Program-made: the position numbers and the translations under genes
NCBI GenBank assembly: GCA_046297835.1
Contig: JBKBHI010000001.1
Coordinates: 391,354 to 455,353, forward strand
Length of the DNA: 64,000 nucleotides
Source of the DNA: Alphaproteobacteria bacterium
GTDB taxonomy: Bacteria > Pseudomonadota > Alphaproteobacteria > SMXQ01
Direction: 5' to 3'
Part shown: one piece after another, positions 1-64,000 of the stretch
How positions within the stretch are numbered: the stretch's first letter is position 1
Layout: each line of letters opens with the position of its first letter
The notes under the pieces: model-generated
Told to the model about the DNA's origin: nothing
Databases searched by the model: none
What the model saw: only the letters and a program-made list of their open reading frames with translations

Positions 1-24
1 CAGACCTGAGGGAGAGACCACGCC

Positions 25-489
25 ATGACGCAATCGCCGGAAGAACTGATGCAGTTGCATCTCGCGGCCGAAGAGCCCGATCACGCCTTCAGCTACGCCA
101 AGCCGGACAGCAACGGCGGCAAGGCGATGGTCCGCCTCGCGCGCAGCGAAGTCATCAAGAGCTGGGTCCAGGTCGTCAAAAAGAACGGCGGCGAGAACAA
201 CCTGCACTACCACCGCAATACCGATACGTTCTGGATGGTGCTGAAGGGGCGGGTGCGCTTTTACGGGCCGGACGACGTCGTGATCGGCGAATTCGGCCCC
301 TATGAAGGCACCATCACGCCGCAATACAGCCGCTACTGGTTCGAGAACGTCGGCGAGGACGATCTGGAATTGCTCCAGGTTGCGGCCTATCGCGACGGCA
401 CCCAAGGCGCTCGCATCGACGTCAGTGCCCAAAAACTCGATATTTCGAGCGTGCAGCGGTTCGACGCGGGCCGCGCCGCTCGTTCATAG
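25..489 (+). CDS. cupin-domain protein
   Basis: 154-aa ORF with a cupin-like beta-barrel signature (NLHYHRNTDTFWMVLKGRVRF). Product is not further assignable. Confidence 0.5.
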   Translation: MTQSPEELMQLHLAAEEPDHAFSYAKPDSNGGKAMVRLARSEVIKSWVQVVKKNGGENNLHYHRNTDTFWMVLKGRVRFYGPDDVVIGEFGPYEGTITPQYSRYWFENVGEDDLELLQVAAYRDGTQGARIDVSAQKLDISSVQRFDAGRAARS

Positions 490-1227
490 CCGCTCGATCA
501 GGGCGCGCGCCGCGGCCGGCGCGCGCTCCTTGGCGCCGGCGATGAAATAGACGAAAACGTCGCCGCGCTTGGCCCAGCCTTTGGCCTGTTTCGCCCAACC
601 ATCGAGCGCCGCCGGCTTATAGCCGGTCTTCGCCTTCGCTTCGCAGCGCATCAGGCGCGCATAGGCGAAATCGGCGGTCGGCTCGTCGATGGCCGGAAAC
701 GTCTCGTGATTGGCGAAAACGACGGCGGCCTTGTGTCGGCGCGCCAGATCGTAGAACGCCTCGCATTTGAATGAGGGATGCCGCACCTCTAGGGCGTGGC
801 GCAGCGGGCGTTTCTTGATCTCCCGCGGCAACAGCTTCAGGAAGCCGGCTAGGTCCTCGAGGTCGAACGCCTTGGTCGCCATGAATTGCCAGTTGATCGG
901 CCCGAGCTTGTCGCCTAGCTCGTGCAGCCCTTGCCCCACGAATCGCTCGATGGACTCGCCGGCCTCCGCCAGCTTGCGCCGGTTGGTGCAGAAGCGCGAC
1001 GCTTTGACGGAGAAGACGAAATCGTCCGGCGTCTCGTCGCTCCATTTGGCCCAGCTCGCCGGCTTGAACGTCGAATAATAGGTGCCGTTGATCTCGATGG
1101 AGGTGACGGCGCGGCTGGCATATTCCAACTCGCGCTTCTGCGATAACCCTTCGGGATAAAAGACGCCGCCGCGCCAAGGCGCGTAAGTCCAGCCCCCGAT
1201 GCCGACGCGGATTGGCGCTGTTGTCAT
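484..1227 (-). CDS. DUF72 (YecE-like) family protein
   Basis: Translation MTTAPIRVGIGGWTYAPWRGGVFYPEGL... matches the conserved DUF72 N-terminus (IGxSGW). ATG on the minus strand at 1227. Confidence 0.7.
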   Translation of the reverse strand: MTTAPIRVGIGGWTYAPWRGGVFYPEGLSQKRELEYASRAVTSIEINGTYYSTFKPASWAKWSDETPDDFVFSVKASRFCTNRRKLAEAGESIERFVGQGLHELGDKLGPINWQFMATKAFDLEDLAGFLKLLPREIKKRPLRHALEVRHPSFKCEAFYDLARRHKAAVVFANHETFPAIDEPTADFAYARLMRCEAKAKTGYKPAALDGWAKQAKGWAKRGDVFVYFIAGAKERAPAAARALIERL

Positions 1228-1262
1228 AGCTTCGGTTCCTTGTCTCACTGGTTGGCGGCACG

Positions 1263-3080
<1,818 letters not shown>

Positions 3081-3087
3081 CGTCAGC

Positions 3088-3597
3088 TTATGCGCCGCAG
3101 CACTTTTTGTATTTCCTGCCCGAGCCGCACAGGCACGGATCGTTGCGGCCGACTTTCGTCACCTGGACCGGCTTGCCCTTGGGGTTCATCACGCCGTCGA
3201 CATAGAGCCATTTGCCGCCTTCTTTGCGGAAGATGCCGCGTTCATGGTGCAGGCCGGCCTGGCCATCCTTCTGCTTGAAGCGGGCGGTGAATTCGACCGT
3301 CCCTTCGCTGTCGTCCGGGCCGCCCTTTTCCGTCTGGCGGATATCGAGGCCGAGCCAGTCCATGCCGGCGGCGGTCTCCTCAAGGTCCTTGCGGCTGAAG
3401 TCGGTCAAGGCTTCGGCGGCCAGCGTGCGCTCGACATGGTCGTACGCGCCGACGACGAAGGCGCTGTAGCGCGAGCGCATCAGCGCTTCGGCGGTGGGGG
3501 CCGGCGCGCCGGACAAGAAAGGTCGGCAGCAGGCGGCGAAAGCCTGGGCCGAGCCGCAGGGGCACGGCTGATCGGCGGCGACGGTCTGGATGGCCAT
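3088..3597 (-). CDS. YchJ-family SEC-C motif protein (UPF0225)
   Basis: SEC-C Cys motifs at both ends (CPCGS... / [14 protein letters not shown]), typical of YchJ. Confidence 0.7.
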
Positions 3598-3726
3598 GAG
3601 GACTCCGGTGGGGCGGCGCTGCGCGGGGCGCGCGGTGAGGATGGCTATAGGTGCCGCGACCGGCGCGAAAAGTCCAAGCCAAAATCGCGTTTTTTAGCCG
3701 CGCGATTCTGGCGGTTTCGCCGCAGA

Positions 3727-4068
3727 TCAGCAGGGCGAAAGAACGAGCGCGGGCGCGAGGGTGACGGCGGCGGCGGCGAAGGCCGCCACGTCGCCCCATA
3801 AGGCGAGCCAGCCGAGAAAGCGGATACTCGTTCCGCGCGGGCGCGCTGTGGCGGCGCGCTTCGAAACCAGGATCAATCCGCCGATCAGGACGAGCGCGGC
3901 GGCATAGATTGCCGCGAGGACGAGCCGATGCGCGGACAGCCCCCATGCCGCCGCTTCGCCCCAGCCGAAACGGCAGCCGAGATTTTGCGCGGCATAGATC
4001 GCGAGAAACGCGCCGGCCCAAACGATGAAGCCGATAAAGGGGATGAGGGCGCGAGGCTGGCGGCGCAT
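3727..4068 (-). CDS. hypothetical membrane protein downstream of the oxidase genes
   Basis: 113 aa with 3 hydrophobic segments. Same strand as, and directly 3' of, coxI/III. Confidence 0.4.
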   Translation of the reverse strand: MRRQPRALIPFIGFIVWAGAFLAIYAAQNLGCRFGWGEAAAWGLSAHRLVLAAIYAAALVLIGGLILVSKRAATARPRGTSIRFLGWLALWGDVAAFAAAAVTLAPALVLSPC

Positions 4069-4080
4069 GGTTCGCGCTCC

Positions 4081-6597
4081 CTATAGAAGCCGGGGAAACG
4101 CGGCCAATGCCGCGAGAATCGCGAGCCCCGAAAACGCCGCGTAATCGCTCCAGGCGCGCGCTTGGCGCAGATCGAGCGACCGGACGGCGGAAACGTATCC
4201 GGCGCGTTCGCGGCCGAGGGCGAATAGCGCGAGCATGGCCGCCGCGACGGCATGAAACGCCAGATAGATTAGCAGCGCGTAGGCGGTCGCCGCTTGCGCG
4301 TGCGCCGTCGGATCGGGAAAAGCGCTCGAAGAGGCTTGAAAGAGGGCCAGGACCGCCGCCGCGCCATATCCTGCCGCACCGGGGGCGAGCCATGGCAGGC
4401 CGCGCTCCGCCGACAGGCAGCGGCGCACCGCGAGCCGGCAGCAGACGGCCGAGGCGATCAGCATCGCGGCCGTCGCCCAGGCCGATAGCGGATCGAGCGT
4501 CGCGATTCGCGGCGGCGGCCATCCCGACGCGGCGACATGGAGGAACAGCGCGCCGAAGACGAGCGATGCGAGCAGCACGCCGTCGGCGGCCAGAACGAAG
4601 CGCATCGCCCAGCGTGACGGCGGATCTTCGGTCTCGATGTGGGGTGGCGCGTGTTCGCCGCGCCCGATCGGCAGCGCTCCGACCTCGCGGGTCTCGCCGC
4701 TGCGCCACGCCCAGAGCAGGAACAGCCCGAGATTCGCCGCCGCGATCGGCGCCAGCAGCCAATATTGCCGGAACAGCAGCGCGAGCACGAACAAACCAGT
4801 CGTCGCCGCGGCCCACAAGGGCAGATAGGTCGGGCCGGGCAGAAAGATGAGCTGTTCGGCGCGGCCGTTGACGATGCCGACGCCGAGCGTTTCAAGGCGG
4901 CGTTCGCGCGCGAAGCCGAGGTAGCCCTCGCCAGCGGCCAGGCGCGGAGCGAGGCGTTCGGCGCGAATGCGGTCGGCGCGCGCGTTCACGGCCGGGATCG
5001 AGGCGAAATTGTAGGGCGGCACCGGCGTCGCCATCGCCCAATCGAGCGTCCGCGCGCGCCAGAGATTGCGCGGCACGCGCCGTCCGTAACGCAGATGCAG
5101 CAGCATGTCGGCGAGAAACAGCGCGAAGCCGATGGCCATGGCGAACGAGCCGACGGAGGACAGCAGGTTCAGCCAATCCCAACCGATGTCCGCCGGATAG
5201 GTCGAAACGCGGCGCGGCATGCCGCGCAGGCCCGTCAAATGCATAAGGAAGAATGTCGCGTTGAAGCCGATGAAGATCAGCCAGAACGCCGGAACGGACA
5301 GCGCATGCAGGGCCTCGCGCCCGGTGAAATGCGGCAGCCAGAAATAGGCGGCCGCCAGCATCGGGAAGACGAAGCCGCCGATCAGCACGTAATGCAGGTG
5401 GGCGACGACGAAATGCGTATCGTGGGCCTGCAGGTCGAAAGGCACCATCGCCAGCATCACCCCGGTCAGCCCGCCGGCGACGAAGATGAAGAAAAACCCC
5501 ATCAGATAAAGCATGGGGATGTCGAAGCGCAGGCGTCCGCGCGCGAGCGTGGCGATCCAGGCGAAAATCTGCACGCCTGTCGGGATGGCCACGAGGGCGC
5601 TCGCGGCGGAGAAGAAGGCGAGCGCGAGATGCGGAATGCCCACGGTGAACATGTGGTGCACCCACAGGCCGAAGGAGAGGAACGCCAGCGCGACGATGGC
5701 GAGGATCACCGCGCGGTAGCCGACCAGCGGCCGCCCGGCGAAGACCGGCAGGATGGTCGCGATCGCGCCGGCGGCCGGCAGGAAGATGATGTAGACCTCG
5801 GGGTGGCCGAACAGCCAGAACAGATGCTGCCATAGCAGGGGATCGCCGCCGCGCTGCGGATCGAAGAACGGCAGGTCGAAGGCGCGCTCGAGCTCCAGCA
5901 GGATCGAACCTAGGATCAGCGGCGGGAAGCCGAACAGCATCATGAAGGCCGTCACCAGCATGTACCAGGCGAAGATCGGCATGCGGTCGAGCGACATGCC
6001 CGGCGCGCGCATCTTGAGCACGGTGACGATGATCTCGACCGCGACGGCGATGGCGGATATCTCGACGAACGTGACGCCGAGCAGCCAGACGTCCGGATTG
6101 ATGCCCGGCGTATAGGCTTTGGACGACAGGGGCGTGTACATGAACCAGCCGCCGTCGGGCGCCGCGCCGGCGATCATGGCGAGAATCAGGATCGAGCCGC
6201 CGAACAGATAGCACCAATAGCCGTAAGCCCCCATGCGCGGGAATGCCATGTCGCGCGCGCCCAGCATCTTCGGCAGCAGATAGATGGCCAGCCCCTCGAT
6301 CAGCGGAATGGCGAAAAGGAACATCATCACCGTGCCGTGCATGGTGAAGACCTGGTTATAGAGTTCCGGCGGCATGAACGCGGCCTGCGGGCTGGCTAGT
6401 TGCGCGCGCAACAGCATGGCGAGCAGCCCGCCGATGCAGAAAAACGCCAAAGCGGTGACGATGAAGCGTTTGCCGATGACGTTGTGGTTGACGGCGGCGA
6501 GCCGTTGCAGCCCGGGGCCGGTGACCCAGATGGCCGATAGCTGCTTGTGCAGGCGCACCGGCGAGCTTGGCGGCGGGACGTCGCGCGGCCTGGTCAT
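4081..6597 (-). CDS. cytochrome c oxidase subunit I fused to a subunit III-like domain
   Basis: Translation contains canonical CoxI segments (FTMHGTVMMFLFAIPL, GHPEVYIIFLP, HHMFTVG, HLHYVLIGG). About 290 further residues of polytopic membrane sequence follow with no intervening stop. ATG (MTRPRDV) at 6597 overlaps the coxII stop (ATGA). Confidence 0.85.
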   Translation of the reverse strand: MTRPRDVPPPSSPVRLHKQLSAIWVTGPGLQRLAAVNHNVIGKRFIVTALAFFCIGGLLAMLLRAQLASPQAAFMPPELYNQVFTMHGTVMMFLFAIPLIEGLAIYLLPKMLGARDMAFPRMGAYGYWCYLFGGSILILAMIAGAAPDGGWFMYTPLSSKAYTPGINPDVWLLGVTFVEISAIAVAVEIIVTVLKMRAPGMSLDRMPIFAWYMLVTAFMMLFGFPPLILGSILLELERAFDLPFFDPQRGGDPLLWQHLFWLFGHPEVYIIFLPAAGAIATILPVFAGRPLVGYRAVILAIVALAFLSFGLWVHHMFTVGIPHLALAFFSAASALVAIPTGVQIFAWIATLARGRLRFDIPMLYLMGFFFIFVAGGLTGVMLAMVPFDLQAHDTHFVVAHLHYVLIGGFVFPMLAAAYFWLPHFTGREALHALSVPAFWLIFIGFNATFFLMHLTGLRGMPRRVSTYPADIGWDWLNLLSSVGSFAMAIGFALFLADMLLHLRYGRRVPRNLWRARTLDWAMATPVPPYNFASIPAVNARADRIRAERLAPRLAAGEGYLGFARERRLETLGVGIVNGRAEQLIFLPGPTYLPLWAAATTGLFVLALLFRQYWLLAPIAAANLGLFLLWAWRSGETREVGALPIGRGEHAPPHIETEDPPSRWAMRFVLAADGVLLASLVFGALFLHVAASGWPPPRIATLDPLSAWATAAMLIASAVCCRLAVRRCLSAERGLPWLAPGAAGYGAAAVLALFQASSSAFPDPTAHAQAATAYALLIYLAFHAVAAAMLALFALGRERAGYVSAVRSLDLRQARAWSDYAAFSGLAILAALAAFPRLL

Positions 6598-7233
6598 CGC
6601 GCGTCTCCCGTCGCCGTGTCGCGGGCTTCGACGGCAAACAGCATGCGCGTGTGTCCCGCGCCGCAAAATTCCGCGCAGATGCCGTGATATGTGCCGGGAT
6701 GGTCCGCTTGGAGGCGAATGATGTTCGTATGCCCGGGGATGGCGTCGATTTTGCCGCCCAATCGCGGAATCCAGAAGGAGTGGATGACATCGGCGCTGGT
6801 GACGACGAGATCGACGGGACGCCCGGCCGGCATATGCAGCACGTCGATGGTGGGCGCTTTGCCTGGGCTGTCGGGATAGCTGAATTCCCAGGACCACATG
6901 CGGGCCTGCACATGGATGCGAGACGCCGCGGCGTCGGCGCGATGTAACAGCGCCTCGCCCTTCGCCAGCGCGACGATCAGCAATAGGCTGAGAAAAATTC
7001 CGGGAATGACGACGCCGCCATAGAGCATCCACGCGCGCGCCGGGACGCGTTTGATCGCGCGCGCGCGCGTGGCCGCGAGCGTCAGGCAGGCGGTCAGCGC
7101 GCAGAAGATCGCGATCGCGCCCCACAGCATGACCGTCCAGAGCGACGCGATGGAAGCGGCGGCCGGTCCTGCCGGATCGAGGGCAGAATAGGGCCCGGAG
7201 CAGGCGGCGAGAGTTCCCGCCGTTAACGCCATG
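6594..7233 (-). CDS. cytochrome c oxidase subunit II (CuA)
   Basis: CuA motif HSFWIP...GICAEFCGAGHTRM. Two N-terminal transmembrane segments. Start MALTAGTL at 7233. Confidence 0.8.
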
Positions 7234-7292
7234 AGCAGGGGCCGCTGGACGGCCTGGAGCCCATGCGCCACTATTGGCGGCGCAGGAAGGCA

Positions 7293-7823
7293 ATGTTCGC
7301 GGCGGCCGAGGAGACCAGCGCCATGAGCGAAATTCGCGATCACGACAATCCGATCATCGCCGAAGTGGCGCGCAAGGACACGGAGTCCGCGGTCGCCGTC
7401 GCCGGCCATCCGATTCACGCCATGAGCGTGCATTTCCCCATCGCGCTGGTCGCCGGAGCCTTGGGGTGCGATCTGCTTTATTGGTGGACGGCCGACCCGT
7501 TCTGGCTGCGCGCCGGATTGTGGGCGGCGGGAGTGGCGTTCTTCACCGGCATCGCGGCGAGCCTCGTCGGCACCGCGGAGCTGCTGCTGGTTCCCGGTAT
7601 CCGCGTGCGCGTCGCGAGCTGGACGCACGCGATCGCCGCCATGACCCTGCTGTCCGTCGTCGGCATGAACTGGGGATTGCGCCTGCACGATTCCGCAGCC
7701 GTCTTGCCTTACGGTCTGGCGCTGTCCGCGCTGGCGGTGCTGTTCGCCGGCCTGGCCGGATGGCACGGCGGCAAGCTGGTCTTCGATCATGGCGTCGGCC
7801 TCATGGTCGAATCCAAGCGATGA
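7293..7823 (+). CDS. DUF2231-like membrane protein
   Basis: Polytopic membrane ORF divergent from coxII. The start could be 7263, 7293 or 7323. Confidence 0.45.
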   Translation: MFAAAEETSAMSEIRDHDNPIIAEVARKDTESAVAVAGHPIHAMSVHFPIALVAGALGCDLLYWWTADPFWLRAGLWAAGVAFFTGIAASLVGTAELLLVPGIRVRVASWTHAIAAMTLLSVVGMNWGLRLHDSAAVLPYGLALSALAVLFAGLAGWHGGKLVFDHGVGLMVESKR

Positions 7824-8309
7824 AGGTTTCGGCGATGCGGCGGAGCCCGCCGGGTTCGGCCATCACCGCGGGAAAAATCTCCTCGCCGATGTGAGGTTTG
7901 AGCAGGACGACGCCGAGGATCGCGCCGACCAGGGGCAGCGTGAGCCCGGTCATGCCGAGGAAGCGCCAAACCGGATAGACCTGATCGTCGTCGAACAGGC
8001 GGATCACCACGAGCCCGAGCAGGATGTGGACGATCACCAGGCCGCCGACGAGGAACAGCTTGGCCGCGAACCAGGACGTGAAGACGCCGGCCGCGAAGAT
8101 CAGGCCGATCCCGCTGGCGATGGCGACAAACGCGGCGGGAGAGATCAGCGACACGTAAAAGAAGCGCACGAGCTGCTGTAGTCGATATAGCGCGTCGCGA
8201 TCGGACACATGCGTGCGTTGCAGATAGAGGACGGGCAATCCGATCAATCCGGCGCACCAGAGCGAAATCGCCCCGACATGCAGGATTTTAAGCCAGAGGA
8301 CGAGGCTCA
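7801..8309 (-). CDS. HemJ/UPF0093-family membrane protein
   Basis: The N-terminus MSLVLWLKILHVGAISLWCAGLIGLPVLY resembles the conserved HemJ/UPF0093 start (WLKxxHIxAxxxWxAGLxYLP). Its start overlaps the upstream stop (ATGA). Confidence 0.5.
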
Positions 8310-9095
8310 TGCCTTGCCGTCCATGACGCGCCCGCTCGGCCCAAGCAAGCGATGAAGCCGATGAAGCGCGACGCCGAGATAAGGCAAGTTCGCGGGAACC
8401 CACATGATCAAGCCGGCCAATTGTTGATCTTCGAGGGGCGTCAGGCCGAAGGGCAAGGTCGTCAGCGCGTGCGGCGCTTGTAAAGGCGTCGCGGCGAAAA
8501 CGAACAGCGCGCCGAGCATGCCCATCTGCAGGATGCTGCCGAAGCCGCCGGCCAGCGCCGAAGCCGGCGGCGTGTCCGGATCGAGCGCGGCCGTCCAGAA
8601 GGCGGCTGCGGACAGGAACAGCGTGACCTGCATGAGCCAATAGACGCCGTCGCTGGCGAGGGCGAGGGCGTAAGGCGCCGGCGCATGCCAGATCCAGAAC
8701 AGGGCGGCGTGAACGATAAAGGCCGCCGACAAAGGCACGCGGGGCCAGGCGCGGAGAGCCGGCTGCGCCCCATAGACCAGCAGCGGCGCGACGACCGCGA
8801 CGAGCATGGCGTGGTGGGCGACCCGCGCGGAGAACAAGGCGACGCTGAGCGCGCAGAGCGGCGAAACGAAAAGCGCCACGAGCAGGGCCATCGCGGTCCA
8901 GAAGGCGGCGTCGCGGCTCGGCGCGAACCCGGCAGGCCTGGCGCGCAGATAGACGGCGGCGAGCGCGATCAGGCCGGCGATCAGCCAGGGATCGAGATTC
9001 CAGGCGGCCGCTAGGATTTCGGGCGTTGGCGGCGGTCCGCAGTAAGCGAGGCTAGCCCCCGCCAACTCATCTCCGGACGTGAAGAGAAAATCCAC
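8307..9095 (-). CDS. caa3-type cytochrome oxidase assembly factor CtaG-like membrane protein
   Basis: 262-aa polytopic membrane protein with conserved His residues (ARVAHHAM, WIWHAP). Sits in an operon with the HemJ-like gene, upstream of the cox genes. Confidence 0.5.
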   Translation of the reverse strand: MDFLFTSGDELAGASLAYCGPPPTPEILAAAWNLDPWLIAGLIALAAVYLRARPAGFAPSRDAAFWTAMALLVALFVSPLCALSVALFSARVAHHAMLVAVVAPLLVYGAQPALRAWPRVPLSAAFIVHAALFWIWHAPAPYALALASDGVYWLMQVTLFLSAAAFWTAALDPDTPPASALAGGFGSILQMGMLGALFVFAATPLQAPHALTTLPFGLTPLEDQQLAGLIMWVPANLPYLGVALHRLHRLLGPSGRVMDGKA

Positions 9096-9175
9096 GAATC
9101 CTCGTCCCCTTGCGATTGATGCGGGAACCCCATCTTTCCTACCGCGTTTCTACCCTGCATAGAGAGGGAGCCCGA

Positions 9176-9910
9176 ATGAACGAAACGCGCTACTCCAGGC
9201 GGAAGTTCCTTAGAGCTTCGCTGCTCGCCGGGAGCATGTTGGCGGCGCCTCGCGCCTTCGCGGCAACGCAGCCGAAAGGCATACCTTGGCATCCGGGATA
9301 CGCCGATCTTCCCCCGACAGTCGGCGACGCGCGCTTCTTCACGCCAGAGGAGGCGGCGGCCGTCGATGCCATGACGGCGCGGCTGATACCGGCCGACGCT
9401 CTCGGCCCCGGCGCGCGCGAGGCCGGCGTCACCGGCTTCATCGACCGGCAACTGGCCGGATTTTATGGCCGTGGCCAGCGCTGGTACATGCGTGGGCCGT
9501 TTCGCGACGGCACCGCCGAACAGGGCTATCAGTCCTCCTTGCCGCCGGCCCAGCTCTATCGCCGCGCGCTCGCCGCGCTCGATCGCCATTGCCGCGAGCG
9601 CCATGGCGGAGAGCCTTTCGCCAATCTCGCGGAAAGCGTGCAGGACGAGCTTCTCAAAGCGCTGGAAGACGGCGAGCTCGATCTCGGCCAAGTGTCGGGA
9701 AAAACCTTTTTCACGCTGCTGCTGGATAACGCCATCGAAGGATTCTTCGGCGATCCCATCTACGGCGGCAACCGCGACATGGTCGGCTGGCGTCTCGTCG
9801 GATTTCCCGGCGCGCGCTACGACTACCGGCCCTTCATCCATCACGACGGCGCCCGCATTTCCCTCGAGCCCGTGAGCTTGCAGGGACGGCCGGGTTGGAA
9901 TTCCAGGTAA
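9176..9910 (+). CDS. gluconate 2-dehydrogenase subunit 3 family protein (Tat-secreted small subunit)
   Basis: Twin-arginine signal SRRKFLRASLLAGSMLAAPRAFA. Family-typical body. ATG at 9176 is preceded by AGGGAG. Confidence 0.7.
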   Translation: MNETRYSRRKFLRASLLAGSMLAAPRAFAATQPKGIPWHPGYADLPPTVGDARFFTPEEAAAVDAMTARLIPADALGPGAREAGVTGFIDRQLAGFYGRGQRWYMRGPFRDGTAEQGYQSSLPPAQLYRRALAALDRHCRERHGGEPFANLAESVQDELLKALEDGELDLGQVSGKTFFTLLLDNAIEGFFGDPIYGGNRDMVGWRLVGFPGARYDYRPFIHHDGARISLEPVSLQGRPGWNSR

Positions 9911-9933
9911 CGCCGCTCCAATCATAGCGAGGT

Positions 9934-11700
9934 ATGCGCATGGCGACGAAATTGCCGCCGGTCGATGTGGTCTTGGTCGGGTTCGGCTGGACCGGAGCGA
10001 TCCTCGGCCAGGAACTGACGGAAGCCGGCTTGAACGTGCTCGCGCTCGAGCGCGGCGGCTGGCGCGACACTCCAAGCCATTTCCCGACGACTCTGGCGCA
10101 GGACGAGGTGCGCTTCTATTGGCGTCACGAGATGTTTCAGGAAACGGCGCGCAACACGCTCACCTTCCGCAACAACGCGGGCCAGACGGCGCTGCCGATG
10201 CGGCGCTGGGGTTCGTTCTTGCCGGGCACCGGCGTCGGCGGCGGCGGCGTGCATTGGAACGGCCAGACCTTCCGTTTCCTGCCCAGCGATTTCGTCGCGG
10301 CGAGCCATAATCGCGAGCGCTACGGCGCGTTCGCGGAAGGCATGACGATCCAGGATTACGGCGTCACCTACGACGAGCTTGAAATCTATTTCGACCGGTT
10401 CGAGAAGCTTTGCGGCATCAGCGGCAAGGCGGGGAACATCAAGGGCGAGATTCAGGCGGGTGGCAACCCTTTCGAAGGCTGGCGTAGCGACGAATACCCC
10501 AATCCGCCGATGGAGATGACCTTCGCGCAGAAGCGGTTCGCCGCCGCCGCCCGCGAGCGCGGCCTCAATCCGTTTCCGGCGCCCTCGGCCAATTTGAGCC
10601 GGGCCTACACCAATCCGCTTGGCGCGCAGCTCGCGCCCTGCACCTATTGCGGATTCTGCGAGAAATACGGTTGCGGCAATTATTCCAAAGCCAGCCCGCA
10701 GACGACGATTCTGCCGATCCTAATGCAGAAGCCCAATTTCACGCTCAAGACGCACAATGAAGTGCTGCAAGTCGTCCGCGACAGGTCGGGACGGCGCGCC
10801 ACGGGCGTCGTCCACGTCGATAGCCGCGGCGAGGTGTTCGAGCAGCCGGCGGAGATCGTCATCCTCTGCGCCTATCCGCTGGAGAACGCGCGCCTGATGA
10901 TGCTGTCCGGCATCGGCGAGACCTACAATCCGGCGACGGGCGAAGGCCTGCTGGGCAAGAACTACTGCTATCAGGTCGTCTCGTCTGTCGATGTGTTCTA
11001 CGACGACAAATACACCAACCAGTTCGCAGGCGCGGGCGCGCTCGGCATGGTGGTGGACGAATACAACGGCGACAATTTCGATCACGGCGGGCTCGGTTTC
11101 ATCGGCGGCGGATACATGGCTTGCTGGACGACCAACGCCCGTCCGGTCGAAACGCGCCGCACGCCGCAAGGCACCCCGCAATGGGGCTCGGAATGGAAAA
11201 AGGCGGTGGCGGACAATTTCCTCAAGTCCACGTCGATTTCGACGCACGGCGCTTCGATGGCGCATGCCGCCAACCATCTCGACCTCGATCCGACTTACAA
11301 GGACGCCTATGGCCGTCCGCTGCTGCGGATGACGTTCGACTTTACGCCGAACGACCGCGCGATGACCGCCTATCTCACCGAGCGCGCGACGGAGATCGCC
11401 AAAGGCATGGGCGGGCGCGAGATCAAGGTGAACGCGCGAGAAGGGGCCTACCGATCGATGCCCTATCAGACGACGCACAACACCGGCGGCACCATCATGG
11501 GCAGCGATCCGAGCAATAGCGTGGTGAACCGCTATCTGCAGAGCTGGGACCTGCCGAACTTGTTCATCATGGGCGCTGGCGTCTTCCCGCAGAACGCGGG
11601 ATATAACCCGACGGACACGGTCGCGGCCCTGACCTATTGGGCCGCCGAGGCCATCACCACGCGCTATCTTGCCGATCCTGGCCCGTTGGTGCGGACATGA
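9934..11700 (+). CDS. GMC-family FAD oxidoreductase (dehydrogenase flavoprotein subunit)
   Basis: N-terminal FAD-binding fold VDVVLVGFGWTGAILGQEL...LERGG. Its stop overlaps the start of the next gene (ATGA). Confidence 0.85.
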   Translation: MRMATKLPPVDVVLVGFGWTGAILGQELTEAGLNVLALERGGWRDTPSHFPTTLAQDEVRFYWRHEMFQETARNTLTFRNNAGQTALPMRRWGSFLPGTGVGGGGVHWNGQTFRFLPSDFVAASHNRERYGAFAEGMTIQDYGVTYDELEIYFDRFEKLCGISGKAGNIKGEIQAGGNPFEGWRSDEYPNPPMEMTFAQKRFAAAARERGLNPFPAPSANLSRAYTNPLGAQLAPCTYCGFCEKYGCGNYSKASPQTTILPILMQKPNFTLKTHNEVLQVVRDRSGRRATGVVHVDSRGEVFEQPAEIVILCAYPLENARLMMLSGIGETYNPATGEGLLGKNYCYQVVSSVDVFYDDKYTNQFAGAGALGMVVDEYNGDNFDHGGLGFIGGGYMACWTTNARPVETRRTPQGTPQWGSEWKKAVADNFLKSTSISTHGASMAHAANHLDLDPTYKDAYGRPLLRMTFDFTPNDRAMTAYLTERATEIAKGMGGREIKVNAREGAYRSMPYQTTHNTGGTIMGSDPSNSVVNRYLQSWDLPNLFIMGAGVFPQNAGYNPTDTVAALTYWAAEAITTRYLADPGPLVRT

Positions 11701-12914
11701 GCGCTATCCGCGCGATCTTCGCCGCGCTCTGCTTTCTGGGCGCGACGACCCTGCCGGCGGCCGCGCAGAACAATTCCTACAGCCAGGTCGAGCGGGGGCG
11801 CTATCTCGTCGCGCTCGGCAGCTGCCAGGGGTGTCATACCAAGCCTGGCGAGGAGCCGTTCGCGGGCGGGCGCGGGCTGGAGACGCCGTTCGGAATCATC
11901 TACACGCCCAACATCACCTTCGAGAACGAGACCGGCCTGGGCCTCTGGTCGAAGGACGATTTTTGGCGCGCCATGCACGACGGGCGTCGCCGCGACGGCG
12001 CGCGCCTTTATCCGGCCTTCCCTTATCCGCACTTCACCAAGATGCCGCGCGAAGAGGTCGACGCTGTTTACGACTATCTCTCGACGCTCGATCCCGTGAA
12101 GAAACAAGCTCCGGCGACCAGCTTGCCGTTCCCCTTCAATCAGCGCTTTCTCCTGGCTGGCTGGAACATGCTGTTTTTCGAGAAAGGGGCGTTCCGCGCC
12201 GATCCGGAAAAGTCGGCGGAATGGAATCGCGGCGCCTATATCGTCGAAGGGCCAGGCCATTGCGCTGGCTGCCATACGCCGAAAAACCTTTTCGGTGGCG
12301 ACAAGAAAAGCCGCAACTTGACGGGCGGAAATTTGGAAGACTGGTTCGCGCCCGACATTCGTGGCGGCCGCAACGGCGGCCTCGAATCCTGGAGCGTGGA
12401 CGACATCGCCGAATTTCTCGGCGAAGGGCGCAACGCGCACACGGCGGCTTTCTCGACCATGGCCGAAGTCATCGCCTTATCGACCCAGCATTTGAACGAA
12501 GCGGATCGTCGCGCCATCGCGATCTATCTCAAGGATATGGACGGCGAGGAGCGTCCGACGCCGCGCGCGGCGTCGGAGGCGACGATGGCGGCTGGCCGCG
12601 AAATCTATTTCGACAATTGCAGCGCCTGCCATGTGTCGGACGGCAGCGGCATTCCGCGCTTCTTCGCGCCGTTGGCGGGATCGGGCAAGGTCAATGCCGA
12701 GGATCCCACCACCGTCATCCGCGTCATTCTCGAGGGCGCGCGCGCGGTGCCGACGAAGGCCCGGCCCACGCCGCTGACCATGCCGCCCTTCCATTGGAAG
12801 CTCACCGACGCGCAGATCGCCGACGTGGCGAACTACGTGCGCCAGAGCTGGGGCAATCGCGGCGCGCCGGTCTCTGCCAGCGCGGTGCGGGAGCTTCGCG
12901 AAGCGTTGCGGTAG
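11697..12914 (+). CDS. tri-haem cytochrome c subunit of the dehydrogenase
   Basis: Signal peptide plus three CxxCH motifs (CQGCH, CAGCH, CSACH). Confidence 0.8.
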   Translation: MSAIRAIFAALCFLGATTLPAAAQNNSYSQVERGRYLVALGSCQGCHTKPGEEPFAGGRGLETPFGIIYTPNITFENETGLGLWSKDDFWRAMHDGRRRDGARLYPAFPYPHFTKMPREEVDAVYDYLSTLDPVKKQAPATSLPFPFNQRFLLAGWNMLFFEKGAFRADPEKSAEWNRGAYIVEGPGHCAGCHTPKNLFGGDKKSRNLTGGNLEDWFAPDIRGGRNGGLESWSVDDIAEFLGEGRNAHTAAFSTMAEVIALSTQHLNEADRRAIAIYLKDMDGEERPTPRAASEATMAAGREIYFDNCSACHVSDGSGIPRFFAPLAGSGKVNAEDPTTVIRVILEGARAVPTKARPTPLTMPPFHWKLTDAQIADVANYVRQSWGNRGAPVSASAVRELREALR

Positions 12915-12966
12915 AATGCCTGACGTCGCAAAATCCGCCATATTGCCTTGATCACGTAAGGAGTTC

Positions 12967-13500
12967 TTGATGAGCACGCCGCGCAGCACAGCCCGCAAGC
13001 TTGCCACCGATGCCGAATATCGCCTGGTCGAAGAGAGCTTCGCGCCCTCGGTGGCCGATCTCGATGCGAAAGCGCTGAGAAACCGCATCGAGCGCGCCCG
13101 GCGTTTGCGGGACAAGTATCGCAAACAAGCCCAAGGCCGTTCGCGTGAAATTCGCGGAAAGGCCGATCAAAGGCGTAAGGCTCCGGCGCGCTCGAACGTG
13201 CTCTCCGTCGCGAAACACAAGCTGTTCGAGGAGACCTTGGGGCGTTTCGAAAAAAGTTTGGCGCAGCGGGAGAAGGCGCGCTCCAAGCCTAAGCAGAGCG
13301 CTCTCGCGAAAAAGGCGCTCGCATTGAAGCGCAAGGCGAAACCTGCGGGCGGGAAGCCGGCGTCGCGCACCGTAAGCGGCGGCATGAAGTCCAGCCCGAC
13401 GTCGCGGCGGAAAGCCGCATTCCCCGCGCCAGGCGCGAGAAAGGGCGAGCAATCCGCAGCTGTGAAACGGGCGCAAGCGCGAAAAGATAGCCGCGCTTGA
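12967..13500 (+). CDS. hypothetical Lys/Arg-rich basic protein
   Basis: 177-aa low-complexity basic ORF (KAKPAGGKPASR...). No recognisable domain. Confidence 0.35.
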   Translation: MMSTPRSTARKLATDAEYRLVEESFAPSVADLDAKALRNRIERARRLRDKYRKQAQGRSREIRGKADQRRKAPARSNVLSVAKHKLFEETLGRFEKSLAQREKARSKPKQSALAKKALALKRKAKPAGGKPASRTVSGGMKSSPTSRRKAAFPAPGARKGEQSAAVKRAQARKDSRA

Positions 13501-13653
13501 ATGCCCGTTGGGGCGGATGATCCGCATCCCTCTCACATGGATTGCATGGCGACGCACCCCAAGCGAGAGCTATCAGCGAAAATATGAAACGCGCCCCGCA
13601 CCGGTGGCGGCGTTCGATGATCGCTCATCTCGTTGATCGCTCATTGGGCAATT

Positions 13654-13685
13654 GATCGCGCCGTCGCTGCGGCGACGGCGCGATC
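13654..13685. repeat. perfect 14-bp inverted repeat GATCGCGCCGTCGC...GCGACGGCGCGATC (hairpin)
   Basis: Read directly in the spacer between the basic-protein gene and the Bug-family gene. Confidence 0.7.
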
Positions 13686-13915
13686 AGGGCGCGATATGTC
13701 GTTGTTCGAAACGCGATCAGACGAACGCGCCTGCGGCATTGACGCATCATCGGTTGAAAACAAAGACTATCTAGCGAACCGCGCGCGGTTTCGCGTCTTG
13801 AAAACGCGCGGGCGGCAGACACGGCATAAGACTTGAAGGAGAGCGTCATCGGCGTTCCAATGCGGGCTCAGCAAGCGTGCGTCCGCGAGTTCGGCTCTAT
13901 CCAGGGGAGAACCAG

Positions 13916-14965
13916 ATGACCATCCGCTTTCTAAAGCTTTCCGCGTCCTTCGCAGCGTCTCTCGGCGTCATGCTCTTCGGGTCGCTGTCGCCGTCTTCTG
14001 CGCAAGCGCAGGCCGATTTCTTCAGCGGTAAGACCATGAACGTCATCGTCGGCTACACGCCCGGCGGCGGCTACGATTCCGGCGCGCGCGCTCTGGCGCG
14101 CCCTATGGGGAAGCATATTTCCGGCAAACCCAACTTCGTGGTGCAGAACATGCCGGGCGCGGGCAGCATCAAGGCCGCCATGTTCATCTATTCGGCCGCG
14201 CCGACCGACGGAACGACATTCGGCACGTTCGGCCGCGGCGTCGCGGTGGAGCCGCTATTCAACAGCGAGGTCGCCAAATTCGACGGCACGAAATTCACTT
14301 GGATCGGCAGCACCAGCGCGGAAAGCAGCATCTGCGGCGTTTGGCACACGTCCAAGATCAAGAGTTGGGACGACATGCTGAAGCACGAGTTCACCGGCGC
14401 GGGCGAAGGCGCGGGATCGGACCCGGATAATTCTTCGGCGGTGCTGAAGAACCTGTTCGGCGTCAAGATCAGGCTTGTGACCGGCTATCACGGCGGGTCA
14501 GAGATGAATTTGGCCATCGAGCGCGGCGAGGTCGATTCGCGCTGCGGTTGGAGCTGGAGCAGCCTCAAGGGCACCAATCCTGACTGGGTGCCGCAAAAGA
14601 AGCTGATCCCCATCGTCATCTTCGCCTTGAACAAGAATCCCGAATTGCCCGGCGTGCCGGTGATCACCGATTTCGTCAAGACGGCGGAGCAGGCGCAAAT
14701 CGTCAATCTGTTCATGAGCCGGCAGGAGATGGCCTGGCCCTTCGCGGCGCCGCCGAATCTCGCGCCGGAGCGCGCGCGGACCCTGCGCGCCGCTTTCGAC
14801 GCGACGATGAAGGATCCGGCCTTCGTCGCGGAAATGGCGAAGATCAAGCGCGGCGTCGAGCCGATGACGGGGCTGGCGGTCGAGAAGATGCTGAGGGACA
14901 TCTACGCGACGCCGCCGGAGGTGGTGGCCAAGGCGCGCCAGATCATCGCCGACGGCGCGCGGTGA
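13916..14965 (+). CDS. Bug/TctC-family periplasmic substrate-binding protein
   Basis: Signal peptide, then the PGGGYD...NMPGAGS...DGTT pattern typical of tripartite tricarboxylate (Bug) receptors. ATG at 13916 after GGGGAGA. Confidence 0.6.
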   Translation: MTIRFLKLSASFAASLGVMLFGSLSPSSAQAQADFFSGKTMNVIVGYTPGGGYDSGARALARPMGKHISGKPNFVVQNMPGAGSIKAAMFIYSAAPTDGTTFGTFGRGVAVEPLFNSEVAKFDGTKFTWIGSTSAESSICGVWHTSKIKSWDDMLKHEFTGAGEGAGSDPDNSSAVLKNLFGVKIRLVTGYHGGSEMNLAIERGEVDSRCGWSWSSLKGTNPDWVPQKKLIPIVIFALNKNPELPGVPVITDFVKTAEQAQIVNLFMSRQEMAWPFAAPPNLAPERARTLRAAFDATMKDPAFVAEMAKIKRGVEPMTGLAVEKMLRDIYATPPEVVAKARQIIADGAR

Positions 14966-14987
14966 GGCGGGCGTGGGGATCGGCGGC

Positions 14988-15842
14988 ATGAAAGAAGCGT
15001 CCCTAGTGGGGCTTGGCGTCGATGCGCACGATTTGACGCCCTATGTCGGCGCGCGCATCGACGGCGTCGATCTGTCGCGGCCGATCTCCGACGCGGTCTT
15101 TCGCGCCATCGAAGACGTCTGGCTGCGCAAGCAGGTCTTGCTGTTCCGCAGCCAGACGTTGAGCGAGGACGATCAAGTGCGCTTCGCCGAGATGTTCGGG
15201 CCGCTGAACCGCAGCCATACGATCAAGCCGCACCATAGCAAGACGAACAACGCGGTCATGTTCGTCTCCAACATCATGGAGAACGGCCAACTGATCGGCG
15301 CGCATCCGGATGGCGAGATGCATTTCCATACCGATCAGTGCCATCAGCCGAAACCGTGCTCCGGCACCATGCTCTATGCCATGGAAATTCCGAGCAAGGG
15401 CGGCAACACGCTGTTCGTCAGCGGCTATCACGCCTACGAGACGCTGCCGGAAGGCCTGCGGCGGCGCATCGACGGCTTAAAGGCCGTGAACGCCTACGAC
15501 TACGACCATGGCGAGACGCGCAGCAGCTTCGTGAAGGAAGGCATCCCGCGCGCCGCGCATCCCGTCGTCCGCACCCATCCGCGAACCGGCCGCAAGGCGC
15601 TCTACGTCAATCGCCTGATGACCGCTTATATCGAGGGCATGGACCGCGCGGAAAGCGAAGAGCTGCTGATGGCCTTGTTCGCCCACCAGGAGCGGCTCGA
15701 ATACGCTTACGAGCATGTCTGGCGGCCCGGCGATCTGGTGCTGTGGGACAACCGCTGCACACTGCACGCGCGCACCGATTTCGACGCCTCAGAGCGGCGG
15801 CTGCTAAGGCGGGTGACGATGATCGGCGAAGCGCCGGTGTAG
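14988..15842 (+). CDS. TauD/TfdA-family Fe(II)/2-oxoglutarate dioxygenase
   Basis: HxD...H facial-triad context (HTDQCHQPKP, TLHART) and TauD-like length. A GTG start at 14973 is also possible. Confidence 0.8.
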   Translation: MKEASLVGLGVDAHDLTPYVGARIDGVDLSRPISDAVFRAIEDVWLRKQVLLFRSQTLSEDDQVRFAEMFGPLNRSHTIKPHHSKTNNAVMFVSNIMENGQLIGAHPDGEMHFHTDQCHQPKPCSGTMLYAMEIPSKGGNTLFVSGYHAYETLPEGLRRRIDGLKAVNAYDYDHGETRSSFVKEGIPRAAHPVVRTHPRTGRKALYVNRLMTAYIEGMDRAESEELLMALFAHQERLEYAYEHVWRPGDLVLWDNRCTLHARTDFDASERRLLRRVTMIGEAPV

Positions 15843-15901
15843 GGGCTTGAGACGGGGAGATTGGCTGTGCTCGCAGTCTTCAGCGAACTCGTCTCCGCGC
15901 T

Positions 15902-15937
15902 AAATTCCCTGTTAATAGGGAATTTACAGGGAATTTT
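15902..15937. repeat. perfect palindrome AAATTCCCT-GTTAAT-AGGGAATTT plus a third AGGGAATTT half-site at the left edge of the accessory region
   Basis: Read directly at 15902-15925, with the third half-site at 15929-15937. Lies in a gene-free AT-rich spacer where base composition changes. Confidence 0.6.
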
Positions 15938-16089
15938 GCCAATTCTAGGGGTGGATTTCGCAGCACGCTAGCGCACAAGGTATTGGTTTATATATAATTT
16001 CTTAGATTTATCGCCTCGTTGAAACAGGGAAAAATATCGAATTAACAGCGAAGCATATCGACGAAGCAGGGTTTATTTGAAGAAGATGG

Positions 16090-16647
16090 TCAGCGGACAT
16101 ACCCGCGTAGCCTCGAATACCCCGCCCTCTGATCGGGTGACAGGATCTCCATCATCGTCAGGTGATAACGCAGATGGGCGGTGCGAAGTTGACCCTGGGC
16201 GGCGGCAATCCGAGCGACCAATGCCTCCATGGATTCTCGCGTAACGATTCGGTCAGCGAACACGCGGTCGAGTTCGGTTTCGCCGGCGATGACCTCTCCG
16301 CCGATAAACGCCGTCTCACTTTTCATCGCCGCGAGGAGCCCGGCCGCCCGCTCTTTTTGGTCCGCAGAGAGTTGCAGAGCATCCGCTAGTTCAAGCACAT
16401 GCGACGGGCCCGGATACCCATTCAGTTCGGCGGCCAGCGCAAGTGTCATGCCGCGCCCCGCCCTGAGGTCGGCGACCTGCTGATCTGACAGCGCTTTCAC
16501 GGTGCGGCTCTCCAAATCCGCGTAGGGCGACGCCCCGGTCACTGCCGGATTGGCTTCGTGGCCGACGCGGGGATGATGGTTCTGCGCGGATGCTTGGGCG
16601 ACGAATGTGACGGCAAGCAACGACAAAGCAAAGTACATGCGCAGCAT
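16090..16647 (-). CDS. CpxP/Spy-family (LTXXQ) periplasmic protein
   Basis: Signal peptide MLRMYFALSLLAVTFVAQASA. Repeated LxxxQ motifs (LSDQQ, LSADQ, LSPDQ). Confidence 0.6.
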   Translation of the reverse strand: MLRMYFALSLLAVTFVAQASAQNHHPRVGHEANPAVTGASPYADLESRTVKALSDQQVADLRAGRGMTLALAAELNGYPGPSHVLELADALQLSADQKERAAGLLAAMKSETAFIGGEVIAGETELDRVFADRIVTRESMEALVARIAAAQGQLRTAHLRYHLTMMEILSPDQRAGYSRLRGYVR

Positions 16648-16700
16648 GGTGAACTCCTGTTTTACGCATTTCATCTTGCCATGGTCCGTCTGCCCCGAGC

Positions 16701-17243
16701 ATGATCCGGATCATGTCTGAAATGATCGAATCGTTCTCGAAACTGGCCGAACGCGAGCAGGCGCTAGCTTCAGGAGACAACTTGTTCCGGCAAGGTGATT
16801 CCGTTCTGTCACTGTTCGTCGTAGCAAGCGGAGAGCTGCGGCTGGTCCGGCCGCTGCCACACGGGCCGCATCTTGTATTGCAGCGTGCCAGAGCTGGGAT
16901 CCTCCTGGCGGAAGCGTCTCTATTCGCCGAGCGGTATCATTGCGACGCGCTGGCAATCGAAGCCGCCCGTATCTTGGTCATACCCCGAAAGCGAGTTAAC
17001 GATGCTCTTGCCGCCGACCCCGCTCTAGCCCGTGCATGGGCCAAGCATCTGGCACACGAGCTCCAGCGCACGCGGGCGCAAGCCGAAATTCTCTCACTGA
17101 GAACATTGATACAAAGACTCGAGGCCTGGCTGGGTCTCAACGACAACGCCTTGCCTCCGAAAGGTCAATGGCGGCAAATCGCATCCGAAATCGGCGTGTC
17201 ACCGGAAGCGCTATACCGCGAGTTGGCTCGGCGCCGAGGGTAA
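16701..17243 (+). CDS. Crp/Fnr-family transcriptional regulator
   Basis: A cNMP-binding-like beta-roll (SGELRLVRPLPHG) followed by a C-terminal HTH (WRQIASEIGVSPEALYRELA). Confidence 0.7.
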   Translation: MIRIMSEMIESFSKLAEREQALASGDNLFRQGDSVLSLFVVASGELRLVRPLPHGPHLVLQRARAGILLAEASLFAERYHCDALAIEAARILVIPRKRVNDALAADPALARAWAKHLAHELQRTRAQAEILSLRTLIQRLEAWLGLNDNALPPKGQWRQIASEIGVSPEALYRELARRRG

Positions 17244-17385
17244 TCACAACGCCAAGCATTTCCTCGCGGTGATCTCTTCAACTTTGCAGACAGATTCGTC
17301 ATCGCCCAAATCGCGTCCCGAACCTGCATTTCCGCCTGTTATCAAAAATGTGATGACGTCCGTCGAAATTCCGCAATAGTCTCTC

Positions 17386-17793
17386 ATGATGCGGAAAACC
17401 CTCGCATATCTGCTGATCGTGGCCGTAGCCCTGATTTCCTATGGTCCAGCCAGCACTCCCATGTCCGCTGCGGCCGCCTCGCCCGCAAACGCGGATATGG
17501 CACCCATGCCGACACACGCTGATATGGCGTCCATGCCTGCTCACGCGGACATGGCCTCCTTGCCCTGCGCCGATCAACCCATGGGCACCGACCAACAGGG
17601 CACGAGGCCACCCTGCACCGCCGACTTCGGCAACTGCATGGCTCGGTGCGCGATATTGATCCAGCCGGCCGCGATGGCATATCAGTCCAACCAATATCCG
17701 AAACCTGTCGTCACCGCCTTCAATTGGGCGGTGCCGCCTACGGTCGCGGCTGCTCTCCCCTTCCGACCGCCCCGTTCCTCGATCCTCAAATAA
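17386..17793 (+). CDS. secreted Met/His-repeat protein, putative metal-binding (CopL/DUF2946-like?)
   Basis: Signal peptide. Three tandem 9-aa repeats (ADMAPMPTH / ADMASMPAH / ADMASLPC). Cys-rich tail (PPCTADFGNCMARC). Lies upstream of cusB. Confidence 0.5.
   Translation: MMRKTLAYLLIVAVALISYGPASTPMSAAAASPANADMAPMPTHADMASMPAHADMASLPCADQPMGTDQQGTRPPCTADFGNCMARCAILIQPAAMAYQSNQYPKPVVTAFNWAVPPTVAAALPFRPPRSSILK
17491..17571 (+). repeat. 3 x 27-bp imperfect tandem repeat inside the Met/His-repeat gene
   Basis: Repeats gcggatatggcacccatgccgacacac, gctgatatggcgtccatgcctgctcac and gcggacatggcctccttgccctgcgcc. Confidence 0.7.
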
Positions 17794-17896
17794 ATCTCGC
17801 GGCGCCGCCTGACGACTAGGCGGCTATCAGCACACGCATGCGGATCGCCTGATCGGCATGCCGCCACGCATGTGCGAACGCTATCGAGGATCGACT

Positions 17897-19429
17897 ATGA
17901 ACAAGATTTCAACCCTGATTGCCGGGGGCTTCACCGCTGTGCTCGCCCTGGGCATGATTCTTCTAAACGCCCCCGTTAACGCCGAAAGCCCGACATGGCA
18001 GGCGGTGAAGTCTGAGGTCGCCGTCGGGACATCCGTCCGACTGGAGGTGACGCTCAACGGGGCCACAGGCCCCATTACCGTGACGTCGGCTCGTCTCGAC
18101 ATGGGGCCTGATGGCATGGCGACGATGACCACGCGTATTAGTCCAATCGCGTCAACGACGCCTGGCGTGTTTGCGTTCGAAGCCGACCTTGTCATGGCCG
18201 GCCGCTGGGCACTGACCCTCTCGGCGAAGGTTGAGGGTCAGTCTCAGCCTGTGACGGGGATCGTCGTTTTCACGGCTGTCGAGAAGAAGGCGGGTGCAGA
18301 ATCAGTACCCACGCCAACTGGGGATCGGAAGCTCCTGTACTACCGCAACCCAATGGGCCTGCCGGACGTCTCGTCAATGCCAAAGAAAGATTCGATGGGG
18401 ATGGACTACATCCCCGTCTATTCCGACGAGGTCACTGGAATTGGGGGCGCCATTCGGATTGCCCCGGAACGAGTCCAGCGGGCCGGAGTGCGCACGGAGC
18501 TGGTGGCACCCCACGACCTAACTAGGACAATAAAGGCAGTTGCCACGATCACGCCCGACGAAAGCCGTCTCGGCATAGTAACAGCCAAGTTCGATGGCTT
18601 CGTTGAGCAACTGCTGGTCCCGCTGACTGGTAGCGAAGTTCGCGCTGGCCAGCCCCTCGTGAGGGTCTGGATTGAGAGTAAAGATATCCTGCAAAAGCAG
18701 GCTGATTTTCTTATTGCCCTTAAGCGTCCAGGCGAGGCCGAACAGGCGGAGAGAAACCTGCGCCTTTTCGGGATTTCCGATCAAGAGATTGCACAGCTAC
18801 GCAAGACGGGACAAGCCGTCCGGTCGGTGGTGCTCACTGCTCCCTCGAGCGGTACCGTGTTGGCAAAGCCTTCCGTCGTGGGCATGCGCTTTTCAGCGGG
18901 CGACACGCTGTTCCGAACAGCTGATTTGTCGACCGTCTGGGCGATGGCTCAGGTTTCCGAACGGGACCTGGGCCTCGTGCGCATCGCCCAGACTGCGCGA
19001 ATCACATTGAAGGCCTATCCGAACGCTCCCATCGAAGGTCGGGTTGCATTTATCTATCCGGAAATCGATATGCAGACCCGCACGGCAAGCGTGCGTATCG
19101 AGCTTCCAAACCGCGAGGGAATCCTGCGGAGCGGCCTGTATGCCGACGTCGCCATCGAAGCTCGGCCCGACAGCGGACCAACGCTCGCCGTGCCGGAATC
19201 CGCCATTATCGATAATGGCACGAAGCGCGTCGTCTTTGTCGACAAGGGCAACGGCATCTACGAGCCGCGCAAGCTGACGCTCGGTCAACGCGGGGGCGGA
19301 TATGTCCAAGTGCGCGACGGTCTGGCCGAAGGCGAACGGATCGTCGTCACGGGCAACTTCCTGATCGACGCCGAGAGCAACTTGCGCGCCGCCCTGACCG
19401 CCTTCACGGCCCCGGAGCAGTCGCAGTGA
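17897..19429 (+). CDS. cusB: RND efflux periplasmic adaptor, CusB-like, with an N-terminal extension
   Basis: Signal peptide. Conserved membrane-fusion-protein segments. Stop overlaps the cusA start. Confidence 0.8.
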   Translation: MNKISTLIAGGFTAVLALGMILLNAPVNAESPTWQAVKSEVAVGTSVRLEVTLNGATGPITVTSARLDMGPDGMATMTTRISPIASTTPGVFAFEADLVMAGRWALTLSAKVEGQSQPVTGIVVFTAVEKKAGAESVPTPTGDRKLLYYRNPMGLPDVSSMPKKDSMGMDYIPVYSDEVTGIGGAIRIAPERVQRAGVRTELVAPHDLTRTIKAVATITPDESRLGIVTAKFDGFVEQLLVPLTGSEVRAGQPLVRVWIESKDILQKQADFLIALKRPGEAEQAERNLRLFGISDQEIAQLRKTGQAVRSVVLTAPSSGTVLAKPSVVGMRFSAGDTLFRTADLSTVWAMAQVSERDLGLVRIAQTARITLKAYPNAPIEGRVAFIYPEIDMQTRTASVRIELPNREGILRSGLYADVAIEARPDSGPTLAVPESAIIDNGTKRVVFVDKGNGIYEPRKLTLGQRGGGYVQVRDGLAEGERIVVTGNFLIDAESNLRAALTAFTAPEQSQ

Positions 19430-22400
19430 TCGCTCGCCTCATTAGATGGTCGGCGTCCAACATCGTCCTGGTGCTGATAGGCAGCGTGTTCCTGACGCTT
19501 GCCGGCATTTACGGCCTGACCCGGCTTCCGCTCGACGCGCTTCCCGATCTCTCGGATACGCAGGTCATCGTCTACACGGAGTATCCCGGTCAGACGCCTC
19601 AGGTCATCGAAGACCAGGTCACATACCCTCTCACTACAGCAATGCTGAGCGTGCCGCGCTCGCGCGTCGTGCGCGGCTTCTCGTTCTTCGGCGTTTCCTT
19701 CGTTTACGTCATCTTCGAGGATGGCACCGACATCTATTGGGCGCGGAGCCGAGTCCTTGAATACCTCAACGTCGCGGCGAAGCGATTGCCGGCAGGCGTA
19801 ACGCCGAATCTGGGACCGGATGCCACGGGCGTCGGCTGGATTTACCAGTATGTCGTGAACGGCAAGGACTACGATCTTGCCGAACTTCGCTCCATACAAG
19901 ATTGGCAATTACGCTTCGGCCTTGCGAAAGCCGATGGCGTTGCCGAAGTGGCGAGCGTCGGCGGCTTTGTGAAGCAATACTCTATTGTCGTCGATCCCCA
20001 GCGGATGAGGGCGCTCGGCTTGACGCTAGAAGGCATTCGCGATGCGGTCCGAGCCAGCAATATGGACGTCGGCGGGCGGACGATCGAGCTCTCCGAGACC
20101 GAGTTTATGATCCGCGGCCGCGGCTATATCCAAAGTCTTCAGGACATCGAGCAGATCGTCTTGAAGGCCACCAACGGCGTGCCCGTAACCGTGCATGACG
20201 TAGCAAGGGTCGAACTCGTCCCGGACGAGAGGCGTGGCATTGCTGAATTAAATGGCGAAGGCGAAGTCGCCAGCGGCATTACGATCCAGCGCTATGGCGC
20301 CAATGCACTCGACGTCATCAAAAGCGTTAAGAACCGATTGGCTGATATCGCCTCGAGCCTTCCCGAAGGTGTGAACATCCTTCCAATCTATGATCGCTCG
20401 GTACTCATCGAGCGAGCCATCGAAACGCTCAGGTCCACGTTGATCGAAGAGAGCATCGTGGTGGCGCTGATCTGCTTCATCTTCCTTCTTCACGCGCGGA
20501 GTGCGCTGGTGGCGATCGTCACGATCCCGATCGGCATCCTCGCCGCGCTGGCCATCATGAACGTCCTGGGGATCGGCTCGAACATCATGAGCTTGGGCGG
20601 CATCGCGATCGCCATTGGCGCCATGGTCGATGCGGCGATCGTCATGATCGAGAACGCCCATAAAAGATTGGAACACGCCCCACCTGACATGCCGCGGACT
20701 GAGGTGCTGATCCGCGCGGCACAGGAGGTCGGCCCGGCGCTGTTCTTTAGCCTGCTGATCATCACCGTCTCGTTCTTGCCGATTTTCGCGCTGGAAGCCC
20801 AGGAAGGCCGGCTTTTCAAACCGCTCGCCTACACGAAGAGCTTCTCCATGGGCGCGGCCGCCTTGCTTTCAGTGACGCTAGTGCCAGCTCTGATGGTTCT
20901 ATTCATCCGTGGCAGAATCATTCCAGAAGCCCGCAATCCCCTCAACCGTCTATTGATCTGGCTCTACCGCCCGATCATTCGCCTAGTGCTGCAAGCGAAG
21001 TTCCTCACCATCGTTATCGCTGTGGCGATCCTCGCCGTATCGATCATTCCCGCGAAGCGGCTCGGCACGGAGTTCATGCCAAATCTCAACGAGGGCACAC
21101 TCATGTATATGCCCACGACCTTGCCCGGTATTTCGGTGACCAAGGCGGCGGAGTTGTTGCAAACCCAGAACAAGATCATCAAGACCTTCCCCGAGGTGAG
21201 CTCGGTCTTCGGCAAGGCAGGCCGCGCGCAGACGGCGACCGATCCGGCGCCGATGGAAATGTTCGAGACGATCATCAACTTGAAGCCCGAGACCGAATGG
21301 TCCGCCGGCATGACGGTGGACAAGCTGATCGCCCAGATGGATGCCGCCTTGCAGTTTGCTGGCGTCAGCAACGCCTGGACGATGCCTATCAAGGCGCGCA
21401 TCGATATGCTCTCGACTGGAATCCGCACCCCCGTGGGCGTCAAGATATTCGGAAAGGACCTCAAGGAGCTGGAGCGCCTTGCCCGCGAGGTAGAGACCAC
21501 GCTTCGCAAGGTCGCCGGCACTTCCAGCGCCTATGCCGAGCGGGTCAATAGCGGGTATTTCCTGGAGATCGTACCGGACCGAACGCAGATCGCCCGCTAT
21601 GGGCTGACGGTTCAGGACGTGCAGAACACGATCTCCATGGCTCTCGGCGCTGAAATTGTGACCACGACGGTAGAGGGCCGCGAACGATATGGGGTCGTGC
21701 TTCGCTATCCCCGCGACGTGCGAAGCGATACGGACGCCATCGCGTCCGAGGTTCTCGTCTCACTGCCGAATGGCTCGGCCATACCACTTGGCGAAGTCGC
21801 CACAATCCAGCGCACGCAGGGGCCGACATCCATCCGCACCGAGGATGGGCAACTCGTCGTCTATGTCTACGTCGACATCCGCGACCGCGACTTGGGTGGC
21901 TATGTCCGCGACGCTCAGAAACAGGTAGCCGAACAGGTTGCCTTCCCCGCCGGCTACTTCGCCACTTGGAGTGGCCAGTTCGAGTATCTGGAACGTGCCG
22001 AGGCCCGTTTGCAGATCGTGATCCCAGCCACTCTGCTGGTGATCTTCCTGTTGCTCTACCTGAACTTCCGCCGGATGTCGGATACGCTGATCGTCATGCT
22101 GTCGTTGCCATTTTCCTTGGTCGGCGGCGTTTGGTTCATGTACTGGGAGGGCTTCAACATGAGTGTGGCGGCCGCGGTCGGCTTCATCGCCCTCGCCGGC
22201 GTCGCTGCCGAAACGGGGGTGATCATGCTGGTCTATTTGCATCATGCCTTGGAGGAAGTGCGCGAGCATGCCCGATCGGAGGGCCGCATATTCACCAATG
22301 CAGATCTTCATCAGGCGATCATGACGGGAGCCGTCGAGCGCGTGCGGCCGAAGATGATGACTGTATGCGCCATCATGGCGGGTTTACTTCCCATTTTGTG

Positions 22401-22542
22401 GAGCACGGGCGTCGGCTCCGAGGTCATGCAGCGCATTGCCGTGCCAATGATCGGCGGAATGGTGTCGTCGACGATACTCACGCTTATCGTCATCCCAGCT
22501 CTCTTCGCGTTGATTCACCGACGCGACTTAGGAACTATTTGA
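19426..22542 (+). CDS. cusA: heavy-metal efflux RND pump, CusA/CzcA family
   Basis: 1038 aa. HME-RND hallmarks (conserved N-terminus MIxxxIxxSxxNxxxVL, 12-TM architecture, GAIAIAIGAMVDAAIVMIEN). Confidence 0.9.
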   Translation: MIARLIRWSASNIVLVLIGSVFLTLAGIYGLTRLPLDALPDLSDTQVIVYTEYPGQTPQVIEDQVTYPLTTAMLSVPRSRVVRGFSFFGVSFVYVIFEDGTDIYWARSRVLEYLNVAAKRLPAGVTPNLGPDATGVGWIYQYVVNGKDYDLAELRSIQDWQLRFGLAKADGVAEVASVGGFVKQYSIVVDPQRMRALGLTLEGIRDAVRASNMDVGGRTIELSETEFMIRGRGYIQSLQDIEQIVLKATNGVPVTVHDVARVELVPDERRGIAELNGEGEVASGITIQRYGANALDVIKSVKNRLADIASSLPEGVNILPIYDRSVLIERAIETLRSTLIEESIVVALICFIFLLHARSALVAIVTIPIGILAALAIMNVLGIGSNIMSLGGIAIAIGAMVDAAIVMIENAHKRLEHAPPDMPRTEVLIRAAQEVGPALFFSLLIITVSFLPIFALEAQEGRLFKPLAYTKSFSMGAAALLSVTLVPALMVLFIRGRIIPEARNPLNRLLIWLYRPIIRLVLQAKFLTIVIAVAILAVSIIPAKRLGTEFMPNLNEGTLMYMPTTLPGISVTKAAELLQTQNKIIKTFPEVSSVFGKAGRAQTATDPAPMEMFETIINLKPETEWSAGMTVDKLIAQMDAALQFAGVSNAWTMPIKARIDMLSTGIRTPVGVKIFGKDLKELERLAREVETTLRKVAGTSSAYAERVNSGYFLEIVPDRTQIARYGLTVQDVQNTISMALGAEIVTTTVEGRERYGVVLRYPRDVRSDTDAIASEVLVSLPNGSAIPLGEVATIQRTQGPTSIRTEDGQLVVYVYVDIRDRDLGGYVRDAQKQVAEQVAFPAGYFATWSGQFEYLERAEARLQIVIPATLLVIFLLLYLNFRRMSDTLIVMLSLPFSLVGGVWFMYWEGFNMSVAAAVGFIALAGVAAETGVIMLVYLHHALEEVREHARSEGRIFTNADLHQAIMTGAVERVRPKMMTVCAIMAGLLPILWSTGVGSEVMQRIAVPMIGGMVSSTILTLIVIPALFALIHRRDLGTI

Positions 22543-22552
22543 GGAAACGATC

Positions 22553-23059
22553 ATGCTCTCGCCGTCGCCTGCGAATGTCGCCGCTCGAAAACGCCGTACG
22601 ACGATCTACATCGCCGTTTCCGCGTCTATCGCTCTCGTCATCGCTGTCTTTATGTTTTGGCTATACCCGTCCCTAAGCAGAATTTCTACGGGCCAGCAAA
22701 GCAAGATCGATCCTAGCGACCGAAAACAGGTGGCTTTGGGCAAAACGGTCTATGTAGAGCGTTGCGCCGTCTGCCACGGTCGCAATTTGGAAGGCCAACC
22801 TAACTGGAGGGAACGCAAATTAGACGGAAAGCTTCCGGCGCCGCCGCACGATGCGTCTGGGCATACTTGGCACCACGCAGACGAGCAGCTTTTCCTGATC
22901 ACGAAGGAAGGCTTGGCGGCGATTGTGCCTGGCTACGAGAGCGACATGCCGGCCTATAAAGGGATTCTCAGCGATCAGGAGATCGCGGCGGCGCTCGCCT
23001 ACATTAAGAGCACATGGTCCGCCGACATCCGTGCACGTCAGCCTCAGGCCCTAAAATAG
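22553..23059 (+). CDS. membrane-anchored mono-haem cytochrome c
   Basis: N-terminal transmembrane segment and a single CAVCH haem-binding motif. Lies 11 bp after cusA. Confidence 0.65.
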   Translation: MLSPSPANVAARKRRTTIYIAVSASIALVIAVFMFWLYPSLSRISTGQQSKIDPSDRKQVALGKTVYVERCAVCHGRNLEGQPNWRERKLDGKLPAPPHDASGHTWHHADEQLFLITKEGLAAIVPGYESDMPAYKGILSDQEIAAALAYIKSTWSADIRARQPQALK

Positions 23060-23150
23060 AGCGGACTAAAAATGCTCGCTTCGCGGTTTGGGCGCCCTCA
23101 CATCAAAAGCATTAGCGTTTGGGCGGCGCCGAAGCGCCGCCCAACATCGT

Positions 23151-23342
23151 TTATGAAGGTGTGTAGCCCGCTTCGGCGATAGCTTTTTTAGCCTCGGCCT
23201 CGCTAATTTCGCCTTCGACGGAGACGGTACGCGACGGCAAGTCGATCCGCACTTTGGCTGCAGGAGCCACACTCTGGATCGCCCTAGTAATGACGGACAC
23301 GCAATGTCCGCAAGTCATGTCCTGAACGTTAATCTCTGCCAC
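23151..23342 (-). CDS. copZ: CopZ-like heavy-metal-associated copper chaperone
   Basis: 63 aa with an MTCGHC motif in an HMA fold. Confidence 0.8.
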   Translation of the reverse strand: MAEINVQDMTCGHCVSVITRAIQSVAPAAKVRIDLPSRTVSVEGEISEAEAKKAIAEAGYTPS

Positions 23343-23374
23343 TTTGGCCTCCTATGGTGAGGGTGGGGCACAAC

Positions 23375-23405
23375 GGATGAGGCTTCCCACCCTGGGAAGG
23401 TCAAT
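23375..23405 (-). promoter_or_regulatory. CueR/MerR-type promoter (TTGACC, 19-bp spacer with dyad CTTCCCA-N3-TGGGAAG) reading towards copZ
   Basis: Dyad read at 23384-23400. TTGACC on the minus strand at 23400-23405. 19-bp spacer. Confidence 0.5.
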
Positions 23406-23428
23406 TGCTTCCGTGTGATTTTTTCCGT

Positions 23429-23459
23429 TTGACCTTCCTATCGTTGGAAGGTTCATACC
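23429..23459 (+). promoter_or_regulatory. CueR/MerR-type promoter (TTGACC, 19-bp spacer with dyad ACCTTCC-N7-GGAAGGT, then CATACC) for copA
   Basis: Strongly resembles the E. coli PcopA architecture (TTGACCTTCC...GGAAGGTT). Lies about 80 bp upstream of copA. Confidence 0.6.
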
Positions 23460-23537
23460 TCATGGCACTCGGCCTTATAACGGAGAGAAATCATACAATC
23501 GCCACAGAGCATTTCCCTAGATATCCCAATAAATGGA

Positions 23538-26054
23538 ATGACTTGCGCGAGTTGCGTCGCCCGAGTCGAAAAGGCCATCCAGGCTGTTTCGGGCGTTACG
23601 GCTGTAGCGATAAATTTGGCCGCCGAGCGCGCGCACGTCTCCACCGAAACGGCGGACAATCTGAGTGAGATCGCCAATGCGATTCGGTCGGCGGGATACG
23701 AGCCGGAAGAACGCGCCATCGAGTTGGCGATCAGCGGCATGACCTGTGCGAGATGTGTCGTTCGTGTCGAGAGAGCGCTCTTTGCGGTGCCCGGTGTCGT
23801 CTCTGCGTCCGTCAATCTCGCGACAGAGCGTGCGACCGTGCATGTCATCGACAGTGCGCTGAAGACAGCTGCTCTCATCGGATCAATCAAGCAAGCCGGC
23901 TACAGCGCTGAAGCGATTATCGGCGGACAGCCCGATCTCGCAGAGCACGAAGCGGCTAAGCGCGCTCATGAGCTTCAGTTTCTAAAGCGCTCCACAATTG
24001 TGGCAGCTGCGGCGACCGCCCCACTATTTATTGTCGAAATGGCTCTTCATACAATTCCGGCGGCGCATCACTGGCTCGCCGGCACCTTAGGCGAAACGAA
24101 CTGGCACATAATCAGTTTCGTCCTAGCCACCATTGCGCTGTTCGGACCTGGACTAACGTTCTATCGCAAAGGCGTGCCGAACCTACTGCGACTGACCCCC
24201 GACATGAATTCCCTCGTGGCACTCGGCGCCACGGCGGCATGGGCCTTCTCGGTCATTGCGACGTTCTTGCCAGATGCACTTCCAGCTGGAACAGCAAACG
24301 TCTACTACGAAGCGGCGGCTGTCATCGTGACGCTGATCCTGCTCGGCCGCTGGCTTGAAGCGCGCGCCAAGGGGCGGACAAGCCAAGCAATTAGGCGCCT
24401 GATGACCTTGCAGGCCAAGACGGCTCGCGTCGTCCGCGGTGGTGCGGTTGTGGATGTCGCGATCGACGAGGTCCTATCCGGCGACATTATCGATGTGCGG
24501 CCCGGCGAGCGGATCGCGGTGGATGGCCACGTGACCGAAGGATCCTCGTACATCGACGAGTCGATGATCACCGGCGAGCCGATCCCGGTTCATAAGAGTC
24601 AGGGAGCGAGCGTCGTCGGCGGGACGGTCAATCGCACGGGCGCATTCCGCTTCCAGGCCGACAAAGTCGGGGAGCAGACCATGCTGGCTCAAATCGTTCG
24701 TATGGTTGAGGCGGCGCAGGGCGCCAAGCTCCCCATTCAGGCTTTGGTCGACAAGGTCACGGCTTGGTTCGTCCCCGCCGTCATCGCCGCCGCCGTCGCG
24801 ACCTTTATCGTCTGGCTTGCCTTCGGCCCGTCGCCGACGCTCAGCTACGCCCTGGTGAATGCAGTTGCCGTTCTCATTATCGCCTGCCCCTGCGCCATGG
24901 GGTTGGCGACACCGACCTCGATCATGGTTGGGACCGGCCGCGCGGCCGAGCTCGGCATTCTGTTCCGCAAGGGTGAGGCGCTTCAGTCCTTGCGCGACGT
25001 GACCATCGTGGCGCTCGACAAGACCGGGACTCTTACGCAGGGCCGCCCGCAGTTGACGCATATCGAAACGACCGAGTCCTTCGAGAAGGACGATGTGCTG
25101 GCATTGGTTGCAGGCATCGAGAGCCGCTCCGAGCATCCGATTGGCGAAGCCCTCGTTGAAGCGGCGAAGGACCGTGGCCTAGACGTGGTTGCCCCCACAA
25201 CGTTCGACTCCGTGCCTGGATACGGTGTGGATGGCGAAGTGGACGGACGCCGGATTCAAGTCGGCGCCGATCGCTACATGGCGAAGCTTGGCCTCGACAC
25301 AGCGATCTTCGCCAACGCGGCCCGGCAGCTAGGCGACCGCGGCGAAAGTCCGCTGTTCGCCGCAATCGACGGCAAGCTAGCCGCGATCCTCGCGGTCGCC
25401 GACCCGATCAAAGAAACCACGCCAGACGCCATCAAGGCACTGCATCGCCTGGGCCTGAAGGTCGCCATGATCACCGGAGACAACCACCGTACGGCAGAGG
25501 CCGTTGCTGCCAGACTTGGAATCGATGAGGTCGTGGCAGAGGTACTGCCTGCGGGCAAGGTCGAGGCTGTAAAATCCCTGCAAAGTGCTGACCGACGCGT
25601 CGCCTTCATCGGCGACGGCGTGAACGACGCGCCAGCACTCGCACAGGCCGACGTTGGCATTGCCGTCGGAACTGGGACGGATATCGCCATCGAAAGTGCC
25701 GACGTGGTGCTGCTGGGCGGCGACCTGCGTGGCGTAGTGAATGCGATCGAGCTAAGCCGTGCAACGATGCGCAATATCCAGCAGAACCTGGTCTGGGCGT
25801 TCGGCTACAACACGCTGTTGATCCCTGTGGCCGCCGGAGCTCTCTATCCCATTTTCGGCTTGCTCTTGTCGCCGATGCTCGCGGCTGGTGCCATGGCGCT
25901 ATCAAGTGTCAGCGTCCTGTCCAATGCCCTCCGCCTTAAGAAGGTGACGCCGGCAATACATATCCATAAGACCGCTGCCGGGCCGCATGCTCGCAGAACT
26001 AATGGACGCTGTGGCAGCCTAGTCAACATGCCTCCGCATTATAGCCGGCGGTGA
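23538..26054 (+). CDS. copA: copper-translocating P1B-1-type ATPase with two N-terminal HMA domains
   Basis: MTCASC and MTCARC metal-binding sites. CPC transmembrane motif ([13 protein letters not shown]). DKTGTLT and GDGVNDAP. The first HMA beta-strand (ISLDIPING) is encoded in-frame upstream of the only ATG, with no canonical start. Confidence 0.9.
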
Positions 26055-26089
26055 TGTCTAGAGAGGTCAACAGGGCGGCTTGGTCCATT

Positions 26090-26105
26090 TGTAACAAACT
26101 GTAAC
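26090..26105 (+). promoter_or_regulatory. direct repeat TGTAACA-N3-TGTAAC, putative CopR (OmpR-family) box upstream of copRS
   Basis: ttTGTAACAaacTGTAACg lies about 115 bp upstream of the copR ATG. An identical repeat occurs upstream of the cupredoxin/pcoAB operon. Confidence 0.5.
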
Positions 26106-26221
26106 GCTTGCAGCCGAGGCATATGCGGCTCGGTGCGACAATGCTAAATTCTCTTATGGGCATGGCTCAATCTAACTCGCGACGCGAAAACGCTTCAGGA
26201 TTCGGCGAGAAGCCGAGTGTG

Positions 26222-26923
26222 ATGACGCATGTCCTCATCGTCGATGATGATGGCGAAATCCGCGATCTACTTGGCCGCTTCCTGCAAAAGCATGGCTACA
26301 AAACTAGCGGCGTTCACAATGGCCGTGAGATGCGCAAGAAATTAGAGTCGGAGCAGATCGGCCTCGTGATTCTGGATGTAATGCTTCCGGGTGAAGACGG
26401 CATGACCTTGTGCCGAGAACTCAGATCAAAATCATCCATGCCCATTATTATGCTGACAGCGATGGGAGATGAAACGGATCGCATTATCGGACTTGAATTA
26501 GGCGCGGACGACTATCTGGCCAAGCCCTTCAACCCCAGAGAGTTGCTGGCCCGCATTAAAGCCGTCTTGCGACGGACTGCTATTCAGGCTTCCCCTAATA
26601 AACAGGGAAGAATTGCTTCATTTGCAGGATGGAAAGTAGATCAGGTTCGTCGCGAGCTGACCTCACCAGCCGGCATTTCAAAGGAGCTTACTGCGGGCGA
26701 ATACGACCTATTGATAGCCTTCGTCGAGCATCCGCAACGCGTGCTGACGCGCGATCAATTGCTCGACCTAACGAGGGGGCGTGACGCTGGACCTTTTGAC
26801 CGCAGCATCGATATCCAAGTCAGCCGCCTAAGACGAAAATTGGATGAACATGGACAACCAGGCCTAATCAAAACGGTTCGCGGTACAGGCTATACCTTGG
26901 CTGCAAAAGTTGAATGGACGTGA
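26222..26923 (+). CDS. copR: OmpR-family response regulator (CopR/CusR-like)
   Basis: Receiver domain (LIVDDDGEIRDLL, phospho-acceptor Asp in VILDVMLPG) plus a winged-helix output domain. Confidence 0.8.
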   Translation: MTHVLIVDDDGEIRDLLGRFLQKHGYKTSGVHNGREMRKKLESEQIGLVILDVMLPGEDGMTLCRELRSKSSMPIIMLTAMGDETDRIIGLELGADDYLAKPFNPRELLARIKAVLRRTAIQASPNKQGRIASFAGWKVDQVRRELTSPAGISKELTAGEYDLLIAFVEHPQRVLTRDQLLDLTRGRDAGPFDRSIDIQVSRLRRKLDEHGQPGLIKTVRGTGYTLAAKVEWT

Positions 26924-28251
26924 TGCGCCTTTTTCCAGATAGCATCGCAGGCCGGACGATACTTGTTCTGCTTGTGGGATTAACCCTGTCTCACCTCGTC
27001 AGTATTGGGACCTATCAGAACGATCTTTGGGCCGAGCTTGGGCTCAGCAGTAATCACCATTTAGCTGATCGCATCGCTTCGATTTCTCATGCTGTATCCG
27101 AGCAACCTATAACAAATCGCGAAAGCACGGCGCACAGCCTATCAAGCCGCACGCTCGAGGCGCATTGGCATGACAGCGGTCCAATAGATTTCGGCCATGG
27201 AGAAAAATTAGCCGAGCTTGAGCAACGAATCAGGCAAACTCTGCCTGAAGATCTGGCGAGTGCCGGCTATTTGGTGAATGCCTCTGCTGCATCCACAGGA
27301 CACGGAGACGGGGCAATACGCATTGTTGTTCAATTGTCTGAAAACAGTTGGTTAAGTTTTACCGCAGAGACACCAGACCGGCACCCCGCGAATTCGCATC
27401 ATTTGCTCACGTCGACAACATTGATGGCGCTTGCCGTCATTCTGTTTTCTATAATTTCCGTACGCATTCTGACGGCGCCTTTGCGAAAACTGTCTCAAGC
27501 TGCGGAGCGGCTGGGAACGGATATGTCAGCGCCACCGCTTGCTGAGGCGGGGCCTCGGGAAGTGCGCCAAGCGGCCCGTGCCTTTAATGGGATGCAAGGT
27601 CGTATTAAACGCCTGATTTCAGATCGCATGCAAATGTTGGCGGCGATCTCGCATGACCTTCGGACACCCATCACGCGCTTGCGACTTCGCGCCGAATTCG
27701 TCGAAGATGAAGCTCAACGCCGCAAAATGCTTGAAGACTTGAGCGAAATGGAAGCGATGATAGCCTCCGTCTTGGCGTTCATTCGCGACGATGCTGCCAA
27801 AGAAGATACGAAATCGGTCGACGTCTCGTCAGTGCTCGAAACGATTTGCTCCGATATGACGGATGCCGGCCATAAAGTTCAGTTTGAGCGCGACGAACAG
27901 GTAGTCCTACGATGCCGGCCGTTAGCTCTGAAACGCGCTCTGATTAATCTGATCGACAATGCAATAAAATATGGCCATTCGGCAACCGTCGCATTGACGT
28001 CCGAACCAATAGGAATCCGCATCGATATTGACGATGAGGGCCCCGGGATTCCGCAGGCGCTACGCGAAAAAGCGTTTTCTCCTTTTTATCGGATAGAAAC
28101 GTCACGCAACCGCATGACTGGAGGTACTGGTCTTGGCCTAACGGTCGCCCGCTCCATAATCCGTGCTCATGGCGGCGAAATAGAACTATCCGATAATCCC
28201 GGCGGCGGCCTGCGTGCGACGATTCGGCTTCCCCAAATTATCCCATCCTAG
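26914..28251 (+). CDS. copS: sensor histidine kinase (CopS/CusS-like)
   Basis: Two transmembrane segments. HisKA H-box (ISHDLRTPITRL). HATPase G-boxes (GGTGLGLTVA). Confidence 0.8.
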   Translation: MDVMRLFPDSIAGRTILVLLVGLTLSHLVSIGTYQNDLWAELGLSSNHHLADRIASISHAVSEQPITNRESTAHSLSSRTLEAHWHDSGPIDFGHGEKLAELEQRIRQTLPEDLASAGYLVNASAASTGHGDGAIRIVVQLSENSWLSFTAETPDRHPANSHHLLTSTTLMALAVILFSIISVRILTAPLRKLSQAAERLGTDMSAPPLAEAGPREVRQAARAFNGMQGRIKRLISDRMQMLAAISHDLRTPITRLRLRAEFVEDEAQRRKMLEDLSEMEAMIASVLAFIRDDAAKEDTKSVDVSSVLETICSDMTDAGHKVQFERDEQVVLRCRPLALKRALINLIDNAIKYGHSATVALTSEPIGIRIDIDDEGPGIPQALREKAFSPFYRIETSRNRMTGGTGLGLTVARSIIRAHGGEIELSDNPGGGLRATIRLPQIIPS

Positions 28252-28390
28252 GGCAAGTTAGCCGCTATCCTCGATCGGCCAGCATAGGGTGCTCAGGACT
28301 ATGGGGTGTTAGATAGTCTTGAGCGTCTACACTGGCCGAGCAGCTACTGAGCGCTACAAAAAGTGCAGCACCAAATGATGCTCAATTGGT

Positions 28391-28645
28391 TTATTGGCAG
28401 TTCGTGCGTTGACCGCCAATGCAAGCTGGAACAGCTCTGCTCCTGCTCGGAAGCAGAAAGCCATTAGCTGGTTTGTGTTCCCTCTTATCTCGGTCAATAA
28501 AAGGGGTGGCGGGAGGGCTGTTATCCGTGAGGACCAAGCTCATCCGCGGAGGATCGCCATCCTCATGACGCGCGATGGCAGGCGCGCTGAAAGTTGCCGA
28601 AGCAAAAGCTACGGCGACCACTGCAATTCTCAATGTAACGTACAT
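28391..28645 (-). CDS. hypothetical small secreted protein
   Basis: 84 aa with a clear signal peptide (MYVTLRIAVVAVAFASATFSAPAIA). No homology recognised. Weak call. Confidence 0.25.
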   Translation of the reverse strand: MYVTLRIAVVAVAFASATFSAPAIARHEDGDPPRMSLVLTDNSPPATPFIDRDKREHKPANGFLLPSRSRAVPACIGGQRTNCQ

Positions 28646-28918
28646 AAATTGACTCCCTGATTGATTGCATACCTTCAGGAGTCTATTTGCGCGCTGTAAC
28701 TACGGTATTTCCGGCTTGTTTCTCTTTGCAGCGAATTGTTTCCGGAAGATATCTATCTAGTTCGCAGTCGCGGCGTGTGGGACTGGATCGACTTGGTCAG
28801 AAGTTGGCAGCGGCCAATAACCTAGCGGAACTTATCGATTACCCAGGTCTTCGGTATGAGCCGTTTTTCAAGAGTGGCCTCTACGTATTGGTATGAGGCG
28901 CTTTACGCTTGGAGCGCA

Positions 28919-29502
28919 TCACTCTCGTGCCGCAAACCAAGCCAGGGGCAACGCTATCTCAGCAGACTCGATCAACTGCCGTAAACAGGTCTTGGGAGAC
29001 CAAATTTGCAAGAGTGTGAGCAACGGCAACGTGATGATCCGCGGTACGCGGCGAAACAGCCGCGCAACCAAAAAATACATCGGCAGCATCGAGATGAATA
29101 ACAGCATGTGAAGGGGCTCAATGTACCACCATAGGTACTCCGTCCACAGCACCTGGCCGCCGTTGAACTCCCCAGCGACCAGTGTTGCGGCGAAATATAG
29201 CGTCGTCAATAGCGCAAAGAAGCAGGTAAAATGGACAATTTTGCGATCTAAATAAGTGCGCCAGGGATGATCGTTGGTGCGGCTGAAAAAATAACCCCGC
29301 AATCAAAAAGAAAGCCGGCATTCGGAATGGCTTGGCGAAATCCCCCCAAGTATTGAACCCAGCCCCCAAATTGGGCCAGGCTTTGGACATAGATTGTCGC
29401 ATACAAGCCGACGACGGCGACGGGACAGATCCACTTGGCATAGCCGATCCAAGGAACGCGGGGGTTGCTTTCCTCTAAAGCCATACTGTCTTCCCATGAC
29501 AT
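28919..29502 (-). pseudogene. disrupted membrane protein gene (acyltransferase-3/DUF1624-like?) split over three frames
   Basis: Three consecutive overlapping minus-strand ORFs (29502-29248, 29441-29118, 29302-28919) all encode hydrophobic segments (for example FRMPAFFLIAGLFF). This is consistent with two frameshifts. The region is AT-richer than its flanks. Confidence 0.3.
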
Positions 29503-29639
29503 TCCGTCGATAACGGACTCGGCGCCTCGACGGAATGACTCAACAGGTCTGATCTATGTAAGCAGAAAGAATGCGATTAATGGTTCGGAACCCGCAGCCA
29601 CTTACCAAGTAATTGGCATTTGCATTCTTAAAGGATTGC

Positions 29640-30380
29640 TCAGAACCAGAAGCGAACGCCGGCGACTAGAGACAAGCTATCGACATCCTCCCCTTCAGAT
29701 CGGGCAAGGATCGCCGTCTCTCCCAACTTTCGCTCCCACGCGACACCAACATATGGCGCAAATTTTCTGCTGAACTCGTAGCGCAAGCGCAAGCCCAACT
29801 CGACATCGTTGATGCCGCCTCCCAGCCCAAGTTCGGGCACGTCCTGCGCTGCGAGGGTGATCTCAGCATTGGGCTGCAGAATTAGCCGCTGAGTGATCAG
29901 AAGGTCGTACTCAGCTTCAAATCGCGCTGTGAAATCGCCCTGTTCACTGACGAAGCCTTGGAGGTCGAGTTCGAAATACCCCGGAGCAAGGCCTTGCAGA
30001 CCGATCACGCCATAGGAGCGAGAGGGATCCGGCTCGAAGTCGTGGCGAACACCGACCTGTAAATCCCAATAGTAATCTATGAGGCGGGAATACAGGAGCT
30101 GAACCTCCGCGCTTTCGATGGCGTCGGATAAGCTGTACTCCCCCTTCGTCTTAAGCCAGACCTTGTGATAGTCGCCGCCGTACCAAGCATCGGCTTCCCA
30201 CGCGATGACGTCCTGCCCGTCTTGGGCACGGTACTCGAACTTATCGACGAGTACCGCCCCGACGAGCGGCTCGTGCATTTGAGACATGTTCGACATTGGC
30301 TGCGCATGGACTGCCGTCACCATAATGATCGACGCCAAGGTTGCAGCCGGAGCGACAAGCCAATTCTTCTTCCATTGCAT
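29640..30380 (-). CDS. copB: copper resistance outer-membrane protein CopB/PcoB
   Basis: Signal peptide. Beta-barrel family signature. Terminal aromatic motif (...GVRFWF). Confidence 0.8.
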   Translation of the reverse strand: MQWKKNWLVAPAATLASIIMVTAVHAQPMSNMSQMHEPLVGAVLVDKFEYRAQDGQDVIAWEADAWYGGDYHKVWLKTKGEYSLSDAIESAEVQLLYSRLIDYYWDLQVGVRHDFEPDPSRSYGVIGLQGLAPGYFELDLQGFVSEQGDFTARFEAEYDLLITQRLILQPNAEITLAAQDVPELGLGGGINDVELGLRLRYEFSRKFAPYVGVAWERKLGETAILARSEGEDVDSLSLVAGVRFWF

Positions 30381-30398
30381 GATTCTATCTCGACTTTC

Positions 30399-32264
30399 TT
30401 AGTGCGCTGCCGACGCGGCATCCCGTTGCACGATGACCTTGCGCATCATGCCCGTCTCCATGTGGTACAGAAGATGGCAATGAAACGCCCAACTACCCTC
30501 GGCATCGACCGGAATATCGACGTCCAACGAGGTACCCGGCTTAATGTTCACTACGTGCTTTAACGGGTCGCGCACACCATTACCGACCCGCGGCAACATC
30601 CACATGCCGTGAAGATGCATCGGATGGTTCATCATCGTTTCATTGATGAATTTGAACCGCGCACGCTCGCCGTACTTCAAGACAATGGGTTCTGCTTCGC
30701 TGAACTTCCGGCCGTTGATAGACCAGAAGAAGCGTTCCATGTTGCCCGTCAGGCGAATTTCAATCACGCGGTCCGGCTCTCGGGCGTCGAAAGGCGACGC
30801 AAACGCCTTAAGGTCCTTGTACGACAGCACCTTCGCGCCAGCCGGAGCCCCGGTGTCGTTGGCGAGGGGATCAGCCATCGCCATCGCCCCATGCCCCATC
30901 GCGGCATGATCCATGCCGGGCATAGCTCCTGTGCTAGGTGCCGGGGCGCTATTGGGCGGGCTTTGGCTCATCTTGGAATGGTCCATGCCAGACATTGCTC
31001 CCGCGCCGGATGACGGGGCGGTGGGCATTGCCATCTTAGAATGATCCATGCCGGCCATGCTTCCCTGCGGGGCCGCGGCGCTTGAACCTTCGCTCATCCC
31101 CGACATCGCGCCATGATCCATTTCCATGGGCGCCACGTGCCCCGGACGATCGGTTTCAGGATGAATCGTCCCGCGATCGAGGCCCGTCGGCCCAAAGCTC
31201 ATGCCCATGTCCGCCATCGTCAGCACGGGACGCGGGCGATGCTCCGGTATTTCGCCAACCATGCCCTCGCGCGGCGCCAGAGTTGCCCGAGCGAAGCCGG
31301 CACGATCGATCGATTCAGCGAGGATTGAGTAAGCCTGATCTTCCCGCGGCTGAACGATGACATCGTAGGTTTCAGCAACGGAAATGCGGAATTCATCGAC
31401 GGGGACGGGTTGGACGTTATTGCCGTCCGCCTGCACGACCGTCATCTTGAGGCCCGGAATCCGGACGTCGTAATAGGTCATGGCCGCGCCATTTATGAAG
31501 CGCAAACGCACCCGCTCACCTGGCTTGAAAAGCGCTGTAAAGTTCTTTTCAGGCGATTTGCCGTTGACCAAGAAGGTATATCCCGCGACGTCGGCGATAT
31601 CGGTCGGGTCCATGCGCATCTGGCCCCACATGAAGCGGTCGCTGAGCGCAGCTCCGAGACCGACTTCCTTAGCGTCGCGGAAGAGATCGACAAGGGTACG
31701 ACGGTTGTTGTTGTAGTAGCCAGGCGAGACCTTGAGATTGCGAATGACCGAGTCCGGATTTTCGTCTGTCCAATCCGACAGCATGATGATGTGTTCCCGA
31801 TCGTAACGGAACGGTTCACGCTGAGCCGGTTCTATAACGATCGGCGCATATAGGCCGAGTTGCTCCTGGTTCGCCGAATGGCTGTGATACCAGTAGGTGC
31901 CAGCCTGAATGATTGGGAATTTGTAGATGAATGTTTCCCCAGGCTGGATGCCGTTGAAGCCCTCGCTGATACCTGGAACTCCGTCTTGGGAAGATGGTAA
32001 AAGCAGTCCGTGCCAATGGATCGAGGCGACTTCATTGAGCTTGTTGGTCACTCGAATGGTGACCTCCTCGCCCTCCTTGAATCGAAGAACGGGGCCTGGC
32101 AATTGACCGTTGATCAGCATTCCCGGGCGCTCTTTCCCAGTTATGTTGACCATCTGATTTTCAAGCACCAGATCATAGGTGCCCGCGTTGGCTGCATGGG
32201 CGAACGCCAGCAGGATACCTGAAGCGGCTAATCCAATGCCGCTTTTCAAAAGCCAGGCTTTCAT
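30399..32264 (-). CDS. copA: multicopper oxidase CopA/PcoA
   Basis: Copper-ligand motifs HWHG, HSH, HPMHLHG and HCHLLYH. Central Met/His-rich insert (MDHSKM, MPGMDHAAMGHG). Confidence 0.9.
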   Translation of the reverse strand: MKAWLLKSGIGLAASGILLAFAHAANAGTYDLVLENQMVNITGKERPGMLINGQLPGPVLRFKEGEEVTIRVTNKLNEVASIHWHGLLLPSSQDGVPGISEGFNGIQPGETFIYKFPIIQAGTYWYHSHSANQEQLGLYAPIVIEPAQREPFRYDREHIIMLSDWTDENPDSVIRNLKVSPGYYNNNRRTLVDLFRDAKEVGLGAALSDRFMWGQMRMDPTDIADVAGYTFLVNGKSPEKNFTALFKPGERVRLRFINGAAMTYYDVRIPGLKMTVVQADGNNVQPVPVDEFRISVAETYDVIVQPREDQAYSILAESIDRAGFARATLAPREGMVGEIPEHRPRPVLTMADMGMSFGPTGLDRGTIHPETDRPGHVAPMEMDHGAMSGMSEGSSAAAPQGSMAGMDHSKMAMPTAPSSGAGAMSGMDHSKMSQSPPNSAPAPSTGAMPGMDHAAMGHGAMAMADPLANDTGAPAGAKVLSYKDLKAFASPFDAREPDRVIEIRLTGNMERFFWSINGRKFSEAEPIVLKYGERARFKFINETMMNHPMHLHGMWMLPRVGNGVRDPLKHVVNIKPGTSLDVDIPVDAEGSWAFHCHLLYHMETGMMRKVIVQRDAASAAH

Positions 32265-32285
32265 TGTTATCTCCTCAACATGATC

Positions 32286-32853
32286 TCAGCGACTGAAATT
32301 AACCTTGCCGACCATGCCCGCTTCATAATGTCCGGGAATATTGCAAGCGAACTCGAGCTCGACAGACTTACTGAACTTCCAAACGAGTTCTGCCGTTTTT
32401 CCAGGTTCGACGAGAACGCTGTTGGGGTCGTCGTGCTTCATCGACATTCCGCCCATCTGGGAATGATCCATATTCTTCATGTCGTGATTCATGCCCGTTG
32501 CGGTCATCATGCCGTGCTCAACCATCATGGCCATCTCCTTTTGATGTTCCATGTGCATCGCGACAGTACCGATGTTGAACTCATGAAGGAGCTGGCCGGC
32601 ATTGGTCAGCACGAAGCGAACCGTCTCTCCAGCCCGGACCTGCACACTTTCCGGCTCATAGGCGTTGTCGATCATTTTGATCCTGACAACGCGTGTCGTA
32701 CCGGTTGCCTTGCCTGCTTCGCCGATGGAATCGGCCGCATGGCTGTGGTCGTTAGCTCCAGCGGCGATAGCAAATGACGGCGGCAGAACCGTGGAAAGGC
32801 CAACCAGCGCGATCTGGAGGCCGCGAAGCGTCTTTGAAACCGATTTTGTCATT
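32286..32853 (-). CDS. cupredoxin-fold (blue-copper) periplasmic protein with a Met/His-rich loop (CopI-like)
   Basis: Type-1 copper ligand pattern (...HEF...C...H...M: FACNIPGHYEAGM). Met/His-rich stretch. First gene of the cupredoxin-pcoA-pcoB operon. Confidence 0.65.
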
Positions 32854-33049
32854 TCACAGTCCTTGGAATGGTGAGGAGTTTTTGGAATAGTGAGAGTTAT
32901 GGTGGCCAGACTCATGAGGGCTCGGCCAACGCAGGAGCGACCCATAACGCGGGGGGCGTCGGGGGCAAAGCAGACGTCTGCGCTGGCCGATGCAGTAAAT
33001 ATTCACTACCTGAGATTACGTGCGGTCTGTATCTCGGCAATCTCTATTG

Positions 33050-33066
33050 TGTAACAAAGTGTAACA
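33050..33066 (-). promoter_or_regulatory. direct repeat TGTAACA-N3-TGTAACA, putative CopR box upstream of the cupredoxin/pcoAB operon
   Basis: gTGTAACAaagTGTAACAgc has the same half-sites and spacing as the box at 26090. Confidence 0.5.
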
Positions 33067-33157
33067 GCGACGATGGATAAATCGCCCAAGGTCGCTGCGG
33101 TAGATATTGCATCAAGACCCTACGGAAATCCGTAGGCGCCAAGCCACGCAAATAACC

Positions 33158-33601
33158 CTACGAATGCGCTCCGCGGCATTTCCCATGATCGCCAAGCGTC
33201 TCAATGACGCGGCACTCGGCGATCGTGCCTTGATGGCAATCTGAGGTCATCCGCACCAACTCACGCTCCATGCCCTTCAGCAGAGCGATCTTCCTTCGCA
33301 CTTCGACCAAATGTCGGCGGGCAATGGCATCGGCTTCTGTACAGGGCGCATCATGACGACCGCTCATCGCCAGGAACTGCCGCACATCATCCTGCGAAAA
33401 GCCGAGATCGCGGGCGTGCCTTATAAAGCGCAGCGTCGTAGCGGCCGCTTCTGAATATCGACGCTGGTTACCGGCAGTCCGGGGGGCTTGGGGCAGCATC
33501 CCCATCTGCTCGAAGTAGCGGATTGTTTGGACCTTGCACCCTGTCTGCTGAGCCAACTCACCTATCGTTAAGTATTTGATATCACTTATATCAGTGGCCA
33601 T
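33158..33601 (-). CDS. MerR-family heavy-metal-responsive regulator (ZntR/CadR/PbrR-like)
   Basis: N-terminal MerR HTH (LTIGELAQQTGCKVQTIRYFEQMGML). Dimerisation helix. C-terminal Cys cluster (PCTE...SDCH...AECRVIETLGDHGKC). Confidence 0.8.
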   Translation of the reverse strand: MATDISDIKYLTIGELAQQTGCKVQTIRYFEQMGMLPQAPRTAGNQRRYSEAAATTLRFIRHARDLGFSQDDVRQFLAMSGRHDAPCTEADAIARRHLVEVRRKIALLKGMERELVRMTSDCHQGTIAECRVIETLGDHGKCRGAHS

Positions 33602-33611
33602 AAGATTCTCC

Positions 33612-33642
33612 TTGAAGCTCTAGTAACTGTAGCTCTTATGTT
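33612..33642 (+). promoter_or_regulatory. MerR-type promoter (TTGAAG, 19-bp spacer, TATGTT) between the divergent merR-like and ATPase genes
   Basis: The 19-bp spacer is read directly. It contains a direct AGCTCT...AGCTCT repeat rather than a perfect dyad. Confidence 0.45.
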
Positions 33643-33677
33643 GAGCTTTGCAATATTGGACTTTGGGAGAGCTCATC

Positions 33678-36125
33678 ATGTCGGTCGCCACCTTGGGTCA
33701 GCCGTTGCGGTTCAAAGTCGAGGGCATGGATTGCCCAAGCTGCGCGATCAAGATTGAGAACGCGCTGAAATGGCTTCCGGGAGCCGGACAGATAGCCGTC
33801 GATGTCGGCGCCGGCACTGTCGCCGTCACACCGGCCAGCGGAGATTTCGTCCCCGAGGACGCCGCCGAGACGATCCGCAAGCTTGGATACAAAGTCCTCG
33901 CAACCCCAGCGGCGCCGGAATCTCGCCAACCGGTTCGCTTCAGCGTCGAGGGCATGGATTGCCCAAGCTGTGCGATCAAAATCGAGAACGCCCTGAAAAG
34001 AAACCCCGGAGTCGGCTCGATAGCGGTCAATGTCGGCGCCGGCACCGTCGCGGTGACGCCGATCAGCGATGCGTTCGTGGCGGAAGACGCGGCGGAAACG
34101 ATTCGACGCCTCGGATTTAAAGCGCAAGCGAATGCGCATCATGCCAAGGCCTCGCAACACAGTCCCGATAAACACGACCACGCCGGCCATGGCCGTGCGG
34201 GCCATGACCACGCGGGCCACGACGATGGCAGCCCTGCCACCGCAATATCCAGCAGCTCATGGTGGCAAACCTCTAAAGGCCGGTTGGTTCTCGTCGCCGG
34301 CGCGCTGCTGGCTATCGCTTTCATCGCAGACCAGATAGCCCCGGCATTGGGGCCCTGGCCGTTCGTTGCCGCAACGTTGGTCTCGCTGGTGCCCGTGGCG
34401 CGCAGGGCTTTTTCGGCGGCGCGCTATGGCTCGGTCTTCACCATCGAGATGCTGATGACTATCGCCGCTATTGGGGCTCTCGCCATCAACGCGGCGGAGG
34501 AAGCCGCAGTCGTCGTGTTTCTATTCTGCGTCGGCGAGCTGCTCGAAGGCGTCGCCGCGATGCGCGCCCGCAAGAGCATCGCCGCTCTCGGCGATCTGAC
34601 GCCCAAGACGGCCATGATCGTCGACGGAACGACCCTCCGCGAAGTTCAAGCGGATACGCTGCAACCGGGACATGTCGTCATGGTGCGCCCCGGCGACCGC
34701 GTTCCGTCTGACGGCGAGATTCTGGAAGGCAGCTCCGACATCAACGAAGCGCCGATCACAGGCGAGTCGGTGCCTAAAGCCAAGGCGCCCGGAGACACGG
34801 TCTTCGCCGGTACGATCAATCAGACCGTCGCCATCAAGGTTAAAGTGACCAAAGCCGCCAATGACAACACCATTGCGAGGATTCTCCGCTTGGTGGAGGA
34901 GGCTCAAGAGTCGAAGGCCCCCGTCGAGCGGTTCATCGACCGTTTTGCGCGGTTGTACATGCCCTTCGTGGTCGGCATCGCCATTTTAGTCGCGATCGTG
35001 CCGCCGCTCGCTTTCGGACAGCCTTGGGGCGAATGGGTCTATCGCGCTCTCGCTCTGCTGCTGATCGCCTGTCCTTGCGCGCTTGTGATCTCGACGCCTG
35101 CCGCCATCGCTGCGGGCCTGGCAGTCGGGGCGCGGCGCGGCTTGCTGATCAAAGGCGGCGCCGTGTTGGAAGGGGTTGGCCGGCTGCGCACCATCGCGTT
35201 CGACAAGACAGGCACGCTGACCGAGGGAAAGCCGAAGGTCACGGATATCGTGAATATCAACGCCTCGCCCGAGGACGCGCTCCGTCTAGCCGCCGCGCTG
35301 GAGAAAGGTTCAAATCATCCCATCGCCAAGGCGATCCTCGCCCGCGCGGATCGCGACGGACAAAGCCACACGACGGCGCAGGACGTCGCATCTCTCGGCG
35401 GTCATGGCCTGACGGGCGTCGTGGAGGGCCGCGCGCTGTTCCTCGGCAATCCGCGCAGCGCGGCGCAGCGGTCCGGCTTCGACGATCACGTGGCCGCCGA
35501 GACCTCCCGCTTGGAAAGCGAAGGGAAGACGGTCGCGGTTTTGATCGAGGGCAACTCCACTCTTGCCCTCATCGCGCTGCGCGACGAACCTCGTAAAGAC
35601 GCCAAACGCGGCTTGGCTGCTCTATCCGCGCTCGGCGTTAAAGGCGTGATGCTGACGGGCGACAACGCGCGCGCGGCGGCGGCCATCGCCCGCGATCTTG
35701 GCGTGGAACCACGGGCCGAACTGCTGCCTGAGGACAAGGCCCGCATCGTCAATGAACTGAAAGCTGCGGGCTATGGTCCGGTCGGCAAAGTCGGCGACGG
35801 CATCAACGATGCGCCCGCGCTGGCGGCGGCCGACGTCGGCATCGCGATGGGCGGCGGAACCGATGTCGCCCTGGAAACGGCGGACGCCGCGCTGTTGAAC
35901 AATCGCGTCATGGGCGTCGCCGAGTTGGTGAAGCTATCGCGGGCGACTCTGTCCAATGTTCACGTCAACGTGGCTTTGGCTATTGGCTCGAAAGCGATAT
36001 TTCTCGTGACGACCGTTCTAGGCTTGACGGGCATGTGGGTCGCCATCATGGCCGATACCGGCGCGACAGTGCTCGTCACCCTCAATGCGCTGCGCTTGCT
36101 CGCCTTCCGATTCGACAAAACCTGA
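33678..36125 (+). CDS. P1B-2-type (Zn/Cd/Pb) heavy-metal ATPase with two tandem HMA domains and a His-rich linker
   Basis: GMDCPSCAIKIENALK occurs twice (ZntA-like metal site). His-rich HDHAGHGRAGHDHAGHDD. CPC motif (IACPCALVISTP). DKTGTLT, GDGINDAP. A TTG at 33648 is an alternative start. Confidence 0.85.
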   Translation: MSVATLGQPLRFKVEGMDCPSCAIKIENALKWLPGAGQIAVDVGAGTVAVTPASGDFVPEDAAETIRKLGYKVLATPAAPESRQPVRFSVEGMDCPSCAIKIENALKRNPGVGSIAVNVGAGTVAVTPISDAFVAEDAAETIRRLGFKAQANAHHAKASQHSPDKHDHAGHGRAGHDHAGHDDGSPATAISSSSWWQTSKGRLVLVAGALLAIAFIADQIAPALGPWPFVAATLVSLVPVARRAFSAARYGSVFTIEMLMTIAAIGALAINAAEEAAVVVFLFCVGELLEGVAAMRARKSIAALGDLTPKTAMIVDGTTLREVQADTLQPGHVVMVRPGDRVPSDGEILEGSSDINEAPITGESVPKAKAPGDTVFAGTINQTVAIKVKVTKAANDNTIARILRLVEEAQESKAPVERFIDRFARLYMPFVVGIAILVAIVPPLAFGQPWGEWVYRALALLLIACPCALVISTPAAIAAGLAVGARRGLLIKGGAVLEGVGRLRTIAFDKTGTLTEGKPKVTDIVNINASPEDALRLAAALEKGSNHPIAKAILARADRDGQSHTTAQDVASLGGHGLTGVVEGRALFLGNPRSAAQRSGFDDHVAAETSRLESEGKTVAVLIEGNSTLALIALRDEPRKDAKRGLAALSALGVKGVMLTGDNARAAAAIARDLGVEPRAELLPEDKARIVNELKAAGYGPVGKVGDGINDAPALAAADVGIAMGGGTDVALETADAALLNNRVMGVAELVKLSRATLSNVHVNVALAIGSKAIFLVTTVLGLTGMWVAIMADTGATVLVTLNALRLLAFRFDKT
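33699..34120 (+). repeat. intragenic tandem duplication (about 219-bp period) encoding the two HMA domains
   Basis: The two copies are highly similar at the nucleotide level across about 200 bp (ggcatggattgcccaagctg[c/t]gcgatcaa[g/a]at[t/c]gagaacgc...). Confidence 0.7.
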
Positions 36126-36146
36126 TGAACATCTGATTTCGACAAT

Positions 36147-36638
36147 ATGCCCCGCTCCTTGCACCTTGGATTATTTTCGGCGTTCTTCGTTGCCGCGTTT
36201 TCAGCCGATCAGGCTTCTAAGAAAATCGCTTTAGACGCGCTTGCAAATCCGCCTCGGATCGTTGAAGTCCTTTCTTTTTTCAACCTGAGGCTCGGATTCA
36301 ACAGCGGAGTGAGCTTCGGATTGTTCGCGACCGATTCGCCGTACATCCTGATCTCTCTGACGGGGGCCGTGATCGCGATTCTCGCCTGGTGGGCTTATCG
36401 CGCTCAATCCGCTATTGAGACGGTTGCATTGGGGCTCATTGTCGGCGGCGCGCTGGGCAACCTCGTCGATCGCATTCGACATGGCGCAGTTGTCGATTTT
36501 CTCGACCTGTTCTACCAGGAATGGCATTGGCCGACCTTCAATGTCGCCGACATTACGATTGTTTCCGGGACGTTGCTTTTAGTTCTGACGTCCTTGCGCC
36601 AAGGCAAAACGCCGACAAAACCCGCCTCAAAAAGCTGA
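36147..36638 (+). CDS. lspA: lipoprotein signal peptidase II
   Basis: Conserved LspA blocks (FNxGxSFG, NLVDRIRHGAVVDF, FNVADI). Confidence 0.8.
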   Translation: MPRSLHLGLFSAFFVAAFSADQASKKIALDALANPPRIVEVLSFFNLRLGFNSGVSFGLFATDSPYILISLTGAVIAILAWWAYRAQSAIETVALGLIVGGALGNLVDRIRHGAVVDFLDLFYQEWHWPTFNVADITIVSGTLLLVLTSLRQGKTPTKPASKS

Positions 36639-36657
36639 ATTTCCCCTGCGTGAACAG

Positions 36658-37170
36658 ATGACCGGAATGACTGGACGAGCGGCCCTCCTGGTCGTGTTTG
36701 CTGTTTTTACAATGCAGGCGGGCGCGCTCTCGCGCGCGGTCGCGCATGAGTTCAAAGCGGGCGAGATAACTGTCCAACACCCCTTTAGCCGCGTGACGCC
36801 GAAGGGCGTTAAAACTGGAGCGGCCTACATGACGATCGTGAACGGCGGAACATCGCCTGACCGCCTCATCGGCGCGACGACGGAGATTGCAGAACGCGCC
36901 GAAATTCATCGCACAACCACGACTGACAACGGCGTCATGAGAATGCGCCTCCAGCCCGACGGAATCGCCATACCCGCTGCCGGCGAGATCAAGCTCCAGC
37001 CCACGAGCGAGTATCATATCATGCTGGTCGGCCTCAGCGAGCCGCTGCAAGAAGGAATGAAAATTCCTCTCGTCGTGAAGTTCGAGAAAGCGGGATCCGT
37101 TGCGGTCGAACTGGCTGTCGAGGCTCTGCGAAAACGTCCCGATGCGCCGCCGAGTCACGGCGATCATTGA
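36658..37170 (+). CDS. periplasmic copper chaperone PCu(A)C (DUF461)
   Basis: Signal peptide and the H(M)x10Mx21HxM-type copper motif (HIMLVGLSEPLQEGMKIPLVVKFE). Confidence 0.75.
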   Translation: MTGMTGRAALLVVFAVFTMQAGALSRAVAHEFKAGEITVQHPFSRVTPKGVKTGAAYMTIVNGGTSPDRLIGATTEIAERAEIHRTTTTDNGVMRMRLQPDGIAIPAAGEIKLQPTSEYHIMLVGLSEPLQEGMKIPLVVKFEKAGSVAVELAVEALRKRPDAPPSHGDH

Positions 37171-37778
37171 CGATGAAAACCCTACGGCTTGTTCGTATCG
37201 TCGCGTGGATCGCTGTCGCATTGGCGCTCACGCTGCTTTTTGGCTATTGGAAATCCCTGCCGTCCAAAAAATCTGAGGATGCGGCTATCACGTCGCCGAT
37301 GCGGCTTGGAGGGTCTTTTTCGCTCGTTGACCACACCGGAGAGGCTGTCACAGATAAAGATTATCGCGGCAAGCCGCATTTGCGGTTTTTCGGTTTCACG
37401 CATTGCCCGGACGTCTGCCCTACGACATTGTCGTGGCTCGCCGACCTCGTGGAGCAGTCGGGCGGAGATGTCCCTATTCTGCTCGTCAGCGTCGATCCCG
37501 AGAGAGATACCCCAGAGGTGCTCGCGGATTACGTCTCCAGTTTTGGCCCGAACATCGTTGGACTGACGGGGACGGTCGATCAGATCGACGCTGTCGTCAA
37601 AAGTTGGGGAGCCTATTCCAAACGGGTGCCGCAAGAGGGCGGAGGATATACGATGGACCACACCGCTAGCGTCTACTTGGTCGATGGCGACGGCGCTTTC
37701 CGCGGCACTCTCGACATTCATGATGCGTCTCCGACGGCAAATCTCGCCAAACTTAAACGTCTCCTCGAATCGAATTGA
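37167..37778 (+). CDS. SCO1/SenC copper chaperone / thiol-disulfide oxidoreductase
   Basis: N-terminal membrane anchor. CxxxC motif (FTHCPDVCP) plus the conserved distal His in a thioredoxin fold. Confidence 0.8.
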   Translation: MTMKTLRLVRIVAWIAVALALTLLFGYWKSLPSKKSEDAAITSPMRLGGSFSLVDHTGEAVTDKDYRGKPHLRFFGFTHCPDVCPTTLSWLADLVEQSGGDVPILLVSVDPERDTPEVLADYVSSFGPNIVGLTGTVDQIDAVVKSWGAYSKRVPQEGGGYTMDHTASVYLVDGDGAFRGTLDIHDASPTANLAKLKRLLESN

Positions 37779-37790
37779 AGCCGGAGCATT

Positions 37791-37973
37791 ATGAGCGACA
37801 GCCAGAACGAGCGAAAATCGAGACAGAAGCTCCAGCAGCGCCTGAAGTCTCGCAACCTCGCTCTGGCCGCCGTTCTGGCTGGGTTGGTCATCTTGTTTTT
37901 CGCTGTCACTATCGTTCGCGTTCAACAAGGAAGCGAACAACGGGGCAATGCCCCTCTCATTATAAATCGTTGA
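37791..37973 (+). CDS. hypothetical small single-TM protein
   Basis: 60 aa: a basic N-terminus, then one hydrophobic helix. No homology recognised. Confidence 0.25.
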   Translation: MSDSQNERKSRQKLQQRLKSRNLALAAVLAGLVILFFAVTIVRVQQGSEQRGNAPLIINR

Positions 37974-37986
37974 GGGACTGACGGAG

Positions 37987-38418
37987 ATGGCCGAAAATAG
38001 GAATGGCGCAGTCTGGAATTTGATCTTTGCCGCTTGGCTCGTCGCCTTGGCATCCACTCTCGGCGCCCTGTTTATCGGCGAAGTCATGGGGCAAACGCCG
38101 TGCAACCTCTGTTGGTTTCAGCGCGCGTTCATGTTTCCTCTGGTCGTGATCCTCGGCATTGCCTGCTACCGGTCCGATGCCGCCGCTTGGATATACGGAC
38201 TGCCGGTCGCAGTCGCCGGCGGCTTGATCGCGGCGTTTCATAGTTTGCTATACTTCGGCGTCATCCCTAAGGAGATCGAACCCTGCGGAGCCGGCCCGTC
38301 CTGTTCGAGTCCGGATATGCTCATGCTCGGCCAGCTTCCGATCCCGGTTCTTTCGCTCATAGGTTTCATGGCCATTATCGGCCTTTTGCTGGTCGTCCGT
38401 CGGAGGCTCGAATCGTGA
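37987..38418 (+). CDS. disulfide bond formation protein B (BdbC-type DsbB)
   Basis: Four-TM protein with PCNLCWFQR in the first periplasmic loop and a second Cys pair (CGAGPSC). Confidence 0.7.
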   Translation: MAENRNGAVWNLIFAAWLVALASTLGALFIGEVMGQTPCNLCWFQRAFMFPLVVILGIACYRSDAAAWIYGLPVAVAGGLIAAFHSLLYFGVIPKEIEPCGAGPSCSSPDMLMLGQLPIPVLSLIGFMAIIGLLLVVRRRLES

Positions 38419-39077
38419 TGTCGAAGCGCGTTATCGTTCTGCTGACGGCGCTCGTCGCCGTGGGAATCTTTTTCGGCGCGGGCGTCGCCTACGACCGCCA
38501 GATGGCCAAGCTGAAAGAAGAAGCCGCCACCGCTTCCGCCAACGCGCTTATCCGCGACCATTCGCCTGTCATCGGAATCCCCGACGCGCCCGTCACGATC
38601 GTCGAGTTTTTCGACCCTGCCTGCGAATCCTGCAGAGCCTTCTATCCGATCGTGAAGCAAATTCTCGCGCGCCATCCGGATGATGTCCGCCTCGTCTTAC
38701 GTTACGCCCCGCTTCACGAGGGGTCAGACCAGGTCGTGCGGCTGCTCGAAACCGCGCGTATTCAGGGCATCTTCGAGCCTGTCCTCGAATCCGTGCTGCA
38801 AGCCCAGCCGCGTTGGGCGGCGCATGGCAATCCAGATATCGATATTGCCTGGCAGGCAGCTCGGATCGCGGGTCTCGATATAGAGCGCGCCAAACAGGAT
38901 CTAAATCTCCCGGCGATTGAAGCCGTCCTGAAACAGGATGTCGCGGACTTAACGACCCTTAAGATCAGGGGAACGCCGACGTTCTTCGTTAACGGCCAGC
39001 CCTTGCAATCCTTCGGACCGCGCCAGCTCTATGAAGCTGTCCTCAATGCGTTGCAGAATATTCGAGCTGCCGAGTAG
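38415..39077 (+). CDS. DsbA-family thiol:disulfide oxidoreductase (BdbD-like)
   Basis: Membrane anchor or signal peptide. Thioredoxin fold with a CESC active site and a cis-Pro region (GTPTFFVNG). Confidence 0.75.
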   Translation: MMSKRVIVLLTALVAVGIFFGAGVAYDRQMAKLKEEAATASANALIRDHSPVIGIPDAPVTIVEFFDPACESCRAFYPIVKQILARHPDDVRLVLRYAPLHEGSDQVVRLLETARIQGIFEPVLESVLQAQPRWAAHGNPDIDIAWQAARIAGLDIERAKQDLNLPAIEAVLKQDVADLTTLKIRGTPTFFVNGQPLQSFGPRQLYEAVLNALQNIRAAE

Positions 39078-39101
39078 CAGCCGTTATTACTGAGGTCCGA
39101 C

Positions 39102-39914
39102 GTGATTGATCTGCACTCTGCGCTGCTCGCTGGTCTGCTCGGAGCTGTCGAAGGGCTTACCGAATTTATTCCGGTCTCATCCACCGGACATCTGATTCTC
39201 TTGGTCGATTTACTTGGATTTCAGGGGCCTCCCGGCAAGGTCTTTGAAGTTGCCATCCAGCTTGGCGCAATCTTCGCCATTTGCTGGGTCTATCGCCGAA
39301 AGCTTTGGACTGTTGCAGTCAACTTCCCCAATGACAGAAATGCGCGCCGCTTCATATTTTCTATTTTAACTGGCTTTTTGCCGGCGGCATTGATCGGGGC
39401 GCTCTTGCACGATTTCATAAAGAGCGTTCTCTTTTCGCCCTATGTCGTGTCTGTCAGCCTCGTTTTGGGCGGGTTTGCCATGCTGGCGATTGAGCGATGG
39501 GCGCCGTCCCCGCGCATATCAGGAGTTGACCATGTGGACCTTAACACCGCTCTCAAGATTGGCTTCTGTCAGGCATTAGCCATGATCCCGGGAGTGTCCC
39601 GCTCCGGCGCGACAATCATGGGAGCGATTATGCTCCGAGTAGACCGCCAGACCGCGACGGAGTTCTCGTTTTTTCTCGCGATACCGACAATGGTCGGAGC
39701 CACGACTCTAGATCTCTATAAAAACTGGGAATCCATCGATCCTGCCGGGGGACTGATGATCGCGATCGGTTTTAGTGCGGCTTTCGGTGCCGGCCTTCTT
39801 GTCGTCAGGCGTTTAATCGCCTTTGTCGGAAAACACGGGTTCGCTCCGTTCGCCTGGTACCGTATCGCCTTAGGATTGGGGATAATCTTTATATATATGC
39901 CGGCCTCCGTATGA
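39102..39914 (+). CDS. uppP: undecaprenyl-diphosphatase (BacA/UppP)
   Basis: Conserved BacA blocks (EFIPVSSTGHL, PGVSRSGATI, AIPTM). Confidence 0.85.
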   Translation: MIDLHSALLAGLLGAVEGLTEFIPVSSTGHLILLVDLLGFQGPPGKVFEVAIQLGAIFAICWVYRRKLWTVAVNFPNDRNARRFIFSILTGFLPAALIGALLHDFIKSVLFSPYVVSVSLVLGGFAMLAIERWAPSPRISGVDHVDLNTALKIGFCQALAMIPGVSRSGATIMGAIMLRVDRQTATEFSFFLAIPTMVGATTLDLYKNWESIDPAGGLMIAIGFSAAFGAGLLVVRRLIAFVGKHGFAPFAWYRIALGLGIIFIYMPASV

Positions 39915-40265
39915 GGCTTGTGGTCGATCACCCTTCGTCACCGCCGCACTCAAATCTAATCAGGCCTGTTCTTTCTCCAGCTTACTCAACAAGCGGCGTA
40001 TAAGCGCGATATGGCCATCTCCCGCTCTTCGGCTTTTCGCTTGCCTATCCCGGCCAGCAATTCCTCCTGCTGCTCCAGAGATAACGCACCATAGCTGTTC
40101 AAAGCGCAGCCACATTTTCATGGCCCATGTTTTGACACCACGCCTTTAAGGCTTCTTGCGCGGACCTATTGAGCGAGCAGTCAAGGCATAATCTGCATTT
40201 GGTGGTGGAGAGTTCTCTCGACTGCACGCCTTTTTGGAGCGTGCATGGGGCCTTAAGGAGGCTTC

Positions 40266-40751
40266 ATGCAACGCGATATTTCAAAAATAGCCTTAGATAT
40301 TGGCTCTCTGAACGGCTGCTCCCTTGCCCAATTACAGGCGCAATGGACGACCCTTGCGAGTAAGCCCTTAAAGGGGGCTCGGCGTGACTTATTGCAGCGC
40401 GCCATTGCTTACCTTTTGCAAGACCAGGAAGGCGGCGGCCTCTCAGCAAAAACGCGCCAGCGCTTAGGTCAGTTGGCTAAAACTTATGCCAAGGATCGTA
40501 GCGCCCAGGCCCAGATGGCGCCCGATCTCAAACCGGGCTGCCGGCTCCTCCGCGAATGGCAAGGCGTCATGCACGAGGTCGTCGTGCTGGAACAGGGCTT
40601 TCAGCACGATGACCGCACCTACCGCAGCCTCTCGGAAATCGCGCGCACGATCACCGGCACGCGCTGGTCGGGCCCACTGTTCTTTGGTTTGAAGAAGCCT
40701 GCTGGCACGGCGCAGCCATCGCACGCCGGTAAGATCAAGGCAGAGCGATGA
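40266..40751 (+). CDS. DUF2924-family protein (recombinase-associated)
   Basis: 161 aa directly upstream of a large serine recombinase, overlapping it by 4 bp. This pairing is typical. AAGGAGG ribosome-binding site. Confidence 0.55.
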   Translation: MQRDISKIALDIGSLNGCSLAQLQAQWTTLASKPLKGARRDLLQRAIAYLLQDQEGGGLSAKTRQRLGQLAKTYAKDRSAQAQMAPDLKPGCRLLREWQGVMHEVVVLEQGFQHDDRTYRSLSEIARTITGTRWSGPLFFGLKKPAGTAQPSHAGKIKAER

Positions 40752-42451
40752 GCGCGCCTAAAGTTCTGCGCTGCGCCATCTACACGCGCAAATCGTCGGA
40801 GGAGGGGCTTGAGCAAGAATTCAACTCTCTCGACGCCCAGCGCGAGGCCTGTGAGGCTTATGTCCTGAGCCAGCGTCATGAAGGCTGGCAGGCGCTCGAG
40901 ACGTTGTACGATGACGGCGGCTATTCCGGCGGCAATATGGAGCGTCCCGGGCTGGTGCAACTGCTTGCCGATGTCCGGGCGCGCAAAGTCGATGTCATCG
41001 TTGTCTATAAGGTCGACCGGCTCACGCGCGCCTTGTCGGACTTCGCCAAGATCGTCGAGACGCTGGACGGGCATGGCGTTTCCTTCGTCTCGGTGACGCA
41101 ACAATTCAACACCACCAGCTCGATGGGGCGGTTGACGCTCAACGTGCTGCTGTCCTTTGCCCAATTCGAGCGCGAGGTCACAGGCGAGCGCATTCGCGAT
41201 AAAATTGCCGCTTCGCGCAAGAAAGGCATGTGGATGGGTGGTCCGGTGCCGCTCGGCTACGACCTGGTCGATCATAAGCTGGTGATCAACGAGCCCGAGG
41301 CGACGACGGTGCGGCAGATCTTCGAACGCTACGCTGAACTGGGCTGTGTCCGCAAACTCAAGGCCGCACTCGACGAGGCCCAGATCGTGAGCAAGCGACG
41401 CGTAACCGCGGGCGGCCGGGCGTCGGGTGGCCAAGCCTTCGGTCGCGGCCAGCTCTATCATCTGCTGCGCAACCGGCTCTATCTCGGCGAGGCGGTGCAT
41501 AAGGGAACATCCTACCCAGGGCAGCATGACGCGATCATCGCGCCACGGCTATTCGAGGAAGTGCAGGCGACGCTGGCCGCCAATCGCGTCGCGCGTCGTG
41601 ATCGCCAGGGTGCCGCGTCGCCGAGCCTGCTCGCTGGCTTGCTCTTCGACACGGACGGCCAGCGCTTCACGCCGAGCCACACCCAGCGCCATGGCCGGCG
41701 CTATCGTTACTATGCCGCAGCTCAGCCGGCGGACGAGGGCGCCTCACAGGCCGGCCGGCTGCAGCGGTTGCCGGCGGCGCAGATCGAGGCCATCGTCGAG
41801 GGCGAGCTGAGCCGCTTGCTGGCGACGCCGTCCGAGCTTCTGAGTTATCTGCCCGGCGCGCCCGCGGTCCTGACCCACGCGGTTCTCAGCGGTGGGGCCG
41901 CTGCGGCGATACGCTGGTCGGCGGCCGCGGCACCCGCGCGGGGGACACTGCTGCGCGCTGTGCTACGCCGGGTGACGGTAAGCGCCACGCAGCTGCGCCT
42001 GACCGTCGACTTGCCGGCGCTGTGGCGGATACTGCTGCCTCTAGAGCAAGCCGAGGCCGCCAGCGCCTTGGCGCCGGCGACGCTCGAGATCGAACGGCCG
42101 GTGACTCTCAAGCGCAGCGGTCGTGAGACCCGGCTCTGGGTCCCTGGCGCCAACGCGCCACGGCAAGTGGCCAAGCCCAATCCGGCGTTGATCAAGCTGG
42201 TGGTCCGCGCTCATGACTGGTGGGGGCAGTTTCGGGCGGGGCGCTCGACGCAGGCGATTGCCAACGCGCTCGGCCTCAACCGCAGCTATATCGCGGCAGT
42301 GATGCCGCTCGCCTTCTTGGCGCCAGATCTGGTTGAGGACATCCTGGCCGGCTGTCAACCGCCGGGCTTACAGACCAAAGACCTGATGGACCTGCCATTA
42401 GAATGGGCGGCGCAGCGCGCGCTCCTCGCGGCGCGCGCTGAAGGTATCTGA
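40748..42451 (+). CDS. large serine recombinase
   Basis: Resolvase catalytic domain (AIYTRKSSEEG...DAQRE...VIVVYKVDRLTR). Recombinase domain. Long C-terminal coiled-coil/Zn region. 567 aa. Confidence 0.85.
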   Translation: MSAPKVLRCAIYTRKSSEEGLEQEFNSLDAQREACEAYVLSQRHEGWQALETLYDDGGYSGGNMERPGLVQLLADVRARKVDVIVVYKVDRLTRALSDFAKIVETLDGHGVSFVSVTQQFNTTSSMGRLTLNVLLSFAQFEREVTGERIRDKIAASRKKGMWMGGPVPLGYDLVDHKLVINEPEATTVRQIFERYAELGCVRKLKAALDEAQIVSKRRVTAGGRASGGQAFGRGQLYHLLRNRLYLGEAVHKGTSYPGQHDAIIAPRLFEEVQATLAANRVARRDRQGAASPSLLAGLLFDTDGQRFTPSHTQRHGRRYRYYAAAQPADEGASQAGRLQRLPAAQIEAIVEGELSRLLATPSELLSYLPGAPAVLTHAVLSGGAAAAIRWSAAAAPARGTLLRAVLRRVTVSATQLRLTVDLPALWRILLPLEQAEAASALAPATLEIERPVTLKRSGRETRLWVPGANAPRQVAKPNPALIKLVVRAHDWWGQFRAGRSTQAIANALGLNRSYIAAVMPLAFLAPDLVEDILAGCQPPGLQTKDLMDLPLEWAAQRALLAARAEGI

Positions 42452-42472
42452 GCGTGATGCGACTGCTTGGGG

Positions 42473-43096
42473 CTATTTCTTATCGGCCGGCTTATCAAGG
42501 CTCCAGGTTAGGGTGCCGCGCACGATGGCCGCATATTTTTCCGGACTGAGCGGCAACTCACCACTGTAAAGATAGCCCTCGGTCTCCTTGCCCGTACCAT
42601 CGACAAGACGTGTGGCCGGAGTCTTATAATTTCCGGCCAGAGTAAAGCGTCTATTTTCGACACTGAACCCGTCGTTATCTTCAAATTGCAGTTGGAGGAA
42701 ATTGCCGTCCTTCTCCCAATATTTTTTCCAGTCGGGATCGATCAGATCCGCTTGGCTGATGGTCTTGACCTGACCCTCGATTTGAAATTCGAACAGCAAC
42801 GCATTCTCGCGGTATTTCACTGTGAGGGTAGGTTCTAAGCCGCGGATCGGCCGGACAGTAAGCACCTTGGCGCGCGATAGTTTGGCCAGTTCGCTTTCAT
42901 CGTAGCGTTTGAGCTCGAGCAGGCGGCCGCCTTCACGCACCAGGGTTTGGCCAGTTGCCTTGTTGAGCAGATAGACATCGCCTTTGACGTCTTTGATCTC
43001 ATATCGATCGCCACGGCCGGTGAGATCTTCGAGGCAGCCGGTCAGCAGTGCGGCGCAGGCGGCGAATGCCGCGAGTTTCCAATAGAGCATAGTCAT
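42473..43096 (-). CDS. hypothetical lipoprotein
   Basis: Lipobox LLTGC after the signal peptide MTMLYWKLAAFAACAA. The alternative ATG at 43090 has better ribosome-binding-site spacing. Confidence 0.45.
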   Translation of the reverse strand: MTMLYWKLAAFAACAALLTGCLEDLTGRGDRYEIKDVKGDVYLLNKATGQTLVREGGRLLELKRYDESELAKLSRAKVLTVRPIRGLEPTLTVKYRENALLFEFQIEGQVKTISQADLIDPDWKKYWEKDGNFLQLQFEDNDGFSVENRRFTLAGNYKTPATRLVDGTGKETEGYLYSGELPLSPEKYAAIVRGTLTWSLDKPADKK

Positions 43097-43439
43097 CTCC
43101 CCGGTTGACTGGGGCAGCGGCCCCATGGTCCTAGTATCGCGAGGGGAGGCGAGGCAGTCGAGCGCAAGGGGAGTGGGGAGCGATGCCAGATTGGCTTTCC
43201 GTAACGTCCGTTCTGCGGTCGTCGGTGCGCGCGGCGCCGGTGCTTCGCAAATCCAAAGAGTTAGATGTCGGAAGGGGTTAGCTGGTAGGCATGGCGACTG
43301 ACATGTCTCGGCATCCTTGCGCGTGGCCCTTCCAAACCCTCTGCCATTGCAGATGACAGAGCGCAGCGTTATGCGCGATTTGCGCATCAATTGCCCCGTG
43401 CAGCCCGTATCCGCTTGGTTAAGATGGGAGGGACCATTC

Positions 43440-43455
43440 GGGGGGGGGGGGGGGG
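43440..43455. repeat. 16-nt homopolymeric G tract (poly-C on the minus strand)
   Basis: Read directly at the junction between the metal module and the AT-rich module, about 100 bp 3' of the HTH-ImmA gene stop. Confidence 0.9.
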
Positions 43456-43558
43456 ATGGCACATGTGGCGGCACACAAAAAACCAACCACTCAACACCCC
43501 TTGCGCTGTGTGCAAACAGGCTTGCGTTTGGGTTATTATGCTCGCTTATGTCTGAGAG

Positions 43559-44734
43559 TTAGTTTTGCTGCATCTCAAATAAGGTACGCAAAGTACCGCG
43601 CTCAATTAGGCGTGAGAATTTTTTGTAATTTTGATGATCTCGTTGCCAGCGGCCTGCGACTATCGCGATGTTTACTCGGGCCTGAATCGATAATGAAGTT
43701 ACGTCGTCCTGACTCATGTCGTGAGCCCAATGAAATTGAGAAAGGATGTCGCTCGGAATAAGCGACTCTTGTGCCAAGAGATCGGCTTCACGCTCATAGG
43801 CATCATCACTATTGATTTCAATATCATCAATAAATGCTGAGCCAGACTCTCTCAGATAATCGTAATGCAGCGAGATGTGCGCCAGCTCGTGCAGAAGTGT
43901 AAACCAGAAGTTATCGAGGCGATCGTGTCGCAATGTGAGTCCTACGACCGGCCGACTTGCCGCGTCGACCATTGCAGCGCCATCGAGAAATGTTCCGGGA
44001 AGTGGCGGCAGTATCACGACACAAATCCCAAGTTTAGCTAGATGAGTAATCACGCGAGTAGGCCCATCAGTTCTGGCGCTAATCCTTGCTACAGACCGTA
44101 ATTCGGATGATCCGAATTTAGACTGTTCAAAAGTATTCTTAAGGCGCTGGTTCTCGCTTTTTCTGACTACTGCAGCTTGCCAAAGCAAAAGAGCATGCTG
44201 GTCTGTTTTTGACGCAGCACGTTGCGTTCTGGTTTTGCGAAGTAACGCGGGAGAAAGGTTTGTTTGAGCAACCGGGCTTAAAAAAGCATCTAGCTCTTTA
44301 GGCCCAACTTTAAAGCCCATAGAACTTAAGCGATTAAGTGCGGGAGTAGACTCGCTTTCAAAACTCTTATCAGCTCTGCTCGAGATAAGAGATTCGTAAG
44401 GTATGCCGAGGCCCTGATGTAGTGAGCGGATCATATCAATTGATAGTTGTCGCTTACCTGAAAGCACCTCGGACACGCGTGCGCGTGAACCTATAAACGG
44501 CTCTAACTGCTTCGGTGAAAGGCCGAGAGCATCCATGCGAAATTTTATCGCTGCGATAGGGGATGGGGATTCAATGTGAAAATATTTTTTTTCATATTGC
44601 TCGATGAGAGTCGCAAGGACCTCGATCTCATCATCGTAATTAAGATTGTTGCTGGCTTGCAGCAGATCCTTGATGCGACTCTTCGCGTCTTTCAGATCAA
44701 TTTCGGTGCGAATGGGTTTGATCATCGGATTCAT
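43559..44734 (-). CDS. HigA-like HTH antitoxin fused to an ImmA/IrrE-family metallopeptidase domain
   Basis: XRE HTH (LGLSPKQLEPFIGSRARVSEVLSGKRQLSIDMIRSL). HEXXH motif (LLHELAHISLH). Start overlaps the higB stop (ATGA). Confidence 0.75.
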   Translation of the reverse strand: MNPMIKPIRTEIDLKDAKSRIKDLLQASNNLNYDDEIEVLATLIEQYEKKYFHIESPSPIAAIKFRMDALGLSPKQLEPFIGSRARVSEVLSGKRQLSIDMIRSLHQGLGIPYESLISSRADKSFESESTPALNRLSSMGFKVGPKELDAFLSPVAQTNLSPALLRKTRTQRAASKTDQHALLLWQAAVVRKSENQRLKNTFEQSKFGSSELRSVARISARTDGPTRVITHLAKLGICVVILPPLPGTFLDGAAMVDAASRPVVGLTLRHDRLDNFWFTLLHELAHISLHYDYLRESGSAFIDDIEINSDDAYEREADLLAQESLIPSDILSQFHWAHDMSQDDVTSLSIQARVNIAIVAGRWQRDHQNYKKFSRLIERGTLRTLFEMQQN

Positions 44735-45021
44735 TCCTCAGCAACTAATGAGACCGTGAGGTCTGCTACTCGAATTTCGGTCAACAGCACTATCCCTCGG
44801 CGGAAATCCATGAGGGTTTCGACGTCGATGGCCGGGTTTGGAAACGAGAACACCACGATCGGTGGGGAGCGTACGTCGGCGTATTTGAAGTCCCTAAGAA
44901 GGGCATGCGTTGATTCCCAGGTGCGGCAACGCATCTCTGCCGCCCACGCCCGCAGCATTTCTCCAGTCCTTGGGTGACTTCGAATGAAGCCATGTAGCTC
45001 CATTTCACCTAAGAAATTCAT
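44731..45021 (-). CDS. higB: HigB-family (RelE-fold) toxin
   Basis: 96 aa located upstream of the HTH antitoxin (toxin-first order). The pattern ...HPRTGEMLRAW...FKYADV... resembles the HigB toxin family. Confidence 0.6.
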   Translation of the reverse strand: MNFLGEMELHGFIRSHPRTGEMLRAWAAEMRCRTWESTHALLRDFKYADVRSPPIVVFSFPNPAIDVETLMDFRRGIVLLTEIRVADLTVSLVAEE

Positions 45022-45035
45022 CCGCTTATCCTAAT

Positions 45036-45052
45036 GCTCCCATGTCGGGAGC
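45036..45052. promoter_or_regulatory. operator-like perfect palindrome GCTCCC-ATGTC-GGGAGC (copy 1)
   Basis: Read directly. Lies 14 nt upstream of the higB start codon, just before its AGGA ribosome-binding site. Confidence 0.6.
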
Positions 45053-45085
45053 TATTTTATAGACGAGTGATCCACGCTTGTATAT

Positions 45086-45102
45086 GCTCCCAATACGGGA
45101 GC
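45086..45102. promoter_or_regulatory. operator-like perfect palindrome GCTCCC-AATAC-GGGAGC (copy 2)
   Basis: Read directly. Lies inside the spacer of a putative plus-strand promoter (TTGTAT...TTTAAT) that would read into the downstream 3-gene operon. Confidence 0.6.
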
Positions 45103-45125
45103 ACTTTAATCCAGTGAGGTGGTTC

Positions 45126-45590
45126 GTGACGCGTTTCACCGTTTTTGGAAAGAGCCTGGATGCAAACGAGCAGCAGGCTTTAAGGAAATTCGCCGAGCAA
45201 GCAGCGGGCAAAGGGGATGAGGTTAGTTTTGCCGCGTCCATTGGCGAGCCCGATCCCTCTGTCGATAGCGAAGTCGTTCTGGTTTTGGGAACGGCAAGTA
45301 CGTGTGCTAGCGCCGATCTCGCCAATGATTTGCAGCTGGCTGCAAATGGTGCCCGGCGCATCATCTGGGTTTGGCCGGAGGGCGTAGGCGAATGCGAGCT
45401 GCCTTCAGTCGTCAGGACTTACGCCTATTCGATCATCGTTTGGAATGTGGGGAAGTTAAAGTCGGTCGCAGCCGACGATGATGCGAGGTGCTTTGAAGCA
45501 TCGACGGGGGAGGCCCTGCCTAAAGTCGAAACTGAACGAAATCTCTGTGCCGATGTTGAGGCCGAAAACCCCAAGGCTAAAACAAAGTGA
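45126..45590 (+). CDS. hypothetical protein, possible Rossmann-like (SLOG/TIR-like?) nucleotide-binding fold
   Basis: GTG start with a GAGGTGG ribosome-binding site; the annotated TTG at 45078 or ATG at 45084 would lie inside the operator. VVLVLGTAS...ADLANDLQLAANGARRIIWVWPEG is reminiscent of SLOG/LOG-type folds. Low certainty. Confidence 0.4.
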   Translation: MTRFTVFGKSLDANEQQALRKFAEQAAGKGDEVSFAASIGEPDPSVDSEVVLVLGTASTCASADLANDLQLAANGARRIIWVWPEGVGECELPSVVRTYAYSIIVWNVGKLKSVAADDDARCFEASTGEALPKVETERNLCADVEAENPKAKTK

Positions 45591-46219
45591 ATTTATTCTC
45601 TTACGTCGTAGAGCACGATCTTGGGTTCGCTCCGAATCCATTTCACGGATTTTGCACGCTTGCTTGTTGCAAGCCGGAGATCCGTAAAAAAGCGAAAGAG
45701 GGTGACTACATAATTGGCACCGGTGCAACAAGGCCGGGGCTTCTCGGGCACATCACCTATTGGATGCGTGTGGATGAGATTCTGACCTTCGATGAATATT
45801 GGAGTGACCGCCGCTTCCGTTACAAGAAGCCCTACATGGAAGGCACTACCATGTTGCGCTACGGCGACAACATTTATCACCGAAGCGGCGGTAAAGATTT
45901 TCAGCAAGAGGATTCATTCCACAGCCATGAGGATGGCAGCCTTTCTCGTGGTGATTTAAAGCGAGATACCCAAAAGACGGAGAGGGTTCTTATAGGGCGT
46001 GACTTTTCGTATTGGGGGCGTAACGGAATACTGTTGCCGGAACACCTGCAGTGCCTTGTGAAAAAAGGACCTGGGCATAAGTGTCGATTCACTGAAGAGC
46101 AGATAGCTATGTTTCATGCTTGGTTGAGCAATCAGCGTGAACGTGGCTTTAAGGGGGAGCCGGCTCATTGGCAATTTATTGGACAGCTCAAGCGCCGGCC
46201 TTCCCGGGCTCGGAGGTGA
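45587..46219 (+). CDS. Nmad2-like (nucleotide-modification-associated domain 2) protein
   Basis: The N-terminus MNLFSYVVEHDLGFAPNPFHGFCTLACCKPEIRK matches, from memory, the conserved start of the Nmad2 family. The start overlaps the upstream stop (ATGA). Confidence 0.5.
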   Translation: MNLFSYVVEHDLGFAPNPFHGFCTLACCKPEIRKKAKEGDYIIGTGATRPGLLGHITYWMRVDEILTFDEYWSDRRFRYKKPYMEGTTMLRYGDNIYHRSGGKDFQQEDSFHSHEDGSLSRGDLKRDTQKTERVLIGRDFSYWGRNGILLPEHLQCLVKKGPGHKCRFTEEQIAMFHAWLSNQRERGFKGEPAHWQFIGQLKRRPSRARR

Positions 46220-46222
46220 TAG

Positions 46223-47881
46223 ATGAGGCCTATCGACTACGACCAATTCGTTCGCAAAACCGATCAATATTCTTTGAAGGCCCCCAAGGAGCGTCATGCA
46301 ATTGCTTTGTATGGGCTTGTGGGCGAGATCGGCTCTTTAATCTCGGCCATAAAAAAGAAAATATTGGCCGAGGGTGGTGAGGCTGATTGGGATCAACCAA
46401 ATAAAGAGATCAAAGAAGAGATAGGGGATGTGCTTTGGTACTGCTACTCGCTTTCTCAAATCGTCAATGCGACATATTTTGATATTCTAACGAACGATAT
46501 TTCAGTCCTAAGACGCGAGATCGAGGGAGGCAACGAACGGGCTGAGAAAATTAGTGCGGCGCTCGCGGCGCTTGATCCAAAAAGTAAGAACGAATTTCTT
46601 TCAGCCGCGGCGCTCTTTCCTATTTCAAATGACTTTTCATTTGATGCTTACCAAGCGCTTGCATTCAAAACTGCAAGAACGGACGGAATAATCCTTCTCG
46701 AGGTTTGCTTGGCTGTCTTGCCGCAATTAGGTGCGGAGCTTTTGCGCTCGACACTTCCCGAAGTGGAGTTGACCCTTAATAAAAATATTGCCGACCGTGC
46801 GCCCAACGTTGTTTTGGGTGAGGTGGCTTGGCATCTATCTGCAATCTCAAGCCTCTATAATTTATCGCTAAATGACGTTGTCGATTTTAATTGTCAGAAA
46901 GTAAGTTTCAGATCGGAGAGGGGGAATCCTGCCTCTCTTCATGATGAGGGACGAAAGGAGCAAGAGCAGTTTCCTCGAAAATTTAGCATCACGTTTGTCG
47001 GTATTGAGAAGGGCCTATCAAGGATGTACTTCGAAGGCCATCGACTGGGAAATGACCTAACAGATAATGCGAAAGAGGATGATGGTTATCGTTTTCATGA
47101 CGTGCTTCACCTGTCGCTCATTGGGCATCTAGGCTGGTCGCCAGTTTTTAGAGGTTTTATGAAGAAGAGGCGTCCCGACGTTGATGAGGTCGAGGATGGT
47201 GGCCGGGCTAAAGTGGTTGAGGAATTGGTTATCAAGGCCATTCACTCTGAAGGAGTGAGTCAGGCGAGGGAATCAGGCAGATGCTCTGTTGGCACTCCGA
47301 TGCGTTTGTTTCCTGAGAAAAGCACCATTCCCTTCAGGCTTTTGAAAACCATAGATTTATGGGTTGAAGATCTCGAGGTCCGCCAGAACAGATTCTGGGA
47401 ATGGGAGGATGCAATTCATGAAGGTTGCGAGATTTTCTTTAAGCTGTGTGAGCATGGCCAAGGCACTGTGCACGTAGATTTAAAAAATCGCAGTCTGACT
47501 TTTGAGTCTTTGGTAACGCCTGGCGTTCAGGGGTTAACTGTTGGGCTTGGCATGGGAGTAGGTGATGCCAGCGCAGGAGGCATACTTACTGAGGTGGATA
47601 AGACTTTCGCAGAAGGGCTGTCTGGTCTCGCTCAGGTGGTAGCAGCAAAGCGAGCGCTATTCGAAGCACTGGGATTGTCGAACCCGCCGGTCTCAATGTG
47701 GTTGCAGGTTGATATTCGCGTGGTCGACGGAAATAAAATATCTGTGAGTGCCAGGGGCGACGTGCAGGAGCGCATATGGAGCATGCAAGTCGTCGACTAC
47801 AAAGCTGCTTTCGTCAATATGACTGATAACGTGTTGTGCACTATCGCTGCGATTGCAGATGTTGAAGATCTAAGAAAATGA
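46223..47881 (+). CDS. fusion protein: N-terminal MazG-like all-alpha NTP pyrophosphohydrolase domain plus about 440-aa uncharacterised region
   Basis: HAIALYGLVGEIGSL...EIKEEIGDVLWYCYSL fits the MazG/HisE EExxE/D signature. The remainder has no recognisable motif. Begins 3 bp after the previous stop. Confidence 0.55.
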   Translation: MRPIDYDQFVRKTDQYSLKAPKERHAIALYGLVGEIGSLISAIKKKILAEGGEADWDQPNKEIKEEIGDVLWYCYSLSQIVNATYFDILTNDISVLRREIEGGNERAEKISAALAALDPKSKNEFLSAAALFPISNDFSFDAYQALAFKTARTDGIILLEVCLAVLPQLGAELLRSTLPEVELTLNKNIADRAPNVVLGEVAWHLSAISSLYNLSLNDVVDFNCQKVSFRSERGNPASLHDEGRKEQEQFPRKFSITFVGIEKGLSRMYFEGHRLGNDLTDNAKEDDGYRFHDVLHLSLIGHLGWSPVFRGFMKKRRPDVDEVEDGGRAKVVEELVIKAIHSEGVSQARESGRCSVGTPMRLFPEKSTIPFRLLKTIDLWVEDLEVRQNRFWEWEDAIHEGCEIFFKLCEHGQGTVHVDLKNRSLTFESLVTPGVQGLTVGLGMGVGDASAGGILTEVDKTFAEGLSGLAQVVAAKRALFEALGLSNPPVSMWLQVDIRVVDGNKISVSARGDVQERIWSMQVVDYKAAFVNMTDNVLCTIAAIADVEDLRK

Positions 47882-48964
47882 ATCGGCAATCCGTCGATTG
47901 ATTTTCCATTTCGGTGGATACCATGGAGCAAGCAAAGAGCCAGCACTCGTATATTTCTGTTTAATTCGAGTGCGGCCGGCTATCCCTCCATATTCTGGAA
48001 AAGCGACGCGTGCATACTTAGAGATTTCGCAAAAAATATTCTGGCAGTCGATCAGCTTGAGGGCGCGTCCCCATAGCGATTTGAAATTAATTTCTAGATT
48101 AGAAAAATGATACTCTTGATTGTCCCGCATGTAGCGAATTACGTCGGCGGGATCGAGCTTTGCGTCGCTTTGAAAGCATTTTGAGATGCCGTCAAGAGCT
48201 CCGGGGCCGGCCATTACAAAGTCATCCTCGCTGAAATTTGTGAGGGTGCTGTAATTTAAATCAGTCGCGAATTGGTAAGCTAAAAATGGCCCAATCGAAG
48301 GTGCCGATAGGAGCAGTTTAAAAGCATCTGACATGCTTCGGCACTCGGACAGGCGAATTGAGAAACCATCTTTGATTAGCTGCTCAAGCATGCGCAGGTG
48401 GTTTTGATGCTTTAGCGGGTGGCCAAAAACATTCCCTGCGGATGGCATGATGTAAGCGGCGGAATATATCCGTTCACCCTTGGCCATATGCCGCGACAAA
48501 ACTTTATCGAAAAGATCGTAGTTAAAAGTTTCCCAAGTGAGCTTTCCGAATTCCGCTTCTAGAAGCTTCCAAGTTTCGATTTTGTTAAACAACTTGAAGA
48601 GGAGAATTCGAAAAAATAGATCGTTTCTCGAGTCCGGTAAATCGTCTCTGTAAATGACATCTCGAATAAGAAACTGGCTTACGCGATCGGATGCCCGATA
48701 CGTATTCGTAAACTTAAAGCTTTTTAGAATGGGGTCGTTGGTTAGTGCGGTGTTTGTCCGGTCTAAGCGACGGAAGAAAATATTCTGACGTTCTGCAGCA
48801 AACCGCCAATACGCATAAAACACGGGAGTAGTAAGAACTTTTTGTCCCGCAATCGTTATGGCTTCAGATGCGGGGCTGCTCACCTTGTTGCTGAAATCGA
48901 CATCGAGCTGAAGTGAATCAGCACTCGTTGATTTTTGCGAGGCATTGGTAGATTTGTATTTCAT
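47870..48964 (-). CDS. hypothetical 364-aa protein (candidate DNA-base-modification enzyme?)
   Basis: Convergent with the MazG-fusion gene and overlapping it by 12 bp. No confident family assignment. The idea of an aGPT-pyrophosphorylase / hypermodification-type protein is suggested only by neighbourhood. Confidence 0.45.
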   Translation of the reverse strand: MKYKSTNASQKSTSADSLQLDVDFSNKVSSPASEAITIAGQKVLTTPVFYAYWRFAAERQNIFFRRLDRTNTALTNDPILKSFKFTNTYRASDRVSQFLIRDVIYRDDLPDSRNDLFFRILLFKLFNKIETWKLLEAEFGKLTWETFNYDLFDKVLSRHMAKGERIYSAAYIMPSAGNVFGHPLKHQNHLRMLEQLIKDGFSIRLSECRSMSDAFKLLLSAPSIGPFLAYQFATDLNYSTLTNFSEDDFVMAGPGALDGISKCFQSDAKLDPADVIRYMRDNQEYHFSNLEINFKSLWGRALKLIDCQNIFCEISKYARVAFPEYGGIAGRTRIKQKYTSAGSLLAPWYPPKWKINRRIADSFS

Positions 48965-48981
48965 ATTTGCAGTGCAAAACG

Positions 48982-48995
48982 TTTTTTTGGGGGGG
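48982..48995. repeat. T7G7 homopolymer pair next to a near-palindrome TTTGCAGTGCAAA
   Basis: Read directly in the upstream region of the 364-aa gene, at the boundary with the umuC remnant. Confidence 0.8.
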
Positions 48996-49075
48996 TGAGG
49001 ATTTATAGCATTTTGTCCCGTTGGAGCGATTAATAAGTCGGGAGATATGCGTTTGAACAGGTAACTATTAGGGCC

Positions 49076-49590
49076 GTGACGCGCTCGTTCGGTCGGGCTG
49101 TGACTATGCTCGACGAAATGCGGGAGGCCGTTAGCTTCTATGCGACGCGCGCAGGGGAGAAGCTACGTCGCGCAAATCAGGCGGCCGGCTATCTCAGCAT
49201 GTTCATGCACACGAATCGGTTCAACGGCGATCCTAGCCGCAGCGCTTCGGCCGTCGTTCGCTTCCCTGAGCCGACCAACGACACCGGCGAGCTAGTGGCG
49301 GGCGCCCTACGCGTTGTTGAGTCGATTTGGCGCGACGGCTTCCGATCTCAAAAGCGGGCGTGATTACCACGGACCTTGTGCCGGCCGGCGAAGGGCAAGC
49401 TTCGCTGTTCATGGAGAAGCGCCGCGATCTGCGACTCATGATCGCTATAGATAAGCTCATTGCCAAGATGGGGCGAGGGACAGTCATTACCGCCGTAACC
49501 GGCATTCGGCGCGGGTGGTTCTTAAAGGCCGCGCATCATTCGCCCCCGTTCATACGGGCGGGCGCTCGTCGCGTCGAGACGAAAAGCGCG
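49076..49590 (+). pseudogene. umuC: 5'-truncated, frameshifted remnant of Y-family polymerase gene umuC
   Basis: Two frames carry the UmuC C-terminal ('little finger') region: ...MLDEMREAVSFYATRAGEKLR...PTNDTGELV... and ...AGVITTDLVPAGEGQASLFMEKRRDLRLMIAIDKLIAKMGRGTV... The catalytic N-terminal roughly two-thirds is absent. Frames switch near 49340. Confidence 0.6.
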
Positions 49591-49593
49591 GGA

Positions 49594-50901
49594 CTAAGCG
49601 AGCAGAGCTTCCTCGTCGCGCATATCGGTGAACTTACGGCCGGTCTCAGCGTGTACGGCATCCAGGCCCATCGCAATCAGCCTTTCGATGATGACGTCGC
49701 AATAGGCAGGGTCGAGCTCAATGCCGTAGCCGGCACGTCCGGTCTTTTCCGCGGCGACCAACGTCGTTCCGCTGCCGCAGAAAGGGTCGAGCACGATGCC
49801 GCCGCGGTTCGAGCAATCCAAGATAGCGTCAGCGACCAGAGAGACCGGCTTCACAGTCGGGTGCGAAGCGAGGTCCTTCATCCTGTCCTTGCCGAAGCTG
49901 TTGGCGCCCGCATAGGTCCAGACATTCGTCCGGTTGCGCCCGTGCTTGCCGAGCTCTACGTTATTGATGTGGGCGGCCGTGCCGTTCTTGAAGACGAACA
50001 CGCATTCGTGCTGCGAACGGTAGAGGGATCCCATCCCGCCGTTCGTCTTCACCCAGACGCACATGTTCTTCACTTCGCTATAAGCGCTTCCGGCGATCAC
50101 CATCTCGCCAAGGTGCCGCCAGTCGATGCAAATGTAGTGGATCGAACCATCCGTGCTGTGCTCAACCAGCAAGTTAAAGACGGTAGACAAGAAGCTCGTG
50201 AACTCAGGCGATGTCATTTCCCCGGACGCCATCGCAAACTCTCGGTGCTGAGTTTGGCCCAAGCCGGAAACGTGCCCCTGGATCGGGACGTTGTAAGGAG
50301 GGTCAGTGAAGACCAGGTCCGCCTTCGCGCCGGCCAGAAGCCGCTCGTAGCTTTCCGGCTTGGTGGCATCGCCGCAAAACAGCTTGTGCGGGCCGATGAG
50401 CCAAAGGTCACCCGGATTCGTGATCGCCGAGCTATCGAGCTTAACCGCGGGAATCTGCTCTCCGAGATTGTTCGAGGCATTCTGCTCGTTGATCAGAACA
50501 TCAATGTCGGCAGCATCGAAGCCCGTGACGGTCAAGTCGAGATCGGGGGCGATCTCTTCGAGTTCGATGAACTCCAAGGCCAACAGCTCACGGTCCCAAC
50601 CCGCTTGCTCAGCAAGGCGGTTATCCGCGATGACGTAAGCCCGGATTTCGGCCTCCGAGAGATCTTCGCGTCTGAGGATGGGGATCAGCGGCATGTTCAA
50701 GAGCTTGGCTGCTTCGACACGGCCGTGGCCGGCTATGATGACGTTCGTGCCGTCGACTAGGACGGGCACAGTGAAGCCGAAGCGCTTGATGCTATCGGCA
50801 ATCTGCTGAATCTGCTTCTTCGAGTGTGTTCGCGGGTTGCGCTTGCGGGGATGCAGATCTCCCGGGGAGCAATAGGAAATGCTCAGCAGCGACATTGTCA
50901 C
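49594..50901 (-). CDS. ParB-like nuclease domain fused to an N6/N4 DNA methyltransferase
   Basis: N-terminal ParB/Srx-like domain (RKRNPRTHS...IIAGHGRVEAA). Methyltransferase domain with DPPY (FTDPPYN) and SAM-binding FCGSGTT. Confidence 0.8.
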   Translation of the reverse strand: MTMSLLSISYCSPGDLHPRKRNPRTHSKKQIQQIADSIKRFGFTVPVLVDGTNVIIAGHGRVEAAKLLNMPLIPILRREDLSEAEIRAYVIADNRLAEQAGWDRELLALEFIELEEIAPDLDLTVTGFDAADIDVLINEQNASNNLGEQIPAVKLDSSAITNPGDLWLIGPHKLFCGDATKPESYERLLAGAKADLVFTDPPYNVPIQGHVSGLGQTQHREFAMASGEMTSPEFTSFLSTVFNLLVEHSTDGSIHYICIDWRHLGEMVIAGSAYSEVKNMCVWVKTNGGMGSLYRSQHECVFVFKNGTAAHINNVELGKHGRNRTNVWTYAGANSFGKDRMKDLASHPTVKPVSLVADAILDCSNRGGIVLDPFCGSGTTLVAAEKTGRAGYGIELDPAYCDVIIERLIAMGLDAVHAETGRKFTDMRDEEALLA

Positions 50902-51003
50902 CTCCAGTCTGAGTGAAACTCAGCGGAGGGTAGTGGGGTGCCTACCTATGATCTTTCCGAACAAACACGCGATTTAAAATGAAGGGTGAAAAGTCGGTGT
51001 TTC

Positions 51004-51477
51004 CTATGTTTGACGAGCTCGGGACACAAGGTTGAGCACATGCCTGACATCGCATTGCGGGAAGACTTTCATTCGCCTTACTAATTCAACGACCATAAAG
51101 GCTGCCTGCTCGTGAAACGCCCGATCACGGGCATCTCCTATTAGTAGGAAATCCCAACCGTCCAGGGTCGGATCTTCATTTTGTTTTTTTAGTAGATCGG
51201 AGAACGTAGCGTAAAACGCGTAGATGAAGCTGTTGCGTGTGGCTGCTTGGCTGTCCTTAGGCCTACCGCGGGGACGCTTAATCTTGCCAAGAGCAAGCTC
51301 CGATAAATAGGACATCAGGCCAGTAGGTAATGGCTCGCCTGCGTAAGCGTTAATAAGCTTGGCCAATTCCTCAGGCTCTATATATCGCTCACGAGGATTA
51401 CTGGAATTAAACCGTTGCTCAATCATCTGCCATTCGACGTCTCGGTAGACGTTTTTGGGCTTTTTCTCGTCGCTCAT
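51004..51477 (-). CDS. hypothetical protein co-transcribed with an XRE regulator
   Basis: 157 aa. Start overlaps the XRE gene stop by 4 bp. Confidence 0.4.
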   Translation of the reverse strand: MSDEKKPKNVYRDVEWQMIEQRFNSSNPRERYIEPEELAKLINAYAGEPLPTGLMSYLSELALGKIKRPRGRPKDSQAATRNSFIYAFYATFSDLLKKQNEDPTLDGWDFLLIGDARDRAFHEQAAFMVVELVRRMKVFPQCDVRHVLNLVSRARQT

Positions 51478-51710
51478 GATTTTGAGGGTTGGCGCTTTCG
51501 CACCGGCCGTACGAGATCCAGATAATTAACGCCTAAGGCCTGGGCAATCTCGTAAATGCTCACGATGGTCGGATTGGTCTTTCCGACCTCGATATTGCTT
51601 AAATACTGCTGGGTGAAACCGGACAATTCCGAGAGGCGTTCTTGGGTCATGCCCTTTTGGTGCCGTATCCGCGCCAAATTCAGGCCGACCAATTTGCGCA
51701 TGTCCGTCAT
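51474..51710 (-). CDS. XRE-family HTH transcriptional regulator
   Basis: HTH QERLSELSGFTQQYLSNIEVGKTNPTIVSIYEIAQAL. Confidence 0.7.
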   Translation of the reverse strand: MTDMRKLVGLNLARIRHQKGMTQERLSELSGFTQQYLSNIEVGKTNPTIVSIYEIAQALGVNYLDLVRPVRKRQPSKS

Positions 51711-51845
51711 GCGCGTAGATCAGCCCAATACACACTATAAGTTTATCAACTATAATATGTAAACAGACATATGTCTGATTCCTGACTGGCTTTCTAGGCC
51801 GGACCACGCGACTTGTGGCTCGTGAACCACAGGGGAATTACCTAA

Positions 51846-52373
51846 ATGTCTACCGCGATGACCGCTTCGCCGTCGGCCCATTCCAGCATGCTTGAAAAGG
51901 TCTTGGAGCATCTTCTGGTGGGTGAAATCCTCCGCTATCTCTGGCTGCGGGGGCATCGCGATATCGAGGTTCTACGAGGTGAGGTGGACAATGCGGGGTA
52001 CGACATCGCACTGGAGGTTGGTGGCATCCTTCGTCATGTGCAGCTCAAGGCTTGCTTTCGCGGTGCCACGACCAATGAGGTCGGAATCAATATCGCTCTA
52101 GCTCGTAAACCGTCGGGCTGCGTGATCTGGCTGCACTATGATCCGCAGTCTTTGGCTCTGACCCCATACCTCTGGTTCGGCGGTGCTCCAGGTGAGCCTC
52201 TGCCGAGCCTGGGAGAGCGGGTCGGTAGGCATTCGAAAGCCAACAGCGAAGGGGTGAAGGCGCCGCGTGCCAACGTGCGGCTCTTGAGCCGCAAGCGGTT
52301 CGAAAGCCTAGCCACCATCGATGAGTTGGTGGCTAGGCTGTTCGGCGCGATCAATCTTCCTTCTTTGCCTTAG
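51846..52373 (+). CDS. hypothetical protein, possible PD-(D/E)xK nuclease-like core
   Basis: GYDIALEVGGILRHVQLK resembles a D...E.K motif. Weak. Confidence 0.35.
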   Translation: MSTAMTASPSAHSSMLEKVLEHLLVGEILRYLWLRGHRDIEVLRGEVDNAGYDIALEVGGILRHVQLKACFRGATTNEVGINIALARKPSGCVIWLHYDPQSLALTPYLWFGGAPGEPLPSLGERVGRHSKANSEGVKAPRANVRLLSRKRFESLATIDELVARLFGAINLPSLP

Positions 52374-52908
52374 TCATCTGATGCCTCTTGAGGAAAGCGC
52401 GACCAAGTCGCTTTTCCTTCGCCCTTCTCTTGCGGATATAGGTCGCATTCTTCACGGCAATCTGCTGCGCAGCAGATTCTAGCGCCTTGATCGCAAACTG
52501 GATGCGGTCATTGATATCTTCTCGTTCGTCGTTCGACTTGGCCTGCTGCATGTCAGGGATCAAATTGAGCGAATTGGCGATCAGCGAAGAGATTACGGCG
52601 TGCTCCTTTTCGATCTCCTTTTTCAGGGCGAGCAACGCGCGCGTGTCGTTGCCGTTCATAGCCTGCTGATACAGCTTGTGATTGAGTGCCTCACCGCGAG
52701 TCATGAGCACGGTCTTGCCGGCGATCTTGATCTCGACAATGCCCTTACCGAAGACATGCGCATTTTCGTCATAGCCCACAGTGTCGTGCTGGCGCGGCCG
52801 ACCATCCTCGTTACCGCTGCTGCCCTTCAACCAGCGTCCGCGCTCATCGCGTTTTGGCTTTTTTCGAACGGGGGGAGGCGGCGGCTTGGGCATCATGTCT
52901 TCGAACAT
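52351..52908 (-). CDS. DUF5681-like phage-associated protein
   Basis: N-terminal RGRWLKGSSGNEDGRP resembles the G-SGNP-GRPKG motif of DUF5681 proteins found in prophages. Confidence 0.4.
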   Translation of the reverse strand: MFEDMMPKPPPPPVRKKPKRDERGRWLKGSSGNEDGRPRQHDTVGYDENAHVFGKGIVEIKIAGKTVLMTRGEALNHKLYQQAMNGNDTRALLALKKEIEKEHAVISSLIANSLNLIPDMQQAKSNDEREDINDRIQFAIKALESAAQQIAVKNATYIRKRRAKEKRLGRAFLKRHQMTKAKKED

Positions 52909-53393
52909 CTTCTTCCTCGTCTATGGTTGAGTTGAAGAAGACGTTTTGCTTGTTTATGGAGGGCGAAGCCTTCCGAACAAACTATCGATTTAAAATGAGG
53001 ACTAGGCTGGAAGAGGAAGGCTTGGTTTTCCGCGCGACGACCATTTCAGCGCGAGGATTGCTCTTGATCCGCGCCTGATATGCACGTGATACTCACGTGT
53101 TATGGTTTTGCATCAAACCCTATATAACCTATTGAAATGGCGACAATATCGGCGCTGTAAGATGAAGTGATCGCCCTAAAATGCTTCGCACCAGGAAATG
53201 GCGGTTCAATCTCGAATTTAAAGATGTCGAGTGCGGGAATGCTCAGCAGAGAATCCAACCCCGCAAGGCGCTAAATATGCCTCTGAACCTCTGGGATTAA
53301 ACCTCCGGAGAAGGTCGATACCCCGCTAAGCGTCGGAATTGTCGGCTCGTTTCGCGAGCCATCCGGAGAGATAAGTTTTTGAAAGAAGAGATT

Positions 53394-53467
53394 GGCTGGG
53401 GGACTAGGATTCGAACCTAGACTAGCGGAGTCAGAGTCCGCGGTCCTACCGTTAGACGATCCCCCAG
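53394..53467 (-). tRNA. tRNA-Gln (anticodon CUG)
   Basis: Manual fold of the reverse complement gives acceptor TGGGGGA/TCCCCCA, a D-arm, an anticodon stem GCGGA/TCCGC with loop CTCTGAC (anticodon CTG), a T-arm CTAGG-TTCGAAT-CCTAG, discriminator G and an encoded CCA. Length 74 nt. Confidence 0.85.
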
Positions 53468-53660
53468 CAGGGGCGGGGCCGAAGGCTCCCGACGGAAGGC
53501 CGGCGTTCTAGCACAGTTGTTCGGGCTTGGGTAGCCCGGAACGCGCCCCGTTCCGATGCCGTGAAACGCCGGAAAAGCCAGTCCGTTCCGCCACATAGCG
53601 GCGGCGGTTTCGCTTCCGTGCCCCCTTCGCGCCGGATCGGCCATGGGGTAGCATGGGGCC

Positions 53661-54794
53661 ATGTCGAAACGGCGGTCTCCCTCGCTCTCCCGTTCGGCCT
53701 TCGCAGGCGCTTCGGCGCGGGGCGCGGCGCCGGGGCGGGCATTGGACCGCGCTTCCGCCGCGCCGCTCTATGCCGCGCTCGATCTCGGCACCAACAATTG
53801 CCGCCTGCTCATCGCCCGCCCGGCCGCCGCCAAGGCCGCCGTGCCCGGCGCGCCGCCGTTCGTCGTGGTCGACGCCTTCTCGCGCATCGTGCGGCTCGGC
53901 GAAGGGGTGAGCCAGACCGGCCGCCTCTCCGACGCGGCGATGGACCGCGCCATTGAGGCGCTGAAAGTCTGCGCCGCCAAGCTGCGCCGCCGCCCGGTCG
54001 CCGCCGCGCGCATGGTCGCCACCGAAGCCTGCCGCCGCGCCGCCAATTGCGCCGAGTTCCTCGCCCGGGTGAAGGCCGAGACCGGCCTCGCCGTCGAAAC
54101 CATCACCACCGCCGAGGAGGCCGCCCTGGCGCTCGCCGGCTGCGCCCCCCTGCTCGACGGCGCGACGCCGGAGGCGCTGGTGTTCGACATCGGCGGCGGC
54201 AGCACCGAATTGATGTGGGCCAAGCTGGGCGCGCCGGGATCGGATCGGGAGCGCGGCGAGCCGCAGCTGCTCGATTTCCTCTCCTTGCCTTACGGCGTCA
54301 TGAACCTCGCCGAGCGCGAAGATTGCGACTGCCTCTCGCGCGAGCAGTTCGAGGGGCTGATCGCTCAGGTGCAGGAGAAGGCCGAAGCCTTCGAGGCGCG
54401 CCACGCCATCCGCGCCCGCATCGAAAGCGGCCACCTCCAGATGCTCGGCACCTCGGGCACCGTCACCACGCTCGCCGGCATCCGCATGGGCCTCGCCTGC
54501 TACGACCGCTCGCGGGTCGACGGCTGCCATCTCGATTTCGCCGAATTGCGCGCCGTCACCGACCGGCTGCTGGCGCTCGATTGCAAGGCCCGCGCGCAGG
54601 AGCCGTGCATCGGCCCGGCGCGCGCCGATCTGGTGCTGGCCGGCTGCGCCATTCTGGAGGCGATCTGCCGCACCTGGCCGGTGGGGCGCTTGCGCGTCGC
54701 CGACCGTGGCGTGCGCGAGGGGATTCTGCTAACCCTCATGCGCGCGGCGGTCCCGCGCGCGCCAGAGATTCCCGCGGCCATTCCAGCAGAATAG
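53661..54794 (+). CDS. Ppx/GppA-family exopolyphosphatase / pppGpp phosphohydrolase
   Basis: ASKHA-fold motifs ([35 protein letters not shown]). Confidence 0.85.
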
Positions 54795-54796
54795 CG

Positions 54797-55489
54797 ATGA
54801 CCACCAACAGTTCCGGCTCGAAACGCGGCGCGGCCAAGGCCGGCGGCCTCAAGGTGCGCGTACGCACCGCCAAGGGCCGCAAGCTCTCGTCCAAGCTGTG
54901 GCTCGAACGCCAGCTTAACGATCCTTACGTGCAGGCGGCCAAGCGCGAGGGCTATCGCTCGCGGGCCGCCTACAAGCTCGCCGAGCTCGACGAGAAATAC
55001 AAATTGCTCAAGCCGGGCATGACGGTCGTCGATCTCGGCGCGGCGCCCGGCGGCTGGACCCAGGTGGCGGTGGCGAAGGTCGGGCCGAAGGGCAAGGTGA
55101 TCGGCATCGACCTGACGCCGGTCGAGCCGATCCCGGGCGCGACGCTGATCACGCAGGATTTTCTCGCCGACGAAGCGCCGGACCAGTTGAAAGAATTGCT
55201 CGGCGGTCCCGCAGATGTGGTGATGAGCGACATGGCCGCGCCGGCCACCGGCCATCCGCAAACCGACCATCTGCGCATCATCGGCCTGTGCGAAGCGGCG
55301 GCCGAGTTCGCCCGCGAGGTGCTGGCCCCCGGCGGCACTTTCCTCGCCAAAGTGCTGCGCGGCGGCACCGAAGGCACGCTGCTGACGCGGCTCAAGCGCG
55401 ACTTCACCGTGGTGAAGCACGCCAAGCCGCCGGCCAGCCGCGCCGATTCGGCGGAGATCTATGTGATCGCCACAGGCTTTCGCGGATAA
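54797..55489 (+). CDS. rlmE: 23S rRNA (uridine-2'-O)-methyltransferase RlmE (FtsJ)
   Basis: [35 protein letters not shown] and the K-D-K-E catalytic context. Confidence 0.9.
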
Positions 55490-55512
55490 GTATTCAGGGG
55501 CGAGCGCGAGGC

Positions 55513-55968
55513 TTAAAGCCTCACCACATCTTCCAGATGCCCCGGCAGATCGGCGAGCTGATGGCGCGTCAGATCTTTCGCCAGTTCGCCAGTCACTTTC
55601 GCGCGCGTCTGCGGATCGAGGCTGGCGCGCAGTTCGCCGAGCGTCTTGGGCGGCGCGACCAGCACCAGCGCGTCGAAATCGCCCTCGCGCGCCGCGACGT
55701 CGAGCAGGCCGGCCATGTCGCGGGCGAATTTCTGCTCTTCGAACTGATGCCAGTCGGTCGTCTCCACGGCGGAGCGGCCGCCGTCGCCGATGGAATTGTG
55801 GCTGCGGCCCGGCTTGTCGCTGCCGAGCTCGGCGGTTTTCGGCGTCGGCCGCGCGTGCGCTGTGCCGGGCACGGGGACGAGGCCGGTCTTGGGCCCGGCG
55901 TTGGCGAGGATGCGCGCCCGCGCTCCGTCGGCGACGAGCACCCAGGTGGTCTTTTTCGGCGTGAGCAT
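55513..55968 (-). CDS. host-attachment-protein (Hap) family protein
   Basis: WVLVADGARARIL start and overall length are typical of the Hap/DUF family. Confidence 0.55.
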   Translation of the reverse strand: MLTPKKTTWVLVADGARARILANAGPKTGLVPVPGTAHARPTPKTAELGSDKPGRSHNSIGDGGRSAVETTDWHQFEEQKFARDMAGLLDVAAREGDFDALVLVAPPKTLGELRASLDPQTRAKVTGELAKDLTRHQLADLPGHLEDVVRL

Positions 55969-56116
55969 GGCGGCATCCTCCTGCTGTCGATCAGTTGAGC
56001 TTAGCCGCGTCGCGGGCTGCGGCATTGACGTGGATCAGGGACGTGGATCAGGGCGTCTTTTGCAGGTAGGGGCGGGACGGCGGAACCGGAAGACGTTTTT
56101 TCCGGTTCCGCGCGCA

Positions 56117-57364
56117 TCACGCCGGGCGCGAATGGCGCGCCGAGATCAGCACCACGATCATGCACAGGATGGTGAAGAAGGCCGAGCCGTAGAAGATCCA
56201 GGCCGGCGCGCCGACGTCGATCATGAAGCCGAACAGCAGCGGCGCGAGCGCGCCGCCGATGGCCTGGCCGGAGAAGACGAAGCCGAACACCTTGCCCATG
56301 GAGCCCTTGGGGCTGGCGCGGCGCACCAGCAGGTCGCGCGCCGGGCCGATGATGCCGTTGGTCAGGCCGGCGAAGGCGAAGATCGCGATCAGCAGGAAGC
56401 CGGGCAGGCTCCACAGGCCGATGAAGGTCATCACCACGGCGGACAGGCCGAGGCCGATGGCGGCCATCAGCTCGGCGCGCTTGGTCACGTCGGCGAGCCA
56501 GCCGCCAAACAGCACGCCGGCCGCGTTGGTGGCGAGGAAGGTGGTGAAGGCGGCGTTGGCCAGCGTCGCCGCCGTGTCGTGCGTCTCGACCAGGCCGGCG
56601 ACGGCGAAGGTCTTGAGGCCGCCGCCGGCGAGCTGGTTCATCGCGTAATAGAGGAACAGGAACAGGATCGCCGGCGAGGTGGCGATGTAGCGCAGCAACT
56701 GCCCGGTGGTCTGCGGCGCATTCGGATCCTCGGCTTCCGCCTCGACCTTCTTCTTTTTCTTCGGCCCGGCCGCCGCCGCGGCGTCCTCGCCGATATAGCG
56801 CCATTGCGAGATCAGGCCGACGAGAATGACGAGGCCGACGATGCCGGCGACGAGCAGCGCCGTGCGCCAGCTCGACAGCGCGGTGATGGCGATCAGCACG
56901 ATCGGCGCGATGGCGCTGCCGACATGGCCGAAGAAGGCGTGCAGGCTGAAGGCGCGGCCCATGTAGCGCTCGTCCATGGTGCCGCCGAGGATCGTGTAGT
57001 CGGCCGGGTGGAACACCGAATTGCCGACGCCGAGCACGATGCCGGCGAACAGCAGCATCCAGATGCCGCCGGCGCCCGCCGTCATGATGGTGCCGATGGC
57101 GCACATGGCGAGGCCGACGATGAGCAGCGTCTTGGCGCCGAAGCGGTCGACCAGCGCGCCGGCCGGCACCTGCAGCCCGGCCGTCAGCATCCCGCGCAGG
57201 CTGAGCATCGCGCCCAGCATGGTGTAGCCGATGCCGAGGTCCGAATTGAGGAAGGGCAGCAGCGGCGGCAGGGTGTTGGAATAGAAATGGCTCATCATGT
57301 GGCCGGCCCCGACCAGGCCCATGATGCGGACCTGCGGCTGGATCGACAGGCTGACGCTCGACAC
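56117..57364 (-). CDS. MFS transporter
   Basis: 12 predicted transmembrane segments. Central Lys-rich loop. MFS-like GxxxDRxGxK region (LVDRFGAK). Confidence 0.8.
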   Translation of the reverse strand: MSSVSLSIQPQVRIMGLVGAGHMMSHFYSNTLPPLLPFLNSDLGIGYTMLGAMLSLRGMLTAGLQVPAGALVDRFGAKTLLIVGLAMCAIGTIMTAGAGGIWMLLFAGIVLGVGNSVFHPADYTILGGTMDERYMGRAFSLHAFFGHVGSAIAPIVLIAITALSSWRTALLVAGIVGLVILVGLISQWRYIGEDAAAAAGPKKKKKVEAEAEDPNAPQTTGQLLRYIATSPAILFLFLYYAMNQLAGGGLKTFAVAGLVETHDTAATLANAAFTTFLATNAAGVLFGGWLADVTKRAELMAAIGLGLSAVVMTFIGLWSLPGFLLIAIFAFAGLTNGIIGPARDLLVRRASPKGSMGKVFGFVFSGQAIGGALAPLLFGFMIDVGAPAWIFYGSAFFTILCMIVVLISARHSRPA

Positions 57365-57397
57365 GGCGCGACGCTCCCCGAAACCGCTGTTTTATGA

Positions 57398-59053
<1,656 letters not shown>

Positions 59054-59102
59054 TCCGCTTTCCCTCGCGCGGTCGGGCCCAGTTGAAAGAGACCCGCCGC
59101 TT

Positions 59103-60662
59103 ATGTCCGCCGCCTCCAGCGAAGCTCTCCTCATCCTCGATTTCGGGTCGCAAGTGACCCAGCTCATCGCGCGCCGCGTGCGCGAATCGGGCGTCTATTG
59201 CGAGGTCGCGCCCTTCAACAAGGGCGAGGAGGCCGTCAACAAGCTCAAGCCCAAGGCGATCATCCTGTCGGGCGGCCCGGCCTCCGTCACCAAGATAGGC
59301 ACGCCGCGCGCGCCCGACAGCGTGTTCGCGCTCGGCGTGCCGGTGCTCGGCATCTGCTACGGCGAGCAGACCATGGTGGCGCAGCTCGGCGGCAAGGTCG
59401 AAAGCGGCCACCACCGCGAGTTCGGCCGCGCCCATATCGACGTCAAGACCGACTCGCCGCTGTTCGCCGGCCTGGCCAAGGCGGGCGCGCGCGAGGAAGT
59501 CTGGATGAGCCACGGCGACCGCGTCGTGTCGCTGCCCGCCGGCTTCGAGGTCGTCGCCACCAGCGAGGGCGCGCCCTTCGCCGCCATCGCCGACGAGGCG
59601 CGCAAGTTCTACGGCGTGCAGTTCCACCCCGAGGTGGTGCACACGCCGCGCGGCGCGCAGCTGCTGCGGAATTTCACCCACGGCATCGCCGGCCTGTCGG
59701 GCCAGTGGACCATGGCGGCCTTCCGCGCCCAGGCGGTCGAGCGCATCCGCAAGCAGGTTGGTAAGGGCAAGGTGATCTGCGGCCTGTCCGGCGGCGTCGA
59801 TAGCTCCGTCGCGGCCGTGCTGATCCACGAGGCCATCGGCGACCAGCTCACCTGCGTCTTCGTCGACACCGGCCTGATGCGCGCCGGCGAGGGCGAGGAG
59901 GTCGTGAAGATGTTCCGCGACCATTACAACATGCCGCTGATCCACAACGACGCGAGCGATCTGTTCCTCGGCAAGCTCGCCGGCGTGGCCGACCCCGAGC
60001 ATAAGCGCAAGATCATCGGCGCGACCTTCATCGACGTGTTCGAGGCCGAGGCCAAGAAGGTCGGCGGCGCGGAATTCCTGGCGCAGGGCACGCTCTACCC
60101 GGACGTGATCGAGTCCGTCTCCTTCGCCGGCGGCACGAACGTCACCATCAAGTCGCACCACAATGTCGGCGGCCTGCCGGCGCGCATGAACATGAAGCTG
60201 GTCGAGCCGTTGCGCGACCTGTTCAAGGACGAGGTGCGCGCATTGGGTCGCGAGATGGGCATGCCCGAAACGCTGGTCGGCCGCCACCCGTTCCCGGGCC
60301 CGGGCCTCGCCATCCGCGTGCCGGGCGACATCACCCGCGAGAAGCTCGACCTGCTCCGCAAGGCCGACACGATCTATCTCGACGAGATCCGCAAGGCCGG
60401 CCTCTACGACACGATCTGGCAAGCTTTCGCCGTGCTGCTGCCGGTCCGCACCGTCGGCGTCATGGGTGACGAGCGCAGCTACGACTACGCCCTGGCCCTG
60501 CGCGCCGTGACCTCGACCGACGGCATGACGGCGGACTACTACCCGTTCGAGCACAGCTTCCTCGGCCGCGTCGCCAACCGCATCATCAACGAAGTGCGCG
60601 GCATCAACCGCGTCACCTACGACATCACCAGCAAGCCGCCGGGCACGATCGAGTGGGAGTGA
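59103..60662 (+). CDS. guaA: GMP synthase (glutamine-hydrolysing)
   Basis: GATase domain (GICYGEQ, H...E). ATP-PPase SGGVDSSV. C-terminal dimerisation domain ending ...PPGTIEWE. Confidence 0.9.
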
Positions 60663-60767
60663 GCGACCTTTCGGCATTTAAATAAGTGCTGAAGACATTC
60701 TAAAATCGCCAGTATTATTACAAATACGTCTCCAGCTTCATCGACAACTCGATTGATCTGATAGCCG

Positions 60768-61907
60768 ATGGCCGAGCAAATTCCCATAACTCCAGCGCTT
60801 CTCACTTGGGCGCGTGAGCGTGCCGGCTTGAGCCCAGATGAAGCCGCACAAAAGTTTAAGCGCTTTGCCGACTGGGAGGCTGGGATATCATTTCCAACAT
60901 ATTCCCAGCTTGAGCAAATCTCTGACACGCTGAAGGTACCAATTGCGGTTTTTTTCTTTCCAGAACCGCCTCAAGTACCGCCTATCGCTGAAACATTCCG
61001 TACTTTGCCCGATGCCGAATTGGCTTTGTTGCCAAGTCGGCTTCGTATGCTGCTTCGCAAGGCGAAGGCTATGCAACTTAATCTGTGGGAATTAACACAA
61101 GGTCGCAATCCGGCAGAAAAACTTATTACTCGTGATTTGGCTTTCCCGGCTGAAGTTGACATCGCGACTATGGCCTCTGCCGTACGCGACTATATCGGTG
61201 TGTCAGTTGCTGATCAGAGGCGCTGGGGAGATGACGAAACTGCGCTTAAGCAGTGGCGGGCGGCTTTGTCGAAAGTCGGAGTTTTTGTATTTAAAGACGC
61301 ATTTAGAGTTGATGATTTTTCGGGTTTTTGCCTCTATGACGAAGTCTTTCCTATAATTTATGTAAATAATAGCTGCGCTAAAACACGCCAGATATTTACT
61401 TACTTTCACGAACTCGCTCATTTGATTTTTCATACGAGCGGTATCGATACGATTCACGATTCCTACATCCCGCGCCTTGAGCAAGGCGCTCGGCGAATAG
61501 AGGTTTTATGTAATAGTTTTGCTGCTCACTTTTTGCTTCCGGAGCAAGAATTTGCGGCTGCGGTTGTTGGACTCGAAGCTTCAGAAGCTACGGCAGAGCG
61601 CCTCGCGGCACAGTTTCATGTTAGCCGTGAAGTGATATTCCGCCGTTTCTTGGATCAGGGCCGAATACAGCAACAGCAATATGCGGCTGCGGTAGCTAGG
61701 TGGAATGAGCAGCGCAAAGGCGGTGGTGGGCCAGGTGGGGACCATTATTGGACCCAGTTAACTTATCTTGGGCGCGACTATGTATCGCTTGCTTTGCGGC
61801 AGTTTCATCAAAATCGAATCGATGAAAATCAGCTTGCAGATTACCTTAATGAAAAGCCGAAAAACGTCGGCGTGCTTGAAGAATACTTCGAGCGAGGTAA
61901 CGCATAA
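60768..61907 (+). CDS. HTH (XRE) plus ImmA/IrrE-family metallopeptidase regulator
   Basis: N-terminal HTH-like region, HEXXH (YFHELAHLIFH) and a conserved downstream Glu. Stop overlaps the next gene's start. Confidence 0.75.
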   Translation: MAEQIPITPALLTWARERAGLSPDEAAQKFKRFADWEAGISFPTYSQLEQISDTLKVPIAVFFFPEPPQVPPIAETFRTLPDAELALLPSRLRMLLRKAKAMQLNLWELTQGRNPAEKLITRDLAFPAEVDIATMASAVRDYIGVSVADQRRWGDDETALKQWRAALSKVGVFVFKDAFRVDDFSGFCLYDEVFPIIYVNNSCAKTRQIFTYFHELAHLIFHTSGIDTIHDSYIPRLEQGARRIEVLCNSFAAHFLLPEQEFAAAVVGLEASEATAERLAAQFHVSREVIFRRFLDQGRIQQQQYAAAVARWNEQRKGGGGPGGDHYWTQLTYLGRDYVSLALRQFHQNRIDENQLADYLNEKPKNVGVLEEYFERGNA

Positions 61908-62374
61908 TGTACGTTTTCGACACTGCGCCTCTCTCCACGCTATTTAAAAACTATTACCGCAATCGCTTCCCCACTTTGTGGGAGCGCTTTGACGCATTGA
62001 TTGATGAAGGGCACATTGTCTCTACGCGAGAAGTTTTGCGCGAGGTGAGAGACGGTGCTGTGGAAAGTTTGCGTCTGTGGGCCGTGGATAAGCAGGAGTT
62101 ATTTTTTACTCCGACGGCAGCAGAGGCTGCCTTTATCGCGGGTATTTATGGCGTCGCGCATTTTCAACAAAACATCGAACAGAAAAAATTGCTTAAAGGC
62201 GGCCGCAACGCAGATCCTTTTGTAATAGCTAAAGCGGCAACAGAAGGGCGTGCTGTGGTTACAATGGAATTGTTTAAACAGAACGGCGTAAAAATCCCTA
62301 ATATCTGTGGGCACTTCGGAGTTCCCTGCTTAACCTTGGAAGCATTCATGGAGCAGGAAGGTTGGGCCTTTTAG
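61907..62374 (+). CDS. DUF4411-family (PIN-like) protein
   Basis: The start MYVFDTAPLSTLFKNYY and the size fit DUF4411. It is the usual partner of ImmA/IrrE-HTH proteins. Confidence 0.65.
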   Translation: MYVFDTAPLSTLFKNYYRNRFPTLWERFDALIDEGHIVSTREVLREVRDGAVESLRLWAVDKQELFFTPTAAEAAFIAGIYGVAHFQQNIEQKKLLKGGRNADPFVIAKAATEGRAVVTMELFKQNGVKIPNICGHFGVPCLTLEAFMEQEGWAF

Positions 62375-62576
62375 GCTAATACTTCATCCTAGCGCCTTCT
62401 CGTTGTTCCCCTGCCGTAGCAGGAGCGATCTTTACAGTTGGCCTTCCAAGCCAGCACGTTCGCACCCTCTGGCATTTCCAGGCTCCCAAGTGCATTGCTG
62501 TTGCCGCATCGATATGGCGCGGCGCGCACAATCTGACTATAAGCACGTCGCATATTTCATTCGCGCCCGGACCTCA

Positions 62577-64000
62577 TGATTCGCCTCGATAACATCAGTA
62601 AGCAGAACGGCCATCAGATCCTGTTCATCGAAGCGTCGATGGGGCTGCAGCGGGGCGAGAAGGTGGGGCTGGTCGGGCCCAATGGCGCGGGCAAGACGAC
62701 GCTGTTCCGCATGATCAACGGCGAGGAGCCGCCCGACGACGGCCAGGTGTCGATCGATCCCGGCATCACCATCGGCTATTTCAGCCAGTACGTCGGCGAG
62801 ATGTCGGGCCAGAGCGCCGTCATGGCGGTGATGGACGGCGTCGGGCCGGTGAGCGCGCTCGCCGCCGAGATGGCCCAGCTCGAAGCCGCGATGGTCGATC
62901 CCGATCAGGCGGGCGAGATGGATGCCATCGTCGAGCGCTATGGCGAGGTGCAGGGCCGCTTCGAGGAATTGGACGGCTACGCGCTGGACGCGCGCGCCCG
63001 CGAGGTTTTGGCGGGCCTCAGCTTCAGCCAGGAGCGCATGGACGGCGACGTCGGCCTGCTCTCGGGCGGCTGGAAGATGCGCGTGGCGCTCGCCCGCATC
63101 CTCTTGATGCGCCCCGACGCCATGCTGCTCGACGAACCGAGCAACCATTTGGACCTCGAAAGCCTGATTTGGCTCGAAGCCTTCCTCAAGAACTATGAGG
63201 GCGCGCTGCTGATGACCTCGCATGACCGCGAGTTCATGAACCGCATCGTCGGCAAGGTCGTCGAGATCGACGGCGGCTCGCTCACGACCTATTCGGGAAA
63301 TTACGATTTCTACATGCAGCAGCGCGCGCTCGCCGAGAAGCAGCAGCAGGCGCAGTTCGAGCGCCAGCAGGCGATGCTCGCCAAGGAGATCAAGTTCATC
63401 GAGCGCTTCAAGGCGCGCGCCTCCCACGCCGCCCAGGTGCAGAGCCGCGTCAAGAAGCTCGACAAGATCGAGCGCGTCGAGCCGCCGCGCCGCCGCCAGT
63501 CGGTGCAGTTCGAGTTTCGCTCGCCGCCGCGCTCGGGCGACGACGTCGCGCACTTCAAGAACATCCATAAGTCCTACGGCAGCCAGCCGATCTATGCCGG
63601 GCTCGACTTCATGGTGCGCCGCAAGGAGCGCTGGTGCGTGCTCGGCGTCAACGGCGCGGGCAAATCGACGCTCCTGAAACTGGCGGCCGGCGCGATCGAG
63701 CCGGACGAAGGCAATGTCGCCGTCGGCGCCAACGTCCGCATGGGCTATTTCGCCCAGCATTCGATGGACCTGCTGGACGGCGACGACACCGTGTTCGAGA
63801 CGCTCGACAAGTCGTTCCCGCAGGCCGGGCAGGGCGCGCTGCGCTCGCTCGCCGGCTGCTTCGGTTTCTCCGGCGACGATGTCGAGAAGCCCTGCCGGGT
63901 TTTGTCCGGCGGCGAGAAGGCGCGTCTCGTCATGGCCAAGATGCTGTTCGATCCGCCCAACTTCCTGGTGCTCGACGAGCCGACCAACCACTTGGACATG
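62577..64000 (+). CDS. ABC-F family ATPase (partial, runs off the window)
   Basis: Manual translation from ATG 62577: MIRLDNISKQ...GPNGAGKTTLFRM...LSGGWKMRVALARIL...LLDEPSNHLD, followed by a second Walker A (GVNGAGKSTLLKL). No stop before the window end. Not in the ORF track because it is open-ended. Confidence 0.8.

Follow-up and report, generated by a model that had tools for sequence, protein, structure and literature searches.

A 37.5-kb mobile island with metal-resistance and anti-phage genes lies at the 3' end of a tRNA-Gln gene in the 64-kb stretch of alphaproteobacterial DNA analyzed here (the window). It is most likely moved by a serine integrase of its own, whose catalysis at this site we infer from sequence. 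[quoted passage not shown] The GC content is 0.565 in the island and higher in both flanks (0.654 on the left, 0.685 on the right), and it steps between 0.485 and 0.646 within the island. The original prediction of a horizontally acquired island of mosaic composition at the 3' end of tRNA-Gln is supported. The features are listed in Table 1.

The prediction that the island has no detectable attachment repeat was wrong, because a perfect 11-bp direct repeat, GAGATTGGCTG, occurs at both edges. The 64 kb contain no further exact copy. Both copies are on the plus strand, and the right one takes in the final 6 nucleotides of tRNA-Gln(CUG), CCA included. By a rough estimate, an 11-mer of this kind would recur by chance within the 250-bp left boundary with a probability of ~1e-3. 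The left boundary also contains the predicted palindrome with three half-sites, which is real and spans positions 15902 to 15936: AAATTCCCT (15902-15910) is followed after 6 nucleotides by AGGGAATTT (15917-15925) and after 2 more by a second AGGGAATTT (15928-15936). No other exact copies of the half-sites are found in the window. The left-end arm is absent from a related locus (L164), where the Cus-type cargo lies in another context and similarity begins at 16099.

Table 1. Features of the island and its attachment sites, in window positions.
Feature	Position	Strand	Basis or remark
Left attachment core (attL), GAGATTGGCTG	15857-15867	+	14 bp past tauD stop codon
Left-end noncoding arm with palindrome	15868-16089	.	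Comparison with L164
Metal cargo 1: Metal_resist periplasmic protein, Crp-family regulator, 135-aa protein, CusB/CusA-type RND pump; then cytochrome c, HMA (heavy-metal-associated) chaperone, P1B ATPase, OmpR-type response regulator, histidine kinase	16090-28251	.	ORF scans; gene calls of L163
Acyltransferase-3 pseudogene fragments	28919-29502	-	Intact gene (337 aa) in L162
Metal cargo 2: CopB, multicopper oxidase, cupredoxin, MerR, second P1B ATPase, LspA; then PCuAC, SCO1, DsbB, DsbA-like protein, UppP	29640-39914	.	Precomputed Pfam hits of L002 and L162
DUF2924 protein	40266-40751	+	Pfam E 1e-42
Large serine recombinase (LSR), 567 aa, putative island integrase	40748-42451	+	Resolvase and Recombinase domains
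Predicted lipoprotein, 205 aa, no family match	42473-43090	-	Absent from L162
Poly-G tract, left edge of variable block	43440-43455	+	Length 16 here
Low-GC (0.485) defense-type cargo: PD-Lambda-2 B and A, TIR-like protein, Nmad2, MazG+MazG_C, HMUDK_hel protein	43559-48964	.	Absent from L162
Rearranged backbone block	49076-52908	.	Homologues of all its genes in L171
UmuC C-terminal remnant, IMS_C domain only	49076-49363		Domain scan
ParB_N + N6_N4 methyltransferase	49594-50901		Domain scan
XRE regulator	51474-51710		Domain scan
157-aa protein and 175-aa protein	within 49076-52908		
DUF5681 protein	52351-52908		Domain scan
Right-end noncoding arm	52909-53387	.	92-99% identical to L162 (100-bp bins); diverged remnant in L080
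Right attachment core (attR), GAGATTGGCTG	53388-53398	+	Overlaps tRNA 3' end (CAGCCA)
tRNA-Gln(CUG), integration target, intact	53393-53466	-	ARAGORN; Rfam 60 bits

Freshwater-metagenome contigs of another strain carry the same island at 99.8 to 100% identity, while their flanks are only 87 to 94% identical. The island parts recovered at this identity are 15859-18889, 35205-43455, and 39594-53466. At the left junction, the contigs match the window perfectly inward of 15859 and at 87% outside it. At the right junction, identity stays at 100% through the tRNA as far as 53482; the first mismatch is at 53483, and identity beyond is ~92 to 94%. The left switch in identity coincides with the repeat, and the right one comes shortly after the tRNA gene. 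We found no genome in which the tauD/tRNA-Gln junction is unoccupied, and the island comparators are metagenome contigs or MAGs; in place of an empty site, the same island is present in diverged backgrounds.

The site has also accumulated other elements. At locus L080, tauD is followed by a copy of the core, a 6.6-kb KaiBC/histidine-kinase element without a recombinase, a second core copy, a 330-bp remnant of the right end of an element, a third core copy, and then the island of the window. These copies lie at L080 positions 10892, 17493, and 17828; the core common to the tandem array is ATTGGCTG, and the outermost copy reaches 14 nucleotides. A second sample (L163) has the same gene order at the junction. 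We consider it extremely unlikely that the region is not a discrete element and represents an ancestral variable region exchanged by homologous recombination, or a chimeric metagenome assembly. All comparators are metagenome assemblies, and at L162, a relative at the same tRNA-Gln, the identity of the island (84 to 99% by segment) overlaps that of the flank (~87%), so the island may be a long-term resident there. However, the identity switch on the left falls at the 11-bp core, and the left neighbor in L080 is unrelated sequence, which therefore offers no flanking homology to recombine through. Against a chimera speak the repeated gene order in L163 and the length of the identical stretch over the right junction (~95 nucleotides), which is probably shorter than the k-mer used, since the contig names suggest a k-mer of 127.

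ORF scans of the island confirmed the DUF2924 gene and the LSR gene as the only recombinase genes found in it. The two are translationally coupled: their reading frames share 4 bp on the same strand, the stop of the DUF2924 gene overlapping the start of the LSR gene. The LSR has a PF00239 resolvase catalytic domain (E 2.9e-38, residues 10 to 162), which matches the TP901-1 integrase (E 8e-21), followed by a PF07508 Recombinase domain (E 9.5e-11, residues 184 to 278). The protein also matches the phiC31 integrase and another 500-aa integrase, and a YTRKSS motif is visible in its sequence. Among PHROGs, it matches phrog_95 (integrase) and, with its C terminus (residues 442 to 562), phrog_14161 ("recombinase"). 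The zinc ribbon PF13408 was not reported at threshold for the window protein and is recorded for several homologues. As for the partner protein, the RAMA DNA-binding domain has been described as a partial match to Pfam DUF2924 (PMC11342252).

No match to a tyrosine integrase (Phage_integrase) or a transposase was obtained in any island ORF scanned, as had been predicted for the tyrosine integrase. A relaxase, a type IV secretion system, and a coupling protein had no Pfam or PHROG match in the island ORFs, which sets the island apart from ICEs and IMEs, and the lack of a match to a capsid, tail, terminase, or satellite packaging module in these ORFs sets it apart from prophages and phage satellites.

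Among the closest known systems is AcaML1, a temperate phage of Acidithiobacillus caldus, in whose integration module (Gp4, Gp3, and Gp2) a DUF2924 homologue (Gp4) lies directly upstream of an LSR homologue at the prophage end. The identity is 38% between the window DUF2924 protein and Gp4 and 49% for the LSR, which is annotated in AcaML1 as split into large and small subunits. AcaML1 is listed at attB "srrA" (presumably ssrA, the tmRNA gene), with 10-bp direct repeats compared with 11 bp here (PMC3826726). The listed target is a different gene from tRNA-Gln. Unlike the island, which has no structural genes, AcaML1 is an inducible prophage of 59 kb that has them, and it carries the integration module at its end, compared with 10.9 kb inside here. 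A DUF2924 gene likewise directly precedes a recombinase gene in a region of wStri that resembles Wolbachia phage WO (PMC10299305). The WO gp31 and resolvase genes are ~41 to 43% identical to the window LSR, and phage WO, unlike the island, is a full prophage. Its integration targets are not known to include tRNA-Gln.

We surveyed 160 related loci, 80 from a metagenome set and 80 from a viral-contig set. DUF2924 is directly upstream of the LSR in 153 of them (74 and 79, respectively). At 29 loci, an intact tRNA gene is found 219 to 563 nucleotides downstream of the LSR, always with its 3' end toward the LSR; the metagenome set contributes 19 of these (219 to 402 nucleotides) and the viral-contig set 10. 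Two further loci of the metagenome set have a tRNA fragment ~290 nucleotides downstream of the LSR, and the order at L105 and L125 is LSR, tRNA fragment, extra DNA, and intact tRNA. The isolate genome of Sphingobium TomMM7A has the DUF2924-LSR pair with tRNA-Gln 225 nucleotides downstream. In the window, too, the tRNA-Gln is downstream of the LSR with its 3' end toward it, as at the 29 canonical loci. The distance from LSR to attR, however, is 10.9 kb, compared with 0.2 to 0.6 kb at canonical loci, 1.8 kb in L162, and 6.6 kb in L171. According to reviews, serine integrases of the LSR class are not known to target tRNA genes.

Classical tRNA islands, as cataloged by Islander, also combine an intact tRNA gene on one side with a displaced copy of the tRNA 3' end on the opposite side, and they show deviant composition and carry resistance and defense cargo (PMC4383910). 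The island has the intact gene and the displaced direct-repeat copy (11 bp exact, including 6 nucleotides of the tRNA) but differs in having a serine recombinase and no tyrosine integrase, a repeat with only 6 nucleotides of tRNA, and the integrase gene away from the att sites. The repeat is shorter than is typical of tRNA islands. One could suppose that the repeats were made by a tyrosine integrase since lost or acting in trans, and that the DUF2924-LSR pair is cargo or an unrelated resolvase. Tyrosine integrases dominate tRNA-gene sites (PMC4383910, PMC7192596), the window LSR adjoins neither att site, and the reconstructed attP (right end, core, left end) and attB (tauD flank, core, tRNA-Gln) show no significant symmetry of the LSR type. 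Sites of LSRs are about 40 to 50 bp long, with imperfect dyad symmetry around a central dinucleotide, whereas the dyad symmetry of the reconstructed sites, ungapped or gapped, is no better than in shuffled or random controls. Nevertheless, we regard this scenario as very unlikely: the elements of the window, L162, and L171 all carry an LSR of the same family at this locus, no tyrosine integrase is present in the regions seen of the three, the LSR keeps a constant orientation and short distance to the tRNA 3' end at the 29 loci, and AcaML1, which shares the gene pair, is listed with 10-bp repeats at what is presumably a tmRNA gene.

The genes near the tRNA (a umuC remnant, a ParB-methyltransferase, XRE, and DUF5681) are present as predicted. 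They had been taken for decayed mobile-element hallmarks of an older, separate island, whereas two relatives at the same tRNA-Gln suggest another origin. In L162, whose LSR is 87% identical to that of the window, a span of 1.8 kb takes in, in this order, the LSR, a 105-aa ORF, DUF5681, the right end, and tRNA-Gln. At L171, at the same ppx/rlmE locus and with an LSR 56 to 57% identical, tRNA-Gln is accompanied by an h175-like protein, XRE, an h157-like protein, a ParB-methyltransferase, an intact UmuC in place of the remnant of the window, DUF2924, LSR, and DUF5681; the left boundary of this element was searched for and could not be located. A ParB-methyltransferase is also near the DUF2924-LSR pair at 42 of the 80 viral-contig loci. 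This linkage identifies DUF5681, the ParB-methyltransferase, UmuC, and XRE as predicted backbone genes of the LSR element family. The only PHROG matched by DUF5681 is one of unknown function.

The prediction of serial insertion stands in part: accretion at the site is seen in the L080 array, but the arrangements in L162 and L171 do not agree with the arrival of a serine-recombinase element next to an existing tRNA-Gln island. For that scenario, the older island (~43.4 to 53.4 kb) would have lost its integrase before the serine-recombinase element (~16 to 43.4 kb) arrived. It can draw on the composition step at ~43.4 kb, the accretion in L080, the gene order at L105 and L125, and the inversion and displacement of the tRNA-side backbone block (49076-52373) relative to L171. 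The attachment core sought near ~43.4 kb is represented by no intact copy, and only by a 9-of-11 match, AGATTGGCT, at 43188-43196, intergenic and 740 bp downstream of the LSR. Its segment is missing from L162, and by our own estimate a 37.5-kb sequence should contain ~0.4 matches of this quality by chance. No right-end-like sequence was found before 43188. L162 not only joins the LSR and DUF5681 to the right end and tRNA-Gln but also keeps counterparts of both segments that border the block absent there, 43337-43445 and 52437-53392. The poly-G tract at the left edge of this block varies in length, from 16 in the window to 9 in the other strain and 6 in L162. As the genes of the supposed older island are those of the LSR family, and the parts recovered from the other strain are nearly identical with cores at both ends, we judge two separate insertions unlikely. 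Given the inverted and displaced backbone block, the island may also be a fusion of two related elements.

Two better-known groups of elements share parts of this organization. In the Dehalococcoides ssrA islands (DsiB/DsiA), the integrase is likewise a serine recombinase, and it targets a small stable-RNA gene at its 3' end; these islands are bounded by short direct repeats (20 bp), form tandem arrays in which some members have no recombinase of their own, include a gene with a ParB domain in the integration module, and carry adaptive cargo (PMC3146451). They differ in that DsiB is CcrB-like and paired with a second, small serine recombinase instead of DUF2924, in that insertion is in the tmRNA T-loop instead of the tRNA CCA end, and in their host phylum (PMC3146451). 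SCCmec (CcrAB/CcrC) resembles the island in its LSR genes in mid-element, short direct repeats at the 3' end of a conserved housekeeping gene, composite or tandem elements that can move whole, and resistance cargo without transfer genes of its own, but has the protein-coding target rlmH (orfX), two recombinases, no DUF2924 partner, and Firmicutes hosts (PMC3146451 and general knowledge).

Taken together, positions 15868-53387 probably represent one integrative island at the extreme 3' end of tRNA-Gln(CUG), putatively integrated by its own DUF2924-LSR pair. The pair would integrate and excise the island by crossover inside a core of 9 to 11 bp, and because this core spans only CAGCCA and 5 nucleotides of trailer, the tRNA would be regenerated without a long duplicated fragment. 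The backbone of the family would consist of the ParB-methyltransferase, UmuC, XRE, two small proteins, DUF2924, LSR, and DUF5681. The cargo, ~24 kb of metal-resistance genes and a ~5.5-kb defense block, may have been gained at different times, which would account for the stepwise composition. As the island has no transfer genes, transfer between cells would depend on a helper. We define here, from gene order and sequence similarity, a family of predicted tRNA-associated DUF2924-LSR integration modules. Judged by its position at these loci, the LSR family itself targets tRNA 3' ends, so no missing integrase needs to be invoked.

The high-GC alphaproteobacterial DNA of the window (GC content of 0.654 in 1-15856 and 0.685 in 53467-60700) is interrupted by a segment with a GC content of 0.565. 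Re-annotation agreed with the original prediction on the genes of this region, which are listed in the table. The segment ends at a tRNA-Gln gene, the sole tRNA in the window, which has an encoded CCA and its 3' end toward the low-GC segment; an Rfam search gave no match except this tRNA. The ORFs scanned in the window included neither a tyrosine integrase nor a transposase, relaxase, or phage structural gene, and no transfer functions were found in the island. The only recombinase in the island is a large serine recombinase (LSR) paired with a DUF2924 protein.

Features of the island and its flanks in window coordinates
Feature	Coordinates	Content or remarks
TctC-family binding protein and TauD dioxygenase	end at 15842	left of the island
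Left copy of the 11-bp repeat	15857-15867	14 bp past the tauD stop
Palindrome	15902-15936	35-70 bp inward of the left end
Metal block 1		Metal_resist protein, Crp-family regulator, CusBA-type pump, cytochrome c, HMA chaperone, P1B ATPase, response regulator and histidine kinase
Metal block 2		follows block 1; CopB, multicopper oxidase, cupredoxin, MerR, second P1B ATPase, LspA, PCuAC, SCO1, DsbB, DsbA-like protein, UppP
DUF2924	40266-40751	4-bp overlap with the LSR gene
LSR	40748-42451	567 aa, Resolvase and Recombinase domains
Lipoprotein ORF		between the LSR and the low-GC block
Poly-G tract	43440-43455	left edge of the variable block, immediately before an ATG
Low-GC block		GC 0.485; PD-Lambda-2 A and B, TIR-like protein, Nmad2, MazG+MazG_C, HMUDK_hel protein
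Four-gene low-GC cluster	45078-48964	TIR-like protein to HMUDK_hel protein
Backbone block		tRNA-proximal; UmuC C-terminal remnant, ParB_N/N6_N4 methyltransferase, 157-aa protein, XRE regulator, 175-aa protein, DUF5681
28-nt direct repeat	50955-50982 and 52971-52998	TTCCGAACAAAC..CGATTTAAAATGA
Noncoding stretch		484 bp, between DUF5681 and the tRNA
Spacer hairpin	53310-53345	GGAA-rich loop
Right copy of the 11-bp repeat	53388-53398	overlaps the tRNA end
tRNA-Gln(CTG)	53393-53466	minus strand
ppx, rlmE, host-attachment gene		past the tRNA
Second low-GC insertion	60768-62374	GC 0.488; two genes

It had been stated that the left boundary holds no copy of the tRNA 3' end. This proved wrong, as the 11-mer GAGATTGGCTG is present at both boundaries, and a pattern search of the 64 kb returned exactly two exact copies, both on the plus strand. 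The TGGCTG within the right copy is the reverse complement of the tRNA-terminal CAGCCA; the tRNA-derived copy is short because the repeat takes in merely 6 nt of the tRNA. Attachment cores had been proposed near ~16.0 and ~43.4 kb, of which the left one was found, while near 43.4 kb there is only a 9/11 match (43188-43196). The latter, the sole candidate for a third core inside the island, lies in DNA absent from L162, a related element at the same tRNA gene, and is probably due to chance. One-mismatch matches at 30292 and 50701 are within genes. In L162, AGATTGGCTG at L162:539 was also considered, but the homologous window position reads AGAGTGGCCT, so this looks like chance as well.

Excision of the island would give the circle junction ...GTTTTTGAAAGAAGAGATTGGCTGTGCTCGCAGTC... 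and the repaired empty site ...GAGACGGGGAGATTGGCTGGGGGACTAGG..., and the crossover dinucleotide would fall among the central bases of ATTGGCTG. The reconstructed attP, attB, attL, and attR showed dyad symmetry no better than controls in ungapped and gapped tests, and we therefore do not claim half-sites. The palindrome reported earlier at the left end was confirmed as a 9-bp inverted repeat free of mismatches, its arms 6 bp apart, accompanied by a third direct copy of AGGGAATTT. It is downstream of both neighboring genes and is therefore not their promoter operator; it is a candidate site for an accessory protein (e.g., DUF2924) or a hairpin.

Identical sequences of the LSR and of the 175-aa protein were found on contigs of the freshwater metagenome PRJNA261364 and the run SRR31360863. 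These contigs match the window at 100% over 35205-43455 and at 99.83% over 39594-52458, and one of them runs through the tRNA into ppx/rlmE, being identical over 52000-53482 and ~6-8% diverged from 53483 on. A 98-kb contig from the same sample (L080), reached through its 93%-identical TauD, is 87% identical to the window in the tctC-tauD region and 100.000% identical over 15859-18889. The identity thus switches inside the left repeat and, on the right, just beyond the tRNA gene. Since the matched parts of the island are 99.83 to 100% identical while the flanks differ by 6 to 13%, the same island is present in two hosts; judged from these alignments, it looks recently mobile. The predicted island is therefore real and precisely bounded, by the repeat at both ends and by the identity switch against the second strain. 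The left flank is mosaic between the strains: ~10.5 kb of it (3072-13634), a stretch that includes the genes of a COX1-type oxidase subunit and of a GMC oxidoreductase, is missing from L080, where different genes are found in its place. No empty site was found in a TauD scan of the genome collection, which gave 73 loci (best, 74% identical), none of them beside ppx or tRNA-Gln. Exact-protein look-ups with TauD, Ppx, and the Crp-family protein gave no matches, probably owing to differing start-codon choice by gene callers.

The order in L080 is tauD, GAGATTGGCTGGGG, a 6.6-kb KaiB/KaiC/PAS-kinase/EAL element, GAGATTGGCTG, a 330-bp remnant that aligns to the window's right-end arm, GATTGGCTG, and the island. 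The gene order at the array-island junction is the same in L163, from a second sample. This arrangement is tandem accretion at a single attachment core, and it narrows the crossover to the 9 bp GATTGGCTG. The 6.6-kb element (L080 10906-17492), which is flanked by the same core and has no recombinase, encodes KaiB, KaiC, a PAS hybrid histidine kinase, a response regulator with an EAL domain, and a second response regulator; it is a circadian-clock-like signaling module riding as a nonautonomous island.

The original prediction took the tRNA-proximal genes for decayed relics of an older tRNA-Gln island, beside which a serine-recombinase element had landed later. Two further elements at tRNA-Gln argue otherwise. 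L162 (GCA_044226095.1) has an LSR 87% identical to that of the window, with flanks ~87% and the metal block 92 to 93% identical. It lacks window 37476-40780, so that DUF2924 is gone and the LSR N terminus is fused, and it also lacks 42452-43295 and 43446-52436; the order is LSR, a 105-aa ORF, DUF5681, the right end (92 to 99% identical to the window in 100-bp bins), and tRNA-Gln, with the core GATATTGGCTG. In L171, an 849-kb contig with the same ppx/rlmE/host-attachment locus and an LSR of 56 to 57% identity, the order is a 175-aa-protein homolog, XRE, a 157-aa-protein homolog, ParB-methyltransferase, an intact UmuC, DUF3489, DUF2924, and LSR, after which come 5.6 kb of different cargo, DUF5681, and tRNA-Gln(CUG); a left repeat was searched for in L171 and not found. 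From these gene orders it follows that the supposed relics are backbone genes of the LSR element family. As both elements tie the LSR to tRNA-proximal genes, the proposed insertion order is not supported. The DUF5681-attR end goes with the LSR, and the slot separating the LSR from DUF5681 is variable, being filled in the window by the low-GC defense block. Compared with L171, and with the upstream position that the ParB-methyltransferase usually takes, the window's block from the UmuC remnant to the 175-aa protein is inverted and displaced; a merger of two related elements is a possible origin.

The copies of the 28-nt direct repeat, 89% identical and conserved in L162, are located ~55-65 nt upstream of the minus-strand starts of the ParB-methyltransferase and DUF5681. 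They probably serve both genes as a common operator or promoter, perhaps one used by the XRE regulator. The poly-G tract has a length of 16 in the window and SRR31360863, 9 in the SRR2568014/15 contigs, and 6 in L162, and two assemblies break at or beside it; it could act as a slipped-strand switch or as a hotspot of recombination.

By sequence, the LSR is an ordinary large serine recombinase, with matches to TP901-1, phiC31, and a further 500-aa integrase; no Pfam zinc-ribbon domain was detected in it, and DUF2924 had no match among solved structures. The LSR itself is most likely the missing integrase of the island. We scanned two collections for its relatives and obtained 160 related loci, 80 from metagenomes and 80 from viral contigs, with full-length identities of ~43-54% and ~42-58%, respectively. 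DUF2924 is upstream in 74 of the 80 metagenome loci and in 79 of the 80 viral-contig loci. An intact tRNA was found 219 to 402 nt downstream in 15 of the 57 metagenome loci with at least 500 nt past the LSR stop (plus 4 in shorter contigs) and 239 to 563 nt downstream in 10 viral-contig loci. The tRNAs (Ser, Gln, Thr, Asp, Phe, Met, and Ala) are all on the opposite strand with the 3' end toward the LSR. In the complete replicon of Sphingobium sp. TomMM7A, DUF2924-LSR is followed 225 nt later by tRNA-Gln(UUG). In two metagenome loci (L105 and L125), the LSR is followed at ~290 nt by a fragment of a tRNA 3' end, then by further DNA, and last by the intact tRNA, a layout that repeats the tandem pattern. 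Of the 80 viral-contig loci, 42 have the ParB-methyltransferase. At another locus (L124, 1-3150), a tRNA-Ser 3' fragment ~550 nt upstream of DUF2924 and an intact tRNA-Ser 285 nt past the LSR suggest a minimal ~3-kb element, hardly more than the DUF2924-LSR pair. We consider it somewhat more probable than the opposite that DUF2924-coupled LSRs are a widespread serine-integrase clade specialized for the 3' ends of tRNA and tmRNA genes, with DUF2924 as obligatory partner for site recognition or directionality.

The LSR-tRNA spacers of loci L084-L171 and of the window share a short hairpin whose loop is GGAA-rich (CCGnGGAAnTGnCGG-like) and whose stem varies. [quoted passage not shown] The stem covaries, as judged by eye, and a CGTCTC box is found ~105 nt out. 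We considered the hairpin as a recombination site, but on the most economical reading, which is probably right, it serves as a terminator where the LSR and tRNA genes converge.

Putative serine-integrase elements at t(m)RNA genes have been listed before: TIGER (2020) gave 14 of 297 and called for experimental proof (PMC7192596). The best phage match to the LSR module is the Acidithiobacillus phage AcaML1, whose Gp4 is a DUF2924 homolog (38% identity) and whose Gp3 and Gp2 correspond to the LSR (49%), both at the prophage end. In a published table, the attB of AcaML1 is given as "srrA," by which ssrA (tmRNA) is presumably meant, alongside 10-bp direct repeats (PMC3826726). The nearest described system is the ssrA islands of Dehalococcoides, which use a CcrB-like serine recombinase, have repeats of 20 bp, and accrete in tandem (PMC3146451), together with SCCmec for internal recombinase genes. 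[quoted passage not shown]

The four-gene low-GC cluster adjoins PD-Lambda-2 and encodes a TIR-like protein (ThsB-like, E value of 3e-10), Nmad2, MazG+MazG_C, and a stand-alone 5-hmdU DNA kinase helical-domain protein. These domains, which we take to belong to phage thymidine-hypermodification pathways, are here inside a cellular island. PADLOC had no model for three of the four genes, and the cluster may be an undescribed defense or DNA-modification system. The second low-GC insertion, beyond the region syntenic with L162, encodes two proteins, one combining an HTH with an M78 peptidase (ImmA/IrrE-like) and the other of the DUF4411 type; this gene pair resembles a toxin-antitoxin or defense module.

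The island accounts for a joint Cu/Ag/Zn/Cd-type resistance and phage-defense package common to diverged freshwater alphaproteobacterial strains. As a cargo carrier it is ordinary; what makes it noteworthy is that it clearly exemplifies a putative tRNA-targeting family of serine integrases that has its own dedicated partner protein. Serine integrases are preferred genome-engineering tools because they are unidirectional and do not need host factors. If the clade proves as proposed, it would contradict the published view that tRNA genes are specified by tyrosine integrases only, and it would offer serine integrases whose landing sites in genomes are predictable and conserved by nature. The window and the 160 loci form a testable family, with a DUF2924-LSR operon convergent with a tRNA gene and short cores at the tRNA end, and a clade directed at tRNA ends, which are universally conserved, and equipped with an uncharacterized partner would be both useful and mechanistically informative.

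Follow-up and report, generated by a model that had tools for sequence, protein, structure and literature searches.

What function could be served by a small open reading frame (ORF) placed directly in front of the genes for a heavy-metal efflux pump? This question is raised by a 135-aa ORF (17386..17793, + strand) in the 64-kb stretch of DNA that was analyzed here (hereafter, the window). The initial annotation had described its product as a small secreted protein upstream of cusBA, and had proposed that it acts as a periplasmic copper sponge, a sensor, or a CopL/DUF2946-like regulator. The ORF was found as described, with the same translation, and is treated below as a candidate CutF-like copper-sensing arrest peptide (hereafter, the leader). 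Its location also held, as the downstream genes were identified as cusB (17897..19429, + strand), encoding a membrane-fusion protein with a YtkA-like N-terminal domain (HlyD_D23, 1.4e-61; YtkA, 1.9e-06; NCBIfam CusB, 1e-52), and cusA (19426..22542, + strand), encoding an RND heavy-metal efflux pump (ACR_tran, 6.7e-245), which overlap by 4 nt. A cytochrome c gene (22553..23059, + strand; Cytochrom_C, 2.4e-11) comes next and is syntenic with cusBA in related loci, the same order being found in loci L001 and L002, while cusF and cusC are absent from the leader-cusBA operon. The stop codon of the leader and the start of cusB lie on the same strand and are separated by 103 nt. Genes for a Crp-like regulator and a two-component pair, along with MerR genes, are also located near the leader locus. 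No second CutF-like ORF was detected when the 64-kb window was scanned for one (e.g., 5' of the multicopper oxidase).

The leader belongs to a rare sequence family that carries no annotation. Word-indexed searches of 5.8 billion proteins and an exhaustive phmmer search of 1.84 billion representatives recovered only six family members, i.e., six distinct relatives of 126-146 aa with identities down to 31%, each positioned directly 5' of cusB-cusA with a spacer of 103-124 nt. Two further protein matches were set aside, one as a low-complexity false match (P0006) and one as an orphan outside the six-member family (P0008). The DUF2946/CopL membership suggested by the initial annotation was not borne out: hmmscan against Pfam-A and NCBIfam assigned no family to the window protein at E<=1, a scan at E<=10 gave no DUF2946 match for the relatives P0005 and P0007 or for P0008 (P0007 had only a weak DUF6153 match, E=0.02, below the cut-off), and phmmer and profile searches seeded with the leader family reached no annotated CutF or DUF2946 protein. 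Scans of GTDB genomes with peptide patterns found nothing, and a DNA pattern combining the C-terminal FRPPRxSIL with the anti-Shine-Dalgarno element described below recovered only the already known metagenome-assembled genome (MAG) contig (L009, identical to L003). Its other matches (in Actinomadura, a Nannocystaceae MAG, an alphaproteobacterial MAG, and one metagenome contig) were chance hits with no comparable ORF, as were two tblastn matches among 72,556 plasmids, of which the Novosphingobium one was antisense to a transporter gene. The nearest labelled relative comes from a MAG named 'uncultured Rhizobium sp.'.

The leader behaves as a coding sequence: its frame remains open at all six loci, even at 31% identity, and every indel (27 bp or 9 bp) is in frame. 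It begins with a predicted export signal (17386..17475, + strand), composed of MMRK, a hydrophobic core (TLAYLLIVAVALISYG), and PASTPMSAAAA, a cleavage region of the Ala-x-Ala type. The core comprises 16 hydrophobic residues, the maximum 12-residue Kyte-Doolittle mean is 3.06, and AAA is found at 28-31; AlphaFold2 predicted a helix at residues 3-19. This signal peptide call relies on hydrophobicity and the Ala-x-Ala rule, a heuristic rather than a trained predictor. The signal peptide is unusually conserved, with 17 of 22 residues identical in a relative of 47% overall identity.

After the signal come three tandem 27-bp units (17491..17571, + strand), each encoding nine residues rich in Met and His: ADMAPMPTH (aa 36-44), ADMASMPAH (aa 45-53), and ADMASLPCA (aa 54-62). 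These repeats, reported in the initial annotation, were recovered by Tandem Repeats Finder (27-bp unit x 2.8 copies at 17489..17564, 79% matches, no indels, score 89) and by a repeat search, which gave three in-register copies, 27 + 27 nt apart and 72-74% identical. The third unit had been given as ADMASLPC; the unit is present, with the correction that it reads ADMASLPCA and bears the first Cys of the protein. That the repeat number might vary between strains, as the initial annotation anticipated, was confirmed by the relatives, which carry 3, 3, 3 (first copy diverged), 2, about 1, and 0 copies. One relative (L004/P0002) lacks exactly one 27-bp unit, and the same segment of the most distant one (L003/P0007) shows a separate 27-bp x 2 duplication, in which the two copies match perfectly (GDCPVAVYN x 2). 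The tandem repeat exceeds chance, as judged from this one-unit loss and the independent duplication. On comparison of the six sequences, the Met/His repeats are a dispensable part of the family.

The leader protein contains four Cys residues, C61, C77, and the CxxxC pair C84-x3-C88 (17566..17649, + strand), the last three within PPCTADFGNCMARC at aa 75-88. C61, C84, and C88 are invariant in the six relatives, and CxxxC of the window protein reads C84-M-A-R-C88. The initial annotation was thus right about a Cys-rich stretch; this stretch is not a tail, however, because 47 more residues follow, including the best-conserved part of the protein. This part ends in F-R-P-P-R-S-S-I-L-K, with FR before the Pro pair and six residues after it, and contains the candidate ribosome-arrest motif F126-R127-P128-P129-R130 (17761..17775, + strand). 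FRPPRxSIL is unchanged across all six known relatives, although the codons of P128, P129, and R130 vary synonymously (CCG/CCT/CCA, CCC/CCT, and CGT/CGG, respectively); the SIL codons, by contrast, are fixed at the nucleotide level except for one pair-preserving change. The gap from the second Cys of CxxxC to the Arg is 38 residues in the window protein and 40 in both P0005 and P0007. [quoted passage not shown]

Among the six sequences compared, four of which are mutually close, conservation is highest in the signal peptide and over the last 10 residues (the latter with 10/10, 10/10, 10/10, 10/10, and 8/10 identities to the window protein) and lowest in the Met/His repeats (8/25 and 4/25 identities and 12-residue gaps in the repeat region of the two distant members). 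For a mature secreted binding protein, the opposite pattern would be expected. In addition, AlphaFold2 modeling of the leader, based on a shallow alignment of six sequences, gave a mean pLDDT of 47 and no fold, and the absence of a predicted stable fold would fit a transient CutF-like sensor. The copper sponge envisaged in the initial annotation is therefore disfavored, as its presumed ligand repeats are the least conserved part while both ends are the most conserved.

At the RNA level, the last codons of the leader are complementary to the SD region of cusB. The anti-SD element UCGAUCCUC (17779..17787, + strand), encoding S132-I133-L134, is a perfect 9-nt complement of the cusB SD region GAGGAUCGA (17886..17894, + strand) and occurs only once on the + strand of the window. 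The SD core, GAGGA, lies 6 nt 5' of the cusB ATG at 17897, and the SD region is invariant in the six loci. The resulting 9-bp helix is paired in 6/6 loci, since the lone substitution, C to U in L003, still leaves a G.U pair; the helix itself is otherwise invariant, with zero compensatory changes. It encloses the structured 103-nt intergenic region (17794..17896, + strand), in which hairpin 1 (17804..17824), hairpin 2 (17830..17875), and a 3-bp helix (17799..17801 with 17879..17881) were predicted. The fold of 17760..17915 had a predicted energy of -54.1 kcal/mol (z = -3.24), which none of 200 shuffles matched. In the RNAalifold consensus, 94.9% of cells pair, compared to about 30-41% in slid controls, and compensatory changes are found at five pairs in the inner helices of the spacer; such a consensus was reached by 2/500 shuffles. 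An Rfam scan of the spacer found no known RNA family, and a consensus scan between the leader ORF and cusB found neither a promoter nor an intrinsic terminator. Classical attenuation through hairpin 1 was rejected, because no U-run follows this hairpin.

Folding predictions also indicated how translation of the leader might expose the cusB SD. The predicted probability that GAGGA is unpaired was 0.001-0.002 in free mRNA, 0.20-0.48 across the six loci with a ribosome on Pro129 covering +15 nt, and 0.25-0.56 with a ribosome at the leader stop codon; if only the +11 helicase limit was applied to the Pro129 ribosome, little SD opening resulted (0.01-0.25). The SD could thus be opened mainly by termination, i.e., by ordinary translational coupling without metal control, because the Pro129 ribosome under the +11 limit opens it little. 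The invariant FRPPR C-terminus and the anti-SD in the last codons, the two decisive features of this locus, were absent from the initial annotation. Upstream of the leader, the sole conserved stretch in the six-locus alignment, retained even in the 31%-identity relative, is a block (17335..17385, + strand) made of a TGyTAk-N6-TGTGAT direct repeat followed by AATAGT, which ends 5 nt 5' of the leader ATG. This block may represent a promoter/operator, though a consensus promoter scan of it gave no match. No SD sequence precedes the leader ATG, and the ORF may have a leaderless start.

The gene, its conservation pattern, its synteny, the helix and the conservation of this helix, and the predicted SD opening, as established here, can be combined in a model that we regard, with moderate confidence, as the probable one, namely that the ORF encodes a leader peptide of the CutF type, which acts in cis on cusBA in response to copper. 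The architecture appears to fit this type (135 aa, a putative export signal, CxxxC, PP, and a copper gene 103 nt downstream). Mechanistically, the hydrophobic and conserved signal peptide would target the nascent leader co-translationally to SecYEG. In free mRNA, the cusB SD would be locked in the 9-bp helix with codons 132-134, leaving cusB untranslated. When a ribosome reaches FRPPR, the Met/His repeats and C61, then 68-91 residues from the peptidyl-transferase center, would already be outside the membrane, and C84xxxC88, 41-45 residues back, would be at the tunnel exit or translocon. Cu(I) or Ag(I) on these ligands might block the folding, disulfide formation, or pulling that normally eases the Pro-Pro step, so that the ribosome would dwell on the last codons, where its footprint and helicase could keep the anti-SD single-stranded and a second ribosome could then initiate on cusB. 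Metal binding, stalling at FRPPR, and the copper-on direction are expected here by analogy with CutF (PMC9973294; bioRxiv 10.1101/2025.02.05.636593). Against this model, the leader has no significant similarity to any characterized CutF-like or DUF2946 protein in sequence comparisons, and FRPPR, the candidate arrest motif, is neither RAPP/RGPP (RxPP) nor PPP, the motifs known to stall ribosomes. A plain PP may be quickly resolved by EF-P.

We weighed this model of a copper-responsive leader against several other explanations. The product might instead persist in the periplasm as a stable binder of Cu(I)/Ag(I), replacing CusF or serving as a SilE/PcoE-like sponge; it would buffer the metal or pass it on to CusB, and the helix would merely couple its translation to cusB for stoichiometry. 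The MxxM/MxxH spacing of the repeats together with four Cys is typical of soft-metal ligands, the operon has neither cusF nor cusC, and both independent 27-bp duplications multiply ligand-bearing units. Nevertheless, we consider such a protein unlikely, since two of the six relatives have fewer repeats or none but the same operon, conservation is highest in the signal peptide and FRPPRxSIL, no fold was predicted, and neither CusF, SilE/PcoE, nor any other family was matched; a needed pump partner would also be expected to accompany cusBA more widely than this very rare family does. It is quite unlikely, in our view, that the locus involves nothing beyond plain translational coupling, whereby the cusB SD is opened whenever the leader is translated, the peptide senses no metal, and regulation is purely transcriptional (e.g., through the upstream block). 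A ribosome at the stop codon is predicted to open the SD at least as well as one at Pro129, a putative operator/promoter is conserved upstream of the leader, and candidate regulators (Crp-like, two-component, and MerR) are encoded nearby, all of which agree with coupling; but coupling leaves unexplained why the FRPPR peptide is invariant while its codons vary synonymously, why CxxxC and C61 are invariant and their 38-40 residue spacing to FRPPR is conserved, why the export signal is conserved, and why an unrelated cus leader ends in PFRPPR.

The reverse logic is known from CruR, a DUF2946 leader that has both Cys and Pro motifs (PMC9426467), in which default arrest at the Pro motif keeps the operon on and copper releases the arrest and shuts the operon off; here, the shut-off might occur through Rho-dependent termination within the 103-nt spacer. 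The CruR group typically has long intergenic spacers, yet a copper efflux pump should be induced rather than repressed by copper, and CruR-type leaders head uptake genes. Moreover, there is no intrinsic terminator between the leader and cusB, the spacer would be a poor Rho loading site because it is GC-rich and tightly structured, and the motifs differ (FRPPR vs RAPP, 38-40 vs 45 residues, and CxxxC vs CXXC), which together make this logic very improbable at the present locus. As for a chance ORF in a GC-rich spacer, with the repeat as a neutral slippage product, the lack of a family match, the missing SD before the ATG, and the very few relatives might suggest one, but we assign it a negligible probability given the frame kept open in six loci to 31% identity, the exclusively in-frame indels, the many invariant residues, and the conserved position relative to cusB. 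Of the functions offered by the initial annotation, a regulator or sensor thus fits best, with a CutF/CopL-type architecture and an SD-masking helix that links the leader in cis to cusB.

A more specific version of the copper-responsive leader, which we put forward only tentatively and consider rather doubtful, is that of an undescribed arrest-peptide family in which sensing and arrest are spatially split. FRPPR would then be a new arrest motif, CxxxC would be located at the tunnel exit or translocon, the portion facing the periplasm would be a 9-residue Met/His (or Cys) repeat module that can expand, the copper set-point of the pump would be tuned as 27-bp units are gained and lost (two independent cases of change were seen), and the SIL codons would merge the peptide and RNA switches.

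Nascent exported peptides that act as post-transcriptional copper sensors (i.e., CutF and CruR) were described only in 2022-2025, and two systems have been tested experimentally. For an RND efflux pump, the present locus provides a compact test system: the 9-bp anti-SD:SD helix is open to designed disruption and repair, and whether sensitivity is set by the number of ligands can be examined directly in natural variants, which carry 0-3 ligand repeats. The candidate arrest motif FRPPR, which is distinct from both RAPP and PPP, recurs in an unrelated cus leader. Leaders of this type evade current family models, with no Pfam or NCBIfam match, and are annotated as hypothetical or are unannotated; DUF2946-based annotation of copper operons therefore under-counts them.

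Among known systems, the closest resemblance is to CutF-like proteins, which have been filtered as proteins of <150 aa with a signal peptide, Cys and C-terminal Pro motifs, and a same-strand copper gene downstream (Ozturk et al. 2023, PMC9973294), and whose usual downstream neighbors include CusB/HlyD_D23, CusA, and OEP genes (PMC9973294). The window protein has 135 aa, an N-terminal signal peptide by heuristic judgement, a family-invariant PP (P128-P129 of 135) within its last 15 residues, invariant CxxxC and C61, a copper gene 103-124 nt downstream across the loci, and, by prediction, SD masking by mRNA structure of the CutF type. Like CutF of the R. capsulatus cutFOG operon, it is a small (<150 aa), putatively Sec-exported protein with CxxxC and a further upstream Cys, its C-terminal Pro motif is followed by Arg and a few residues (...GPPPRL-stop in CutF and ...FRPPRSSILK-stop here), and it lies in cis directly 5' of a gene for periplasmic copper detoxification, the SD of which is masked (here by prediction) in an mRNA structure; induction by copper is expected in both, here by analogy. 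The two differ in that they share no detectable sequence homology, in that CutF has PPP rather than PP, an anti-SD in an intergenic stem-loop rather than inside the last codons of the leader, and a multicopper oxidase rather than the RND pump cusBA as target, and in the extra Met/His tandem-repeat module here. CutF is degraded after export (PMC9973294). SilD/CusD of Cupriavidus metallidurans CH34, also placed among CutF-like proteins (PMC9973294), are small ORFs that head silDCBA and cusDCBAF; SilD is exported, lies directly 5' of a Cu/Ag RND operon, has CxxxC (CQAHC) and a C-terminal RPPPR motif, and matches no Pfam family, as is the case for the window protein. However, its Cys-to-Pro motif spacing is 46 residues (38-40 here), its operon opens with an outer-membrane factor gene, and it has no Met/His repeats; in hhalign against pMOL30 SilD, GxCxxxC alone aligned with CQAHC, at a non-significant probability of 0.5%.

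CruR (Bp2923) of Bordetella pertussis, the DUF2946 prototype (Roy et al. 2022, PMC9426467), is likewise an upstream ORF that opens a copper operon; its product bears an export signal and a Cys metal motif, which is separated by a fixed distance from a Pro-containing arrest motif at the C-terminus. It differs in having CXXC, RAPP three residues from its end, and a 45-residue spacing; in this system, copper relieves arrest and leads to Rho termination, the signal peptide is dispensable, and copper uptake genes are controlled (PMC9426467). Relative to DUF2946 (PF11162), the window protein shares a predicted export signal and the first place in a copper operon (cusBA is next in six loci) and departs in the HMM match, in CxxxC instead of CXXC, in FRPPR with six residues after PP, and in a spacing of 38-40 rather than about 45 (+/-2) residues. 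In Xanthomonas and Stenotrophomonas, CopL is, according to the description in PMC9973294, a small ORF needed in cis 5' of copper-resistance genes for copper induction; its target is the CopA oxidase. SecM-secA of E. coli and ApdA/ApdP are also exported leaders, whose C-terminal arrest holds the ribosome at the 5' strand of an SD-masking helix (PMC10951233, PMC12992588), but they sense secretion force rather than metal and use RAGP or RxPP motifs. The RAPP/RGPP class is defined by R-x-P-P near the C-terminus, where x is A, G, S, or P (PMC12992588), and the window protein, with FRPPR, contains no RxPP tetrapeptide. CusF, SilE/PcoE, and the Met-rich segments of CopA/PcoA resemble the leader in their Met/His (and Cys) clusters for periplasmic Cu(I)/Ag(I), but are stable proteins or domains without arrest motifs, and the window protein neither matched them in Pfam/NCBIfam nor had a confident structure (mean pLDDT 47, shallow alignment). 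Taken together, these comparisons suggest that the switch is most likely of the already known CutF-like type, and that what is new here is a rare sequence family that carries it without detectable homology.

The open reading frame at 17386..17793 (+) has 135 codons and encodes MMRKTLAYLLIVAVALISYGPASTPMSAAAASPAN-ADMAPMPTH-ADMASMPAH-ADMASLPCA-DQPMGTDQQGTRPPCTADFGNCMARCAILIQPAAMAYQSNQYPKPVVTAFNWAVPPTVAAALPFRPPRSSILK, which, by analogy with known leader peptides, is most likely a copper- (or silver-) sensing peptide that turns on translation of cusBA. Tandem Repeats Finder reported a 27-bp tandem unit in 2.8 copies at 17489..17564 (79% matches, 0 indels), and a repeat search found three copies in register, each 27 nt from the next. 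The translation, these repeats, and the family matches of the downstream genes bear out the small gene with tandem Met/His repeats upstream of cusBA described in the initial annotation, and a chance reading frame can be dismissed for practical purposes. The Cys-rich stretch reported there is also present (aa 75-88), but it is not a tail, as 47 residues still lie C-terminal of it. AlphaFold2, working from a shallow alignment, returned no fold (mean pLDDT 47); predicted structure was limited to the signal helix and a short one spanning residues 81-90.

The genes that follow are cusB (17897..19429; HlyD_D23 1.4e-61, NCBIfam CusB 1e-52), cusA (19426..22542; ACR_tran 6.7e-245), and directly after it a cytochrome c gene, while neither cusC nor cusF adjoins cusBA in the window. 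Towards the N-terminus of CusB (residues 50-108) lies a YtkA-like domain (Pfam E = 1.9e-06), at the place where E. coli CusB is known to have its N-terminal Met-ligand segment; among the relatives, the precomputed Pfam lists record YtkA in the CusB of just two (faintly in L001 and weakly in L002) and not in L003. The surrounding copper island is large (16090..39077) and includes two P1B-ATPases (23538..26054 and 33648..36125), a two-component pair of an OmpR-type regulator and a histidine kinase (26108..28251), copB (29640..30380, minus strand), a multicopper oxidase (30399..32264, minus strand), a cupredoxin (32286..32945, minus strand), a MerR regulator (33158..33601, minus strand), PCuAC (36658..37170), SCO1 (37167..37778), DsbB (37987..38418), and a DsbA-like protein (38415..39077), with lspA between the second P1B-ATPase and PCuAC. 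A divergent pair, a Spy/CpxP-like Metal_resist protein (16090..16674, minus strand) and a short Crp-like, cNMP-binding regulator of 180 aa (16701..17243), is kept directly upstream of the leader ORF in close relatives (L002 and L004) and is absent from both distant relatives. In the sole upstream block conserved in all six loci (17335..17385), a direct repeat (TGyTAk-N6-TGTGAT) is succeeded by AATAGT/CATAGT, which stops ~5 nt short of the leader ATG. The leader ORF has no Shine-Dalgarno (SD) sequence in front of it, and this block could be an operator and promoter giving a leaderless or near-leaderless mRNA; a consensus promoter scan made no call there.

By sequence, the leader family has very few members. 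Among 5.8 billion clustered proteins, a search returned one identical protein from a freshwater metagenome (P0001) and four relatives at 92-47% identity (P0002, P0003, P0004, and P0005), and exhaustive phmmer against 1.84 billion representatives added P0007 (130 aa, 31% identity over its full length); P0006, also from the phmmer search, was rejected as a low-complexity false match. A profile search contributed only P0008 (E = 5.4), and the GTDB species representatives held no family member except the MAG carrying P0007, labelled 'uncultured Rhizobium sp.'. The family comprises six sequences in total, four of them close to each other. All loci place the small ORF immediately before cusB-cusA, on the same strand and 103-124 nt away, and the 47% relative keeps the further order of cytochrome c, MerR, and P-type ATPase. 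In that relative's locus (L001), the leader-cusBA-cytochrome c-MerR-ATPase block begins ~190 nt after a tRNA-Leu(CAA) gene (65..151), which suggests a mobile island inserted at the tRNA; the window tRNA (53396..53466, minus strand) is far from the leader locus.

Conservation along the protein, taken from the six-protein alignment and per-region identity counts, is concentrated at its two ends and in three of its cysteines. The last ten residues before the final one (LPFRPPRSSIL) are identical in four relatives and 8/10 in the most distant, with F126-R127-P128-P129-R130 and S132-I133-L134 invariant, as are C61, C84, and C88 (C84xxxC88), and 17 of 22 residues of the predicted signal peptide are identical in the 47% relative. 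Least conserved is the Met/His repeat segment (8/25 identities in P0005 and 4/25 in P0007, with 12-residue gaps). The repeat number does vary, as the initial annotation had anticipated: P0002 lacks exactly one 27-bp unit, P0005 has ~1 unit, and P0007 has none. P0007 carries a 27-bp x 2 duplication of its own (L003 8135..8188, CAZVLU010000016.1; 100% identical), which encodes GDCPVAVYN twice and adds a Cys; as it falls in the same segment as the window repeats, the 27-bp unit length arose there in different sequence. Mature secreted binding proteins usually have a poorly conserved signal peptide and a conserved ligand-binding part, and the pattern in these aligned sequences is the opposite.

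The RNA around the end of the leader ORF masks the cusB start in the predicted fold. The region 17760..17915 folds at -54.1 kcal/mol (z = -3.24), which none of 200 shuffles equalled, and its closing helix pairs UCGAUCCUC (17779..17787, codons S132-I133-L134), an anti-SD sequence, with GAGGAUCGA (17886..17894), the cusB SD region, with its GAGGA core 6 nt ahead of the ATG at 17897. The + strand of the 64-kb window contains this anti-SD 9-mer just once. Across the six-locus alignment, neither side of the helix varies except for one C to U in L003 that still allows a G.U pair; the helix is invariant rather than covarying. Five compensatory changes occur within the inner hairpins (17804..17824 and 17830..17875) and a 3-bp helix, a number reached in 2/500 column shuffles, and 94.9% of cells pair, compared with about 30-41% when partners are slid 1-3 columns. 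The spacer between the leader ORF and cusB has no intrinsic terminator by consensus scan and matches no known Rfam family. Comparing codons tells two kinds of constraint apart: the FRPPR peptide is constant while P128 (CCG/CCT/CCA), P129 (CCC/CCT), R130 (CGT/CGG), and S131 vary synonymously, whereas the SIL codons are constant at the nucleotide level save for the L003 change. All six loci use CGA for Arg127 (17764..17766), a codon that accounts for just 8.9% of the Arg codons across five neighbouring genes. The Pro and Arg130 codons beside it vary freely, and the fixation of CGA may reflect slow decoding or an RNA-level constraint. Partition-function calculations put the probability that GAGGA is unpaired at 0.001-0.002 in free mRNA in all six loci, at 0.01-0.25 when the stretch held open is limited to the first 11 nt downstream of P-site Pro129, at 0.20-0.48 when 15 nt are covered with Pro129 in the P site, and at 0.25-0.56 with the ribosome at the stop codon. 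Under a strict +11 helicase limit, a ribosome on Pro129 would open the SD in part only.

A small exported protein with CxxxC, a C-terminal Pro motif near its stop codon, and a masked SD of the next copper gene, all in cis, led us to a CutF-like reading, from which we infer metal binding, stalling, and the direction of control by analogy. The exported part of the nascent chain would bind metal, the ribosome would pause at FRPPR as a candidate arrest motif, and its footprint would hold the anti-SD off the cusB SD. When Pro129 occupies the P site, 41-45 residues separate C84/C88 from the peptidyl-transferase centre, and 68-91 separate C61 and the Met/His units from it. Given the lengths of tunnel and translocon, 41-45 residues reach the tunnel exit or translocon and 68-91 extend far enough for the periplasm; C84/C88 would thus sit at the exit or translocon, and C61 and the Met/His units would be periplasmic.

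Other readings fit less well. The initial annotation had offered a copper sponge beside a sensor or regulator, of which the sensor or regulator agrees with our analysis. A stable periplasmic chaperone or sponge, which is not strictly exclusive of a sensing leader, is possible, but the conservation pattern, the missing fold, and the dispensable repeats speak against it. Plain translational coupling without metal sensing would account for the anti-SD:SD helix, but it is unlikely and offers no account of why FRPPR is invariant as a peptide, or of the Cys motif, the spacing, and the export signal. CruR-type regulation, with copper turning expression off, is very unlikely for a leader whose cusBA target is an efflux pump.

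P0008, a 135-aa protein from a Halieaceae (gammaproteobacterial) MAG (in the region L014 6001..6560), is an orphan with no significant similarity to the leader family (E = 5.4); it heads an operon of DUF411 (CopG), OEP (CusC), CusB, and CusA. It has a signal-like N-terminus, a CxxCC motif, a 39-residue spacing, and a C-terminal PFRPPRHS. That FRPPR recurs at the corresponding position of another cus-operon leader argues that the motif itself is functional. In the fold predicted from this single sequence, its PF codons (CCCCUU) pair with the SD of the next gene (AAGGGG), although the whole fold is not better than shuffles (z = -0.83). A GC-rich hairpin and then a U-rich run just after the P0008 stop codon look like a terminator or attenuator.

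Rhodobacter capsulatus uses SRP and SecYEG to export CutF during its translation. Copper binding to the CutF CxxxC motif delays passage of the C-terminal ...GPPPRL, and the delayed ribosome melts a stem-loop masking the cutO SD; CutF acts in cis only and is degraded after export (PMC9973294; bioRxiv 10.1101/2025.02.05.636593). To count as CutF-like, a protein must be shorter than 150 aa, carry a signal peptide and PP among its last 15 residues, and have a neighbour on the same strand within 1000 nt. Such proteins lie mostly upstream of copper genes, including OEP, CusB (HlyD_D23), CusA, and CusF; labelled members include SilD and CusD of Cupriavidus metallidurans and also Stenotrophomonas maltophilia CopL, which is the closest UniProt protein to the CopL of Xanthomonas (PMC9973294). 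The window protein agrees with all rules checked (the signal peptide by prediction), and by all testable criteria the leader, by analogy, would work like CutF. Membership in DUF2946, which the initial annotation had raised, is not borne out: there is no HMM match, and the protein has CxxxC, FRPPR, and a 38-40-residue spacing rather than the CXXC, RAPP, and about 45 residues between motifs of the Pfam family (PMC9426467). FRPPR also falls outside the RxPP motif by which RAPP-class arrest peptides are defined (PMC12992588). The pMOL30 SilD (MHASYRR...CQAHC...46 residues...RPPPRPLAILHCCFRI) aligns with the leader family over GxCxxxC only (probability 0.5%) and likewise has no Pfam match, so the absent family match does not separate the leader from accepted CutF-like proteins; the class is held together more by architecture than by sequence. 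The locus would be no surprise to a specialist, and it offers a clean, easily testable system. Overall, it is most likely an unannotated newcomer to the recently described CutF-like class of copper-responsive leaders, with some distinctive features: compared with CutF, its Pro motif is PP followed by R rather than PPP, the spacing from Cys motif to Pro motif is shorter, the target is an RND pump, a Met/His repeat module is present, and the anti-SD lies within its own last codons instead of in an intergenic stem-loop as in cutF-cutO, a placement closer to the SecM-secA layout.

Follow-up and report, generated by a model that had tools for sequence, protein, structure and literature searches.

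Organization of the copZ-copA Locus

The stretch of DNA analysed here, 64,000 nucleotides long and hereafter called the window, carries the genes copZ and copA, which are divergently transcribed from a shared intergenic region of 196 bp (150 bp from the copZ start to the aligned copA start). The features of this locus and of its surroundings are collected in Table 1. The placing of two promoters between these genes in the initial annotation was borne out. The first gene encodes an HMA-domain chaperone with an MTCGHC motif and the second an ATPase that scores 605.6 on the NCBIfam ATPase-IB1_Cu model, above the cut-off of 397.

Table 1. Coordinates of the genes, promoters, candidate operators and repeats discussed in the text (window numbering).
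Feature	Position	Strand	Description
Left end of the metal-resistance element	15860-15885	+	ATTGGCTGTGCTCGCAG...
Cytochrome c gene	22553-23059	+	Convergent with copZ
GC-rich hairpin	23119-23144		11 pairs, 9 of them G-C; between copZ and the convergent cytochrome c gene
copZ	23151-23342	-	63-aa cytoplasmic Cu(I) chaperone; Pfam HMA, E = 1.6e-13; MTCGHC motif
PcopZ, MerR-type promoter	23374-23404	-	-35 TTGACC 23404-23399; 19-bp spacer 23398-23380; -10 CATCCG 23379-23374
PcopZ, candidate CueR-type operator	23381-23401		ACCTTCC-CAGGGTG-GGAAGCC on the minus strand; 12/14 vs the CueR box
PcopA, MerR-type promoter	23429-23459	+	-35 TTGACC 23429-23434; 19-bp spacer 23435-23453; -10 CATACC 23454-23459
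PcopA, candidate CueR-type operator	23432-23452		ACCTTCC-TATCGTT-GGAAGGT; 14/14 vs the E. coli PcopA box, 0 mismatches
copA	23493-26054 (start approximate)	+	Cu(I)-exporting P1B-1 ATPase; two N-terminal HMA domains (Pfam)
Direct repeat	26090-26105	+	TGTAACAAACTGTAAC; 36 bp past the copA stop; kept in L165
OmpR-family response regulator gene	26222-26923	+	Pfam, NCBIfam; directly after copA
Histidine kinase gene	26914-28251	+	Pfam, NCBIfam; after the response regulator gene
Cupredoxin, multicopper oxidase and CopB operon	32945-29640	-
Second repeat copy	33050-33065		TGTAACAAAGTGTAAC; upstream of the cupredoxin/multicopper oxidase/CopB operon
MerR-family gene	33158-33601	-	Sole one in the window; Cys87, Cys122, Cys130
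Third MerR-type promoter	33613-33643	+	TTGAAG, 19 bp, TATGTT; dyad AGCTCTAGTAACTGTAGCT; faces the ATPase gene 33648-36125
Zn/Cd/Pb-type ATPase gene	33648-36125	+	ATPase-IB2_Cd 522 vs cut-off 313.5; divergent from the MerR-family gene

copZ begins with a GTG codon preceded, 6 nt upstream, by an AGGAGG ribosome-binding site, and a 63-residue copZ gene is likewise called in four metagenome contigs. These four contigs, whose copZ is identical to that of the window (L001-L004), end inside copA at four different positions between 24140 and 25192, which suggests that, in the samples concerned, the 3' half of copA varies between strains or contains repeats. To judge from the T runs on either side of it, the GC-rich hairpin separating copZ from the cytochrome c gene is probably a bidirectional terminator.

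The reading frame of copA is open from position 23481, and no ATG, GTG or TTG start codon was found upstream of its first metal-binding motif (23481-23540). At positions 23493-23495, an ATA codon aligns with the ATG start of copA in a sister element described below, both codons standing 7 nt after a GGAG. The first ATG of the gene (23538) is the methionine of the MTCASC metal-binding motif; gene callers start copA at this codon, inside the motif, and thereby cut into the first HMA domain. The ATA codon is also found in metagenome contigs 100% identical to the window and originating from three sequencing runs, and is therefore not a read error. Its presence in place of ATG could mean that the cytoplasmic arm of copper resistance is being run down in the window lineage.

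At the other end of the gene (25995-26054), the window differs from contig L165 of the sister element by an 8-bp indel, CAACAAGT being missing from the window. This indel shifts the frame and rewrites the last ~20 CopA residues, the window protein passing the TAG stop of L165 and ending in a different tail that is ~8 residues longer. Among relatives, the CopA tails that follow NALRL(K/R)-x-x vary from ~3 to 35 residues in length and also in sequence. The long, non-matching tail was considered as a possible deletion scar, an explanation which was rejected because the tails of relatives vary and the sister element has the same junction. An exact look-up of the 838-residue CopA product gave no match. 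Similarly, a metagenome scan returned no near-identical copy of the C-terminal half of CopA (best match, 73%), and thus no ancestral form with copA-cueR from which the deletion junction could be placed.

The Metal-Resistance Island

Leftwards from a point inside copA, the freshwater metagenome contigs L001 and L002 show 100% identity with the window as far as position 15860. To the left of this position (9335 in L001, 9019 in L002) the flanks are unrelated, with a TauD gene in the window and response-regulator/EAL genes in L001 and L002. Since identity ends sharply at 15860, the same element is found in two genomic contexts. The GC content of the island (0.48-0.60) is below that of its flanks (0.65-0.69), and positions 40266-42451 code for a DUF2924 protein and a large serine recombinase. 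A search for inverted or direct terminal repeats that would mark the ends of the island found none, and only its left end was located. In the PLSDB plasmid collection, the intergenic region returned one weak, irrelevant match, and the copA 3' end together with the regulator gene returned only distant matches (65-74%) to response-regulator genes, indicating that the element does not correspond to a plasmid module already known.

Several other modules are present in the window. Positions 17386-22542 encode a CusB-/CusA-like RND pair which has no adjacent gene for an outer-membrane factor; this pair is preceded by a 135-aa ORF without family match and followed by the cytochrome c gene. An acyltransferase_3 ORF (28919-29302) is cut to 127 aa by a ~944-bp deletion at position 28969, as judged against the intact 337-aa gene of L165-L167. 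From 40266 to 48964, where the GC content is the lowest of the window (0.48-0.50), the DUF2924 protein and the serine recombinase are followed by an HTH/M78-peptidase pair and then by Nmad2, MazG with MazG_C and a 5-hmdU DNA kinase, these last three being encoded by genes which are typical of phage thymidine hypermodification.

Two Outward-Facing Promoters Between copZ and copA

On the plus strand, the whole promoter region reads ...CGGATG AGGCTTCCCACCCTGGGAA GGTCAA ttgcttccgtgtgattttttccgt TTGACC TTCCTATCGTTGGAAGGTT CATACC... The initial annotation had proposed two outward-facing promoters of MerR architecture in this region, each with a TTGACC hexamer and a 19-bp spacer containing a dyad, and all of these elements were recovered at the positions given in Table 1. 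In each case, the candidate operator is a CCTTCC-N7-GGAAGG-type dyad which lies within the 19-bp spacer and overlaps the -35 hexamer. The E. coli PcopA box ACCTTCC-N7-GGAAGGT, as quoted in PMC10187127, was used as query. The dyad facing copA, which had been described as resembling this box, matches it at every one of the 14 specified positions. The dyad facing copZ had been read as CTTCCCA-N3-TGGGAAG; this second reading is also correct, as it forms a perfect palindrome (23383-23399) with about the same centre and corresponds to the CueR-type site extended inwards.

When the -35 hexamer and the dyad are combined into a single motif of 15 specified bases, TTGACCTTCC-N7-GGAAG, exactly two matches occur in the 64 kb, both at the copZ-copA promoters and facing outwards. 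By chance, 0.10 matches per window would be expected even if up to two mismatches were tolerated, and none of 100 shuffled sequences reached the observed count. With 24 bp between their -35 hexamers, the promoters stand back to back without overlapping, and the operator centres are separated by 51 bp. A scan of 22900-23700 for canonical sigma-70 promoters, with spacers of 16-18 bp, found none. Both -10 elements are weak, CATACC having 3 and CATCCG 2 of their 6 bases in common with TATAAT; the corresponding element of E. coli PcopA is TAACCT, as against CATACC in the window. A terminator-like hairpin at 23395-23412, which overlaps the PcopZ -35 hexamer and operator, was judged to be a by-product of the dyad. 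Collectively, these sequence features support a CueR/MerR architecture for the two predicted promoters, which face genes for Cu(I) handling.

Conservation of the Operators

A sister element, represented by contig L165 (GCA_044226095.1) and by L166-L168 from three other sequencing runs, is 95.6% identical to the window over positions 19598-28969 and shares the gene order cytochrome c, copZ, copA, regulator and kinase. The junction between copA and the regulator gene, including the sequence over the copA stop, is reproduced in the independent assemblies L165-L167; this junction is real and old.

Between the copZ start and the copA start, the window and L165 differ at 20 positions in 150 bp. None of these differences falls within the 34 positions that make up the four half-sites and the two -35 hexamers, as against 20 in the 117 other positions of the intergenic region (p = 0.004, one-sided Fisher test). 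The PcopZ operator is identical in the two variants and the PcopA operator differs at a single position of its N7 spacer (23439); the PcopA -35 and -10 elements are also unchanged, and the PcopZ -10 element differs at two positions (CATCCG in the window, CATGCC in the sister element). For copA itself, the comparison with L165 gave a synonymous divergence of 0.149 and a dN/dS of 0.17, with all 830 compared codons intact. At this synonymous divergence, 34 neutral positions should have accumulated ~5 changes. The operators thus appear to be still in use, and the absence of any change in their core argues that some protein continues to read both of them. On this sequence evidence, the reader is most likely a host CueR acting in trans, which is the simplest candidate.

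The same promoter layout was found in more distant loci. CopA relatives in reference genomes are 53-65% identical to the window protein, and many of them have one CueR box ~65-105 bp upstream of the first HMA motif. A divergent copZ with two outward promoters (TTGACC, 19-bp spacer and dyad) is present in L005 (Reyranella massiliensis), L008, L019 (a Roseovarius MAG) and L072, and three further two-promoter loci occur among the metagenome relatives (L087, L089 and L100); the layout is therefore kept in at least seven related loci besides the sister element, which is about 95% identical. In the window and in L005, L008, L019 and L072, the centre-to-centre spacing of the operators ranges from 42 to 118 bp. 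Given this variation, the two promoters look like independent units and not like a cooperative pair.

In most close relatives, the gene for the presumed sensor is found next to copA. A MerR gene lies directly after copA and on the same strand in ~16 of the closest genome loci and in most of the closest metagenome loci. Three of these regulators were scored against the CueR equivalog model NCBIfam TIGR02044 and obtained 162-170, above its cut-off of 147.4; they have Ser77 and the CxGDxRPDCPI (C-x7-C) metal loop, and a serine occupies the Ser77 position in all copA-linked regulators of the relatives. Unlike in most of these relatives, cueR is absent downstream of copA in both the window and the sister element. 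The CueR box is near-identical across alpha-, beta- and gammaproteobacterial relatives, which makes it plausible that a CueR acting in trans could serve these promoters.

Search for the Cu(I) Sensor

No cueR was found in the 64-kb window when all six-frame ORFs of at least 55 aa were searched with the MerR-family HMM. Similarly, tblastn with the E. coli CueR and more than 20 CueR proteins from relatives revealed no cueR remnant in the window, the best chance matches having E values of 0.012 or higher. The initial annotation had reported no obvious cueR adjacent to the promoters, and this statement can thus be extended to the entire window. Its suggestion of a sensor encoded elsewhere has gained a better footing, since cueR normally follows copA in relatives and is missing here with the operators conserved.

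The sole MerR-family gene of the window, at 33158, encodes a protein whose NCBIfam scores are 99.1 for CadR-PbrR, 96.1 for MerR and 94.5 for CueR, all of them below the cut-offs of the respective models. Its Cys87 aligns with Ser77 of CueR. In CueR structural work, a cysteine at this position is the mark of divalent-metal sensors, the serine selecting for monovalent metals. The metal-binding loop of the 33158 protein is C-x7-C, of the same length as that of CueR; the spacing of its three cysteines (C87/C122/C130) rules out the exact PbrR arrangement, which had been considered. Its own neighbourhood contains a third MerR-type promoter whose AGCTCTAGTAACTGTAGCT dyad is unlike the CCTTCC-N7-GGAAGG operators and has no copy near copZ or copA. 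This promoter faces the Zn/Cd/Pb-type ATPase gene, which is directly followed by a signal peptidase II gene and, ~2.5 kb further on, by a gene for a BacA-type phosphatase, a setting that is pbr-like. In agreement with its earlier description as ZntR/PbrR-like, Cys87, the best-scoring model (CadR-PbrR, below its cut-off) and the neighbouring ATPase gene point to a predicted sensor of the divalent-metal type, whatever its subtype, and not to a CueR.

The surrounding pbr-like lead/cadmium/zinc module (33158-39914) comprises the MerR-type regulator, the P1B-2 ATPase, signal peptidase II, PCu(A)C, SCO1, DsbB, a DsbA-like protein and a BacA undecaprenyl-pyrophosphate phosphatase. Within the P1B-2 ATPase gene, the segment coding for the N-terminal HMA domain is duplicated (33699-33894 and 33927-34122, 76% identical).

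The Two-Component Pair Downstream of copA

The site occupied by cueR in relatives is taken, in the window, by the genes for an OmpR-family response regulator and a histidine kinase. At the boundary between copA and the regulator gene, the GC content falls from 0.625 to 0.525, and no terminator was found between the two genes. The response regulator scores 154.9 on the heavy-metal response regulator model (CopR/CusR), below its cut-off of 279.2, and scores closer to OmpR.

A repeat of the form TGTAACAAA(C/G)TGTAAC occurs in exactly two copies in the window, at 26090 and 33050, and has no copy in the copZ-copA intergenic region even with up to two mismatches. This repeat is probably the binding box of the response regulator. 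As the box is present only at the regulator genes and at the multicopper oxidase operon and not at copZ-copA, the two-component system probably serves the periplasmic module and itself, and the CueR boxes the cytoplasmic module.

Proposed Mechanism and Alternative Explanations

We consider it likely that copZ and copA are expressed from two independent, outward-facing and CueR-dependent promoters, and that their sensor is a CueR whose gene lies in another part of the host genome. Binding of CueR, induction by copper and the supply of CueR in trans are steps that we infer from the established biochemistry of MerR and CueR regulators. Each operator, within the over-long 19-bp spacer and overlapping the TTGACC hexamer, would be occupied by a CueR dimer. 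In the absence of Cu(I), this dimer would hold the misaligned -35 and -10 elements in an inactive state; once loaded with Cu(I), it would untwist and kink the spacer, allowing the sigma-70 RNA polymerase to open the promoter. The chaperone CopZ and the exporter CopA would consequently be co-induced, with the CueR protein supplied in trans from the host genome. The weak -10 hexamers, the variation of the PcopZ -10 element and the ATA codon of copA count against this explanation.

Alternatively, the operators could be orphaned relics, cueR having been lost, the promoters being weak and constitutive, copZ and copA decaying and resistance relying on the periplasmic module under two-component control. 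The lack of cueR in the window and in the sister element is consistent with such a loss, as are the ATA codon, the indel that alters the CopA tail in the window lineage and the weakness of both -10 elements. Nevertheless, the operator core is unchanged in the face of substantial divergence at the surrounding and synonymous positions, copA evolves under a low dN/dS with its compared codons intact, the sister element retains an ATG start and the altered tail lies in a region which is variable in length and sequence among relatives; we therefore regard decay as unlikely. That the operators merely resemble the consensus by chance was rejected and can be viewed as negligible: the bare 14-base dyad with three mismatches is indeed expected 1.8 times per window, but two exact matches to the 15-base motif are far from the 0.10 expected, each has a 19-bp spacer and points towards a copper gene, and the layout is kept in the related loci and the sister element.

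If the operators are read by a protein, a sensor encoded within the window might be considered in place of a host CueR. The 33158 protein is the only MerR-family candidate, its scores on the CadR-PbrR, MerR and CueR models are hardly separated and its loop is as long as that of CueR; for it to double as the sensor of both promoters is very improbable in view of Cys87 at the Ser77 position, its pbr-like context divergent from a Zn/Cd/Pb-type ATPase gene and the different dyad of its own promoter. The response regulator and histidine kinase might likewise have taken over copZ and copA, as they occupy the cueR slot of relatives and no terminator separates them from copA. This takeover appears most unlikely, as the candidate box of the regulator is found only at 26090 and 33050, OmpR-type activators need no 19-bp spacer with a CueR dyad and, in Pseudomonas, deleting copR or cusR leaves the copA1 promoter unaffected (PMC11195947).

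Control by a host CueR can be extended into a more speculative proposal, which we regard as close to evenly balanced and slightly doubtful: the island would have dropped its own Cu(I) sensor and would join the CueR regulon of any host through two near-universal operators kept under purifying selection, read-through from copA into the regulator and kinase genes possibly priming periplasmic sensing. With no terminator after copA, CueR-driven transcription may indeed read through into these two genes.

The two promoters are one more clear example of a well-understood switch. If control by a host CueR is confirmed, the locus would be a clear instance, in nature, of resistance genes that were acquired horizontally and depend on a conserved regulator of the host in place of one of their own. 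For annotators, it would follow that the copA gene of this island may be silent or uninducible in hosts which do not have a compatible CueR.

Comparison With Known Copper Systems

The closest biochemical reference is PcopA of E. coli, which has the same TTGACC -35 hexamer, 19-bp spacer and ACCTTCC-N7-GGAAGGT box (PMC10187127) as the copA side of the window; by analogy, distortion of the DNA by Cu(I)-bound CueR would be the expected mechanism here. In contrast to the window, E. coli has a single promoter at copA and no divergent copZ, and the N7 bases and the -10 element differ. In Haemophilus influenzae, a CueR box within a 19-bp-spacer promoter also drives the chaperone and ATPase genes (copZ(n)-copA), and experiments have demonstrated the activation of this promoter by CueR and copper (PMC10187127). 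There, however, copZ and copA form one operon, and the divergent partner is cueR, whose 17-bp-spacer promoter overlaps the single box.

Divergent chaperone and ATPase genes with a putative CueR site between them are known from region B of Acinetobacter baumannii, where copZ is divergent from a copA1-cueR operon (PMC7015863, PMC6387184). One putative site is mentioned in these reports, as compared with two complete promoters in the window, and cueR is co-transcribed directly after copA, where the window has a response regulator and a histidine kinase. Similarly, in Cupriavidus metallidurans, cupA is followed by cupR, the CueR orthologue, and the chaperone gene cupC lies on the other strand (PMC10304878). 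This cupC/cupAR arrangement is the layout of L005, L008, L019 and L072; the window differs from it in having no cupR equivalent and in its location inside a mobile metal-resistance island, beside cusBA, multicopper oxidase and pbr-like modules.

Two-tier control has been described in Pseudomonas, with CueR acting on cytoplasmic genes and CopRS/CusRS on periplasmic ones; there, activation of the copA1 promoter needs CueR and is unaffected by the loss of CopR or CusR (PMC11195947). The window resembles this system in having CueR-type boxes at copZ and copA and a two-component box at the multicopper oxidase operon and at the operon of the regulator itself (PMC11195947). Unlike in Pseudomonas, the two-component genes of the window are joined, without a terminator, to the end of the CueR-type copA unit, and their response regulator falls below the heavy-metal regulator cut-off (154.9 vs 279.2). 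The layout of the locus is thus already known from these systems; its sole departure is that cueR is missing and that a two-component pair stands in its place on a mobile island.

Follow-up and report, generated by a model that had tools for sequence, protein, structure and literature searches.

A BacA-type undecaprenyl-diphosphate phosphatase gene in a probable MerR-controlled Zn/Cd/Pb efflux operon on an alphaproteobacterial island

To our knowledge, PbrB is the only carrier-lipid phosphatase aiding metal resistance that has been dissected experimentally, and it has been read as a phosphate source for lead precipitation. Modules of the cadR-cadA-lspA type, such as Tn6018, are similar to the pbrR2-cadA-pbrC2 cluster. 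That cluster, in which pbrR2 encodes PbrR691, lies on the mobile island CMGI-1 of C. metallidurans CH34 and combines a divergent CadR/PbrR691-like MerR regulator with a P1B-2 ATPase and an lspA gene directly downstream (PMC2864759, PMC3431237); it is listed with cdfX, and a phosphatase is not reported in it. The lead-resistance operon pbrTRABCD of pMOL30 brings together a MerR-type regulator, a divergent promoter with a 19-bp spacer, a P1B-2 pump, a signal peptidase II and a C55-PP phosphatase that acts on the periplasmic side, with the genes for pump, phosphatase and peptidase in one transcription unit (PMC3431237, PMC4790310). Mobile or paralogous clusters reported to be induced by Zn/Pb also carry a C55-PP phosphatase, as in mmf of Tn6048 and the UppP-DUF347 genes of Frankia (PMC12029693, PMC2864759, PMC4531530). 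The mmfB product is a BcrC-like PAP2 enzyme under a two-component system with DUF347 permeases, in a cluster with no P-type ATPase or LspA, while for Frankia a PbrB-like action of UppP has already been proposed (PMC4531530). Finally, the cadA island of metallicolous Mesorhizobium, for which Zn/Cd induction has been measured, holds a P1B ATPase, a signal peptidase II, a CcdA-type thiol-disulfide protein, thioredoxins and a membrane phosphatase (PMC3668242).

The locus analyzed here lies in a 64,000-nucleotide stretch of alphaproteobacterial DNA (the window) and resembles each of these systems in part. A preliminary description had read it as a MerR regulator, an ATPase, lspA and uppP following pbr logic, and all four genes are where it had placed them (Pfam, NCBIfam). 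As it had also noted, lspA directly follows the pump, which is the arrangement of pbrR2-cadA-pbrC2 (PMC2864759, PMC3431237); unlike that cluster, the locus has six further genes, for PCuAC, SCO1, YCO2, DsbB, DsbA and UppP. It shares with pbrTRABCD all the components listed above, and here the pump, LspA and phosphatase genes lie on one strand, with gaps of at most 24 nt and no terminator excess. Unlike pbrTRABCD, its phosphatase belongs to the BacA family rather than PAP2 and is not fused to LspA, five copper-chaperone or disulfide genes are inserted, the regulator lacks the CVC motif, and lead specificity is unsupported. Neither PbrT (ILT-family uptake) nor PbrD (Pb-binding, and without a reliable model) was found among the Pfam matches of the ORFs scanned between 13.9 and 51.5 kb, which were all but several small ones in that interval, and the ORFs scanned likewise included no DUF347 gene. 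The Mesorhizobium island, likewise alphaproteobacterial, differs in gene order and regulator, and its phosphatase is a PAP2 fragment, with BacA not reported. The features of the locus are collected in Table 1.

Table 1. Features of the locus and its surroundings, in window coordinates
Feature	Position	Strand	Basis
copB, copA (multicopper oxidase), copI: copper-resistance cassette abutting the MerR gene	29640..32945	-	Pfam CopB; TIGR01480 724 bits
MerR-family metal sensor, CadR/PbrR2 (PbrR691) type, 147 aa	33158..33601	-	Pfam MerR, MerR_1, MerR-DNA-bind
Putative MerR-type promoter/operator	33612..33642	+	TTGAAG, 19-nt spacer, TATGTT; read from sequence
P1B-2 (Zn/Cd/Pb-type) P-type ATPase, 815 aa	33678..36125	+	NCBIfam ZntA-type 810 bits vs CopA 404
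Lipoprotein signal peptidase II (LspA), accessory copy	36147..36638	+	Pfam Peptidase_A8; TIGR00077 above cut-off
PCu(A)C periplasmic copper chaperone	36658..37170	+	Pfam PF04314, 118 bits
SCO1/SenC thioredoxin-fold copper chaperone	37167..37778	+	Pfam PF02630, 162 bits
60-aa single-pass membrane protein, YCO2 family, cytochrome-oxidase-region small protein	37791..37973	+	Translation
DsbB/BdbC-like membrane disulfide oxidoreductase	37987..38418	+	Pfam PF02600; NCBIfam PRK03113, 100 bits, below cut-off
DsbA-like membrane-anchored thioredoxin-fold protein	38415..39077	+	Pfam Thioredoxin_4 and DSBA; overlaps dsbB stop
BacA-family undecaprenyl-diphosphate phosphatase (UppP), final operon gene	39102..39914	+	Pfam BacA 268 bits
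DUF2924 protein and large serine recombinase (mobility module beside operon)	40266..42451	+	Pfam PF11149, Resolvase, Recombinase

The nine plus-strand genes, in the order MerR (divergent) / ATPase-LspA-PCuAC-SCO1-YCO2-DsbB-DsbA-UppP, probably form one operon behind one conserved MerR-type promoter. In the ORF calls, with the 60-aa ORF counted, all are spaced by at most 24 nt or overlap, and it is this packing and the single conserved promoter that together make a single operon probable. The promoter/operator lies in the 76-bp region between the divergent MerR and ATPase genes, and an imperfect dyad, AGCTCTAGTAACTGTAGCT, at 33616–33634 falls inside its 19-nt spacer; a 19-bp spacer is a hallmark of promoters of the MerR family (PMC3431237). 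Across four loci that differ in the untranslated region further downstream, the -35 box, the dyad and the length of the spacer do not vary, and no other MerR-type promoter was seen in the block. Consensus scans for promoter and terminator sites within the operon gave counts no higher than in shuffled sequence, a result that neither favours nor rules out internal signals, and an Rfam scan of 32–43 kb (E <= 1), which gave no matches, places neither a riboswitch nor any other known RNA in the operon. A 208-bp 'gap' between the SCO1 gene and dsbB was considered as an operon break and rejected, as the conserved 60-aa ORF fills it. The preliminary description had placed uppP some 3 kb downstream in the same orientation; the position and strand stand, but rather than a loose neighbour uppP is the last gene of the tight, probable nine-gene operon, beginning 2.46 kb from the end of lspA across a wholly coding interval occupied by the PCuAC, SCO1, YCO2-like, DsbB and DsbA genes. 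From the sequence we infer co-transcription of the pump, LspA and UppP genes, and likewise the metals that would induce the operon.

The regulator was correctly recognized as PbrR-like. Among solved structures it matches PbrR691 best (5GPE, 85 bits), ahead of CadR (80) and MerR (77) and well ahead of CueR/ZntR (45), and its Cys87, Cys122 and Cys130 line up with C78, C113 and C122, which bind the metal in PbrR691. Its top NCBIfam match is CadR-PbrR at 99 bits, under the 151-bit equivalog cut-off. The CadR/PbrR type is defined here by a Cys at the position-79 equivalent, two C-terminal Cys ligands and a 19–20 bp spacer with a dyad; the protein shows the helix-turn-helix, the dimerisation helix and the three Cys, and its promoter the dyad, which supports its assignment as a predicted divalent-metal sensor of this type. 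PbrR proteins tied to PbrABC carry a C-terminal CVC, and Cys134 is essential for their response to Pb (PMC3431237). The tail of the present regulator, GDHGKCRGAHS, holds an extra Cys142/His with a single Cys and neither CxC nor CVC, so that nothing singles out lead (PMC3431237).

The sequence of the pump likewise supports its class as P1B-2, as proposed, and not as a Cu(I) pump. It scores higher on ZntA-type than on CopA models, and among solved structures it is best matched by Shigella ZntA (4UMV, 596 bits vs 340 for Legionella CopA, 3RFU). The segments IACPCALV, GSKAIFLV and ADTGATV align to C392/C394, K693 and D714 of ZntA, giving the TM4 CPC, TM5 Lys and TM6 DxG Asp of the class. Grouping with Cu(I) P1B-1 pumps had been named as grounds for dropping the proposal, and the comparison came out against such a grouping. 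The N-terminus has two HMA domains (GMDCPSC) and a His-rich linker, and MFN4281405.1 is identical in sequence.

The lspA gene starts 21 nt past the ATPase stop, and its product scores 111 bits on TIGR00077 (cut-off 74); together with the Peptidase_A8 fold, it has the catalytic Asp dyad, its GNLVDR and FNVAD motifs being conserved against 5DIR/9EMZ and lining up with D124 and D143 of the P. aeruginosa enzyme. With the LspA of a second island type described below it shares 51% identity, and with a housekeeping, ileS-linked LspA 42%; a second lspA was not found within the window. The true start of the SCO1 gene is likely the ATG at 37173, and orthologues are called at 201 aa. The ORF of the 60-aa protein is also conserved in locus L001, and its YCO2 label comes from a precomputed match to Pfam PF27516 on the L172 orthologue; our own Pfam and NCBIfam scans of the protein gave nothing above threshold, with a sub-threshold Coa3 match from Pfam.

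UppP begins 24 nt past dsbA and scores 355 bits on NCBIfam NF001389 (cut-off 262). Its E17, E21, S27 and H30 and its PGxSRSG motif (R174) are identical to E. coli BacA (5OON) in alignment; every catalytic residue is canonical, and the sequence shows no mark of metal tolerance. The E. coli enzyme requires Ca2+ or Mg2+, with no support from Zn, Cu, Co or Fe (PMC4641660), and its pocket is open to the periplasm (PMC5852022). This BacA-family enzyme is the only C55-PP phosphatase of the window, where a second uppP was looked for and not found and where a search of all ORFs of at least 50 aa for the three PAP2 motifs gave no gene of the PbrB family.

The operon lies in an island of low GC (0.55–0.58, against 0.65–0.69 in the flanks) that adjoins the serine recombinase, and we propose that it was acquired horizontally. 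A DUF2924/serine recombinase pair also stands downstream of the operon in locus L172, and the block occurs with differing flanks in other genomes. The copABI cassette, whose copI product scores 231 bits on the NCBIfam CopI model, under its 280-bit cut-off, is absent beside the operon in GCA_041447055.1 and L177. Against plasmids, a megablast search of 33100–40000 matched only short stretches of conserved ATPase sequence and turned up no related element. In L177 the complete order from MerR to UppP is kept, with plus-strand proteins 54–78% and MerR 80% identical; in GCA_041447055.1 the order is kept with different flanks and a UppP 90% identical. L172 keeps it, at 98% nucleotide identity, from a 5'-truncated ORF, presumably the ATPase, through UppP; its contig begins inside that ORF, so that the MerR position lies outside it. 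Identity with L172 stops at 39884, marking a recombination breakpoint about 30 nt ahead of the uppP stop. Next after uppP, two relatives carry a gene for a DedA protein, a family of candidate C55-P translocases (PMC9876793); no DedA remnant was found after uppP when looked for in the window. The uppP gene is facultative. Two relatives that are syntenic in other respects lack it: the operon of L176 stops at DsbA, and L170, a close relative that shares the chromosomal flanks, has lost uppP through a clean 3.3-kb deletion. On one plasmid the gene has decayed and is frameshifted.

The association of uppP with metal pumps extends beyond this operon. In a second architecture, ArsR-CDF-P1B-2 ATPase-BacA-LspA-DsbD, seen in L005/L006, L013 and L092 (with Lnt added in L013, and with TrbI/TrbL conjugation genes, a marker of ICEs, only in L005/L006), BacA sits exactly between the P1B-2 ATPase and LspA, the order of pbrA-pbrB-pbrC, in three or four independent contigs. 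A Pararoseomonas plasmid has the order CcdA-PCuAC-SCO-LspA-ArsR-ATPase-UppP. Linkage of a MerR or ArsR sensor, a P1B-2 pump and uppP thus occurs in at least three gene orders, with proteins only 40–69% identical. Among 160 other uppP loci from genome and metagenome collections, only two had a P1B ATPase link (one ATPase-UppP-LspA arrangement and one copper-type ATPase 4 kb off), and the rest had no P1B ATPase within about 10 kb; the association with a metal pump is far beyond chance. The mobile metal-linked UppPs were recovered as one clade with the full data and two distance methods, with sub-clade bootstraps of 100 (A), 80 (A with L003 and L004) and 100 (B), but the clade as a whole had a bootstrap of 20/100, and a single origin is therefore not claimed.

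Plasmids also carry uppP in other settings. A Bosea plasmid keeps UppP alone under ArsR, a Roseomonas plasmid keeps it beside a pump decayed to a remnant, and in a Sphingomonas plasmid it lies between an enolase gene and crcB, a cluster read as fluoride resistance; we count these settings toward carrier-lipid recycling. Locus L010, with lspA and a serine recombinase near uppP, was rejected as a metal module, being housekeeping ribF-ileS-lspA synteny, and UppP matches on Acinetobacter and Pantoea plasmids lie in unrelated or housekeeping contexts. An Erwinia copper transcriptome paper mentions wbaP and not uppP.

We favour, at a probability of roughly 45%, a metal-stress-driven operon in which a Zn/Cd/Pb efflux pump is linked with a set of genes for envelope maintenance at the periplasmic face. 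On the 19-bp-spacer promoter, a CadR/PbrR2-type MerR dimer would bind a thiophilic divalent metal and switch on transcription, the P1B-2 ATPase would carry Zn/Cd/Pb from the cytoplasm to the periplasm, and the co-transcribed genes would sustain functions that are exposed to the periplasm and impaired by such metals: LspA would keep lipoproteins maturing, PCuAC, SCO1 and YCO2 would supply respiratory oxidases with copper, DsbB and DsbA would form disulfide bonds, and UppP would recycle the carrier lipid of the cell wall. UppP would convert C55-PP into C55-P and phosphate on the outer side of the inner membrane; its main benefit would be a C55-P supply sustained while the resident BacA faces competing metals, and the phosphate released may in addition trap exported metal, in the way suggested for PbrB. 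Which of the two products is selected we infer from neighbouring genes: DedA after UppP in two relatives suggests that recycling of the carrier lipid, more than release of phosphate, is what has been selected, and the presence of Lnt and DsbD in the second architecture speaks for envelope biogenesis in general. Several observations count against this reading. Copper-type chaperones stand mid-operon beside a Zn/Cd/Pb-type pump, and the logic joining them is deduced rather than observed; in addition, UppP is dispensable, the window has no DedA gene, the catalytic residues are canonical and the clade bootstrap is 20%.

The envelope-maintenance and phosphate-release readings depend on one and the same UppP reaction, and the latter stays a live rival, if a doubtful one. 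It holds that the BacA-type UppP replaces the PAP2 enzyme PbrB, with LspA in the part of PbrC, so that exported Pb/Cd/Zn precipitates as phosphate and cannot re-enter. A periplasmic-face C55-PP phosphatase matches PbrB in step, site and products (PMC4790310, PMC3431237, PMC5852022), BacA takes the PbrB position in the ArsR-type contigs, the regulator is closest to PbrR691, and a PAP2 gene was not found in the window. Precedents are offered by the mobile, PAP2-type and Zn/Pb-induced mmfB of Tn6048 (PMC12029693, PMC4914505) and by the Frankia UppP-DUF347 operons, reported to be Pb-induced, for which the same action was suggested (PMC4531530). The recurrent link and the ATPase-BacA-LspA order elsewhere are in line with the earlier proposal of BacA in the place of PAP2, but pbr logic covers just two of the eight pump-linked genes and leaves the copper-chaperone and disulfide genes unexplained. 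PbrC, which the preliminary description had cooperating with PbrA and PbrB, has no demonstrated role in the published model, and the CVC typical of regulators controlling PbrABC is missing (PMC3431237). DedA beside UppP in relatives suggests that the C55-P product matters, two plasmids retain UppP with no pump while two pump operons have lost it, and the yield of phosphate is stoichiometrically tied to cell-wall flux.

That the terminal uppP instead confers resistance to bacitracin-like sequestrants of C55-PP, or is passive island cargo, appears improbable. Plasmid-borne extra C55-PP phosphatase genes do give bacitracin resistance (PMC4914505), Enterococcus accounts for 150 of the 225 plasmid UppP matches, and the 3' end of the operon, where the gene lies beside the recombination breakpoint, is variable, with uppP absent or decayed in several relatives. 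Against this, its linkage to MerR/ArsR sensors and P1B-2 pumps recurs across gene orders, the short gaps would imply co-expression with the pump, and the background loci so rarely have a P1B ATPase link. It is very unlikely that uppP is a housekeeping gene, the sole bacA of the cell, that just happens to follow a metal operon: the protein is a fully canonical BacA, but its gene sits in the low-GC island beside the serine recombinase, the same block has different flanks in other genomes, and the gene has been deleted from a close relative whose chromosomal flanks are the same. Alphaproteobacterial housekeeping uppP loci differ, with one example near ribF-ileS-lspA.

A non-homologous enzyme that performs the PbrB reaction and is repeatedly wired to Zn/Cd/Pb pumps offers a natural experiment on whether phosphate or recycled C55-P is what counts. 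We suggest, tentatively and with the odds against it, that mobile accessory BacA-type UppPs are an unrecognised class of metal-resistance determinant in Alphaproteobacteria, recruited, possibly more than once, beside P1B-2 pumps and LspA under MerR/ArsR control as non-homologous replacements for the PAP2 enzyme PbrB. If so, the role of C55-PP phosphatases in metal resistance would be a feature of the reaction, through carrier recycling and/or periplasmic phosphate, and not of the PAP2 family. The neighbouring LspA, Lnt, DsbA/B/D, CcdA, SCO1, PCuAC and DedA genes suggest that periplasmic efflux may need a co-regulated repair kit for envelope biogenesis, which would explain the poorly understood lspA genes beside cadA and pbrA pumps and would justify annotating accessory uppP copies as metal-stress genes. 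Co-selection would matter too, since extra UppP can raise bacitracin resistance.

The interval carries one minus-strand and nine plus-strand genes (see table), with a 76-bp intergenic region between the MerR and ATPase genes. The database entry identical to the ATPase, MFN4281405.1, comes from a 524,571-bp contig of an 'Alphaproteobacteria bacterium' MAG. All four genes named in the preliminary description were present, though five more between lspA and uppP had been missed. The 2.46-kb stretch from lspA to uppP is coding throughout, and every gap among the nine plus-strand genes is ≤24 nt once the small ORF is counted, with two pairs overlapping. Within this block, consensus scans returned no excess of terminator-like or promoter-like sites over shuffled sequence, and an Rfam scan gave no match.

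Features of the operon, YCO2-family ORFs at other loci and hypermodification genes (window coordinates unless a locus is named)
Feature	Location	Strand	Remark
MerR-family regulator	33158-33601	-	147 aa
P-type ATPase	33678-36125	+	815 aa; identical to MFN4281405.1
lspA	36147-36638	+	
PCu(A)C copper chaperone	36658-37170	+	
SCO1/SenC	37167-37778	+	
YCO2-family protein	37791-37973	+	60 aa, single-pass membrane
DsbB/BdbC-like	37987-38418	+	
DsbA-like	38415-39077	+	
BacA-family uppP	39102-39914	+	last gene
YCO2-family ORF	L004 2166-2318		
YCO2-family ORF	L176 8361-8531		
YCO2-family ORF	L177 8375-8548		
Nmad2	45587-46219		
MazG plus MazG_C protein	46223-47881		
5-hmdU DNA kinase helical-domain protein	47870-48964	-	

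The ATPase is a P1B-2 pump rather than a Cu(I) ATPase, as had been proposed: it scores 810 bits on the NCBI ZntA-type model versus 404 on CopA. Among solved structures it is closest to Shigella ZntA (4UMV, 596 bits), with Legionella CopA at 340 bits, and CPC, the lysine in TM5 and the aspartate in TM6 (ADTGAT) are all conserved in the alignment. The window also encodes a copper-type ATPase (23538-26054; CopA 723 bits versus ZntA-type 425). Against solved structures, the regulator scored highest with PbrR691 (5GPE, 85 bits), followed by CadR (80), Hg-MerR (77) and CueR or ZntR (45), and its Cys87, Cys122 and Cys130 align to Cys78, Cys113 and Cys122 of PbrR691. It lacks the CVC motif that pMOL30 PbrR requires and that characterizes PbrRs linked to PbrABC (Hobman et al., PMC3431237). 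Because the matches and cysteine ligands are PbrR691-like while this motif is missing, the regulator is a CadR/PbrR2-type sensor of divalent metals, an assignment that does not narrow its metal specificity; it had been suggested to be ZntR/PbrR-like. The intergenic region contains a putative promoter (33612-33642) with TTGAAG, a 19-nt spacer bearing an imperfect dyad, and TATGTT. The −35 box, spacer length and dyad are unchanged across four loci while the downstream leader has diverged, a pattern expected where a MerR protein binds its operator (PMC3431237). UppP scores 355 bits against the NF001389 cut-off of 262 and shares E17, E21, S27, H30 and PGxSRSG with E. coli BacA (cf. PMC5852022). 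Within the 64-kb window, neither a PAP2 phosphatase nor another copy of uppP or lspA was found, in agreement with the initial reading of a BacA-type rather than PAP2 C55-PP phosphatase. LspA keeps both catalytic aspartate motifs.

The linkage of uppP to a pump recurs elsewhere in at least three gene orders. In architecture A, MerR stands opposite ATPase-LspA-PCuAC-SCO1-YCO2-DsbB-DsbA-UppP. GCA_041447055.1 has it from MerR to BacA, with a 207-nt SCO1-DsbB gap without a called small ORF (gene calls only), and one further locus, L001, has it in part. In L172, whose contig opens inside a truncated ORF 5′ of lspA and so does not show MerR, window 35161-39884 is matched at 98% nucleotide identity. 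Locus L177 has the complete architecture, with proteins 54-78% identical to those of the window (MerR 80%) and, by tblastn, an intact UppP at 76% identity. A YCO2-family membrane protein of 50-60 aa follows SCO1 in all checked architecture-A loci; the 60-aa protein has a weak, Coa3-like Pfam match. In L004, such an ORF lies immediately 3′ of a BacA gene, with metal genes absent nearby.

Architecture B, ArsR-CDF-ATPase-BacA-LspA-DsbD, was found at L005/L006, L013 and L092, with its ATPase, phosphatase and signal peptidase in the order pbrA-pbrB-pbrC. Its ATPase is also of the P1B-2 type (CPC and ADVGAS motifs; 572 versus 378 bits), and identities to the window are 40% for the ATPase, 51% for LspA and 69% for UppP. 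Since integrase and TrbI/TrbL conjugation genes are also present at L005/L006, this copy is located on an ICE. L013 additionally has CusB and, after DsbD, an apolipoprotein N-acyltransferase (Lnt) gene (9130-10770); counting LspA, this island holds two of the three lipoprotein-maturation enzymes. Further arrangements occur on plasmids of Pararoseomonas (CcdA-PCuAC-SCO-LspA-ArsR-ATPase-UppP, uppP frameshifted), Roseomonas (ArsR, an ATPase remnant and a still intact UppP) and Bosea (an ArsR-UppP pair), and at L003, where a copper-type ATPase and part of a MerR gene flank or adjoin SCO1-UppP. On the Sphingomonas sp. LK11 plasmid NZ_CP013917.1 (7652-10198), uppP sits between an enolase gene and crcB, near a chloride-channel family gene and phosphatases; the cluster resembles fluoride resistance, which suggests that elements unrelated to metals also recruit UppP to back up an enzyme sensitive to ions.

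Among 160 background uppP loci from genome and metagenome scans, the exceptions were L013 and L092 (architecture B) and L051, with a copper ATPase 4 kb away; none of the remainder had a P1B ATPase within reach, and a few had a housekeeping lspA several kb from uppP. A bootstrapped neighbour-joining tree of 172 UppPs placed every mobile or metal-linked copy in one 13-member clade with a bootstrap of only 20%, sub-clades A and B each having 100%. One origin followed by shuffling and two independent recruitments are both possible, and the uppP-pump linkage appears to be under selection whichever the number of origins.

GC content is 0.65-0.69 at both window ends and drops to 0.48-0.62 over ∼16-53 kb, where cusBA, a cytochrome c gene, the CopA-type ATPase and copRS are followed by copB, copA (multicopper oxidase), copI, the operon, a DUF2924 gene, a large serine recombinase and, last, a block of DNA-hypermodification genes. 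The operon is modular, and its flanks differ in other genomes: in GCA_041447055.1 phage-type integrases and a DedA gene flank the eight called genes from MerR to BacA, copABI being absent, and in L177 cusBA and cytochrome c directly adjoin the MerR gene. The latter implies that the window's 10-kb CopA-type ATPase/copRS/copBAI segment is an insertion between cusBA-cytochrome c and MerR. In the cusBA region (17858-23059), CusB has an N-terminal YtkA/FixH-like domain and is followed by cusA and the cytochrome c gene, with no cusC seen. The hypermodification cluster lies within the lowest-GC part (0.48-0.53); L170 (GCA_044226095.1), a relative that shares these flanks, lacks any counterpart of window 43.4-52.4 kb, which makes the cluster look like an independent insertion, perhaps from a phage. 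Relative to window 28969, L170 has 944 bp extra (1901-2845) inside a 337-aa Acyl_transf_3 gene (2346-3359), and the window's copy, without this stretch, may therefore be truncated.

Within the operon, uppP is a terminal and facultative gene. At locus L176 the full architecture ends with DsbA, and Aureimonas has only ATPase-DsbB-DsbA-MerR. L170 carries a clean 3.3-kb deletion (11230-11430 versus window 37476/40780) that joins SCO1 codon ∼103 to serine recombinase codon ∼11 at a CTA microhomology, removing YCO2, DsbB, DsbA, UppP and DUF2924 and leaving a fusion called as a single 578-aa 'resolvase'; this could be real or a MAG assembly artefact. The window's identity with L172 stops at 39884, 30 nt short of the uppP stop, and the last ∼10 UppP codons differ. 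A DedA/VTT gene lies 3′ of uppP in L172 and GCA_041447055.1; the window has no DedA remnant there, with ∼350 bp (39884-40265) without a convincing ORF instead. The absence of uppP from L176, Aureimonas and L170 indicates that the pump module does not need it to function. Together with its terminal position, the breakpoint and the DedA loss, these absences are strong evidence that uppP is not the sole housekeeping copy of the host, and a housekeeping role is very improbable.

Beyond gene identity and synteny, we infer function as follows. A thiophilic divalent metal probably turns the operon on via the MerR protein, the pump would then fill the periplasm with the same metal, and the companion genes would all work at the periplasmic face: in lipoprotein maturation (LspA, plus Lnt in L013), copper delivery to oxidases (PCuAC, SCO1, YCO2), disulfide handling (DsbA/B, DsbD or CcdA) and carrier-lipid recycling (UppP and DedA, the latter because its family is a candidate for C55-P translocation, PMC9876793). 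Tentatively, at a probability of about 45%, the companions form a jointly regulated set that maintains envelope processes prone to mis-metallation or thiol poisoning, one explanation that would cover them all. The proposal that a BacA-type UppP fills the role of the PAP2 enzyme PbrB gives a very good account of the ATPase-BacA-LspA triplet. It leaves the other operon genes unexplained and accommodates a DedA partner less easily, and we consider it less likely than the maintenance reading. PbrB and BacA catalyze the same reaction, C55-PP to C55-P and phosphate; the BacA pocket is open to the periplasm, and the enzyme requires Ca2+ or Mg2+, with no activity supported by Zn, Cu, Co or Fe (PMC4641660, PMC5852022). 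PbrB with PbrA confers lead resistance, read as lead-phosphate precipitation, while no role has been demonstrated for PbrC (PMC3431237, PMC4790310). Envelope maintenance and PbrB-like action share a common chemistry and are not mutually exclusive. That uppP merely hitch-hikes, or gives bacitracin-type co-resistance (cf. PMC4914505), is improbable.

The first three genes belong to the known CadR/PbrR2-cadA-lspA module, pbrR2-cadA-pbrC2 of CMGI-1 (PMC2864759, PMC3431237). The whole operon is not a pbr operon: the PAP2 and CVC-regulator features are both absent. No pbrT or pbrD was seen among the ORFs scanned between 13.9 and 51.5 kb. The observation in the preliminary description is confirmed and its interpretation supported only in part: the ATPase-LspA start and recurrent BacA link fit pbr-like logic, whereas the missing features and the other genes do not. 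C55-PP phosphatases have a precedent in metal-induced mobile clusters in the PAP2-type, Zn/Pb-induced mmfB of Tn6048 (PMC12029693, PMC4914505), PbrB-like action of a BacA-type UppP was already suggested from Pb-induced UppP-DUF347 operons in Frankia (PMC4531530), and Zn/Cd induction was measured for an alphaproteobacterial Mesorhizobium island with cadA, LspA, CcdA and a PAP2 fragment (PMC3668242). In the open-access literature we found no description of a BacA-type UppP encoded alongside LspA and Dsb/SCO genes in the operon of a P1B-2 pump. This operon offers a clean way to test the contribution of C55-PP phosphatases to metal resistance.
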